Assembly (NCBI GenBank): GCA_000165425.1
Contig: CT868052.1
Coordinates: forward strand, 310,001-374,000
DNA length: 64,000 nt
Source: Paramecium tetraurelia
Lineage: Eukaryota
Direction: 5' to 3'
The position numbers and the translations under genes were made by a program. The notes below the pieces were generated by a model. It saw nothing but the letters and a program-made list of their open reading frames with translations. It was not told where the DNA came from and did no database searches. Shown here one piece after another: positions 1 through 64,000 of this stretch. Position 1 is the stretch's first letter, and each line of letters starts with the position of its first letter.

Positions 1-2101
1 AAGATAAATCTATATCCTAAGAAGTAATTAAAAAGTTTTGGAAATTATTTTTAAGAGATACTAAAAAGACAAGACAAATTGTTCTTTCATTAATTGATCT
101 AATTAGTAAATCTAATTTGAAGGAGTTGATTTCTTTGGAAAAAATTATGCTATCTTATGAAACTGAATAGGTGACTAATTATAAATTTCCATCCAAGATT
201 TTCCATGTTCTTTGGGAATACTTTGGTAGTCAAGAAGTTGATCAACGTTCAATGTTGATTTTTGTTAGAATATTATTGACTAGAAATTCTTCATATCTTA
301 ATCTAGAGAAGGTAGCATAAATTTATAATCTATTGCAAAAGTACAACAAGAAAGATCCTGATTGGATCATTATTAAAGAACTTGCCACCATTTTATCGAA
401 ATTGGATAGAACTCAAAATAAGAATCAAATAAACTTCAATAAGTCTATTGATTTATTAATAATATTACTCATTAAATACTAGAATTCATAAGATATGAAT
501 TATTTTAGTGCTTGTGATTCAATTATACAATTGGTTCCAAATGCAGACAACCCTGAATTAATTTTTGAAACTCTGTTATAGGATTTAGGATTTAAATCAA
601 ATAGAATGGATTTAGAAGTGGAAGAACAAAAAAAAATGGAAGAATTACATTTAGCACATGCAATCCACATAGCAGGTTCAGTGTCATTACAATTACTCAT
701 ATTTATTGATGCAACACATAATTCGTTAAAGAATCTTAAGAATGAGAGGGAGAAACAAATAGGAAAAGAATAAGAAATAGATAAAATTTAAGGAGGTATA
801 GAAGGTGAATTTGAAAAATTACACGGCATAGTTGATCAAATTCAAGATTTAAAACTAATCTAATAGAATTTACTCTCAGTTTTTTCTCCAATGGTAAAAT
901 AAATATTAGAAGAGTGTCTAAATTAAATGGAGACTGAAGAGGCCTCAACACGACAATAACCTCCAATAGTGCAAGTGAGTTTAATCACAATGTGTAAATT
1001 TATGTGTTTGTCTGAAACCTACTGCAGAGATAACATACAGATGTTGTTCAATATCATGAAGTAAGACAATAGTTATATTTAGATCTCCTCTGATTGATTA
1101 GGTTATGAAGAACAATGTGATTATTAGTATTGGTGATTTACTTCATAGATGGCCTAATACAATTCAAAAGTTCCACAAATAAATTTATTCAAATTTGTCA
1201 GATACTAGTGCTGCAGTTCGAAGGGTAACACTACTTGTTTTGACCCATTTGATATTAAACGATATGGTGAAGAGTAAAACTTCCTTGTCTCATATTCCTA
1301 TTTTATTGAACGATCCTCATCCTTAAATACCTGCTATGGCAAGATACTTTTTGAATGAGTTATAAAAAAAGGAATAAAGAGCCATAACCAATGCGATTCC
1401 AGATATCATTTCAAATGTCCAAGATTAAAATGAGAATGTTCTATCGCAAATCTCCTAATACATTGATAAATCACAAATTGAGTCTATTGTTGATAAACTA
1501 ATCACTATCTTGGGAACTAGCACAAGTAATGAATCAATTCGATGAATATTTAGATTAATACGAGATTAAGAATATATCCATACTGTTTAATCACATCAAT
1601 TTGAGTTAGAATTCTCTTTAGAAACTATTGGATGGTTGGGAAGAATACAGGGAAAAATTAAGAGATCAATTCGTGTTCAATTAATTTATCACTTTAATTA
1701 AGAAGGTAGTATTTGTTATATCTATAATTTAGTTGAAAAGGACTTTGCCTTAAGATGCCAAGCCTTTGATTGAGGAGTACGAAATGAAGGTGGAGCATCA
1801 TGATAAGGAAACATTTGAAAATAGGAGAAGAGAAAAAACAACCAAGAAAAAGAATGTTAAATAAACATAACATGAAAATAATAATGATAAGGAATAAAAA
1901 GAAAATAAAGGTGGAAATAAACAACAATAACAACAACAACAATAATAATAGTAATAGAAAAAGAAGCCAAAGAAGAAGAGAGAGGACGATTTCATGGAGC
2001 TGGAATCAGATTCAGATGAGATGAGTTCTGAGTCGTTGGTAATTAAGAAATAAACTAGTCAAAGAAGAAAAAAAAATACGACAAAAAATGAAGATGAATG
2101 A
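1..2101 (+). CDS. NCAPD2: Condensin complex subunit 1 (CAP-D2/Cnd1), 5' end truncated by window edge; paralog A
   Basis: Code-6 translation gives EIDKIQGG, MCKFMCLSETYC, KNNVIISIGDLLHRWPN, VRRVTLLVLTHLILNDMVK (Cnd1 C-terminal HEAT region). Charged/Gln-rich tail ends at TGA 2099-2101. Confidence 0.9.
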
Positions 2102-2156
2102 TTTTTTACACACATTTTATAATAGTTTATCAAACCCATTAATATTAATTAAAACA

Positions 2157-3895
2157 ATGGAATAAGGTTCTAATTATTTTTTCAATTGCCCTTAAAAATA
2201 ACATAAGGCCTTTTGGGATAGAAATTTTGATATATTGTTAAATCAGCATGAAAATTTCTAAATTTCAAATGATAACAGCACTACCTTCTATAAAAAGGGA
2301 AGAATATTTAAAAAATGGATACCAAGACTATATTCTGTGTAAGGAAATTATATATTGTACGGAGACACTGTAAAAATATGATTTTATTCAGAAAATGAAA
2401 GGGTTCAGGAAACTAGATTGCGTATACTTGCATTACAGCTTACTAGACAACAACTATAGATATCAATTGCAACTGATATATTGCGGATTTATTCTAGACC
2501 TCTATACTGATCAAAAGAAAGATTACGACAATTTCAAAGAGATACTCTAACAGCATTGCATTTTAACAGATTTTCATACTTAATTTAGTTTAATGAAACA
2601 AATTGGATTTGGTTCGAGTGCCTAGGTAATTTATAATAAGTCAATAGTGTTTAGGTTTACATAGCCAGAAGCAATTACAATAAGTAGTACTATGCTATCA
2701 AGAGGGTCCAGAAAAACTATTAGATTTAATAGAAGAAATTGGAACAGGAGCAGTCTCTAAAGAATGAAATCCAGATAATGAAGGAACTTAGTCATCCGAA
2801 CATTATATCTTTTCATCAAGTATTTGAGACTAATAGTAATTAATTAAATAATAAACTAATTAGAACATATCAATCTAGTTTTGGAATTAATTTAAGGAGG
2901 GGAATTACTCAAATAGGGATAATATAAAAGCATTCGAGATGCAAGAATGGTTGCACGTTAATTGGCCTTATGTGTTGATTATATGCACCAAAAAGGGATT
3001 ATGCATAGAGATTTGAAGCCTCAGAATATTTTGTGTAAATCCAACACATCTGATGTTTTGATTGCTGATTTTGGTTTGGCAACTCACATAAAGGAATCAA
3101 AATAATTATATTATAGATGTGGAACAACTGGATATGTTGCTCCTGAGATCTTGATGTATAAGGAAGGAACGAAGATGTACAATGAAAAATGTGATATCTT
3201 CAGTCTTGGGGTCATTTATTATTAACTGTATTAAATTTATAAGCTTAAATTTAAGAATTTATAATACACATCCGTTTAAAGATACTTAGAAAGCAGGGAT
3301 ATTAAAGAAGAATATGGCAGTCGAATACAAATTCGAAGATTCAATCAAAGTTCCTTAGAGTTGCAAGGATTTAATTGCTTAGATGTTAAAATCAAACCCA
3401 AAGCAAAGACCCACAGCATCTCAAATATTGAGACATGATTTCTTCAATGAATCTTTGTGTGAACTTTCTTACCCGAGTCTAATCAGTTCAATATAGGAGT
3501 ATTTAATTATTGATAAATTGATTAGTTTAAGTGAATAAAAGAAATCTGGACAGTCTTTTAATTCTTAGATCTGTGAATTGAAGTTATCAACATTTTAGAA
3601 AAATGGGCAAACTGTTTTTGAGAAAATCCCTTTATTACGATACAATGGAACCCCCAATAATCACGAGTTAAAAGAGAGATCTCCCATTTGGAATAAGCGA
3701 ATTGAATTATAGAGATTAGCCAGTTAGCCAAGATCCAAAGCTCAATCCCTTAACACAGTGAAGAATCCAGAGATCAGAGGAAATAAGGTCTCTATATTTC
3801 GACAATAATCTAAGAATTCAGAAAATGATTTAGATTAATCTCACCAATATCCATATACAAGCATAATCAACAGATGTAAAATTAAGAATAAATGA
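2157..3895 (+). CDS. Ser/Thr protein kinase (CAMK-like) with N-terminal PH-like region
   Basis: [36 protein letters not shown]; several tiny introns. Confidence 0.92.
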
Positions 3896-3922
3896 ATTTT
3901 AATACTATTTTAATAATATTAT

Positions 3923-4670
3923 TCATGGCAAATCACATAATTATTCCTGTTTGTAAAGATCCCAAAGTCTATCTTTGATCTTAGTGAAGTTATGGCAACA
4001 TAATTACAAAGTCGAATAAATGTCTTCATTATTTTAAAATATAATCTTATACAACGACTCTCGACTAATAGTTTGAATAGTTACATACCTTCCAACAACC
4101 AGCATGCCTGTTCTAGCTGCAAATCTAACAGCAAATGGATGATGAGGAGCCAAGGCAATATTGTAGGCTTCAGCACAAATAGAACCCAAACTGTCATTGG
4201 GTTTGTTGAGGAGCTTTTCCAATAGAACTGCCACGTAATCCAAAAACCACATCAATCTCAAGACAGTTCTAGCTGTTGATTCATAGTCTGTATATGCATC
4301 CATTTCGGTGCCTTTAAGATGATCACAATTTTCTCCATTATATTTAGCTACATCTAGAAATATGTGGGTTAATTAATACCCATATTCTTTTCCAACAAGA
4401 TATATTAAATGAGAGATATGTGCACGTGTTTGAAGTTCCTCTCGTTCCTTTCAATTATGTTGCATTTGGATATGATGTCTTGGAATGCTGTTTTTAGGAT
4501 TCCTCCCATTTGCATGAAAATCTGTATAATACATATATAATAACTTTTGTTGTTTCTCGACACAGCTCAAGAAAGTTGAAGTGATATTAAAAGTATTATA
4601 AATCATAGATTATGGCATCTTATAGCCATAGAAATTTTTAGAGATTGAACTAATCTTCTAATTAATTCAT
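3923..4670 (-). CDS. GLTP-fold lipid transfer protein, ceramide-1-phosphate transfer protein (CPTP/ACD11)-like
   Basis: FQDIISKCNI, ARTVLRLMWFL and AYNIALAPHHPFAVR match GLTP-fold motifs of the CPTP type. Confidence 0.85.
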
Positions 4671-4726
4671 ATTATTTCGATTTCATCTTTGATTGTGACG
4701 ATATCAAATGAATTTTAAATTAATAT

Positions 4727-5747
4727 ATGAATCATTCAGATGGTGCTCAATCCCCTCCCTTATTTGGTATGTATCCGTTACCCTATTGGCCAACAAGTTC
4801 ACAATTGTTATTGATGATGAACTTTCAAAATCCTTTGATGAGTCCTATTCACAATCTAGGTTCTCCAATTTTAACTTCCAACATTAATTTTCCTCAGCCC
4901 ACTATCAATTTTGATATCAGGTGTGATCAATGTAACAACTTTTCAAAATATCTCCATAGCGTAAATTATGAAGGATGCATCTCAAGTCAAACAGCCCTAA
5001 CAATACTTCAGTCAAATATAAACTATACAGTAATAAATTGAAGAAATGAATTATGATGATATCACTCTGGAAAATCTAGAGCAATTGATCCATTTACTAT
5101 TTGCAGATTCTTCCAAAATCAAAAAGATCATGTAAAAACTGAAAGAAAAGAAATGTGCTAAGGTAATCAAGATCTTAGACACTTTGACCAAAAAAATCAG
5201 ATCGCAACAAAAGAGTAGAGAAGAATTAATCAAATTTTGTTTGAGAAAAGCCTTTAGAGAGATCTTCCATCAAATCCAAGAGAAAAATACGAAATCAAGT
5301 AATATATATCTTTAAATTTGAGAACTGAACCTCAAAGCTGCCTCCAAACTCTTCTAGCAATCTTTTCAAGCAGAAAAATCAAAATAGATATCCTTGCCTT
5401 TCAGAAAAAATAGCAAAATCAAGACCATGAACAATCAATTTTTACATGAATTGTTCCAATCCAAATAATTTATAGATTAGTACAAGACCTTTTTGGGTAT
5501 TATTCTAATCTCTATTCTCAGATAATCTTGATGCCATCATAGAAAACGATAGAAATAAAAAAATTAAGGCCTTGGCCGAAAAATCATGGGAATTCATCTC
5601 ATCCAACAAAAAAGTATAGAGTTGCATTACAATAACTTATAGTCATATACTGTCAAAAGGTTGCCATGGTCTCTAAAGAATATAGAAAAACTCAAGGAGA
5701 CCGCCAATGAATTGCTAAACTACTGCGATGAATAATAAAGATTGTGA
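4727..5747 (+). CDS. Hypothetical protein with Pro/Ser/Met-rich N-terminus and basic helical C-terminal domain
   Basis: Open in code 6 using intron 4932-4959 and later small introns; motifs REELIKFCLRKAF and PFRKNSKIKTMNNQFL. Confidence 0.7.
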
Positions 5748-5988
5748 ATTTTAATATTATTAAATCAAAATTTATAAATTAAGAATTTTTCAAGTCCCAT
5801 CTAATTTTCGCCAAATAACCCCTTTTTGCCTTGAAAATTGAGTTCCCACACCACTTCAACAATTCTCATGGTTTTCATACTGGTATTTTTTATTTGTGAT
5901 TTATATTATATAAGTCACTTTCAAGTTACTTAATAAATAAAACAAATAATATACACATTAATATTATTTATATATATATATTAAATAT

Positions 5989-7489
5989 TCATATAATTTA
6001 ATTATATTACTGTTGCCCTTGACTGGATTTGTTGTAGCTTGATGTTTATTATTGTTCTCGAACAGACACTAATTTGTAACCCTTTCCACTTTTTATGGCC
6101 TCTATAATGGCTTGAGTCATTGCAATATCCTCTACATTGCTCTAATGTTTAAAATTTAAGGTGTTATATTTTTGTCTTAACTGCTATAGCTCTTATTCCT
6201 TAAATTTAGTGGCTTCGTCAGTAGGATCCTATCGATAGATCATAAGATTGAGTTTATTTTTTAAATCTATACTGGTCTTTTGTTTAACCTTGACTTGGCT
6301 TTCTAATTACAAAATTTCTTATTTAGCTTATTCAACCTAGTTTTAATTTTATAGGAGAGTACTTTGAATGAATCTTCAGTGCTTTTCTTGACTTGAGACC
6401 CAGTTCTTTGATGTTACAGACTTCCTTATTTTTGAAGACTAATCTAATTCATTAACTCATAGACTCTCTCTTAAAGCTCATAAACTTTATATCTCCAAAA
6501 CATTTCAACCTATTCCTAAGCTGTGTATTATTATTCTTGGACAGCAGTGGTTGTTGTCTCTTTGATAATATTTTATGGTGCTATGATGACCTAATAATTT
6601 TGCACTTATGGTATCTATTAGACTTATGTTTATTATATCATTTAAGGAATGAATTGAGATTGTTGAACGTTAAGTTATGTATTTTGGACGGGAGACTATT
6701 AAATTTATTAGATTGTTGTAGAAATAATTTATTATTGATTTTATGGTACAGTTAATTAGATATTCTAAATTGGAGATTGTTGAAGCTGTTGAGATTAAAT
6801 GAAGTTATTTCTTGGAGGAGTATTGATGAGTTATGAAAAGTTTTAAACAGTTGTGGTGTTTCTTGAAGTCAAGGGTTAACCAACTACTTAAGATACTATT
6901 ACTTCAGGTGTTTAGTAAACAACTAATCAATGAAAAACATAAGATACCATTATTTTGTGTGCCAGTGGTCACTTCTTTACCATGCAAACCGTGTTGACAT
7001 AAATAACACTGTTCTTCATATTTTCCAGAATAAAAGGTTGAAATTTATTACGAGTTTTGAAGTTATGCTTTTTAAATGACTTACTATTCGATAGGTATTT
7101 AATAAGTTTATCTCGTCTCATGTTCAATTGGTCTAGGTTGATTGTATTAAATTTGTTAAGATTATATGAGAGTTGGGCTATTTTGAATTTAATTGGATTG
7201 CAATATCTCTCTCTGTGGAGTGGTGACTTAAACATTTCTTTGATTGCTTTGAGAAATTCCCCTTTTTACAGGTATAGGCTAGCCAACAGTTTAGGAGACC
7301 AATACTTCAGGCGTTGAATAAACAACTACAAAAATAATTTATGATATAAGTACCGACAGGTTCGCCTACTATGATTCCTGTTGAGTGAGTCTGCTGTTCT
7401 ACGCCATGCAAACCATGTTGACAAAGATAACATTGTTATTCAAATTTAGGTGAATAGAATGTGGCCATTGCTTCTTAATTAGTTGACAT
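5989..7489 (-). CDS. Hypothetical protein with duplicated N-terminal CxxC-H-H module and C-terminal coiled coil
   Basis: MSTNQEAMATFYSPKFEQQCYLCQHGLHG start; introns at 7326-7353 and 6923-6947; stop at 5989-5991. Confidence 0.75.
6865..7463 (-). repeat. Intragenic duplication of about 55-65 codons plus an intron (copies approx. 7270-7463 and 6865-7038)
   Basis: Both copies encode TFYSxKxExQCYLCQHGLHG...VVYxTPEVxVSQxVGQP. Confidence 0.85.
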
Positions 7490-7838
7490 ATTAGTCTTAT
7501 GAAATAAAAAGAAATAAATTTTATCAAAATAATTTGCTTAATTTTAAAGAAGGTTTTAAGACAGGATGAAAGGTAAGCAGTTAGAAACTGAAATTTATTC
7601 GCTTGAAATTTTGGTAAGGAAAATGAGTTAGTTTCTTTTTATTCATTTTTTAATTATTAAATATTAAGTTAAAAATTTTTGAAAATGAGAAACGTTACTT
7701 ATAAATAGTGGGGCCCTTGAGAATTTTAATGCTGAAATTTATATTTTGAGTATAAGAATGCAAAAACATGTTTTTGTTATGAATTAAAAAACAGAAAATG
7801 AATACATTTGAACAATATTAATTATATATTCGTTTTTA

Positions 7839-9919
7839 ATGCCAAATATCTACTTCGCTTTGGGGTTGTTCCTAATTGTGTGCAATCTGGATCTTGGAGT
7901 AACTCAATGGTTACCTACATATGAGGCATTCAGAGATGAAAAAATTGATGATTTAAATGGTACAAATTTAAAGTAAGCAAATGTAGGATGGGTGATAGAA
8001 AATCAATATGAATCTACGTTTGATGTAGTAACTAAATGCGGACCAATATAAATTTTAGGAGGTCTAAAGTCATTCGGTTCTTAAACAACATTAACAAAGA
8101 TGATTAAGATTCCTCCACACTATAGACTTAAATTTGTTATACAATTATGGAAGTACTACCCAACAGTTATGTAGAATAGGCGATTGGGAAAATGATAAAA
8201 TTCAAGTGTTTGTCGATGGTGTGCCTTGGGAAATGAAATGGGGTTTTACAGAAGGAGCAAAATAATTATGTGGTGGTCCTAAAATCCCAAACAGCGATAA
8301 AGTTTACGATGTCGAATTTGAAGTAGCTCACAATTCTCCAACAGCTACGATCGTCATTGCTAGCACTTAAGTTTAGAAAGCAGATAAATAGGCTTGGGGC
8401 ATGAGGAATATCAAAATCTCTTTTAAAGAATGTCCTTCTCAATGTGGCATATGTCATAATGACAAAGTTATTGAATGCAAATTTTGGAAGCAAGTGGATC
8501 TTAGTTGGTTTCGTACTGACACCTCATTAGAAGGATGGAACTTACTAGAAGGAAGACAAAAGTCGGTGCAATGCTCAGGAATCGTTATGTTTGGAGGGCC
8601 TGACAATATTGGTAGCAAAGCTGTTTTAACAAAATAAACAAAAAACTTGCCTCCTCATTCAAGAGTAATGATTAAATTCACTTTATGGAAAGTATGATAA
8701 TATCATTTATTTTAAGTTTGGACAATGGGATAATGATCAATTTTATGTGCACATTGACGATGATTAAGTCTATAAGCAAACATTCTAAATCTTGGATGGA
8801 TTAAACATATGCGGAAAGTAATTCTTATTAATTATGAGTTTTCAGTTCTAAACCAGGGTATGGATAGAAATTGGTGAATATAGAAATAATCTAGAAGCAT
8901 AAGAAGAATGATATGACCATAAAGTTCTCCTCTTCCTTAAAGTAAGGTACAAATATTTTAACAATATTTTAGATCCTGAAGATCAATCATGGGGAATTCG
9001 AGATTTTTTCGCTTTTGTAGCTGAATGTCCAAAATTCTGCCGAAGTTGTTTTGGATCTGGAGATAATGAATGTTTGAAATGTGAAGAAACCCATTAATTG
9101 ATTGAAGGGAAATGCGTCAATAAAGATGATTGGTTTATATTGGCCAAAGAGTTCAATGAACCATCCAGTTTTAAAAAGATTAGAGAATGGCAAATCGATA
9201 ATATCGATCCCATCCAATCTGAGGTTGAGACTTCTCCAATTACATAGTGTGGTAAGGATGTCAACATTTTTGGAGGTTACAAAATATTGGCTAAGGTAAT
9301 TAATTACTCTATGTATTCAGAAATCTCAAGTTTCAAAAGTGTATACCAATATTCCTCCACATCATTTCTTAAGGTTAAGGATCACTATGTATAAAATTGA
9401 CAGATGGGATGGAGAAGAGTTGGATATTCTAGGAGATGATAAATTAGTATGGAGTCAGCTTTTAGGGTGGAATGATCCTGGACAATCCAATATTTGTGGT
9501 GACCCTAAAAGTCCATGGAAGGAGAGAATTATGTTTATCGACTAAGTGGTTGAACACAACAAGGATGAGTTTAAGTTAACCATTACATCCACCTTATAGG
9601 TAACTGCAGACATTGCTTCCTGGGGGTTTAGAGATGTAATGTTACTGTATTCCCCCATTAAGGAATGTATTACTGTCTTTAGTGAATGCAATTATTAAGG
9701 AGAACAAGGGTAGATTTGTGAGAATGTTGAGGAGTTAAACAAGGTATACTTCCATTATTTTATGGATAGTTTGATTTCCATATAAAGTCTATGCAGATAC
9801 CTGAAGGATTGAAATTTGTTGGCTTCAAGAATGCTCAATTCAAGGGAGACAGAGTTGAATACACAACCAATTAGAAATGTCTTGAAGATATTCAATATTC
9901 ATTCATCTAAAGATTATGA
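7839..9919 (+). CDS. PCM-family (Ca/calmodulin-binding membrane protein-like) secreted/surface protein: three PPH-type repeats, Cys-rich linkers, C-terminal beta/gamma-crystallin-like domain
   Basis: Signal peptide MPNIYFALGLFLIVC; repeats IPPHYRL, LPPHSRV, IPPHHFL each with DxWD and WG motifs; furin-like ECPKFCRSC...CLKC; C-terminus VFSECNYQG...IKSMQIPEG...FKNAQFKG. Confidence 0.8.
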
Positions 9920-10074
9920 GCCACACAAAATACAATAACATTTAATATTGATAATTTTAAACTAAAATTGTTCCAATACTTTCCAATATTATTAAATGTT
10001 TTCTTGAGTTCTACTATAAATACTCATTTATCTTTTTATAAAGGATTTATAAATAAATATATATAAATAAAATA

Positions 10075-10977
10075 ATGAGTAACAATAATAATGGATTGAA
10101 TGATTTGGAGTTATTGAGACTAATTCAGTAAGAATTTCAATAGGAAAAATCACCTGTTTATGATCAAATTAGTGAGTAATATTCTTCAGTTAGTGATGAC
10201 GAAGAGATAATTATAAGAGATCCATCATCTTAAATAAGTAAATTCATTAACAATTATTTTAGCTGATGAGTCCTCATTATCACAACAATAAGAAAAGAAA
10301 AAAAGTAGATGGAAATATGTATTATTTAATTAATTTTACTTAGTGTTGTTAATAATGCACTAAATCTGACAAAGGTTCCATTAAACCTAAAACTTGCGTT
10401 TGTATTGTACCTGCTTCATAGAGAAGAATTTAAATTGGTGAATAGGGATGTTTATCTTGCCATTGTACAGGATGTTCTATTGAGGATGAAAAGAAAAAAT
10501 AAAAAAAAATAAAAAAGAAGAGAAAATCTTCTTCAGATTCAAGCTCAGACGATTCTTCAGATTTCAAAACTGTGAATGGATGCTGTAAGAAATGTATGAA
10601 GGCATTCTCTAAAAAAGGGAAAGAAGCTAAAGTTTAGATATTATTCAATTTATATAGTCATGTTTATGCCAGGTTCCAAGGGCTGTCAGAAAGAAACCTC
10701 TTCCTCCTCATGGTTGTCAGTATTGCGGATGTCATGGATGCAATCCAGAGGATAAGAAAAAAGAGAAGCCTAAAAAAAATAGTCGATAATTATCTCCTGT
10801 GTCTAGCGATTTGAATGAACAGAATCTTAATAACTTTTAAAATGCTCGTAATATTGGGTTATGATGTTAGCTTTAATTTAATTGTTAAATTCTCAGAATA
10901 TCAATCCAGGCATTTTAGGAATAGGTATACCATAAAGGACATACTCATATATTTATGGGAAGGAACAAGGTCGTTGA
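10075..10977 (+). CDS. Hypothetical protein with two 9-cysteine modules
   Basis: CCQQC..CVCIVP..RR..GCLSCHCTGC and CCKKC..CLCQVP..RK..GCQYCGCHGC, separated by a Lys/Ser-rich linker. Confidence 0.8.
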
Positions 10978-11119
10978 GAATAAAAACTTATTAAATTATT
11001 TATAATCATAAACTCTTTTAATCAATTAATGAGCGTAGTAATTTTATTATTCAATAGCAAAGAATTAATAAAGCTAAGCTGAATCATACAGTACAAAATG
11101 CTTCAGATATTTGAGTAAT

Positions 11120-12223
11120 CAAATTGGATTCAATGATTCAATATATACAAACAATTGATATTTCATAGCAATATAAAAAGACATTCCTATATTTATAATT
11201 CGCATCATTCTCATCTCATAGATTATCTATAAAATGTTGAAATAATAAAATTGAGAGTCCCATAATTTTAGAAATGAATACAAAAATTAATTATTTTTTA
11301 TAATTGCCACTTTCATTCCATAAATGATTATCAAACAATCTTAAAAGCCTATTCTATTGAAGTTTAAATGGACCTTTATCTGGTTCATTGATTTGATATT
11401 TGGCAGAACTATTACTACATTTATGCTTTAATTTCCTAAATGTTTCCAACTGAGAATCTAATTATTTGTTTAATCTTTGATTATATTGAGTGTCATTACT
11501 AACTATGGATATATTCATCATCAATATGATATTCTCGCATTTCTTTTTTTAAATTTGTTTAAACACTTGTTCATCTTTACATCGACCTTTACAATTTCAT
11601 TCCTAGAATATTAATATAGTTACATTCCCCTTTAGTTGATAAATATATATCTTTATTAAAATATCAACAATATTTATATAAACACCATTATTTTCTATAT
11701 CATCTTACTTCACATAGACTCTTCTTCATTTCTATAGTTCTTATTATTCTTCATTCCTTCCTAAATTATTATCACATATTTCTCATTTGATTATTTCATA
11801 ATGAGTCTAAGATAAACATGTATTTAATAGAAGTTGCTCATAACTTATCAAGTAATAATCAAGTAAGAGTTTCAGATAATTAAGATTGTGACCATAAATC
11901 ATCTTACTCTTTACTTATTCTTTTAGATATAGCCAAATAATTAGAAATACTTAAGATTGTTATTTGTTTTTGATGCTTGACTACAAAACGTATACATAAC
12001 TTATATTATCCCATTGTAAGAATTAGAAACAACATGAATTACTGTTGACAATTATTTTTAAATGAACTTTCAATTACAATGTTACTATTAGAGATTGTTG
12101 TGAGACAGCGCTTCTTTACTTAAAATATTCCCTTAATTAATATATATCCTTTGCAATATCCTTATGTTGCTAACAAATCAATTAAAATGGTTATTATTAT
12201 TGTCCCTTCTTTGGTATAAACAT
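11120..12223 (-). CDS. Hypothetical protein (3' end uncertain)
   Basis: ATG at 12223 (MFIPKKGQQQQPF...), code-6 open stretches and intron-like segments; no recognisable domain. Confidence 0.45.
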
Positions 12224-12259
12224 TTAATATAATATAATGGTAAACACTCAAATAATGTG

Positions 12260-12913
12260 TCATCTTTAGCCACTGCCCAAATATTGACTGAAATTAGTTA
12301 ATGGAAACTGTTGTCCTTGTCTCTACTGACTCATTTATACTTATTGTATAAGCTAAATATTAAAAGGCAATTACATGCTGACTAACATTAGAGAAGTATC
12401 CATCTTGGCCTTATGGTTTTTTGATAGGAACTTGATTTGACTTAATTTCATCTTTAGGAATGATATCCATCAAAAAGTCAAAGATCTCTGTGTTGTATAT
12501 GCATGTTGCAATATCAGTCTTTTAGAGTGTTCTTCTCTTGCCATCTTCGGTGAATTACCATGCTCTGTGTGTTAATTCAATAATGAAAATTTCACAAGCT
12601 TTTGCAAATAGAACTGGTGTTTCTTAAGCAATCATCTAGAGATATACTAAGCAATACTCTGACATCTTCATCTGATTTCATTATTTTCTTCACTCTTGCT
12701 AATGGTAACTGATGATTTTTGAAGAGCTCGGGATCTATTTCTTAAAGAATTTAATACCCTTGGGCATTTACATAATTTCTTCCTTCAATTCAACTAATTT
12801 TTCCTTCAATTTTTTCATGTGTTCCTATTGATGGACATCCTATTAGTACATTTTTAGAAATCAAATACTACATAGTGGTTTTGTATGTCAAATTATTCAT
12901 TAGGTTATTACAT
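12260..12913 (-). CDS. NFYC: CCAAT-binding factor subunit NF-YC/HAP5 (histone fold)
   Basis: [45 protein letters not shown]...KRRTLQKTDIA...FDFLMDIIP; 22-nt intron 12636-12657. Confidence 0.95.
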
Positions 12914-13703
12914 TTTGAATATAATTATATAAATATTTCATTCTTAGTAAATATTATTTGTAATATCAAATTCATGGATTCTAAGATTTGATGATTTTTG
13001 ACTACTCTAATACACTTTTACCCAAAAATAAATATCAATTTAAAATTTAAATAATCTATAGGAAGATGGAATATAAATGTTATGTTGTGAATAAAACAAA
13101 GCACTTCAAATATAGAGTGAAAATAGCCTTAATATTCCCATCTATAAGGAAGATACATGTGTGATTTTATAACATCTGAATTTAAAAATTACTTAGCTAA
13201 AATTTTTAAATACCTATGATGCTCGAATCTATCGCATTCATGCTTTGCAACTCATAAATGATTTAGCTATTAAAATGTTTAATCTATTCCTTAATAAATG
13301 CCTCTTGTGAATACAATGTATTGATTCTTTGAACTCTAACTTTATGTGATTTAAGTAATTATTATGCCATGATCTTTCTTTTCATCATAATCTATCTTTA
13401 ATCTATTTATGAAAGAAAATTATAGGTAACTTATTTTCACTAATATAATTATGAGTTTCTACTTTTATGAAATTTACCTTGTTTTAGAAGAATTCTTATT
13501 TCTAAATATATTTGAGATGTGTCAGTCAATTTAAATAATATGCAATTCTATGTTTATTTGTATTAACATGTGAAGTAATGAAATTAAAGAAAATAAACTT
13601 TTCTACAGTATTTTTGATGGTTACTGATTAGGGATGAGAATAAAAATAAATTAAAATCAGTTTATTAATTTAGTGTAACTTCCTTAAATCCTTTAATTAA
13701 ATT

Positions 13704-14612
13704 ATGTAAATAAATAGTAAGTTAAGATTATTTGATATTGCTGTCAATCTTACAGATGACTAATTTTACGGAATGTATCATCATTAGAAATACCATAAAC
13801 CTGATTATAAGGATGTGTTGAAAAGAGCCTCTGATATTGGTTGTGAACATCTATTGATTTCAAGTGGATGTTTGAGTGATTTGAAGAAGACAAGAGAATT
13901 ATGTTAATTGAGTCCAAATTATTATACCACTGCAGGTATTCATCCCTGTCGTGCTTATGAACTTAATAAAGACTATTACGGGTACATGGGAGAATTGAAG
14001 GACCAATTGGAATTGGCACTCAAAGAAAAGAAGCTAGTAGCCATAGGTGAATGTGGATTAGATTATGATAGATTGGGGAGGTCTACTAAGTAAGAATAGA
14101 TGATAGCTTTTGACCCTCATTTTGATTTAGCTGAAAAATATAAATTGCCTATGTATCTCCATAATAGGAATACAAGAGATGATTTTTACGACATAATGTA
14201 GAAGAATAGACATCGAATTGTTGGAGGGGTTGTGCATTCATTTACTGGTCCTTTAGATGAGTTATAAAAGATCTTGCATTTGGATCTTTATGTCGGAGTC
14301 AATGGTTGTTCTTTAAAAACTCAGGAAAATATTAATGTTGCAAAGCAGATCCCTTTGGATAAATTATTGTTAGAGACTGATGCACCATATTGTGAAATTA
14401 AAAGAAACCATCCCTCTAGCAAATATGTTAAAACTCAATTCTAGGCTCAATTTAATGAAAAATGGAAAGAAGGACAACTAGTCAAGAGTAGAAATGAACC
14501 TTGTAAAATAATATAAGTACTTGAAGTGATGTCTGAATTGTTGAAAGTTGATTAGGAGAAATTGTCAGAAATCTGCTTTTAAAATACTTTAAAGTGTTTT
14601 GGGCTGGCATGA
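13704..14612 (+). CDS. TATDN1: TatD-family DNase (TATDN1-like), intronless, 302 aa
   Basis: FDIAVNLTD, TAGIHP, VAIGECGLDYDR, LPMYLHNR, GVVHSFTG, LLETDAPYC, RNEP. Confidence 0.95.
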
Positions 14613-14632
14613 TATTAATATCTATAAATTAA

Positions 14633-15521
14633 ATGTATTTTATATAAAAATAACATATTCCCAAAGCTCTCAGTTTTATTTAAGCTGTAGAATTCCTTGC
14701 TGAGTACTTAGGTAAATCATCTGAAAGTATTAATTTATTTCTAATAAAGAGCGAATTTATACGTATTTCTTGGCCCTGGAAGTATTGAAATTACTTGTAA
14801 AACTAAGAAAATGGGCTTTGGTAGATAAGTGTGGGCTAATGATTTCAGAGAATAACAACTATTCTGAAACAGATTATTAAGAGGATGAGGCTGCCATACA
14901 ATTCCAACAAAATTTGGGGTCTCTGGAATATAATCCATCAGCTGTCAATGAAAAATCAATAAAAGATGAACTCAAATCAATCAAAGATCCGATTCCCAAA
15001 TTCAATCTAGGCTATTATGATGTGATCCAAGATAAATAAACTTCTCTATTAACAATGCTGCCAATTCCAAATAATGTGAAGTAGAAAGATTATTAATCCA
15101 AACTAAATTAACTAAGAGTATTATGTCATTTGCAATGATTAGATTTAAATTGGAGAAATCCTGCATCTCTTTCGTCCATTAATATATTGTGCACTGATTC
15201 TTAAATATGGTGGAGATAGTTATACACCATATTTTATCTCATTCTTTATTGATATATTAAGGTTACTTATAGAATTCAGAATTAAAATCTATAGAAAAAG
15301 CCAGAAAGAAGAACTCGCAATCAGAGCCAAAGAGGCTATAGTATATATACATCTATATTATTAAGATCTGCTATATTTTAAGAAATCCATTCTATGGATC
15401 AATTGTGAAGCAAATAATCTTAAGCAATACTTTAGGGAAGGTATTTAACCAATAAGGATGGATTTATAGACTAATAATTGCATTGATTGAGTTAAGATCC
15501 TCAAAATGTCTTTTATTGTGA
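14633..15521 (+). CDS. Hypothetical protein
   Basis: Code-6 reading frame with tiny GT-AG introns, from ATG 20 nt after the TatD stop to TGA 15519-15521. Confidence 0.55.
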
Positions 15522-15847
15522 TGTTATAATTGTTTTATAATAAATATTTTATCAAATATTCCTAAAATTAAAAATAAAAAGAATCTAATCAATAATCTCT
15601 CTCTTATTTGAAATAAAGTTGAAATTGAGTCAATCTAAATAAATAAGAATCTCTAAGATTTTAATATTACTATTTATACATTTAAACTTGTAAGAAAAAA
15701 GAATGTAACTATATATAAACCTTATTGTCTTACAAATCTTTAGGATAATTTGGAAGTTGTTTCACTCCAAATTAAGGGATTATTATTGTAAATTTTGAAA
15801 AGCAGACATTTATTTGATTTTTTTGTGTTATAATATTAATGATTAGA

Positions 15848-17769
15848 TCATTCTTTGAGCCATTTACCAATAAACTTTTCTAATAATTTAAAAGTAAGGA
15901 AAGAGGATTCCTTAAACTTTTCAAAGAACCCAATGCATTCGTACCAATCATCTAATGTTGATGTTTCAGCTCCACAAATGAAAAAGCTTTTAGTACTCTT
16001 TTTAAGGAATAAATTTTTGAGGTCTCTAAGTTATATAGAAGAAATAATTTACTTAAGGTGTTATTTATATAAAACTTCGCTTCCTGTTGAATAGCTGTAG
16101 ATATATTTCTTTAATAATTCATCGTCATGTGCTAATCTATATGGGAGTGATGAAACATGGACCAATGATGCACTTTCTAATCCATAGTATTCTAAGAAAT
16201 GATATGCAACTTCCCAATTCAGGATTGCATTTTATCCATCCTTATTGGCTTTGGCTAGATCTAATCTGTATTAGACATAATCTTAAACTTGGTTATTTTT
16301 GCCATTGAATTAAAAGACTCTAAATGAGGGATTTTAATATGAAAATGTAGTTCCAGAAGGAGCAATAAACAAAGTCTTAACATATCTACCATCAATTTTA
16401 GATCTTATATGTTAAACATGATCCTAATGAGTATGTCCTTGATTTATAGTAAATAACAATACCATAAAAGATTCCAGTCACAACATGTTCGAATCTCTCA
16501 ATTACAACACTAAATCTGTCAGCCCATAAAGAATTACAAAAAGTATCACCAGGTGGAATATGAGCAAAGATCACAGCAAATTAATGTTTGGCTTCTGAGT
16601 CTTTGAGTTCAGAGATTAACCATTTGAGCATTCCTCTTGGATCTGTGATGCCATCCATTAAATGGAAGTTGAGTAAATCACAAGTTTGAGAGTTCAAGGC
16701 AATGAATTTGAGATTTCTTGATTCCTCCACCTAAGAATAGTAGCCATTTCTTCTTAATTGATAGTATGCATCTTGTGTTAAGTATTGTTTCCACATGTCA
16801 GCCACTTCATCTCTTAGCCATTATGTAGCCTCTCCGATCATATCATATTGATCAGCTGGGTAACCCTCATGATTTCCATAGATTGCATACAATTATGAAT
16901 TTGGTATTTGCTTCTTGATTTCTTCAGTAATCATTTTCGTAGGTAGTGTTTGATTCCACTATTATTGATGCCAAACATCATGTGATGTGCTATCTCCTGT
17001 CCAAATGATGAAATCTGGCTTGATTTTCTCTCCTGTGAATTTTATCAGATCTTATATTGTTCTAAATGGCAAATCACATTGTGCATAAGTTCCCCAATAT
17101 TAAGCCCCTTTGCTTGGATCTTTTGGTTTTCCATTCTCATCCCTGCAACAGAAGGGGGCTCCACAAAAGGCATTAGCTCCAACTGAATATTCTACGTCAA
17201 TGTGTAAATCTGCAAATTAAGCAATTGTGAAATCTTCTTAATTTAAAACGTTTTCTTCAGCCAGCACTTGCCATTGTCTTTGTTCTTCTCTTGAGAGCTT
17301 GTCTGACATGACTTCGTTTATATAATCCTTAATTGTTTATGGTTCATGTTCCAATTTACAGGCTCCTAAATTCTGACATGCATTTGAAGGTGCTAGGTAA
17401 TTGCTATATATAATTAATGAGCAAAATACTTCAAAAAATGTACAGAGAATTAATCGATGAATGTCTAATTGATTCCTTCACAAAAGGCTGCATCTTTAAA
17501 TTTTGGACAAAGAAGTGTCCATTCTTTTTTAATTGTTGATAAGAGAATGGTTGATGAAAACTTTTGAACCTACTTCATCATTAATTTACATGGTAAACAA
17601 AGTAAGTGTAATCTATGATAGATAATATAAATTAGTACTCATGAGGCATTTCTATACCAGCATAATCAACTATCTTGGTTAATATTTCCCTTTTCATCAG
17701 TTCTTCACCCATGTCTATTGTATTGGCAACACAAAACAAAAGTGCTAAGATCACGAATACATTTCTCAT
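15848..17769 (-). CDS. Acid sphingomyelinase-like metallophosphoesterase with signal peptide
   Basis: ADLHID, CGAPFCCR, YWGTYAQCDLP, IIWTGD..SHD, GNHEGYP, FAHIPPG, FYGHTH. Confidence 0.93.
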
Positions 17770-17836
17770 ATTTATAAATGATTTGAAAAAATTACGTAAT
17801 ATATTTTAAGGGAAAAAAATGTATTCATTGTTAATT

Positions 17837-19000
17837 TCAATCTTTTTTCTCAAATTGTGAGATGCATATTGCAAATCCTTGTAAAATAGATAACGGATGA
17901 CTGATATCAACTGAATAAGTCTTTTTTGCACATTTTCCAAATTGTAATACAAACTTATTTTTATCTGTGCAATTGATATCATGAATTATACAATTCTTTA
18001 CAGAGGGCATAGTCACTCTATCACTGAATTACAATTGATATATCTTCTTTTCATTATTGTAAATTGGTATCTTATTCATAAAATGCATAATTTGATCCTT
18101 ATATTGTAATGAATGATAGGCTTTCAATAATCCATCTGTATCATTCAATGGTTTGAATTCACAAGGTTATCCATCTTTGATTTTTGGTACAATCACACTC
18201 TGTCTAATCTAACCAGTCTATTTGGAATTTTGGAAATTGATTAAACACAATTCCTTCCTTACTTTGTCTAAGAACTTGGCATCTTTTGGATTATCACCAG
18301 TGTCAAACAATCTAAATACCCCACGATATCCTTTTAGCTTACCCAAACAAGACTTGTGTTTCCTATCAAATTTATCTGGGAGTATGGATAAAACATAATG
18401 AATTTATTAACTGAAAGCCTATCGTTTTGCTGAACATAAAAATCTATTGGGTTAACCACTCAAATACAATAGGTATTTATGATGAAACTTGTTTGTTCCA
18501 CTTTTATCCTTGATGATTGTCAGTTATATCTAATGCTCTAATAAAATAATTCAAAATATCTTTTTACATTAGTCGATCGGTTTTTGCAAGAATTCTTTCA
18601 TATCCACAATTAAATTAGGTCGATATATAATTTAAGCCTATTACTCTTATCTTTCAGTCATAGTATCAATCTATTAAACCTATTAGTCTTAATTGTTTTG
18701 TTTATTTTCATCCCTCCAACTCTAAAAGTCTTCCTCGCAATGCATACTCCCAAATTTGGCTATGTTGTCAGGCTCATCTTCTGGTTTAAATTAAACCATC
18801 TCTTCGATCACATTTTCTATAATTCCTTCTTACTTCAAGACCTACTTTTATTCTTCAAACGGGTATTGTATTGATTATAACTTGTCATTGGAAGTATTGA
18901 TTATTTCTTCTTCCTTATCTTCAAATTGATCGAAATTAATTATTTCATCATTATTTTCAGACTAGATCTCATCATCATTTTATTCGTATTGATTTAACAT
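17837..19000 (-). CDS. Tubby C-terminal domain protein
   Basis: FLCSAKR, FRLFDTGDNP, NKIPIYN...YQLQFSDRVTMPSVKN, LQFGK, DISHPLSILQGFAICISQFE; span is a multiple of 3 (apparently intronless). Confidence 0.88.
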
Positions 19001-19179
19001 TATTTAATTAATTATAGTTGAATTGATATTGAATGATTATATTTTTACAAATCATAATCCTCATTACCCTCAATATTTATTTCTTTTTGAATACAAAAAG
19101 TAGAAGAATATTCAAAGATAGTGAGGGCTCATTTTTTATGAAATTTTAAATATAAATAATCTAAATTACAATTCTAACA

Positions 19180-19923
19180 TCAATCAAATCCTAAGTATAA
19201 TTGTTCCCCATAATTTTCTCCAAATGGCCGAGCTTCTTATTCAAAACTAGCTGTAAAATACATATCATCCTCTTTATTATTGTTATCTATTTTAATTGTA
19301 TCCTATTTTATTAGATTTTAACCTATTTCAAAATCTTAAGTAAGCAATTAATCTAACTTCCCCTTTATATACTTGGCTTTCATTTCCTCTAGTTTAATCC
19401 TTTTTAACTATTTTTTTGTAGTAGACCTTTCGCATTCCTTCTCCTTTAGAGAATCTTGGAATTACTTATGTTTTTATACTTAACATTTAGAAAGTACCCC
19501 TTTTTCTAAGAGAATTTATCGTATTTTTAATTTAAGATTTTGTTCTTTAATAAATTTATCCATCCATGCCTTGGATGCTTTAAATGATTCAATATTAAAT
19601 ATTTTAATTGCTTATTCCTTAATTTGGTTTCTACTTATTTTCTTGCCTAATTTCCTAGTTTCATCCAATATCCATTCCTCTAATCTGATTATACCTTCGG
19701 GATTAATTTTTTTTCTTCCACATCCTCCTTTTCTCATATAACCCTAATTAAACCATCTCCTTAAATTGCGTGTTGTTGTGTCAAATTTTTTGCTAAGTAA
19801 AACGAAATTTTCTTGACTAGGATCATTCAATAATTCTTCCAAAGCCTCCTTTTTTTGATTGGTACCCAGAACTTTATATGAATGAATCTTCCTTTCTTTC
19901 TTATTAATATTTTGGGCGACCAT
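19180..19923 (-). CDS. CENP-B/pogo-type double HTH DNA-binding protein without transposase catalytic domain
   Basis: LSKKFDTTTRNLRRW (HTH1), RKGGCGRKK linker, LEEWI...ISRNQIKEQAIKIF..FKASKAWMDKFIKEQNL (HTH_Tnp_Tc5/CENP-B-like); about 240 aa. Confidence 0.82.
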
Positions 19924-20265
19924 ACTTTATAATTTGTTTTTCAACTTTTAATTAATTAGATATTTTTGTAGTGTATTATTTATAATTAATAATTATTCTA
20001 AGGATAATTTAATAGTGTCAATTAATTTAATTAATATTTCATATGATATTTAAAATTAATAAATTGGTTCAACCAATTTTAGAAAAAATAAATTTTATGA
20101 TTATAACGATTGTAGAAACAGAAGGTTGATTAAAAATGAATATACTATTTGAATATTATAAATATGCTGTTAAACTTTAGATTACTATAAAATATAGTTA
20201 AACAAAAAATAAATAAATATTTAGAATGAAAAATTAATTAAAAGTTTTTAAATAATAACTTTGAC

Positions 20266-22367
20266 TCAATTTGAATTAACAATAGTGGTCATAGTTCTTT
20301 TAATGTTTTTGATTGGCATTCTAGGGGTTTCTTTCCTTGGTGATTGTCTATTAGAACCTCTACTTGATTTTTATTATTAATCTTTTTCTCTATCTCTATC
20401 TTTTTCTTATTAATTTGGTTAAATAAGTTCTTTCAAATTCAATGAGTTCAGTAAATCACTTAATCTTCTCGGCTTCGGTAAAAAGAGACTTTATTTTTAA
20501 GGTCTTAAACATATTTAATCTATTTTCTCTTTAATTTCAGTGAGATGATCTTTATGAATTTGTTTTTTGAATGTTACTTTTAATTGAGACTTTATTGGTT
20601 TTTCAACAACTACATCCTACTACCCAAATTATTAGGCTGATATAGGATCTAGTTCAATTACTAGCAGATCACTTTTTAGAAAACCTGAATAATTACAACC
20701 TCCAAAAACGTATAACTTTGAATCGATACAAGCAGCACTGTGTCCACATCTGCCTGCAACTTAAGACCCTTTAATTTCCACACTGATCCAAGTCAAAGAT
20801 TTCATGTCAAGCAAATGAATATCATTTAAAAACCCATTTATATTAAGATCATCGTTCTTGCCTCCATAAATAACTATGACTTGATACTACTCTAAATAAT
20901 TCATAGAATGTTAACAACGACCAACTATGTATAGGATCAGATAATTTACTGGGTGAAAGTCCTTTAGTCTATACTTGTTCAAAATTGATAGGTTTAGCAG
21001 TGATATCAATTTTAATAAGTTTGTCTAGGTAATGGCCATTCTTATCAAAGCCGCCGAAGATAAAAACTCCCTAATAATTAAACTTAACTTCAGGATCATT
21101 TTTATATAATTCTATTTAAGTGTTATGGAAGACTGCACAAGACTTGTGGAATGCAACTCCATCGGGAAAGCATACATGTTGTTCTGTTAAGACTTATGAC
21201 CATCTTTGAGTGACTATATCATAGGCAATTACATCTCTTAAATATTAACCCTTGAGATCAATCCCTCCTTAGACAATCATATTTCTTCCAATGACTTCGG
21301 CTATATGACATTTTCGAGGAGGTATGATTCCTGTTTACTTTAAAACTTTAAGTTCGTTGGTAACTGATATTGTTGAATTTTATTACTTAGATTTACTATT
21401 TTAATGTCACTGGTTATTTCACTGCTTATTCGTTTATCATTGATAACCTAGTGCACTTCACCACCAAAGATGATCATGAAATTCCTATAGATTGCTGCTG
21501 AATGATTTCCTCTATAACCATTAGATGACTTTTCGTCCAGTTTAATTTGATTCCATTTATATTTTTCTACAATTTTATTAATACCTTACGTTTGTCAATG
21601 TTAGCGTAACAAAAGTCCTCTGCTTGCTTAGATCCTGCTCCTCCGTATAAATATAATTTATGATCATATGAGAGCATTGTACTAGCATTTCTTGAGCATG
21701 GCTACCAATTTAAATTTGTATCTTTGTAGATGTACACACATTGTTTCTTTATTTTAATTTCGTTGATTAACGATTCATTTAATCTCCTCTATAATTGTTC
21801 AGCATCCTTACTTTTAGTTATTAATTCGCTTTGATTGCCTTACCTTATCTGTTTGCGTATTTATTCAATTCTCTATAGGTCTTAATATTGCATTGAAGGA
21901 TATGATTTGACTCCTGGACTTTTTGATTATATTTTCTGAAAGTATTTTCTAACTTCCTCAATTTGTGTTTCTTCTTGCTTCTTGTATTTTTCTTTGATTT
22001 GCCTAAAAGTGTCTCTATTGTGTATTAATTGCATTTTTCTAGAAGTGTAATATTTTGGCTGATCTTACTATTCCTCAGTAAATAAGGACTGACTATAATT
22101 GTTCCACATCCGTTTAGATTGTAATAAAGAGCGTTTCAATTCGCTAACAGCCCCTTAATTGAGTTCTTTAAACCCTAAAAATTGGGTAAGATCATTGTCT
22201 GGCAATTGTTGCAAGAGATCAATATTACTATCTAAAGCTACCTATTCAAATTTTTCCAGAGGCAATGGGCTCAATTTTGTGTTTGCTTATTTGTACTTTT
22301 TTAAGAGTAGACCAATATCGACTGATCCACTTGAATTTGTACTTAAGCGATGCTATTCACTCTACAT
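20266..22367 (-). CDS. Kelch-repeat protein
   Basis: Repeated LYGG, IFGG, VQGG, IYGG and VFGG blades with R.xH/PRxxH motifs (e.g. GRCGHSAA). Confidence 0.88.
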
Positions 22368-22862
22368 TTATTTATAATTGCATTATAAAAACAACAATGA
22401 TTTCGATTGTAAATTATTTATTATTCACTCCTATTATTTCTTTAAGAGCTTATAGATGGATACGTATTACAAATATTTTAATAATAATCTATTCTTTGAT
22501 AGGTTCCATATTATAGATAGAGGTACTTTTAAAAAAGATTGGTAAGATGTAATTTAATTTTAATAAATTGGCTTAGAAAAAAGATTTTGTTATAAATGTG
22601 AAACAATATTTGAACATACAATGTCGGTTTGAAATACTATTCTAAATCTAACATGATTTTGGATTAATTATTTTATGAAAGAATTTGTTTTTGAAAAACA
22701 TTCATAGTTTGAACTGTAATAATAAAAATGAAAGAATAATTGATTATGACGATCTTATTCGGCTAAAACTGTTAAAAACTATTAGATTAATATTTAATCA
22801 CATTTTTTATTCATAGAATAATTTAAACAAAAAAAATACAATTTAGAAAACATTAAAACAAT

Positions 22863-23252
22863 ATGAATCAAAATAATAGAGTAGATTAATTGGATAGTCT
22901 TGAAACTGATGAAGAACTTGATTTTTAAGAGTTTGAAAGACCATAATTAGTTCGAAGAAATGGAATGATAAATTCAATATCAGAATGTAAGGGTTATATC
23001 ATATTGGATAAACCAGTTGAGAATATATTCCAAGAAGAATAATGTCCAATTTGTTTGGAGTCGTCAGAATAGCTATATCCTTTGAAATGTGGACATACTT
23101 ACTGTTAAAATGATATAGAATATATGATTGATATTTCTAAATAGTCTAACGGCTTATTCTAATGCCCGATTTGCAGAGCTTATTAAACTCTAGATTAATA
23201 TGATGAAGTTTATCATTTGAAAAAACAAAATCTGACGAATTGCACAAATTGA
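22863..23252 (+). CDS. Small RING-finger protein (129 aa)
   Basis: CPICL...LKCGHTYCQND...CPICR; intronless frame. Confidence 0.8.
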
Positions 23253-23447
23253 TAAAATAAAACTAAAATTTAAATGTTAACATCTATAAAATATTATATA
23301 TAAATAAAATAAATATTCTCATCAAAAACATTATGAATAATAAAATGATTATTCTTATCAAAATAAAAATTAAAGTCTTACTATCAGGAATGTTTTAATA
23401 GAAATTGTGATTCTAAATTTAATTTATCCTCATTGAGGGGTTATTGT

Positions 23448-23476
23448 ACTTCCATGATATGAAATATTGTGGAAGT
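23448..23476 (+). other. 13-bp inverted repeat (hairpin) in intergenic DNA
   Basis: acttccatgatat-gaa-atattgtggaagt: 11 Watson-Crick pairs plus 2 G-U pairs. Confidence 0.6.
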
Positions 23477-23530
23477 GACTTTTTAGATTTTTTATTAAGC
23501 TCATTAATATATATAATTACAAATTATATA

Positions 23531-24667
23531 ATGCAATCCTCTCAAGAAAGTAGGACGTTTCAATGCAATTTGTGTTCAACCCATGTACCACAGATATGTT
23601 AGGAAGTACATAATGTAAAATGTACTATGAAAAATCTTCAAGAAACAACTTTAAGAAATCAATTGAATGAATAATCATAGATTCCACAACAATAAAATTT
23701 CCCATAATAAATTGTAACGAAATTAATATGATTCTTTTAGAATTTTACAGAAAAAGCAAACAACTAATAACAATTTTAGTAAACAACGAATAGCTCACAA
23801 TAGTTTAGAATTGGCATAATTTCTTAATAGAATTAATAAAATATTTCTAGTATAATTTAGTCAGGTACATTGAACGCAGCGAATAATGTTACAAGATAAA
23901 TTGTATAATCTAACGCTACTTAAGAATAATAACCTGCATAAACTCAATAATTTTAAATTAGTAGAATATCATAGTAAACTACTAGTAGCAATATTTCAAA
24001 TCAATAATTTTAAAGGTTTCTTGAACTTCAAAGGTCAAGACAGCCATAAAACTAATAAACGAATACTCTATTTAGAACTAATTATGGGTAATAACAATAG
24101 CCTGTTTAGTAGGCGTAATTTCCTCAATAATAACCTAGTTTCATCTAAATTACTAATAATATCATGACACCAACTCCAAATATTTCTTAAATTTAATAAG
24201 CTCCTCGTTTTTAATAAGTTACTCGTTCCCCACCCTAATTTAATTTTTCAAGGAGTAGTTCTATTTTATAAACTGCTAATTTTACTTAAAGGACATAAAA
24301 CATTGTTCCAAGCGATGATTCAAGTAATGAAGATGAGGAAATACATGAAGTGAGTGGATTAAATAATTTTGACTTATTAAAGAACTATACAGATGAGGAA
24401 GTGAATTAAATGAATGATGAATAATTCTATCAATACTTTATACATAAACAAATTATGGAGAATCATTTGGATGAGCCTGACATATAGATATAAAGAGTGA
24501 TGGAATAATAAAATGAATTTGATAATCAATGTGTGATTTGTTAGGAAACCATAAAGAGTGAAGAGGAAACTATGGTTTTAGTTTGCGAACATAAATTTCA
24601 CGAAGCTTGCATATCCAATTGGATTAGTTGTAAATCAACTTGCCCTATATGTAAAACAAGGATTTGA
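23531..24667 (+). CDS. RING-H2 E3 ligase-like protein with N-terminal C2HC finger and Gln-rich middle
   Basis: CNLC...H...C at N-terminus; CVICQE...CEHKFHEACISNW...TCPICK at C-terminus. Confidence 0.87.
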
Positions 24668-24749
24668 TGGAAAATATTTGATAAAAATTAATTATTTATT
24701 GGCTTTTAGAAATACAATATAATAATAATTATTATTTGAATATATATAC

Positions 24750-25935
24750 ATGCAATAAGAGGCTCCAGAAGTGCAAACTATTTTTGAAGAATTGCTCAAA
24801 CCAGTATTGGAGAGAATTGAAGTTTTGAAAGAAAAAGATCAATCAAATGAGTTATAGATCAAAAATCTATTTGACCAAATGAGTGAATTGAAAACTTTAA
24901 TAGGAAACCTAAAACCAATAAAAGAAGAAGAAAAGAGTAATATTAAATAGTATGTAATAGAAATTGTCAAATAAGAGCCAAAAAAGGAAAATCACTAAAA
25001 TAATGGTATTTGAAATCAATATATTCCCACCACATAATTAGATGTTAAAAAGGTTGAACGTCCATCTACTGCTGCAAATTCTAAAAACCCAGCACCCGCA
25101 AAAGTAAAAGATCCCAAGCCTGTAACTGCCCCTAAACCTTTAAGTCAAAGTACAATTGTTGAAAAGACAACAACACCTGTTGATATCGAAAAAAGTATTT
25201 AAACTTAAATCATCTTTTTGTATAGACTAACCCAAATCTCCAAAGGAAGGAAACCAAAATAAAACTAAATAATAATAGTAACCATAACAACAACCACCAT
25301 AACCTAAACCAAAACCTGTAGTTTAACCATAATAAAAATAATAATAGATCAAAGAAACTAAAGAAACAAAGGAAACTAAAGAATAAGCAGTCAAATAGCC
25401 ACCTTAATAAAAAGAAGAAAAAAAGGTTGAAAAATAACCACCCAAACCAAAAACTGCTTAACCAGCGCAACCTGTTTAACCAGAAAAAAAAGAAGATAAA
25501 AAAGATACCAAAAAAACAGACAATAAAGCTTCACATAAATAGAATGTAAAACAACCTGAATAGAAAGCAACAGATAAAAAGTCTGATGATAAAAAGATTG
25601 TGAAAAAAGGAAAGCAAACTGAGGATACTTAAAATAAAACTGAATAATAATAAACAGATGAATAATTTTAACAATAATAATAAAATCTAGTTAAGACTTA
25701 GAATAATAGTGAATAGAAATAATAAGATGAATAACCATAGTAATAATAAGTTGAAAAAAAAGAATTCATTGAAACATAAACTGAAGCTCCTGAACCTTAG
25801 AATATTGATGAACCAAAGGAGTCATCAGAATAATAATAGCAAAATTAGGATTAATTCGTTGAGAATCAACAAATCTAAGAAGTTAATAACATTTAGCCAG
25901 AACAAATTGAAAATCAAGAATAAGAAGTAGCTTGA
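24750..25935 (+). CDS. Hypothetical Gln/Lys/Pro/Glu-rich protein with N-terminal coiled coil
   Basis: MQQEAPEVQTIFEELLKPVLERIEVLK...; TAA/TAG-rich low-complexity frame to TGA 25933-25935. Confidence 0.7.
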
Positions 25936-26016
25936 TGTTATATGAATATGCATTAAATTTTAACAATTGGTAAATATGCAAAATGACAATCATTTCTTCT
26001 TCTTGATTGATAAGAA

Positions 26017-27439
26017 TCACCATTTTCTAAATATTTTTTTTACAAAACTTAAACCCAATTTATTTAGAACTTTATCAACTTTCTAAGAATTACTCTAACG
26101 TTGAGGCTGTTGATTGACAAATTATTATATCTGATTTAAATCATGTGGTATTTGTTAAACATTAATATCATTTTATTAAGGTCTATTTCTGCAGTCACAG
26201 TCCGTTCCTCTTACCCAGACAGTGCCACAAAGATAGCAAAACTAAAATCCACATTTGCAAGTTATATGATTACATCCAGCGGTCTTCTCGATCCACCTTT
26301 GGCATTAAGAACATTATCTATATCTAGCTTCTTGAACTGCATTTATAAAGCTCTCTTCTCCACATATTCCTTCATGATATAACCTTCTACATCTAGTACA
26401 AAATAAATTCTAGCATATCATGCACACTTAGATTGGTCCTTCTATTTCATAAACACCTTTACAGTTCTCAGTTGGACATTAAAAAACATTTGGATTTTGT
26501 AATAAGTATTAATTGAAAGCAATTTTTTCTAGCCTATCCATAACTTGACTTGAGACAATATTTTCTAAGTCATCCCTCAATATTTCTTCTCTACATTCTA
26601 AGTTTGGGCATTTTATTGGAAATTCAGATGCTGCATTGATTAAATTCTCTAAGCACTATTTATGATATATATGCTAACAAGCTGTAAGAGCATACTTGTC
26701 TTATTAAACATTTTCTAAACAAATACTACATTGAGTACTTTATTAGATTTAGCTTTGTTTATTTATTTAAGAGAATATCTATGACTTCTAACTTTCTTTA
26801 TTTCTATATTCTTCATATTACTATTGTTTATATTGTTTTGATTAATCTATTGCCAGATAATAAATTTCCTTAATTTAGGGTATCTAAATTTCCACTTACT
26901 AATAATTATTCTAAATACTAGAATCAGTTGCTTCTTTATTCCCATTTTTTTCTAACATCTAGACATTCGATTGTTAAAATTAATTTATAAATTTATCTGT
27001 GTTTTCATTCTGGTCAAAGTATCCTTAAAATTTCTATTTTGATGCAATATCTTGTTTGAACTATGATAAGACAGCCGATCTTTGGTATTTATTTAAGAGA
27101 CTTGATACGCAATATAATTGACTGTTTTTAGAATCTTATAAAGCCTCATCTGGTACTTCAAAATCAATCTTCCGTTTTCCATTTATGTAATCATTATATA
27201 TTTATTGCAATTCTTTTAGATTAATGTTTTTGAACTAGTATGCTGAATGAACTTAATCAATAAGATAAAATGATTTTTTTAAGACTTTTTGATTGTTACT
27301 AGAAGCTCCTGCCTGAAATGATAAAAAAGTTATATGGAACATTTAGCTGGTATACTAAGTATTTAATGGATTTTACATCAACAAAAGGCATTTCTTGTAT
27401 CTTTCGAATATAATCGCTAAAATCAAAATAATTTATCAT
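26017..27439 (-). CDS. Hypothetical protein
   Basis: Long code-6 frame starting MINYFDFSDYIRKIQEMPF and ending ...VKKIFRKW-stop; no domain recognised. Confidence 0.55.
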
Positions 27440-27464
27440 ATTATAATAAATAATTATAAATTAC

Positions 27465-28622
27465 TCAACATGTAATATTGCTTGTTTACAATTTAAATAA
27501 AGAATTGCCAACTTATACTTCGAGGTCTTGATAAATTGGCATATCTTCTGTTATTTTGACTAAAGTGCCAAATTTAGAATTATTGTCAAACAAAATTAGA
27601 GAATCCTACTCCTGAATCCTCTCTATTTATAGAGTGGCATGAAATCTGCTCACACTAACTTCACCTAATCTAATCCAATTTTCTCTGGCTCTCCCCAAAC
27701 TCATCTTTTCTCCAAGACTTATTACCATCACTCCATCTGCTTTTGAAGTGAAGCGATCTCCTAAATTAATTTAAACAACCTAGTTATCCTTCTTTTTTGT
27801 ATAGAACTCTAGCATCACGTATGGATATCGAGGTTTTAAAAGTTCCAGCATATGATATGTTACTCCATCACTCTAAAATATCACCTTGTATGACTCTTAA
27901 CAGATTTCACATTTTAATGAATTCCATAGGTATGTTTCGCTTTTCTCAGATTAGTATTATTTTGATGACTAAGTCTATTCTTTAAGCCTAAATCTTATTA
28001 GTAAAATACCATCTTTTCATGCAATCTAAATGAATATATTTTAGAGATCCACTGCATTTACAAGGATTCAATAAAGGATTGGAACTTTAGGTATTTCCTA
28101 GACATATTCTACATTAATCATTGGAATCTGCTTTGCTTTGGTTCAAAAGCTCAGGTTCTGTAAGAGGATTAAAACTAAGACTAGAAATTCTAAATGTCAT
28201 TTTTCCAAGCCTAAAAATGTCATTTACATTTAATGGGTATTTGTTAACAGATCTTACTGTCAACCAATTTTTTTTAAGTTTGAATGGAAATTTAGTGTTT
28301 GTTAAGGCTGTAGAATTTCCTTGTTGTTACGATGTTCCAGCAACTATTGTGTTTTTAGCTGTTACAAACAGTAAAACCTCACTACATATAATAGATTCAA
28401 ATTACCTATTCTCATTGGGTAATTCATTTATTAATTGAAGTGTCTCTTCATTTCTAATAATATATGAATCTTAATTTTAGACTGTGAATTATTATTTTTG
28501 ATTGCTGATACTCTCATAGTCGAAACGATCTCCAGTGCTATTTGTTAGACATTATATTGAAATCCTGAAATTAATGATATCAAGTGCAAATACCTTTCAT
28601 TACGCATTTAACATTATCCCAT
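27465..28622 (-). CDS. RINGv (MARCH-type) + FHA domain protein, N-terminal MGQC
   Basis: CRICL...[23 protein letters not shown]...CEICQ; FHA motifs [24 protein letters not shown]. Confidence 0.9.
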
Positions 28623-28650
28623 TCAATATAGTAATATATTTTTATTATAA

Positions 28651-29481
28651 TCAAAAATCAGAATCAATGAGCTCTCTTTTTATCTTTTCAACTACTTTTT
28701 CAACTAATTTAACAAATAAATCTTCATTTCTTTCTCTTTCATTCCTACTTCTCTTACAAGCATCATAAGCACTTTAGTATATTTTTTTGAGAATACCTAT
28801 TATTTCTTCCTCTCTTTACTCCCTTTATTTTTACTAACAATCGAATATTCTTTTGAGTTCATCTAATAACTGATTAAATTATTATGCAATTTTATCCTCA
28901 ATTTCTTCCCTTATGCTAATTTTTTATTCTATATCTTAATAAAATAATTGAATTTATTCTTTATGCATTAGCTATAAAAACATTACCGTTTTATATCTCT
29001 AATAATTTATTCTAGGTTTCTGATTTTTATTGAAACTCTTTTTATATTTCAACTGATAATTAATCAACTTATTGAGATAGATTTGAAAACTCCCCTTTAT
29101 CTATTTCCAATCTTTCTTTGCTAAATCTTTTTAAAAGGGTTTTGCAATTCTTTTCCACTGTTAAAATTTCCTTTCTCATTATTTCATCTACTTAATCCCG
29201 AGCTTCCTTTTCAATATCAACAATAGATTTCAATCTCTATAACTAAACTTATTATAAAATTATCTATACTTTTTCTGCAATATCCAAAAACTGTTAATTC
29301 TTTTACTTTTAAACGTCTTCTATAGCCAATTCAACACTTTGCAAGTAGCCAAGAATCAATTTGAACTTCGATTATTTCTCTCCTTTCACATTATTTTATA
29401 TCGTCTGCAATTTTTCAAAAATTCTTTACGCTCTCTCTTCCAATCAATCTAATAGATGTCTAAAATAATTTTACCAGTCAT
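28651..29481 (-). CDS. Coiled-coil protein, possibly SF-assemblin/striated-fibre-like (start uncertain)
   Basis: Heptad-rich frame ending ERERNEDLFVKLVEKVVEKIKRELIDSDF; family call from remembered resemblance only. Confidence 0.5.
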
Positions 29482-30008
29482 TTTTCAAATTTGAAATTTA
29501 ACAATAAAAATTATAACAAATATTCACTTGTTATTCTAAATAAAATGCTAACATTCATTTATCCATTAATCGAGGAATATACATAAAGATTTATTATTTC
29601 AATCCAATTCTAATACATGTAAAAATTAATTTCCTAAAGATACATCTTACACATTTATAATAAAATGATTTTATGATATATCAAATTGGATACATACACT
29701 GAAATAAGAATAAGCTTTATTCGTTGATATAATGTAATAAAACATTAAAATTACAAATTATCCTTTTCACATTCTTCTTTCCAGTTAATTATTTTTATCA
29801 ATTAAAATCCACTAATTCTCATTTTCACTTTGGATTTACCTTTGGAAAAATAAATTATGGAAATGAAAATTTTAGATATTCTTCGCTTACACTTTTATAG
29901 AACAGTATACTGATGGTTCATAAAGAAGAGAAGAATGATAATGCAAGACTTTTGATTGATGGAATAACTAGCCACATGGTTTGACATAATAATTTTATTA
30001 ACTTATAA

Positions 30009-30752
30009 ATGTTACCTAATGATGAACAATAGAGATTATACTAAATGTTCTAATAAATGGCTGGACCTGATCCATATGGTAGAATGCTTCAAGTGCCGAA
30101 TTCTCCTTATTATCCTTGCTGGGGCCCTCCATTTCCTTAACCAATTATGCCACCACCACCCCCTAATCAAAAATTCTAATTCCCTGAGCAGTTGGCACAT
30201 GAATAAGCACTTTAGATGAACTAACTTCCACCCAATTAAAGTGGATTAAACCTAAATGGAATTAACTAGGGTTTATAAAACATGCCTCCAATGCCCATGG
30301 GTTTGCCTCCAGGTTTTGGGATGCCCCCATTAGGTCCTGGTTAAATGGCATAAGGACCTTTTGGAGCTGGATCAATGGGGCCTCCTCCTATGGGTGGAAT
30401 AACTGGAATGAGTGGTATTGGTGGAATGAATGGGATGGGACCAGGTGGTATGCAATTACCTGGGATGGGTCCAATACCATAAGGACCCATAGGTTAAATG
30501 CCACCTTTCGATTTTTAATTCAAACAACAACCTCCTATGCAATCACCAATGAATCCAAATTAAGTTATGGCACCGCAATAGCAACCGATATAATAACAAC
30601 ATATACCATAACAACAGCAAATATAATAATAACAGGCTCCTTCTTAATAACCATAGTAACAATCTTCAGGATAACCAAATTAATCCAATCAATAAAATTT
30701 GGAATAGGGTACACATAAATCTATATAAAAATAGGATTCTCACAAGTAGTGA
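30009..30752 (+). CDS. Pro/Gly/Met/Gln-rich low-complexity protein (247 aa, intronless)
   Basis: MLPNDEQQRLYQMFQQMAGPDPYG...MPPMPMGLPPGFGMPP...GGMNGMGPGGM...poly-Q; TGA 30750-30752. Confidence 0.75.
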
Positions 30753-30778
30753 ATGAGTTTTAACTTAAAATTTTAAAC

Positions 30779-31716
30779 ATGTTTGTTATGCAAAACTAAA
30801 TGCTGTTGGATTTTAAGAATAAAAATGCGAATTTGGAAAATACCATTACTTCAATATTAGATGAAATATCAAATCTATAAAAAATTGTTGAATCAAAATT
30901 TGATAATGTGTAGGCAGATGATTTCATGAGTAGATGTAAACTAAAAATATTTATCCTTAGTATCAATACCAAATTAAGAAATGACATAAAATAATATTTT
31001 ATTAAAGTCCTTATAATGTAACTAGAGCGATTTTCAATATTAACTAGTATTGACAAACGATTTGGAATAGCCATTATTTAAGGATAAAAATTTCAATTTA
31101 TATATTGCTCTTAAAGACATGAAAGGAATGAATATCAAAAACCATAATAAAATAGAATTGGAGGTTCAACTGTATTCTTCAGATGATAAGCCTGTGCTTT
31201 TGATATCAAATTCTTAAAACTAAGCCATTCTGAGATAACCTGAAGATAATATATGGCTGGAGGAAGGAATATCAAATATTGAAAAACTACAAATAAATGA
31301 AGTAACTTCTCATTATTAGAATGGCTGGATATATTTAGTGGTTTATCCAATTAAAAACGATAATAAAATTGTTTAAAATTCAATTAGTCCTTCTTAAATA
31401 AAACCGTTGATTTATAAAGTCAGTGTAAAATCAAAGAAAACTTAGAAAAAGTATTTAGTAAAAATATTTAAGGTCATCCCGTTCAAGATCGAGATCCCAT
31501 GAAAGATTACGTAGACTGGAAAAGTTGGATGATAGATCAAGTTCAGAATCTGAAAATCACATCTAATTAGAAATAAAGAATCTTGATGTTAATGATGAGA
31601 TTTAATAAGAAAAAGAGAATGATTAGGATGGAGAGTAAAAGTAACAATAAGAATAATAGTAAAATAATGAATAAAAGAAAGATGAGGTGCATTAAAATAA
31701 AGAATCTGATCTTTGA
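30779..31716 (+). CDS. Hypothetical protein with central beta-rich domain and acidic/Gln-rich tail
   Basis: After a 25-nt intron near 30936 reads ...LQINEVTSHYQNGWIYLVVYP...IKPLIYKVSVKSKK. Confidence 0.7.
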
Positions 31717-31754
31717 GATTTGTAATGTATTTGCGATACTTATTTATAAATTAA

Positions 31755-32434
31755 TCATTTCAGTCTCCAAGTTTCCTTGATTAATGCTATAAAATTATCG
31801 TCTAATTCGATATCAGCACTGACTGCAGCATAGTATTCCTTCCATTCCTAAACTTGAATATTGTAATATTACATCTAAGGTGATATGGCCAGATTTGTTT
31901 CCTTCCTTGAAATATTGTAACAACTCTATATAAGCCTAATCTTCAGTCAGTTCTCCTCTGGTAACTTTAGGATGATTTTTTGCATTGAAAATCCCTTTGA
32001 ATTCATCAGCCACAATATAACCCAAATTATCCTTATCAAATTTTTTGAATGCTTAGACTATGACTTACACTCTGTTCTCATTGGGAGATCCCTATTTATC
32101 AATTTATTTTTTACTCTAATTAAATAAAAGAATTCAGCAACATCTATTGATCCATCCCTGTTTCTATCGAGATAATTTAATAAAAACTATATGTATATAT
32201 GGGATTACGTCAGTTTAGAATTTTGTTAACACGACTCCATTTTATTTTAGACCAATGAGGAATTCATCCTTGTCCATCCTATTATTTTTATCAAATGATT
32301 CAAATCCCCTGAATGTTTTTCCTAGAGTTCTAATTGTGGTTGAGCATTTTCCTAATAATGATTTTGTGATCTTTTTAATAACTACTTATAGTAAACTTCT
32401 TACTTATATCAAGTTATTCTTGAGGAGTTATCAT
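31755..32434 (-). CDS. Calcyphosine-like EF-hand protein
   Basis: IRTLGKTF, DKNNRMDKDEF, DRNRDGSIDVAEF, AFKKFDKDNLG, NHPKV, EYYAAVSADIELDDNF. Confidence 0.9.
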
Positions 32435-32675
32435 TTTTTACAAGTTATTTTATTTATTTATAAATATTAATTATTTCATTTTTTCTCCATTATCATTATA
32501 TCAGACGTAAATTATTTTCAAAAGTAAAATTGTTATCATTAAAATAGAAATGATAATCCTTAGGTTTATTTAAAAAGATCTAAAATGGTTAATATTTGTG
32601 TAAGAAACTATCGATCTGGTAAATTAGTATCAAAAGATTTTGATGACATAAATAATAAATATCAATAATTTAATT

Positions 32676-34034
32676 ATGCTTCTTTAATTTGAATGCCTTC
32701 GAAAGCATTTGATTTTTGATAAGGCGTACATCCTTTAATGTTATGAAAGAGAAGTATTCATTGGAGAAGTAATTCTAAAATTTTAGAATATATTAAGAAT
32801 AGAGCAAAACCCAAATACTATTTTGAAGTGTCACTGAAGAATTTTATTGTATTTCACACTGAATAAGATTATTTTGGATTCTCCATTCCCTATAGAGGAA
32901 AGTTAAAGCTATTTCATGCAAATTCCAAAAAAGTCAGAGAACTTAAATTACTTTTATCTGGAAAGATTCTTTTTGGAGACTTGAATTAATTCTATCTGTA
33001 AAAGCATTAACTTGGACATGGATCATTTTCATACGTAACCCAAATACTAAATATAAGGTTAATTTGTTGTAGAACCTAGAAACCAAAGAAATGGTGGCAG
33101 CTAAGTTTTTAAGTAAGCAATGGAAGCACAAAACCAATACAGAGCGAATGAAGGCAATAATATAAAATTATTTAAAGGAAATAATAAACGAAAATAATAT
33201 AGTATAATCTTTGAATCATCCAAATATAACCAAAATAAAAGAGGTCTATGACAAAAATTCAGAGATAGTCATAATATATGAATTTATAGACGGAGACACC
33301 CTTGAGAAATATTTACATGATCATTGTGGGTCTCTAAGTCATTTCGATATTTAATCTATTATGCGAGTAAAGCCAATTAATTAAATTTCTTAGCAAATAC
33401 TACTGACATTATTCTATGTTCATCAACAATAACTCATTCACAGGGATATAAAGCCGTCAAATATAATGATTCAATAAAATCATAATATCAAAATCATAGA
33501 CTTTGGCTTAGCTACAAAAATTGGAGTAACTAATAACGATATTTGTGGTACTGTCGGCTATATCGCTCCAGAAGTGTTGTGTATTACTACTTAGCAATCT
33601 GTTTATTCATTTAAGTGCGACATGTTCGCAGCAGGAGCGATATTTTATAAATTGTAATTTGTGCATGATAATTAAGAATAACTTCCCATGACTTATTTAC
33701 GGAGGCCAAAGATTACGCAAATTTTTAATTAAAATTAGACCTTTTAAGAAAACTCAATACTCCTGAATCTGGGATTGACTTATTGCAAAAGCTTTTGGAT
33801 TTTAACTATAAAACAAGATTAAGCGCCAAAGAAGCTTTATCTCATCATTATTTCACTGAATCTCTAAGAGTGTCAGCCAAAAAGTCTTTACAAATGTCTC
33901 AATAGAATATTCTATTAGCCAATACTTCTCAAGTTTCGCTGATTGGTACTTCAGAAACTCCAATACAAAATGTTAATATTTTCACTTAAAATCTTAACAG
34001 GCGATTCAGGTTTTCAATATAATTAAATAATTGA
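32676..34034 (+). CDS. Ser/Thr protein kinase (CAMK-like), degenerate Gly-rich loop
   Basis: MLLQFECLRKHL start; VAAK, HRDIKPSN, IDFGLA, CGTVGYIAPE. Confidence 0.9.
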
Positions 34035-34161
34035 TTTGTACTATTGCATTTATTTATCTATAATAAAAATTATATAATTATAATAACATTTCAGAAACTT
34101 AAGAGAATAAGGAATGTATATGAAAAATCAAACATTCAAAAAAATATAAAATTATTTCAAA

Positions 34162-37100
34162 TCAAAATTCAGTAGATTAAGTATATAGCTAATCTAAGAT
34201 ATTAGTATATCCAATTGATCTTTGTGAATTTGTATGAGACCTAGTTGACTTTTATGATTTATTCTTGGATCCTAATACTCTGCGTTTGGTCTCACCTCGA
34301 TTAAGCAGCTCCTCGAATTCCAGTAATATTTATTTGTTTTCTTAATTTAACCCACATTTCATTAACTAATCATAAAAATACAAATATACTTTTTAGATTA
34401 TCACTTAGAAGTACTCTTTAATCTATGGATTTTCTAATCTTTCTTAATAATATGGATAACATTCATAAAACTTTCTTGCTAAGGATTCCTTCATTTAGAG
34501 TTTCGATAATGTAAAAACAATGTTTTAAACTTCAAAATCATTGATATTTTCTTTTAACCTTCTCAACAATTTCTCAACCAATTATTCAGTCTATTTATCT
34601 AAGTATTTCAAAGTATTCATGAGAAACGTTTTATATTTATCATGACTTTCCTCGTTGGACATAGTAAATATGATGTCAGGTAAACTGTTGAGTATTCTTC
34701 TTGAATCCTTCTTCTATATTTGGAAAAAGAATCTTTTTGCTGATTATTAAATGTTTTCATCAGGGTCAGTCAATAACATGGCTATATCAGTAATTTCTCT
34801 TTTGATTTTAATCATATCATTTAAGATCAAATGTGATAGCATATTTAATGAAGTCTTTTTTACAATAAAATCCTAATTGCTTAACCCATCAAAAAGTTAT
34901 CTACAATAAGATGTTACTGTATTTGGCCATCTGTGCAATAGATCACCAATAGCAACTATTAAATTGTTCTTAAATATTCCATCAGAATTTGGATTTTATA
35001 TTAATCGAAACACTTTCTCAATATGTTCTTCACAAAATTATTCAGATAAACACATGAATTTACACAAACATAGACCTGCTGATTTATGTAATATTGTCAA
35101 CTGTACATTCTCTTCTTCAATTTCAGCCAATATCTCCAAGACTATTGGAGCATAATTTTAATAGAATCCTTTTTAAATCACACCTATTGATATTTTTAAG
35201 ATATATACTTTATTTGCATAAAGTCTATAAATATACGCAATTATATTCGTATTCTTCTTCGCAACCCCCTTAGATTTTATCCAATTCATTTTCTTTGGCT
35301 TCCTCTACATTTCTTAAATGAGTTAATTGATTCTCAATTTCGTCAATATGAAGAATGATAGCCAGAGCTGATTAACCAACAATAAATAACAATTAACTGA
35401 GTTGTATACATTAATTATTAAATACTAAAGTGGATTCCTCTTCGAGAAAGTCTTGAGTGCTATATTAATTAATGATCTAGATTTACCTTCTTTTAGGAGT
35501 CATTCCCATAGAAAAGACTTTGTAACTAAACTTTTTAATTATGTAATCATAGATACTCTCTGGAACAGGTAAAAATTAAATCAAATTTAGAATCTCTTAG
35601 CAAGCAACAAACCACAAATTGTTGGGTGTTCCAAAATAGAAATATAAAATTAAGGAAAATTGTTAGAAATATTTCTTAACAAGTACTTTGTCTTCTAAAT
35701 ACTAAATTAATTTCGCCAATTCTACAACTGTGATCCAATTGATTTCTTTTTTCTATCCATCAATTATTTTACTTATTTGATCTAATTTCATTCTTGTTAA
35801 AAGATTAGATTGCTACCCAAACATAACTCTTACTAGTTTAGAATACTAATTTAATTATTCATGTTGATTAATAGTGTAGTTCCTCATAAAATTAGTCCAT
35901 ACGATTTCAATCGTAGTTTCTTGTATCATTTTCTATTTGATCATATATCGAATGAGTTCTTCAAGGTAAATTTATTCTTTTGGCGATGAAATTTTTAATA
36001 AATGAATCAAATTATTAATTGGAACTTAATCATTATCGTTTTCTATAAATAGCATATGGAACTTTTTAGACAATTTATTGACTATTTAGGGGTTATTAGA
36101 GTGAATCAACATCTTCATGATGCCAACATCAGTATTTTCTATTTTCTATTTAAATAAAAAACTAATGAGAGAGATAGCTTTATAAATGTCAGTGATGCAT
36201 TTGCTATTTAATAGTAATTCAATGTTTGGCAATAACTTTTGTAAGAGCTCCATAAACTCTTGATATTGAATGAACACAGATTGCAATTTCTTCTTCTCTC
36301 TCAAATTAGAGACAACTAGATTCTCTTCATCTTCTAATTCTTTGAATTCTGCTTCGGTCTGTGCATTACCTTTGTCTTCTAATATCTAATCGATGGCTAT
36401 TAAAGTCTTATGAATTTCAGTTCCCAAATATTCATTTTACTCCTTGATTTCAGTGATCTTCATGAAATTTTACATTTATAACCCATCAACAAATAGGTTT
36501 TTCATAAATCTGGTTGAATTCTATATATTTTGAAATTGTACTTTGTTATTTATTTAACAAATGCCAAGGCTGCCTTTCTCACCATCGAAGAGACATCTTA
36601 CACTCTTGCGATTACCAATGGGAACATCATAAGTTATACACTTGGAGGTATAAGATTCTATGAGCATACAACTCTTAACATCTTTAAAGTGTGAACTCTA
36701 GCATATGCATTTTTATCAATAATTCTTGATGCCAATTTCTAAATGAGGAATAGTCTTTGATTTAATTGGTTTTCTTTCATTTCTACATCCTACTCCACTT
36801 TCGATGGATTCAAATGCTCAGTTAGAATATTTGTGATTATTGTATTAATGGCATTTCTAAGACAGTAGCACTAATAATAATAGATATAAATAATTTACTT
36901 CGCTATCGTAAAATTGCAAGAAAACAGGCAAATTTTAATTAAATAAATTTGGCAATTGAGCACTTACTCTTTCAAATACTTTAGATACTTGTTTTAATGA
37001 ATTGCTCTCATTTTATAAGATTTCCAAACTGTGTTAGGCTAAAATGGTAATGAATTGGGTAACAAATGCAGTGTTTTCACAATATATTAGTAAATCTGAA

Positions 37101-37691
37101 ATTTATTGATCACAATCTTCTGAATTGAATACAATTTGAATCAACCTATTTTTAATGTAATTATGAAGATTCTCTTTTCTTATGATTTTCCTAGCTTAAT
37201 TTTGTAAACATTGTTTAACATCGTTCTCCTTTATTTTTGTTTTATAAAATTATAGTATTGTTTCTATTCCCATCTAGCCATGTTTATCATATTGTCCAAA
37301 TGATGTTAATGTTTCCTTCTATAATTAATACAAATTCTCCTTCCTGTTTTTGTTTTAATCATCCAGAGTTGCCTATAAAAACTTCATCTGTAAAATCTCA
37401 AACTCCAAGGCATCCTGTCTCTTTAGAACTTCCTTCTCTAGAAACTCTAAGATATCGTCCTTTTGGATCTATCTCTAAGACTTATTATATACCTATTGCA
37501 CACCATAATAGAGGATGGTAAAAGTTTCACTATCAAAATGCTTACTGTGATTAAATTCCTCAATAGCTGATCTCATTTATCTGAGTATCAGTCTGCTATC
37601 CTTGGTTTTGAGTGAATTGTAAAGACTATTATCAAACTATCATATAAGTTCATCATACTTAAATATTGGGATATTCACTTAGCTCGTTCAT
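34162..37691 (-). CDS. NCAPD2: Condensin complex subunit 1 (CAP-D2/Cnd1), full length; paralog B
   Basis: NELDKIQGG, LCKFMCLSEQFCE, KNNLIVAIGDLLHRWPN, KTSLNMLSHLILNDMIK, LPDII; about 3.5 kb with few introns. Confidence 0.9.
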
Positions 37692-37751
37692 AAAACTTTT
37701 TAAATTCAAATAATTTATGCGGCAATTTATTATAAATATATATATAATATA

Positions 37752-39282
37752 TCAACTTACATTACTATTTTCCCAATAAAATCCTGAATTACTTTGCACT
37801 TTTTTCTGTTGTTAGACCCAATAGAAATCAGCATTGGAATTTGGAAACTAGACCTCATCTGATTGTTACAAGAGTGGATCCTTCAAATCTATTTTTATAT
37901 CAAAATTTTCATCATTTTCATCAGTAGGGTGTTAAATAGCCCAAATTTCAATGATGTTAATTTACAATTTCTTCACATAGGGTAGAATTAGAGGTCCATT
38001 TTCATATGAATCATCTGTTTGAGTGCAATAGGAATTCTGTAAGTCTTTATCAATCCAGATTCTGCACCCCTCTCCATTTTTACCCCCAAATCCAATTCCC
38101 TTATTGGAATCAAGAAAACAGTAGTTTTATTCTCCTCTTCTTTTGGATCTATAAATCTTAAAATGAGGATAGAGACAGAAAATGCAATCCTTCTTGGTTC
38201 CAAAGTATTATCTGGTGTCATACCATCTAAGATTCGTTAGAGCTCCAAATATCTATTATTTAGTCTTCTATTCATATTTTTCTTCATGTTAAAAAAACAT
38301 AATCGTAGGTAATTTACAATCTAAGTGTTTTGAGTATTGATAATACCTTTGAGTGATTGAACCATTTGATTAAACCCCCCTTGATGTGCAACACTTGAAT
38401 ATAACAAGGTTAATTAATTGCAATCAGTAAGCACCGATTAGGTACTCAATAATAATTGGAAAAACAATTCATCGGTTACAAAATATGATGGAGTATTGAC
38501 AACTGGAATGGTATTCTAAAGGAAAGTATATATATATAATTTAATTACATTAAATTGTTTTCCCATAAATTTAGCTTAAAAATACTTTTTGATAAGATAT
38601 TTAGTTCCTGGCATCTACTTTGAAATGAAGTCCATCAACTAAACCCAAGACAAGGAACCTGATTCATTTTCTAGATTTAGAATTAATCAAAATACTATAG
38701 AGTTAATCTACTAATGATTTAATGTATTTCTCATTAGTTGGTGCGTTCTTCTGAGCATGTTGATACATTTTGATAATATCCTAAAAGGTTGAAGGGGATT
38801 AGAAATACTTTGATGACACTGAGAGTGTCAAGATAAGTTAATTGCAATTGGGCCAACTCTTCTTTTGATTTTACATATCTATAGTTCTGCAAAGTAATCA
38901 AGGACATCAATTCAAATCTTTCTAGGTTCTTGAAGGCTGGAACCGAAGTTTGAACATCCTTCACTAACAGCTCCACTATATATTGTAGGCAATATTAAGA
39001 ATACAGAATTCAAACAAGGGTTCCTTCCTCACAAAACCATCACTTCCACTGTACAATTCAAGGAACTTAAATAACTTGATTCCAAAGGCAGGATTTTCTG
39101 AGAAGATATCCTCGAAGGATCGTTAATTGAGTTACTTAGTATCACGAGTTCTAATAATATTATTGTTATTACTCACTACTTAATTCACAGTAATATTGAA
39201 ATTATTGATCCAATTGAGTATATTCAGCTTAATCAAATGCTAAGACTACTGTGTTCTTTCTTGAATCATAACAATTGCCCAT
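37752..39282 (-). CDS. TLDc-domain protein with N-terminal MGNC (MEAK7/TLDC1-like)
   Basis: LLYSS..QGGFN, IFGAL, YFGTKKDCIFSLYP, GIGFGGKNG...IWIDKDL, IEIWA. Confidence 0.82.
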
Positions 39283-39340
39283 GTATCGAATTAATAAATA
39301 TAAATTATTAAAATAAAACGATAAATGTTTAATCTTTTCA

Positions 39341-41280
39341 TCAATCAAGTAATCTGCTTTAAGTTACAATCATCCTTATCATCGTTGTATTTTCAACTAG
39401 ATTCATGTGAGCAGTTCGACCAATGAAATTATCCCAATTCTTATCATTCTCTGTATATATGAAATTCACTTCAACCCTTGTGCATTCAGGCAATTTAATG
39501 TTGTCAAGCATGGTTTAATAGATCTGCTGTTTATCTTGCGGAACTCTGGTGGATTTCTCGAGTCTGGCAACCTCAAAGGGAACAAAGTCATCCTGTGTCG
39601 AGCTGACCAGGATCACTTTTTGGAACCACTCTAAACTTTGGACTGTCGATAGATAATAGAGATAAGAATTCTAAGGCACTGAGGCATCTTACATTTGTAA
39701 TTCAGCCATACTTTAACTGGATGAGAAATTGGTCATGAACCACAATCCAGTTTTGACCAAACTATTTTATTTTACAAATAACCCTACATGAGGGGATCCA
39801 AGACTTACATAAAATCTCATCTTGTTTTAATGCATACTTAAATTACAAAGAGCTGATCGTGCTACTACTCCTCCTAAGGAATGGCATATAAATGATAATT
39901 CATCTATTCCATCCATCAATTAGATTTAGGCTTGGATTTCGATGCTTAATTTGTGACCCATCACTCTAATTGATTCTTCTCCTTCTCTTTGGTTGCAACT
40001 GGACAACAGTGTGAAGCATTTCGGATAATAGATTTTGATAATGTTCCTCCATCTCCTCATATCAAAGGGAGAGCCCTTATATCCATGGACAAACACAATC
40101 AGATGTTTGCTTTCTGCCTTCTTTTAATTTAGTTAGTATTGCTTCACTTCATTTTGCGAGTATTTCAGTAGAATTGGCAGATTGTCCAATATTTCTGTAG
40201 ATGTAATGGGTAGAATGGGCAATATTCTTTGGTCTAGTTGTCTCAAGGAAATGATTAGGTTGTTGTTCTTCAAGGTTTTGTCGAATTATGGGAAATCGGT
40301 AATTTTAATGACGAATTCTTCATAAAGATCTTGGAGTTCCGAAATATACTTAAATTTCAATTTCTTCATTAGTTTAGCATACACCTTTGATACTACGTCG
40401 ATGTAGACATACCAAAGCATATACAATTGTAAACTGATTGAATTGATTTGACGTTCTAGGTCTTCGCTGTTATATTCCACTTCTCCCAAACAGGCCAATT
40501 GGGACTAAAATTAATTCTCTTTTAAAATACTAAATAATGTGCAAATTTTGTTGGCTCCGTTATAAATTCGGCAATGGTCTCTTTGTATTACTGAATAAAC
40601 TGCTTGAATATCGATTCCAGGTAATCAAAGGTTTTCTATTACAATAGTTCGTATTGGCCCTTTCTTTTGTATTTTTGAATGTAGTCAATCATTGTTAATC
40701 CCTCCTTTCGCTACTAATACTTTAGGTCTATTAATCACTTAATCATACTCAAAGGCAGTGAGAACACAAAGCAATTTATCACGCAGGCAGTGTTGGGATC
40801 AAAGGTGATAGGCAAATAATTGTGATTGATCTGTTTTAGAGAATGAATGACGTAGGTCTGGGAAGTGAGTTTGTTCAAGGGCAATGCTTCTTGATCTGGG
40901 AATGTTTCAGCAGATTTACTGTCCAGAAATAATAAATCAACTTGCAATTCTACAGAGTTTAATTATGCAAATGTATTTTGTTCTATTCTAAATATGCATC
41001 CTTCGCACAAATTAATCTAAATTCTAATCATTTATACCTCCTCATCTTCATATCTAATAGCGAAAGAACTTGATAGGTAGTATTGATCTCGGATGTCTTA
41101 TCCAACCAATCTTTGATCCCTTTGTTTCTTCTATTTGGTTATCCCCAATTAATCCAAAGTCAAATATGGCAAATGCTTGGGTATTGATATTTAGATCCTG
41201 TAGATTCCTTATTAAAATAGATCAACATTTCGAAAATTTCGAATAAACACTAACAATTCAATTTATGTTATGAAACTCAT
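39341..41280 (-). CDS. FAM135: FAM135-like protein with DUF676 alpha/beta-hydrolase domain
   Basis: FRNVDLFQQGIYRI N-terminus; HLIVFVHGYKG, SFICHSLGG, SLGSPHVG, FIGRTAH. Confidence 0.9.
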
Positions 41281-41346
41281 AAATTTAATATAATCTTTTT
41301 ATCTACATTAACTTCTATTTTATAACCTAATTCATAAACTCAACTT

Positions 41347-42806
41347 ATGGATCACACCACAATTACTAACATTCTCAATAGCTATGGGTACACTCATATA
41401 TTTATAGCCAAGCTTTAAAGGTCCAGAACCACAATATAAAACCATTAATTATTCGATAGTCCCCAAAAATCAAAGTTTGGAAGATCATATAGAAAAACCA
41501 CAACTTGAAATCCTCCAGCAATTGAATGAGGAGAAGAAATGCCGAGATCTTGTTGAAATCCATGGCATCACCTTGGAAAAAACTAAATAATTTTATGCTG
41601 ATAAAATCAAGGAATACAACGATATCATCGATTTAAAGCATATCAAAAATAAAAGAAACCAATCCCAATCAGTTGAAAAATCTCACAATCAAACATTTAT
41701 TCGGTTTGCAGGAGACGAAGGTAAAATCACTAATTTTCACATATCCATCAATTCGAAGAATCTCATCCCACTTTTGAATGAAATCAACAGGAGGGCTAAT
41801 AATGAATAGACCATAGACAATCCACTTAGTTACAGGAGATCAACGAGAAATAATCAAAATAACACATTGAAAACCTCAAACAATTACACCAATATCAAGT
41901 ATACTCTACAGACAATCAGACCTAAATAACCATAGAATATCACTCAAAGATTGGAATAAAAATTAATTAACTTTGATCGCTTAAACTAAAGTTAGATTAG
42001 CCCAATGAATCAAGTGAACTTTAATGAAGATCTATCCATTGATGTGATTAAGAAGAGAAAATCATTTTCAATCGACCTTAAATTCAAAAGAAGGAACTCT
42101 GAAAAAAAGAAAACAAACACCTACTCCAAATAGCAAAAATAGGACATTCCTAAAGTAGTTATATAATGATTTTAAGGTAGATTTATCATAACTGATTTCG
42201 GATTCCTTTAGATAAAACATATCAAGTTCTTGTTAATATGAGGATGATCAAGCCGAAATTACACAAAGAGACTCCCAATTTAATAATAACAATTTAGAAT
42301 TGACTCAGATCCAATACCCACCTCTGGAGACTAAAATTGAGTAACTTAATTAGAGTTCATTTGATTAAACTGAAAAAGAGCAACTACCAGATATTTATAA
42401 AGACATAAGTAAATATTAATTGTTCATTCAAATAGATGTTAATTAATATTTTGATTTTGAACAGAGACAAAAAGTGCTCAAAAGAAGGAAGGAAGTTGTA
42501 CATGAGATATTAAACAAACAGAAACCTAAATTCTTACATATTTGTGGATCCAAATTTCCAGTTATTAATAGTGAATAAAATTGGAACAACTACAACAACC
42601 TGAGAATTAGGATAACAGAAAGGGAACTCTAATAGAAAGTGCATCAATTGAGAAATACAAAAGAATAATATTAAGATTTTGAGAACCTAACTATGTTGTC
42701 TGGACCACCTATAACTACCAGTTATGTTACCAATAATCTAAAATCAGATTATTAGGATGTCAAAGTTACTAAGATTATGAAATAGCTAAATACTTTTAAA
42801 TAGTGA
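41347..42806 (+). CDS. Hypothetical protein
   Basis: Code-6 frame joined by 20-25 nt introns (e.g. near 42155); could be two genes if that intron is not spliced. Confidence 0.55.
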
Positions 42807-42936
42807 ATTAGCTCCTTTGCTTTGAATGTGAAATATTTATTATATATTATAAAGTTAATATCAATCTCAAATGTAAAATAAAAATAAGAGATCAATTACC
42901 TATGATTTAATCGAAAACAATAATTAAGATCATGCC

Positions 42937-43942
42937 ATGTTTTATAAAGGAGGTCTTATGAAAAACAAAAAACCATACAAGTTGAAGCTTGAACTGAAAC
43001 CACTCAAAGACGAAATCTCCTCAACGTAATTCGGAGAGATAGTGGAAAATGAAGATTTCAAAAAAATAGATGAACTAGACAGAGATTCCAAAAAAAAATA
43101 CTAAACTAATAATAAGACTTCATTAAAACTACCGATCATTTATAAAAATAGATCAAAATCCTCTCAAGTTTAAACCTATTTATAACCATACTCAAATTCA
43201 GATGCTGAAATTATGGACAATAGTAAGTAAGACAAAATATGTAATATATTTATGTATAAGTTAGCCATGAGACCGATATTCAAATCTATCAATCAAATCT
43301 TAAGTAAACATCAATAAAAGACTAATTAGCCTAAAAATAATACTGAATTTGAAAACGATAAAATCTCAAATGATCAAAGCATCTTAAAGTAATTTTCTTT
43401 AGTATTAAGACTCTCGCAGTTTTTAAGTCAAAATTAAAACGATAACATTAACATAGGAAAATACGTTTAAGAGAAAATAGAGCAAAAGAGAATTAATAAT
43501 TTTCGATAATTATATAAAAATGCTGTTAAGTATTAAAGCGACGAAGGTAAACTCATTTATATAAATTAATTAATTAGAAGAAAATGGTTGTATTCTCTCC
43601 AGCAAAGAATTATAATAAGTAGAACATATCAAAAACAGAAGAAAAGTCATTCTAAAAATGGCTCAAAGAAAATCTCCAAAGTTTCTCTACCCCTTAGGCC
43701 CCAAAATAAGGGTTCCTAATTTTTCTTTAGAAAACCAATATTTCTAGATTCAATAAAACTTAACTAGCAGAGCTTAAGGAGGATAATTATCTCCAAAAAA
43801 GAAAAAAACCTACAATTTCGAGGATGACATTTCTATCCAGAAATTAGATAGTCCACCTAAAGATAAATGCTTTCCTACTTCCTCAATGTAAGAAGATTAC
43901 CTAAATATTAAGATTTAATAAATTGTTAAGTCTTTTCTATGA
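42937..43942 (+). CDS. Hypothetical basic/Gln-rich protein
   Basis: MFYKGGLMKNKKPYKLKLEL...; tiny introns; TGA 43940-43942. Confidence 0.6.
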
Positions 43943-44163
43943 TTTTAATTTTATTTTAAGTAATTTAATTAATATTCTAAATGGAGTGAGGTTATCAAAT
44001 GAAATTTTCAAACAGTACATTATTCAGTTCTAGTGAAATTGATGGTTAATATCGATTTACTAATCTAATATTTTTGATTAAGAAAATAGTGAGTAAAATT
44101 ATTTGTAATTATTATAACATAATTTTATCCAATATATAAAACACATTAATAAATAAATAAAGA

Positions 44164-46469
44164 TCAAATTTAGTCATTTTCCCATCTTCTAGCAAACATT
44201 ATAGGATCATTATTCTATTTTTGATTTTCTAACAGTATTTCTTAGATAACCTGGAAATCTTTCTGTAATTTAACTATATTTATTTTTTATAAATAATGCA
44301 ATAACAATTAAGAGAAACTAACTCTAAATTCAGATAAATCTTTATTGAAAAATTATTCAAATTATTTATCAGGAGTGATATAAAATACAGTTTCTACTTT
44401 TGAATAAAATGATAAAAAGTTATCGATCCAGCCTTATATAATGCCTTGTTTATTTGATGGACAATACTTTTAAACATAAGTTGCCTTGATTCCTAAAAGC
44501 TTTCTGATTAAAAAATAGCATTTTTATTTGTCTTCTGTATTAATACAATCAAACTATTTAAGGACACTATTTAAATACAATAAAAATTTGTAAGTAGGCC
44601 TTATTGATGCAGAAAGAAATTCTTCCTTATCATCTTAGATATTAGAATTAAAATCACTTGTGAATTTATCAGTAATAACATTTTATTTAGATTTGGTTTA
44701 GGATGCAAATTGCCTAAATTAAGAGGTTGTATTAGTTTAGAAATAGCAATTTTGTTTATTCTCCTAAGGGTTCTTTTATAAGCTCAATCCAGATGATTTT
44801 AAAGCTGGAGTCATGATATTTTATTGAGATTATACAACCCTAACAGGAGACTTCTTTTGTTAAATAGAATTGCTATTTTAAACTGAGTAAGATTACTTTT
44901 ATAAACTTTAGGAAATATCTATGATTTTTTGTTTTTCTTACAAAATCTAATGGCAGTTTGAAAATTAATGATTATTTATAGTGTCATTGGTACTATTTTC
45001 TTCTCCAGATAAGCCATGGGTGTTGCTATTATTATCAAAATTTTATGTTGTTATAGGTATCTTAATGGCAGTTATTTTTTCTTATTCTTTTTGTGAGGTT
45101 TATTTGAGTTATTACTCCGGGATTAATTCTTGATTTTTGCTTTGCATGTCAATTAATTCAAGTGATTTTTAGTTTTTAAGTCTAGATTCAAGAGTAAAAT
45201 TAGTGAATTTAATCGACGATTATTATTAAGGCTTAGGGATTGCTTCAATTTTTTATGTGTAAGACTCTTTTATTGGTTACTCTATTAATAAATTTGAGTT
45301 AATTTAATTGATTTAAAGAGTCAAATCATAAGGTTTCTCTTCCAAATCAGTATGACTTTTTTTAGCATCTATAAGTTAAGCAACTTAATTTATTTTAATA
45401 ACTTTTTTAGAATCTAAATTTTATAATCCTATTATCTCATGTGATTTAAAATTTAAATGTTCCTTAAGCTAATTTTCACTGATACCTCCTGCATTATTTG
45501 AGAGTGATTAATTATTTAGTAACTAATCTTCTAATTATGATCTAGACTATTATAGATCTTGAGAAATATAACTGGTTTTAATAGATCTATATGGAATGCT
45601 TTGATGTGAAAGAGTTTAGATTTTCTTAGGTTGAATTGACAAGTTGGCAATGATTTCATTAATGGACATTCGCTTTTCTGGATCAATATTCAACATATTT
45701 AGCATTAGTTCTTTAGTTTTAGGAGTAGTTATTGTATCATTTTTGATTTTGTTGATGAGAAATGAGTGCTTCTTACTTAATTCGTTTTCCTATTTAGAAA
45801 ACAAAGGGAGTTCTCGATATATCATCTAAAATAAAACTATTCCTAAAGACCAAATATCTGATTTTTCTGAGTAAACATTATTTTGCGCAGTTTCAGGAGC
45901 CATGTACATGGGGGTGCCTACATTAAACTTCTTTATGATGCTCTCATATTGGTTCTCGATAACTGCAAAGCCAAAGTCAGCTAGTTTGTATGATCCATTA
46001 GATTTTAATATATTGGCTGGTTTGATATCTCTATGTATTATTTCTATTAATTTACCATAAAGGTGTTACTTTTATCATGTAATGCTTTAATTCCCTAAGC
46101 AATTTATTAGAACACTTCTAGGGTTTATGTTTCTGTGAATTATGTGGAGTCTAAAATTTCAGCCAAATCCCGTTCGTTACAATATTCACAGATCAAATAT
46201 CTATTATTTTTAGTTTCAAATGTATCATAAATTTTCATTAAATTTGGATGATCTATTAAACTCAATACTTGAATTTCATTTTTTAGCAAACTTTTGGAAA
46301 TTTGAGTAGTTAGTTATTGAATACTTATTACCTTAATTGCTACTACTTAATTAGTTTTTGTGTTAACTCCTTTATATACTTTCGATGAGTATCCGGAACC
46401 TATTAAATCATTATTCTCATAAGTATAATTAGATATAGTTTTCCTGATATTTTAAGAATTATTATTCAT
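44164..46469 (-). CDS. Ser/Thr protein kinase (ULK/CAMK-like N-terminal kinase, long C-terminal region)
   Basis: IGSGYSSKVYKG, VAIK, HRDIKPAN, ADFGFA, VGTPMYMAPE, KSDIWSLG. Confidence 0.92.
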
Positions 46470-46503
46470 TTATTTTAATATCAAATATTTTAGACTTTCA
46501 AAT

Positions 46504-47503
46504 TCATTTCAAATCAAATTTAGGATTCCAACATTAAAGATTAATTCTCACTTCTTTTCCAAACAATAATTTGAAATATATATAGAAATTATAATATTAT
46601 TTGAAATCTTTATGTCTAGTCATTTTTAGGTATCCAAAAACACATAATTCTATATCATTTTTATATCCTTTTCTAGTTAACCAATTCCTTTTTCACATTG
46701 TCCTTATCTTTTGGATAAGAATTTTTAGTAATACTTTATCATCTAAACCACAATGTCAATCATTTTGATATGAGTTATAGATTCATATTCTTTTGTAAAA
46801 GATCTCCACATGTTTTTAATCTCTTTTCTGATCATTCTACTTCCTCTTGACACATCACATATTGTTATGTTTTAATCTCACCCATCTCATTAATATGCAT
46901 ATTTCTAATTATTTCGTATCCTCATATTAGTTAATTTGTTAAATAATCTGGATCTATTCAACTCTCCATATCTATGTTCTTCACTTAATTATTTGTGCTG
47001 ATAAAATATTTTCAACCATAATTTGTTATTATATAATTTTGTATGATTTTAAACTAAATATGAACTTTCATTTTTCTTGGGAACAGAAGATTGTAAGGAG
47101 GTTGGACCTTTAAATTATTAAACTAAATATTCATAAATACTACCTAAAAGTATATTATATAAATGTCATAGCTTCTGCATGTTTTACTTTAAATATATTA
47201 GTTTTTGATATGAAACAAAGGAATAGCAAGACTTTATGAACTTTGATCCTCCTGATGAGTTTGATTATCTTACTCGTGATTGAGGTTCTTTGACTATGAA
47301 CCTTCTCTATTAAAAATTCTTAAATTTTGTCTACTTATTGTATGGTAATTAATTGTGCTAGAAGGAGCAGAGAGATTTGAGGAGTAAGCAGATCTATAGA
47401 GTATTTCTTTTGGAGTAGCAATATATTCTTTAAGAATTAAAATTGTATATATCTACTCCTGCTAGTAAATTATATAAATTATAAAAATAATATTTATTTA
47501 CAT
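46504..47503 (-). other. Possible hypothetical gene or decayed gene
   Basis: Several 50-110 codon code-6 open stretches in different frames that I could not join with canonical introns. Confidence 0.3.
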
Positions 47504-47631
47504 AGTTAAAAAGTTGGGTATTTTTAAATTTAATTCTACCCAGCTAAATTCTGAATAAAAATTAAATGAAGATTGATACTTATATCAATAATTTCATTTG
47601 AATTTACTCATTAATATAAATTAAATTTAAA

Positions 47632-49271
47632 ATGGAATGGTTTTTGATAATTGTAACGATAGTGATGGCACTATTGTTATTATTTGTGAACTTCTACTTA
47701 CTAGTTTTATATTGTCATCGTATTTTAATGAAATCTATAAAATATAGCCGATGATAGTGGTTGGGGTTCATCATTAGTATGCAAAGTATTTGTGATTATT
47801 GGAATGACATTGACTTGGGCTTAGGTGTTGATGTTGCCATTGGATGCAGCAAATTCAAGGTAAAGAGTTTAACAAATTGAATTAGAGGACTTGGAGAAGG
47901 CTTGGATATGGATTTCTTTTGGAAGTTCATTTACATGTTGATTTTGATATTTGGAACCCTTTTTATCCCTTTCGCTCAATACTATTACGAATCAGATGAT
48001 GAGAAGTCTGTAGGCTAACGATGCTGTGCAGCTCTCTATTAACAATTATGTTTTGTGATAATAGTAGCACTTTTGCTATTTATTTCCTATGCATTTTTAC
48101 GATTTGCTGATATCCCAGTCTACATTTCAGTGAAATCCTGTGCATAGCCAACCCTCTTCTTGGATTCTGAAACCCCATTTACAGGCGTAGCAAACTCTTT
48201 GCAGGAGGATTCGGCTGACACTTTGGAATATGAAGTCAGTTTCCCTGTTTATGTGATGGCATTTATGTCTTTGTTTGGTTATTGCTTGTTCGTGCTTTTT
48301 GGGGGAGTTGGTTTAACAGCCTTGCCAGTCGATTTGATATAAGAATTTATAAATAGGCCAAAAAAATTGACAACTGCTGAGGGAAATTAGAAGAAAAGCA
48401 GTCTAAAAAGGAAAGCCTATGAATTGATTGAAGAGGGCAACAAAATTAAAGATTATTAAAAAGAGGCAGTTAATTAAGATGGATGGTGGGCCAGATATAG
48501 AGAGAAAAGAAGAGTGCGGACTCAATTTACAAGATATAAGAATGCAGTTCTATGTTTAGATAGAGATAATGAAATTTTCAAGATGGAACTCAAATATTTT
48601 GATACGAATCCGGTAGTTTGGTATTTTAAATTTGTGATTGGAGTGATATTCTGCGTTATTTCTTTCATTTGGTGGTTGCACATGTATATTATTAATTCAT
48701 ATGATTAGATTATTGTTTATAGTAATAAGAGATTCAGATGGGATATCAGCAAGTCCATTTCTGAATAAAATATTGATTGGCTTAGAAGATGGAAATGCTG
48801 GGTTTTTATGTGTCGGTATATTTGGATTCCTTTGCATATATTTATTGTGGTGCACTCAGAAGGGCAACATTAAATTTGGTCTCAGGATTCCTTTTCTATT
48901 CTCCTTGCATATAATGAAGTATGATGTTTTTGATTATCGTAGAGTGAATGAGACTTGGATGAATACTTTTCTATTTAATGTCCAACTTATGTTAATCTGT
49001 TCGGTGGCTGTTACTTAGTTTTGCACCAAAGCGTTTTCCCAGTACATTAGACTGAGCACTCTCAATAGTAAATATTTGTTTTATAGTAGTGTTGTTTAGT
49101 ACTCAAATTCAATACCTACGTTTCTTTACTTATTTATATTCTAACAATGTCTTTGAAATTATCTTACTGGTCTGGTCAGTTTTAACAATGATATATTTGC
49201 TTATCAGAAGATCAGACAAACCTAAAATGCTTAAGGAAATCGAAGAAATGTAAAAACAAGAGTTCAAATGA
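47632..49271 (+). CDS. LMBR1/LIMR-family multi-pass membrane protein
   Basis: YCH|PDD, MLPLDAANS, IPFAQYYYESD, FGGVGLTALPVDLI, ETWMNTFLFNV; 28-nt intron 47720-47747. Confidence 0.92.
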
Positions 49272-49289
49272 ATTTAATAATAATTATTA

Positions 49290-51225
49290 ATGTTTTTACT
49301 TATATTTATTTCAAAAGTATTTGGATCATGCATTTCTAGCATTGGAAATTTAATGGCAGACACCCTGACCGATCCAAAACTTGAATTAATTAAATTGGCA
49401 CCCTACATCTATTTCAGTGGCAAAGGGTATGCATTTTCATTTATTTTTAGGATCAACGATTTTGGATTCTATGAAGACTGTACAAATTAATACTAATATG
49501 CGGTCATACAATTCTTTGTTCCTACAACTCCAGCCTCTGTCAACATTGGAATTTGCTTTACTAAATAATGTTCCATCTCAGACATCAATTCCTCAATTTA
49601 AACACTGAAAAAATGGATCCTGCCAATCGCCTAAGATATATCATAGGTCTTGATTTGAAGTTATATTTCAGGTTGATCTAACCGAGTATGAACTCAAATT
49701 TCTGGATTCACAAGTCACTCCTTAGCCTTAATTTGCTACCTATATACTTATATCATGTTTGATAGGATTCCTTATGTTATAAGTATACTTCACATATTTT
49801 CATAAAAAAGACATGGAGGTTCCTCAATAGCAACTCTAATAAGAGTATGAATAAAGAGATATCTAAGAAGTGAGCACTTATTTCGATGAAGAATAATAAT
49901 TAATAAATCATGCTAATAAAACTAAATAAAATAGGAAAGGAATACAATTAAACGAATTTTATGAACTTTATCTAAATTTGGACTTAAAAGACAATTATCA
50001 AGAATGTTGTAAACCATAAGAGTCTAGATACTCATCATTAAATGGAATTCGTGTCTTAGGATTTCTTATGTGTGTTTTTGGAAACACAGGAATCTCAATG
50101 CTTTTACAATGTGATTTTTATTAAGTTTAACATTACAGCAAACATTACATCTTGTTGATAGTCTTTGGATGCATCTATTCTGTGGAAATATTTTTGTGGC
50201 TTTCTGGATTTTTCGCTGTACTTTCACTCGTTAAATTGAATTGTCTCTATTCCTTACTTTTGAGAATATGCAAAATTTGGCCATTGATGGTCCTGATCAT
50301 TCTGATTAATACACAAATAATCCCATACTTAGGAGAAGGTCCAAGATGGTTTTATATTGAGAGATATACCAAATGTGGCAAATGGTGGTAAAACATCTTA
50401 TTTATTAACAATTTCGATGATGAAAATTATTGTACGCTTTGGTTATGGCAATTATCACTGGATGTTCAGTTGACAATCTTATGTGCCATAATCATAATAT
50501 TGTATAAACGAAACAAAATGGCAGCAATAATATTGACAAGCATTCTTCTTTTAGTTTCACAATCTTATGTCATATACACATGTTTACAAAAAGAATATGG
50601 CATCCCCTACTTTGCTGTATTCACCACTGATATCTATAAGGCATTTTACTATAGACCTTGGTTTAGAGCACCACCTTATTTTGTAGGTATGCTAACAGCC
50701 TTTTTTGTGATCAATTTCAAAAGAAAATTGAAGCTTTGGTTTTAAAATACAATCCAAATTCTTGGTTTTTTGATAATCCTCTATTTAACAGTAGGTTGGT
50801 ATGATGCTATGTAATTTGGTGAAGATTTCTATCCTAAATTGTATGCACAAATTTATGAAGGAGTAATGAGAACTATCTATGCCATAGGAATCACTCTATT
50901 TGTATTGCCAAACCTATTAGGAAATAATAATATAATCTATTAATTATTAAATTACACTCCAATCAAATATGTTGTGAAATTTACCTTTGTTGGATATCTA
51001 TTACATATGTTGGTAGTTGAGGTTGTTATAGCATCATTTTACCGAAGTTTGGATTTCAATATCTAGAGTATTGGACAAGTCTATGTGGGGTGCGTTTTAA
51101 TTATTTCTGGTTTTAGTTTTATATTCAGATGGTTAATCGAATTACCAATTTAAATAAAACATTCAGTTAAAGAAAAGTCTTAATCTAAATTATATGTGTA
51201 GAAAAAGAATGTTGATTTGATTTGA
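49290..51225 (+). CDS. Acyltransferase-3 / NRF-6-like membrane protein
   Basis: SLNGIRVL, SVEIFLWLSGF, LGEGPRW, WWQNILFINNF, WLWQLSLDVQL, YYRPWFRAPPYFVG, IELP. Confidence 0.88.
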
Positions 51226-51322
51226 TCCAATTTCATTGTTATAATATTTTGTATAGAATTTACAATTAATAATTTTATATAGTATTTTCATTTACGAAAT
51301 AGCTATCCCACTTTATATTATC

Positions 51323-52214
51323 ATGTTCAAAGCAATTCTGAAGACTGTTAAACAAGAAAAGACTAAATCTTCTTTGTCTGAATAGTAGGATATTGCCCAG
51401 ATACCAAAAATTGAGGAGAAATAGTGTTAAACCAATTTCAATAGATAAATTTTAGAGTATTTGCCCTATCAAGTACCCAATTCAATTGAAGCAATATTCT
51501 ATATCAAAGAAATTCTCACTCTGCAATAATAAGAATATTTGATGAACGAAATTTATAATCAGCCTAAGAGATGGGTTGACTTACTTCATTCAAATAGAAG
51601 AGTATAGAAATATGGCGGAGATGTTAAAGATGAAGGTCTTATCAATGTAGAACTATTGCCAGACTTTTTATCTTAATTATCAGTATAGATTGATTTTAGA
51701 TTATTAGAATTTATGCTTTTTAGATGATAATACTCTAAAAATTAATCATGCCCTCATTAATGAATATGCTCCAGGCATTGGTATCCATCCTCATTTCGAT
51801 GGACCTTTATACCATAACTTTGTTAATATCTTTAGTATCAATAGCACTTGCATTTTTAAATTTAAAAAAGAAGATCAATCATTGAAACTTTTTGTAGAAC
51901 CAGGCAGTCTATTAATTTTTACTAAGCAAGCATACACAGAATGGCTTCATGGAATCAATTATCACCACGATGATACAATTTTAATGAATATCAAATACAA
52001 TTAAGTCTGTAATACAGATTTAATTAATTTCCCTCAAACCTCGCTATATCAAAACTTATAAAAAGTTGATAATGTTATTGAATATTTGAATAGTTAGCCC
52101 AATTATGAACTATGTCAAATTCAAAATGATAATTAATTCACTCATTCTTTGATTATAAGAAGATTGCTCAGAGTATCAATTACTTTAAGACATGTACCTT
52201 ATAAAAGGATATGA
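51323..52214 (+). CDS. ALKBH6: 2OG-Fe(II) dioxygenase, ALKBH6-like
   Basis: NHALINEYAPGIGIHPHFDGPLY, EPGSLL, WLHGI, RVSITLRHVP; 25-nt intron 51683-51707 restores the frame. Confidence 0.92.
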
Positions 52215-53033
52215 GTAAAATTAATGTTTTATTTCATTTAAATATAAGATAAATATTTATCGATGAATCATTTCTTATTATTTTTATATTATTACTAATT
52301 TTAATTTATTCTACTTCTTGTAGAATTTAGATTTGATTTCTTTGACTTCAGAGTTCATATTTCAAATACTGTGTTTTAAACCTCATAAGCTTTCTTTCTA
52401 AAATATGTAATAATCTTTGCAACTTTTCAATAAAAATTTAACATTATATTTTTCAAAGGTGCAAACTTGAGTCCATCTTATAATAATAGTGACATGAAAT
52501 TATTAAATATCACTCATACATCTAAGGGTTGTTTTCAATAAAATTAATAATAATAAGAAGATAAATATGTATTTATAATATAAATTCAATTAAAATGAGA
52601 CATCAATTGAAAATTATTAGTTTTATAATATTCCTTAGACTTTTGAGGTTTAATTCAAGAAATTTGAGAATGTTTCTACTATATTTATTGATAATATTCT
52701 AAGTTCTATTAATTAAATTATCAACCTAAGCAATATTAAAAGTAATTAATATTCAAAATCTGAATGATCATTTATGCCTATTATTAATACATTACTAATT
52801 ATATGAATATTTCAGACAATAGGCTTCAATTTTTGATTTTCAAAAAATGTTTATAGTTTATTATTAATTATTATCTAAAATAGATTATAATAGGTAACTT
52901 ATTAGAAATACTTAAGATAGCAACAAAAGAAGAGTCTAATTTTGATTAATACAAATTTAGAGAGATATTAATTTTATAAATAATTATTTTTTCTTCGTTA
53001 CAAAACTTATTTTTTATCAATAAAATTATTTAA

Positions 53034-53660
53034 TCAGTAATACCATCCTCCTTATCTGTATTAAGATGGTCCTTATTGCATTTAAGAGTAAGGGTATCTG
53101 GGATCCACTTAGTAGTCATCAAATCTTTAATCATACAAAGGAGGTGGGAACTACCTAAGATTGTATATAATTTATTTTACGTATTATATTGAGGCATAGT
53201 CTGAGCACTTGGTTATGGTTTGAATTATGCTGGTTGCTAAGTTTGGTTAAAGGAATAGATTAAGACATGCCAACCATTTGACTTATATTTTCAATAGTAA
53301 TTACTTTGAATTCCAATACTTTGTCATCATTATTATAGTAACTGTATTGAGCATTCAACCCATTTTTATGTTCCCACATAAATACAAACCAATAAGGTCC
53401 ATACTTGCCATCTAACCTGTGCTTCACAAAATCTGCTGGATTCTTGTATTCCTGTTATGTTCTACAACTTTTATAAAATTCCAGAATGTCAATTCTCAAA
53501 GCCTCATGAATCCCATAACCTTGTTTGATAATCTAACTTATTTATGTTTGAGTACTTCTAAGTTGTCATTATCATCTTCATCAAAGCTTTTAGCTTTTTT
53601 AATACGAGGTTGCGGTTGAGCTTAATATTCTTATTGATAATATTGTGCTTGTTGATTCAT
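53034..53660 (-). CDS. Protein with divergent dynein light chain LC8-like segment and Gln/Pro/Tyr-rich termini
   Basis: ADFVKHRLDGKYGPYWFVF resembles the LC8 motif A..IKK.FD..Y.P.W. Confidence 0.6.
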
Positions 53661-53847
53661 TAATTAATGTAATAATAATAACAAAGAAATTCACTTGTTT
53701 AAGAACTGCTGAAATCTATCAACTAAGTATTGCAGTTTATATACTATTCAATAGTAAAATCAATCTCTCACAAATCAGAACAAGGTATTGAATGAATTCC
53801 AATGGTTTGAATTGGATAATTAAATAAGGATTCGAGTGCATGAATTA

Positions 53848-55604
53848 ATGGAACCTCATCTTAAACTATTTCTTGATCAAAGATTCTAATATGACACGTA
53901 AATTCTACATATTAATATATAAGTCTAGCTGTTAAATTAGAAAAATACATCCAAAATTACGAAGAATTTAAGTCTCTCTATTTTCAAAATGGAAAAAGTC
54001 AATCAATTATCCAACAACTTCAGTAGCAGATGACAGAATTAGAATCTCGAATTGAATAATTGCAGTAGACAGATTAATTTACTATCAATGAGATTAATAA
54101 GAAAGTTGATTTATTATAAATTTCTAAAGATCAGCATCTTCAATAAATAACTCTTTTAGACAAAATTTAGAGTTAATCTCTTTAATCAATTGAAAACTTT
54201 AGACAGTAAAATCAACAATTTAAATAAGTATTATTAGAAAACATAGATTAAGTTAATTTATAAAATAATATAGCTGTTAATAATGTTTAAGATAAGTTAT
54301 TAGAAGTAAATCTTAGAATAGATAATTAATACAGTTATTAAAAAGATTTAACATTAAAAAATGATAGAATTTTCGAAGAATTGAGTTCTCTAAACAATAA
54401 AATGATTTAACAGATTTCATAGACATCTCATGATTAAAAAAACATTGAATTGCTCTAGTAAATAGTTCCAAAATTTGATGAATTGTTAGCTTAAGATAGA
54501 TATGTTACTAATGAGTTGCTATTAATGAAAAACAAATAATCTTATTTTGAAAATTACATTGAAAAATATTTTCCTTTATTTCTATAAGGTACTATCTCTC
54601 AAACTTTACATAATTGTTTGGATGACAATAATATTTATAGACTAGCTAAATTTGAAGAGGAGAAATTCACTCTTCTGAATACCATCATTGTTGAAGACAA
54701 AGGCACTCCAGATCTAGACAAAAAAATTCATGAATATACTGCATTTATTGAAGCATAACTTAAAAGAAACTTTTAAATACTTAAAAATAATGTCAATAAT
54801 TAATCAATTAAAAAAAATGAATAAAGTAGGGAATCTTAAAATGTTTATCCCTAATAAAAAAACAAATAAGATTTTTCAGGCATATAAAATTTATTAGAAA
54901 AAAACGAAATAGAATATTTCATACAATAAAGACTAAATGAATTTAAAAAACAAATTGATAAAAATTTTAATCAATTATCAACAACAGTTGACACATTAGA
55001 ATCAACTTACGATCTCTTACATTAAAAGATGATATCTTAATTTGAGTTAATCAAGACTTAACACAATTAATAAATTCTTTAAATCGAATAGCAACTATAA
55101 GATTTAAATGAATAATTTAGTGCTATCCCTTTATTCATTAAAGAAATTAATGATATATAATAATAGCAATAACAGAATATCAAGAAATTAAATCAATTTT
55201 AAATTTTAAATAGTGAAAAAAATTAATCAGAAAGTCAATTAAATGATTAAAGATTTACGTTAGAATAATGTTAAGATATTTTGAATGAATCGATATATTA
55301 ATTAAAAAACGAAAATGATTCTATTTATTAAGAATCTCCAATAAAAAAACTTTCATCATAACTGAATGCTGATGATAGAAAAAGTGTTCGTACAAAGACA
55401 GCATCACAAAGTGGAATGCGTAAAAGTATAAAAAGCATGTATAGTTCGAGTTAGACTAGATCTTCAAATGATAAACGAAAGTTTTATTTATTAGGTTCTA
55501 AGCTATAACAGGAAGTTTGTTAAAGTATGAATCTTTCAATTCTACAACCAAGGAAAACAAATTCGAGAATTTTATTTTAGAGCAAAGCATATGTAAAAGA
55601 TTGA
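53848..55604 (+). CDS. Hypothetical coiled-coil protein
   Basis: Long Gln/Glu/Lys-rich code-6 frame; motif NYIEKYFPLFLQGTISQTL. Confidence 0.65.
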
Positions 55605-56263
55605 TTATAAAATAATAAGATTTATTAATACTTTTATAATAAAATAACTTTAATTTTGTCCACTAATGTAATCTATTAATTTCTCAAGATCATTAACTTC
55701 TTTTTTGGTGGAGCTTAATGGGATTCTTATAGCTGAAATTTCCTGAGTGATATTTAATAGTATATTTGAATCTTGCTCCTTTATTGTGATGAGACTCTCA
55801 TAGTTTTTGCCATAAGAGAATTGAGTATACAATAAGAGTTCATAATATATTGTTAATATTCAAAATATTTGAAAAATTCAATGACTTATAGTAAGAGCGA
55901 GATTTGCCTTAGTAAAAATTAACTTAAGAGCTTTTCATTCAAATATTCATGTTTTCTTATTGATTATCCAAAATAGATACAGTATATATTTCATTAATGA
56001 TGGTAACTTTTTCGATTGAAAGCATTATAGTATATTATTTAGAGAGTTGATTTAATTTAGACTGAACAGATTCAACTTTGATATAAGATGCTAAAAAAAT
56101 TGGATCTGAATTAAATATTTTTCTGTTTCGATATTAATTTAAATTTGGATAGAAATGAAGATAAGTTCTTCAATATTAAAATATTCTTAAGTAAATAATT
56201 AAGTACAAAACCTGTTTACGTAACACAATTTTGAGTTCCAATATAATTATTAAATATATTAAT

Positions 56264-57385
56264 ATGATAACAGATGAACCAACTGTTGAAATAACAAAAG
56301 AAGTGTTGTAAGGATTGAAGATTTAGAAAGTGTACAAAGACTTTGTAATACAATTACCTATTTAAAGCTGAAAGAAATCAATTCAATAGATTTTTCATAG
56401 AATGGATAATATTTGGTTGCTTGTGATGATCAAGTTGTAAATGTTTTTGACATTGCCAATATGAAGTATGTTATTTGAGGATGAAAATATAGAAAGATCA
56501 GGACAATGTACAATAACACTTAGGAGATTGAAATGGTGAAATTTACAAAGGATTAGAGTCATATTATTTGTGTGACAAAAAATGAGCCATGTAAGTGAGT
56601 TAGTCTATTTAAGATGAGATCTGGCATTGGGCCTTTGAGGAGAATCAAATATTGAAGAAGTTTTCTGGACACACAAAAATGTAATTGAAGTAAAATTATT
56701 AGTAAGAATTTATTAACTAGAAATTTATAATCAAATAATTCTAAGTTGCAGTTTTGATGACACTTTACGATTATGGGAGTTGAATCAACAGTAAGACACC
56801 TGTTATGCAGTGTTGGACATGAGTTCTAAACCTGATAATAGAGTAATAGGGGCTTTTGATTACAGTGGGAATTCTTTTGGTATGGCTTTTGTAGAGAAGG
56901 AGAATGGGCAATCTACAAATTGTGTCTAGTTATATTAAATTAGAAAGTTTGAATTAGGACCTTATCAAGTCAAGAAGGTATCTGGAACAACGATAACTCA
57001 ATTAAAGTTTAGTAGTGACAATCAGTTTTTATTGTGTGTTTGTTCGGATGGTCAAATATTAATTTTAGATAGTTATTTATTAAATACAGTAATTCCTTTG
57101 ATTTATTGATAGTTATTTGACATTCCAGGGAATGCTGACAGGATGAATGTCAATGTTTGTTTCACTCCAGATTCCAAATTCTTGATTACTGGTAGCAATA
57201 GTGGATACTTGTATATGATATCAATATAGAATGTGAACAAAACTCAAACTCAAAGCGGCTAGTTGATTGCCAAAGTGGAGGGACATCAAAGGAAATGCAG
57301 ACTCGTTTTGTTCAATCCAAAATATTGTTGTTTGATTAGTACTTGTAGAAATCTTGTTGTTTGGACTCCAAATCAAATATTGTGA
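56264..57385 (+). CDS. WD40 protein, WDR82/Swd2-like
   Basis: INSIDFSQNG, FSGHTK, SCSFDDTLRLWE, LKFSSD, CFTPDSKFLITGS, FNPKY; size and layout fit WDR82. Confidence 0.8.
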
Positions 57386-57412
57386 TTTATATAAAATAAT
57401 TAGATAATTTTA

Positions 57413-58970
57413 ATGTATTAGGATAATTCTGAGGTATATGATCAGACTCATGATAGCATTATGAGTTCATCAATAGTAACCTTGTGATTGAAGAGATCCC
57501 AGAGGAAATCGAAAATGACAAAGTTATAGTCCAAGAAGCAGCCGATGAAAATAAAATCAAGGTGATTCTTGTAATGTATGGTCACAACTACAAACTTAGG
57601 GAAACAATCAGAAACTCAAACAAGAGTTCTTAATTGCCGATAACTTCTCCACTTTTACACAAGTTCTCGTAATTTCCACCATCAATCATAATTGTTATTA
57701 CGATGATCCCTTCTTTCATTACATCCTTATGATGACCAAGGTGATTCGCAAAGCACTCAGAAGAATGTTGGTGCCCACTTGCATTAAAACCAAAGAGGAG
57801 TTTATTGTATTGTTAATCTAATTTAGAGATCAAACAAAATAATTTATTTCAATGTTTCTACCAAGATATCAACATAGGATTCATAACATCCACAGGATAA
57901 ATCAAATCTACAGCATTCATCTATGTCCATAAAACTATTCGAGAATTTGTAATCAAGAAAATTGTTATCGATCAAAAACAAGAGAGGGTTAGATTTTTAA
58001 TGCACTTTTTTAAAATTGAAAATATCATTAAGATACCATATGTGCAGTAAGATTATAAAAACTAATTCTTGAAAACTAATAAATTTAAAAATGAATTCAT
58101 TATTCTGAGTGAAGAGATAGAGACTCATCAATCCTTATTTCAAGTTTATAAATTGGTGGATGATCAAATTTACTTTGTAAAAAGAGTAATCAAATAATAG
58201 CATATTAATAGATTCATTTAAGAGCTAATTTCAGTTCTTCCTTCATGAATGTGTTCAACACCAAAGATGTCTATATCAACATAGCTAAGATTTTGGCTTC
58301 ACTTTCACATCCTAATGTTATTAGATTGTATGATTGGTGGATTGAAATATTGAATTTCTAACCTTATTTATTTATGCAGATTGAATATTGCATCTACCCT
58401 AGATATTAATGTTAGGCAAAAAATTTGTTAAGTTATTCCTATTTTTATATGAATCCTATGCCACATAAATAAAAATAGAAACACATTCAAGATATTATTT
58501 TATAAATAATTTAAGCTTTGGAGTTTCTCAAATTAAGAAAGATTCATCTAATTGACTTTAAACCTGAAAATATCATGGTGACCATTACCGTCACTGGTGA
58601 TCTATAAGTAATCATTCCTCTCTTATTTTAGGTTGTACTTGCAGACTTCAATCCTTAAATAACCAATCAAAAATAACAAAGCTATCTGGATTACACCTTT
58701 CAAGCCTTAGGCACTTTAATTTTGCATTTAATTTTAACATTCCCTGGAGATGCTACACTTAGAAACAATTATATAACCAAATTCTTGAATTCTAAATTTG
58801 AAGAATCATTTGCACTATTAGATTCCTTGGCATAAAAAGTCAAAAATAGAAATCGTGAATTTTCATTCCAACTCTATAAAAATTTGCTGTTATTGGTCAA
58901 ATCCATCGTTACAGATTCCCATTTTCATGATTTCCATGAATTGAAAACGACTATTGAAAAAATCAATTGA
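57413..58970 (+). CDS. Pseudokinase with eIF2-alpha-kinase (PEK)-like N-lobe
   Basis: LASLSHPNVIRLYDWWIE, YLFMQIEYC; catalytic motifs altered to HLIDFKPEN and ADFN; no APE found. Confidence 0.75.
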
Positions 58971-59286
58971 TTTATAATTAGTATGTTATATTCTATAATT
59001 TAAAAGATTTATTCTTATCAGTATTTTGGAGAATAATTTATAAATATTAGTTTCAATCCTCAATTCAATTAATTAAATTTATAAATAAGAAGATTTTAAC
59101 CATTTGGTCTATAGGTTATTAGAAATGATGAACTAAACTTTTGACTAAACTTTTATATCTTTTGTGATCATTGACAATGATTTATCAAATTATGCAAGAA
59201 GGATCCATATCATTAATATTGTGTTTTTTAGATATAAATAAATAGAAGTAAAGGACATATAGTACATATATTTAAGTATATAAATA

Positions 59287-59991
59287 TCACATTTGCAAAA
59301 ATGAAGGTAATTTAAATCCTTGTAATTTGGCAAATTACTTAAAGCTTAGCAATTAACCATCATGTCCGATTTTATCTAAATCATTCTTTTTTGCTTAGCG
59401 TATTTTATTAATATTGGGTCTTTCACTTACTTGGCTTAATAAATTATTTGTTGACTGTATTAAATTATTAAATTTTTAATCACTTTCAGATTGTTTATTT
59501 AGTTTCATCTGCAATAAAGAATTTATCACTTCATTATTGAACTATTTATTAATTTCAATTTTTTTTAGATGTAATCCTTATTTTGGGGGTTTTGATTCCG
59601 AATTACTTGTGACATGTGTGATTTATTTAGTAATAGCTGTTTTCTTTGAATCCATTTAAGTAAGCATTGTTTCACTATCTTTTTATCGTTATAATCGATT
59701 TGTTAATGATTGAGATCTTAATTTAGTATCCTATCTTTCAGTTTACGGATGAATGTCATAGTTCAAACTAATTTAATTGAATGAATACTTCTTTTATGAA
59801 ATTGTATGAATTTAATCGATATTATTGTTATTATTGATATTTGTCTCAACTTATTGGCAATTTTATTTCACTTTATCAAAGATTTATTGCAGAGAAATAG
59901 CTCTAATTTGTTTTCTATTCTGAATGAAAGGAAGATCTGAATGCATTTATGAAACTTTATACTTCTGAATACTTCCAACTAAATTGTTCAT
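59287..59991 (-). CDS. Hypothetical protein
   Basis: MNNLVGSIQKYKVSQMHSDLPFIQ...; code-6 frame ending FKLPSFLQM-stop. Confidence 0.6.
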
Positions 59992-60520
59992 TATTATAAA
60001 AAAATAATTTTAATTATAATAAATATGTATCTAATTCATAAACATCTTATTTAAGTGAGCATACAAATTATAGTCTGAAGTATCCAGAAATCTAAGAAAC
60101 ATTATGCTTTCTTTTTCATTAATAAACGAAATTTGTCTAACTATTTGAATTATATAGCACTATCATTATAATTCTACACATATACTGTTATATTCCAAAT
60201 GAAATTTTGATATAATTCATATTTAAATTTTAGGATTTTAACAGGAAATTAAGTTTTTACAAGAGTTATTATGAAGATTAGTAATCCCATACAATAAATT
60301 TAAAAATTCTAAATTCTTAGTGATAACTAAATTATAAAACATATTTCTTTTTAGAATTTAATTATAATAATACTCGTTTCAAGGACAAATATATTATACT
60401 AAATGTAATAAATTTGATTTTCTTTAAACTTAGATTTATTTATTATATATGATATTTAATAATGTTATTTTTGGATGAGTTATGAAAAGCAATAGTATTT
60501 TTTATTTGATATTTTTAAAC

Positions 60521-61840
60521 ATGAAAATATAAAGCACTGAATATAGAGTTCCATATTATTAAGTTTACAGGGGGAATTCTAAGCATTGTTTATAGGGAAG
60601 GGTGGTGATGGGATATTCTAGGATTATGTTTTTGTTTACATTCATTTACTTAAACGTTATTTCCTTATTATAATTATTGAGAATTGGCCCGGAGAAGAGG
60701 GTATTTGATGTAGAATTGGCTTTGATACTGTTGACTGACACATTTATGATTTTAACTGTGTTTAGGGATCCAGGGAGAATACCTCGAATTAACTCCTAAG
60801 TATAAAAAGTAACTGATTAAAATGACTAAAGTATTCTGATTGTTACTTAATTCCACACAAGCAAAGATACGGTGGCGAGGTTTTGGTTGTAAATTAAAAT
60901 AAAGTTCATGAATTAAAGTTCTGTGACCCCTGTTAGATCTATAAAACAAGATCAACAGCACATTGTAGAAGATGTGACAATTGTGTAGAAGGTTTTGATC
61001 ACCATTGCTTATGGTTGGGATAATGCATAGGTTAAAGGAATTATTGTACGTTTTATTTGTTTATCACTTTTTTAACAATCACATAAATATTATGTATATG
61101 CGTACAAATAAAGCATATACTATCATTATCGGATGTGAGGAGAATAGAATTCATAATCTATTGTATATTGACTATTGGATTGTTTGTATTTGCAACTTAT
61201 TTATTCTTGATACACACCTACTTTATTTTAATAAATAAGACCACTTATGAATATCTGACAACAAATAGTTTTGTAGTAAATCACCATATGCTATATTTTT
61301 ATCAAGGAGATGGAAGCTTGTTCCCAAGAAGATTAATTAGATTTACTTAAAGCATTTGGGAGAAATTATTAAAACCAAATAGAATATTATTTTAGTCCCT
61401 TGATAGTAAGGTAATCAATCCAATCATGTAGGTGTATCATGATGTACCATCCTATATTGAACAATAAAGAAGACAACAACAGTTATAATTTTAGATGAAT
61501 GATACATTGATGAAAATCATTTTGGAGGATAAGACAAAGACTTATCAAAGCGAATTGTGCAGTGACAAGAAAATGGTTGTGAATTAAGAGTATTGTTTCT
61601 TGTGAAGCTAGGTTTTTAAAGGGAGATTCTGAATAAAATAGTGAACATTTAAATTAACTATCTCAAGAATGCTCTTAAAGAGGTGAATAGAAGGACCTAA
61701 AAATGTATGGAGTTCCAAAATCATCTCATGTGAACTAGAGGGATCGGAGTGTGAAGCAGACTCAATCGGGGAGAAGTAAACAGTATGACAAGTTGAATAA
61801 GGACGTTAATGAAATATAACTAATTGATAAACTTGACTGA
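60521..61840 (+). CDS. DHHC palmitoyltransferase
   Basis: DPG, [46 protein letters not shown]. Confidence 0.93.
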
Positions 61841-61858
61841 GAGAATATTTTTAGGATA

Positions 61859-62577
61859 TCACTTCAATGGTTTTAATTTATTTTATTAATTCAATTTATT
61901 GCTTTTAGTGTATCTGGACATTTGTCTCTTCTTTTACCATTCATAATTGCTATGGAAAACAACCTTGAGGTGACTTTCGACATCCATATCAAACACAATG
62001 TCTTTATTGCCAAATGGTCTATTGTACACTCCAGCAATAGTTTATGTAGAGGAGAGATGATGTAGGTTCTTAGCAAGTGACTCAAATTCAGTTCTTGCCA
62101 ATTGTTCTTGTCTCACTTTCAATTACTAATTTTCATCAACTTCCACTTTCTTCAATTCTTCTAAGAAGTCTTGATTTTTTGTTTTTAAGAATTCCAAATA
62201 GGCTTTCCTGGTAGACCAATTGATATAATATTTTCTGTAATGATAACCTCTGAAATGTCTTTGGATCTGAGTTGCATGATAACTGAAATATTTAATATTC
62301 CTTTCATTGTATCTAGAGTCGTTGTTTCGTTTCATTAGCATTCTAGCTATATATCCACGAGCAAACTTCTATATAATAACAGTTGACTATTTAATCAATT
62401 TAATACATATCTGATTTTTATGTAATGAACTCTTAATTTATGCATTTTATGCCAAGCTTAAATCTTGGTCGAAGCCTTGATTTCAGTCACTCTATTCTCA
62501 CCACTCAACTTGGCCTAATGGTAATACAATTCCACGATTGACTGGAAATTGTTTTGGATTTGCTATTGGTATTGCAT
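61859..62577 (-). CDS. IQ-motif protein, SPATA17-like
   Basis: KIQAWHKM, VIIQKFARGY, ATQIQRHFRGY; HHLSSTQTIAGVYNRPF. Confidence 0.8.
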
Positions 62578-62664
62578 TTTCAATTATTATAATTAATAAT
62601 AAATGTTTATGCGTCTTACATTAAGGACTTTAGTTAAATCCGACTGAAAATCTAAGATACACAA

Positions 62665-63225
62665 ATGTAAATTATTTTAAGGACTTTCATCTCTATAACT
62701 TAGAATCCAAATTAAGACACTAATTATTAATGTTTAATATCAAAAAGTCATCAAACTCAGAAGAGGAATACATTGCCAAAGTGTTAGCAACCTTCCTCAA
62801 GATTCGGCAATAAGAGGAGAAATCAGTCACTCTACAAACAGGAGGAAATCAACCATTTACACAGTCTTAAATTGGAATAACAAAAAATGGAAAAGCAGAT
62901 CTATGTTAATCTAAAAAAGGAAAACTAACAACCTAAGACTAATGAAAAGAGAGAAGAACCAGTTAAACCAGTTAAATCTTCGACAACTGCCAAGATCAAA
63001 GGAGACAAGTATTCAGAATATGGACTCTTCGAGAACGGGGCATTCACTTGTTTGAAGTGTTAAAGCAGAGTTAAAAGAACATAAGATTTACTCAAACATT
63101 GGACTATGTAGCATGGAAGATAGGCAATACCAAGAAGAAAGAGGAACTTCGTTAATGAGGATACTTAATGCGTCAAAAAGATATCTTAGGAGACTCTCAA
63201 ATCAGAGGCTTAATCTGACTTATGA
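62665..63225 (+). CDS. Small C2H2 zinc-finger protein
   Basis: FTCLKCQSRVKRTQDLLKHWTMQH followed by PRRKR; 186 aa open frame. Confidence 0.7.
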
Positions 63226-63274
63226 ATTGTATATAAATAATATAAAATATATCATAAATTTAAATTAATAACAG

Positions 63275-64000
63275 ATGTCAGCTACCTAAACTCTTTATAA
63301 CTACTAATGTACCAACATGGAACATAAGGCACCAATTACTAATTTTTGTGCTTGTATTGACTGTCTAAAACCTCTGTGTCCTGAGTGCATCCAAGATCAT
63401 TACTAATATCACATTTCAGCCAAGACACCAGCTGCCGTCTAAAGCATCCTTAATACTAGAACCAATTGTGAAAGAAAGATTGCAAAAGCAATTGAATAAT
63501 TGAAAAAAGTAACTTTATTAGATTTCATAAAAGGAATATGAATAATATGACATTCAATACATTTTCAACCCTGATGAAATACTTACTCAAGAAATCTCCA
63601 GGATGAATGATGTCAAGTTGCAGATGTTTGAAATTATCAACATCTTTTTTAAATAGTAAGAGAATCTTCTCGAAAACAAAGTGAAAGAAAACCAATTAAA
63701 AGTAAATTCATTTATGATCTTTCCAGGTTAGAAACATCGGAGGCATATTCCAAAAGATAGATTCAGTTATTCAATAACTGGAAATGTTAAGAAATAATCT
63801 TCTGACTAGCCCCGATCCATTCACTCACTTTCATAAAGCGTGTAGACTAGACGTTAAATCTTTGCTTGATAGATATAAATCTGATTTGAAGAAATCTATC
63901 AAATCCAAAGAATTAGGCAATTAAATTTATCTATTTCTTAGATCCCATCAATGTTCACATCGATGAACACAAACTATTCAATCTTAAAAGTGAATTAAAT
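63275..64000 (+). CDS. B-box zinc finger + coiled-coil protein, 3' end truncated by window edge
   Basis: CTNMEH...FCACIDCLKPLCPECIQDH...H followed by a heptad-rich region. Confidence 0.75.

What the first reader, a model, noticed from the sequence alone, without database searches (positions are those of the whole stretch)
1..37691. Two deeply diverged condensin CAP-D2 paralogs 32 kb apart on opposite strands
Seen: 1-2101(+) and 34162-37691(-) both encode the Cnd1 region and share DKIQGG, CKFMCLSE, IGDLLHRWPNT and HLILNDM. They differ widely between motifs, in intron placement (A has an intron near 1061-1082, just before KNNV; B has none there) and in the tail (A has a long charged/Gln tail with KPKKKR). 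Known: Tetrahymena has CPD1 and CPD2, and a specialised condensin containing Cpd2 acts in the developing macronucleus. Inference: these may be the housekeeping and development-specific subunits. Whole-genome-duplication copies normally sit on different scaffolds, so linkage suggests an old local duplication.
Basis: partly seen in the sequence, partly recalled or inferred. Interest (0 to 1): 0.7.

Follow-up and report, generated by a model that had tools for sequence, protein, structure and literature searches.

The report
Two known Paramecium condensin subunit genes
These are two already-catalogued Paramecium genes for one chromosome-packing (condensin) subunit, one active in ordinary growth and one switched on at meiosis; neither is the copy known to be needed for DNA elimination, so the finding is mostly ordinary.

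Summary
Observation confirmed. Both loci encode CAP-D2 (Cnd1 domain; 29.7% identical). The genome is Paramecium tetraurelia, with six CapD2 loci, matching the six published CAPD2 genes (Balan et al., PMC13092971). By family structure and gene position, A is CAPD2.1b (highest in vegetative cells) and B is CAPD2.2a (24-fold up at meiosis). The subunit shown to be needed for DNA elimination, CAPD2.3, is on another contig: both its published primers map there, and the one tested against the window finds no match. So 'housekeeping + specialised' holds, but the specialisation is meiotic/early, not new-macronucleus. The linkage is real and old: it is repeated on the genome-duplication twin contig and on 10 of 10 contigs from five aurelia species. 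A and B share one intron position and group together in trees (95/94), although B+CAPD2.3 is not rejected (p=0.055). Not found in print: the block carrying A is inverted relative to the older paralogous contigs, where B's empty slot lies about 10 kb upstream on the same strand, so the layout may be a rearranged tandem pair. Orthology to Tetrahymena Cpd1/Cpd2 could not be tested.

The parts
1..2101 (+). 3' part of gene A, CapD2 (inferred CAPD2.1b, PTET.51.1.G0160194); full gene C69:308411-312101, 1196 aa, begins 1,590 bases before the window
   Evidence: name assigned from family structure and gene-index versus position, not by direct look-up
1061..1082 (+). intron 2 of A (22 nt, phase 2), absent from B
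   Evidence: same position in C3 paralog
1105..1518 (+). Cnd1 (PF12717) domain of A
   Evidence: 115 bits
1526..1553 (+). intron 3 of A (28 nt, phase 1)
1706..1732 (+). intron 4 of A (27 nt, phase 0), same aligned position as the last intron of B
1733..2101 (+). last exon of A: charged, Gln-rich tail with KPKKKR
22385..28651 (.). interval holding the right breakpoint of an inversion relative to paralogous contigs C3 and C546; the inverted block contains A but not B
34162..37691 (-). gene B, CapD2 (GSPATT00006770001; inferred CAPD2.2a, PTET.51.1.G0160217), 1115 aa, 8 exons
34366..34389 (-). intron 7 of B (24 nt, phase 0), shared position with intron 4 of A
34507..34971 (-). Cnd1 (PF12717) domain of B
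   Evidence: 98 bits
35184..37658 (-). introns 1-6 of B (37637-37658, 37469-37492, 36871-36898, 36510-36541, 35460-35486, 35184-35208), none at an intron position of A

Best explanation
A and B are alternative HEAT-IA (CAP-D2/Ycs4) subunits of condensin I in Paramecium tetraurelia. A (CAPD2.1b, with twin 2.1a) serves the constitutive complex (Smc2, Smc4.1, CapG, CapH.1) that handles micronuclear mitosis and macronuclear division. B (CAPD2.2a, with twin 2.2b) is switched on at meiosis and most likely replaces A in a meiotic/early-autogamy complex with CapH.2, condensing germline chromosomes for meiosis and the gametic and zygotic divisions. Neither belongs to the developmental complex (CapD2.3, CapH.3, Smc4.2) that assists PiggyMac. 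The two arose by a local DNA-level duplication before the last two genome duplications and stayed linked. Shown here: sequence, gene models, copy inventory, linkage, location of CAPD2.3, inversion relative to C3/C546. Taken from print: expression profiles, CAPD2.3 function. Inferred: names of A and B, complex partners (proposed by the authors, untested), B's meiotic role, local origin.
For: Two independent own-genome searches give the same six loci, which sort as trio (A, A', C3; 67-90%), pair (B, B'; 92%) and singleton (23-27% to the rest), like CAPD2.1a/b/c, 2.2a/b, 2.3. Table S1A IDs put 2.1b/2.2a and 2.1a/2.2b each 23 genes apart on one scaffold; position divided by gene index is 1,586-1,641 for 6 of 6 loci, against 1,177-2,169 if the two scaffolds are swapped. 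CAPD2.3 primers match 1 of 40 loci, on C369. Meiosis/vegetative ratio is 0.9 for 2.1b and 23.6 for 2.2a; log profiles correlate 0.98 (2.1b with CAPH.1) and 0.97 (2.2a with CAPH.2), six points each. 10 of 10 B-bearing contigs from five aurelia species also bear an A ortholog. A-type plus B-type form one clade: 95/94 (15 rows), SH-aLRT 99 (28 rows, quick tree), 0.999 (159 rows, FastTree). One shared intron position. Best solved matches are Ycs4/Cnd1 (E 1e-36, 1e-43); CAP-D3 only 5e-8 for the A twin and not listed for B.
Against: No knockdown, localisation or pull-down of CapD2.1 or CapD2.2 was found in print; the authors call these complexes inferred. B is still at 203 units in DEV1, so an early-development role is open. 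A tree forcing B with CAPD2.3 is not rejected (p-AU 0.055), and all Paramecium branches are long. No non-kinase neighbours of A and B are paralogous, so a multi-gene segmental duplication is not shown. Names of A and B rest on position and family pattern, not on a sequence look-up of the PTET IDs.
Confidence: 0.8

Rival explanations
1. One reading: B is the development-specific, Cpd2-like subunit acting in the new macronucleus during DNA elimination.
For: B is near-silent in vegetative cells and still expressed in DEV1 (203 units); B scores best against CAPD2.3 among the paralogs (60.6 versus 39.9 bits); B+CAPD2.3 clade not rejected, p=0.055.
Against: The developmental role is held by CAPD2.3 on C369; its knockdown alone retains all IESs, so B does not compensate; no other condensin subunit was enriched in its tandem purification; B's mRNA peaks at meiosis and is back to 14-20 units by DEV2-4; the free trees join B with A.
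Confidence: 0.07
2. B is a dosage booster: an interchangeable CapD2 added when meiosis raises condensin demand, with no special biochemistry.
For: CAPD2.1c, a 67%-identical A-type copy, has the same early-peak profile (8/483/330/55/24/25; r=0.90 with 2.2a), so an A-type protein can be used at meiosis; SMC2 also rises at meiosis.
Against: B is 30% identical to A yet 90% conserved to P. sonneborni and kept in both WGD copies in five species; it lacks A's long tail and differs in the KG-loop (KR versus KT); a kleisin (CAPH.2) shares its profile.
Confidence: 0.2
3. A and B are copies from the oldest whole-genome duplication or a dispersed duplication, brought together later by rearrangement; linkage is incidental.
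For: 30% identity is deep enough; the region has been rearranged at least once; no shared non-kinase flanking genes.
Against: Chance that two given loci lie within 40 kb is 0.1-0.2%, about three times that allowing for any of three pairs; undoing the inversion brings them closer (about 10 kb) and on one strand; four candidate old-paralog regions showed no CapD2 and only one non-kinase anchor.
Confidence: 0.12

Closest known systems
P. tetraurelia CAPD2.1b and CAPD2.2a (Balan et al., PMC13092971 / 10.1101/2025.10.03.680307, Table S1A)
   Same: [quoted passage not shown]
   Different: The text I searched does not mention their linkage, the inversion, the shared intron or the lost copies on C3/C546 ('scaffold' 0 hits; 'synteny' 0 hits); it says only 'segmental and whole genome duplications'.
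P. tetraurelia CAPD2.3 (developmental condensin I with Smc4.2, CapH.3)
   Same: Same family (Cnd1, 68 bits); stage-specific expression.
   Different: Other contig (C369:332219-335581), intronless, 24-25% identical to A and B, peaks in FRG-DEV1, required for IES excision.
Tetrahymena Cpd1 / Cpd2 (condensin D; PMC6724606)
   Same: Two or more CapD2 paralogs sorted into complexes by kleisin and life stage; Cpd1 is the vegetative, shared subunit.
   Different: Tetrahymena has two CapD2 genes with non-adjacent IDs; its germline complexes differ by kleisin (Cph1/2), not by CapD2.
Fungal Ycs4 / human NCAPD2 (PDB 6QJ3, 6QJ4, 6YVU, 7Q2X)
   Same: Homologous over most of the HEAT solenoid.
   Different: The KG-loop glycine that 120 of 149 other CapD2 rows keep is replaced in all Paramecium rows (KT in A-type, KR in B-type, eroded in 2.3).

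Membership tests
CAP-D2/Ycs4 (condensin I HEAT-IA subunit) | Cnd1 domain PF12717 above curated cut-off | tested here: met
   115 and 98 bits versus 26.4
CAP-D2/Ycs4 (condensin I HEAT-IA subunit) | Full-length (1,100-1,400 aa) HEAT protein closer to CAP-D2 than to CAP-D3 | tested here: met
   1196 and 1115 aa; Ycs4 E 1e-36/1e-43 versus CAP-D3 5e-8 or absent (A tested through its twin P0034); top 3 Atlas clusters for B are condensin subunit 1/CAP-D2 at 0.98
CAP-D2/Ycs4 (condensin I HEAT-IA subunit) | N-terminal Cnd1_N domain PF12922 (common, not universal) | tested here: inconclusive
   Not detected at E<=0.001 in B or in A's twin; N-termini align only weakly; divergence cannot be told from loss
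CAP-D2/Ycs4 (condensin I HEAT-IA subunit) | KG-loop contacting the Smc4 head (PMC6591010) | tested here: inconclusive
   Loop and lysine present, glycine replaced (KSKT in A, KIKR in B); 29 of 149 other CapD2 rows also lack the glycine
CAP-D2/Ycs4 (condensin I HEAT-IA subunit) | Binds a CapH kleisin within an Smc2/Smc4 complex | not tested
   No complex prediction was run; only co-expression with CAPH.1 and CAPH.2
Developmental (DNA-elimination) condensin subunit, CAPD2.3 / Cpd2-like | Is the gene targeted by the published CAPD2.3 reagents | tested here: not met
   Both primers match only L019 on C369; forward primer has 0 matches in the window at up to 3 mismatches
Developmental (DNA-elimination) condensin subunit, CAPD2.3 / Cpd2-like | Intermediate-peak expression with PGM | tested here: not met
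   Published profiles: A early repression, B early peak; correlation with CAPD2.3 is -0.95 and 0.02; rests on the inferred names
Developmental (DNA-elimination) condensin subunit, CAPD2.3 / Cpd2-like | Orthology to Tetrahymena Cpd2 | not testable with these tools
   No protein labelled Tetrahymena retrieved; one search hits unnamed, and 10 of them looked up gave no species
Developmental (DNA-elimination) condensin subunit, CAPD2.3 / Cpd2-like | Knockdown blocks IES excision; localises to new macronucleus | not testable with these tools
   Bench work; not reported for CAPD2.1/2.2 in the text read
Whole-genome-duplication ohnolog pair (A with B) | Copies lie in paralogous blocks with shared neighbours | tested here: not met
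   Self-comparison of C69:280-374 kb finds only CapD2 and kinase matches; true twins are on C446

The most novel reading that the evidence does not exclude
A same-strand tandem duplication older than the last two Paramecium genome duplications created a meiosis-dedicated CapD2 (CAPD2.2), independently of the DNA-elimination copy; a later inversion pulled the pair apart. On the sister paralogon, where CAPD2.2 was lost, the housekeeping-type copy CAPD2.1c acquired the same meiotic profile, so a meiotic CapD2 evolved twice. If CapD2.2 pairs only with CapH.2, Paramecium has a true meiosis-specific condensin I with its own HEAT subunit.
Probability: 0.3. Interest if true: 0.5.

Novelty: already known. 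Interest (0 to 1): 0.2.

Why it matters
The genes and their expression classes are in print, so the finding adds little as a discovery. What remains useful: CAPD2.2a/b and 2.1c are the untested members of a proposed meiotic condensin I, and this analysis says which copies must be silenced together (2.2a+b, then 2.1c) and that the 2.1/2.2 split is a separate, old, local event. A meiosis-specific condensin HEAT subunit would parallel meiotic cohesin variants and would be worth a specialist's attention if confirmed.

Tried and rejected
Tetrahymena Cpd1/Cpd2: three word-based protein searches returned none labelled so; the profile search (best 150 of 2,979) is unnamed, and a look-up of 10 hits (9 near Paramecium in the tree, 1 further) named no species, so I call them unnamed, not ciliates. 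Remnants of B in its slot on C3: best tblastn E 0.055 in 14 kb; on C546 best E 0.017 in 90 kb, outside the slot: none found. Direction of the inversion: 40 kb around each of four distant paralogs of a flanking gene (C14, C666, C224, C557) gave only that gene and kinases: unresolved. Old paralogy between C369 (CAPD2.3) and C69/C3: only kinase matches: not supported. Segmental duplication of a CapD2-kinase cassette: the kinases beside A and B are 39% alike over 99 aa and in different relative orientation: not supported. The 28-row careful tree did not finish in two runs; its quick tree and a finished 15-row careful tree are reported. Sequencing runs: no holder on record as RNA; three raw RNA runs of unknown stage gave 180-239 reads over 7.5 kb, on B's strand, with B near its neighbour's depth in X22 and several-fold lower in X23 and X24: too thin and unlabelled to date expression. 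Earlier scan findings: none. No structure or complex prediction was run.
Full report
What is there. The window reads under the ciliate code and lies at G000:C69:310001-374000 in a 72.09-Mb, 697-contig assembly; named protein records on contigs of equal length identify it as Paramecium tetraurelia. Gene B spans 37691-34162(-), has 7 introns of 22-32 nt and reproduces protein P0022, 1115 aa. Gene A begins 1,590 bases before the window and runs C69:308411-312101(+), 1196 aa, 4 introns. Their best solved relatives are fungal Ycs4, not CAP-D3 (A through its twin). Contigs of one public run splice out 6 of B's 7 introns, and a loose end matches exon 1 at the seventh. By hand arithmetic, 4 x 7 introns over about 3,300 positions gives under 1% for one such match by chance, somewhat more given splice-site preferences.

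The family. Searches of the genome with B's and with the most distant copy's Cnd1 region return the same six loci: A and A' (C446, 89.7%), a third A-type on C3 (67.7%), B and B' (C446, 92.1%), and an intronless singleton on C369 (23-27%). Balan et al. list six genes, CAPD2.1a/b/c, 2.2a/b and 2.3. Their Table S1A has 2.1a/2.2b as genes 262 and 285 of one scaffold and 2.1b/2.2a as genes 194 and 217 of another. Position divided by gene index is 1,586-1,641 bases for 6 of 6 loci under my assignment and 1,177-2,169 if the two scaffolds are swapped. So A is CAPD2.1b and B is CAPD2.2a; this is an inference, not a direct look-up. The CAPD2.3 primers each match 1 of 40 fetched loci, on C369, and the forward primer has no match in the window.

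What they do. Published RNA levels (VEG, MEI, FRG, DEV1, DEV2/3, DEV4) are 391/341/185/135/169/244 for A, 26/613/375/203/14/20 for B and 28/49/2123/2749/1094/838 for CAPD2.3. A tracks kleisin CAPH.1 (r=0.98), B tracks CAPH.2 (0.97) and 2.3 tracks CAPH.3a (1.00), on six log-scaled points. CapD2.3 purifies with Smc2, Smc4.2, CapG and CapH.3a only, and its loss retains all 44,928 IESs. The authors propose a constitutive complex with CapD2.1a/b and a meiotic one with CapD2.1c or 2.2a/b, both awaiting test. The most likely mechanism is subunit exchange: the Smc2-Smc4.1-CapG core takes CapH.1 and A in growth and CapH.2 and B at meiosis.

The linkage. C446 repeats the whole arrangement collinearly, so it predates the duplication that gave the 90% twins (the recent WGD; the WGD names are recalled, the identities measured). 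Of the 15 members of B's cluster, 10 contain CapD2 (5 are the neighbouring TLDc protein). Strand and distance were not visible for the sister species. Two unrelated loci fall within 40 kb with probability 0.1-0.2%.

The inversion. C3 and its twin C546 are the older paralogon (A-type copy at 67%). Against them, the stretch C69 305.0-332.4 kb, which holds A, runs the opposite way to its flanks on both sides, which include B's neighbours. On C3 the breakpoint lies between 256,362 and 256,459. B's slot falls between C3 249.3 and 251.7 kb, about 10 kb upstream of CAPD2.1c and on the same strand; no remnant is detectable there or on C546, and C546 has also lost its A-type copy. The direction could not be fixed; I put it near even. 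B's presence in that slot before loss is inferred from its depth of divergence (30% versus 67%).

The tree. A-type and B-type join at 0.999 (FastTree, 159 rows, proteins under 850 aa left out), SH-aLRT 99 (quick tree, 28 rows) and 95/94 (careful tree, 15 rows, 850 columns), with CAPD2.3 outside on a very long branch. Forcing B with CAPD2.3 costs 5.2 log units, p-AU 0.055, so that alternative is disfavoured but not rejected. Tetrahymena sequences were not obtained. A preprint on SMC evolution finds ciliate CAPD2 trees poorly resolved and suggests parallel duplications.

Papers, and what I saw. 10.1101/2025.10.03.680307: abstract and outline, passages, sections 5, 12 and 14; its bioRxiv supplements and all figures were not seen. 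PMC13092971: passages, supplement search, supplement parts 4 and 5 of 5; parts 1-3 unread apart from search hits, and they could mention linkage. PMC6724606, 10.1101/2024.01.07.573240, PMC6591010, PMC8932526: passages. PMC10700549: search listing only. Searches for prior mention; only the Balan paper holds 'CAPD2.2'.

Verdict. Real and correctly spotted, but already catalogued; the exciting reading (the DNA-elimination subunit) belongs to a different gene. The residue of novelty is evolutionary detail and an untested meiotic condensin. Interest 0.2.

Noticed in passing
G000:C3:260876-264540 (L023): CAPD2.1c is A-type in sequence (67.7%, same four intron positions) but has B's meiotic profile (60-fold up at meiosis), on the paralogon that lacks B: possible convergent takeover.
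   Followed up: partly
window 1260-1290(+) and about 34810-34830(-): All Paramecium CapD2 rows lack the KG-loop glycine (KT, KR, or eroded in 2.3), which 120 of 149 other rows keep; the matching Smc4 W-loop was not examined.
   Followed up: partly
G000:C369:332219-335581 (L019:4219-7581): CAPD2.3 is a single 1120-codon frame without introns and has a 30-residue insertion after the Cnd1 domain; an intronless copy on the longest branch could be a retrocopy or could have lost its introns.
   Followed up: no
window 37752-39700(-): TLDc (oxidation resistance-like) gene ends about 60 bases before B's start; two sister-species annotations fuse it to CapD2.2 (1573 and 1575 aa). Separate transcript contigs suggest an annotation artefact.
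   Followed up: partly
G000:C546:128748-129191 (L044): The A-type gene is reduced to a gap of about 440 bases on C3's twin contig, with flanks intact.
   Followed up: partly
G000:C69:305409-306824(-) (L007): NYD-SP28-domain coiled-coil gene is 94-98% identical in protein over 366-389 aa to its C3 paralog, far above neighbours at 60-80%: strong constraint or gene conversion.
   Followed up: no
G000:C69:307393-308411: A protein kinase gene lies head-to-head with gene A, starts about 100-150 bases apart, kept on C446 and C3: possible shared promoter.
   Followed up: no
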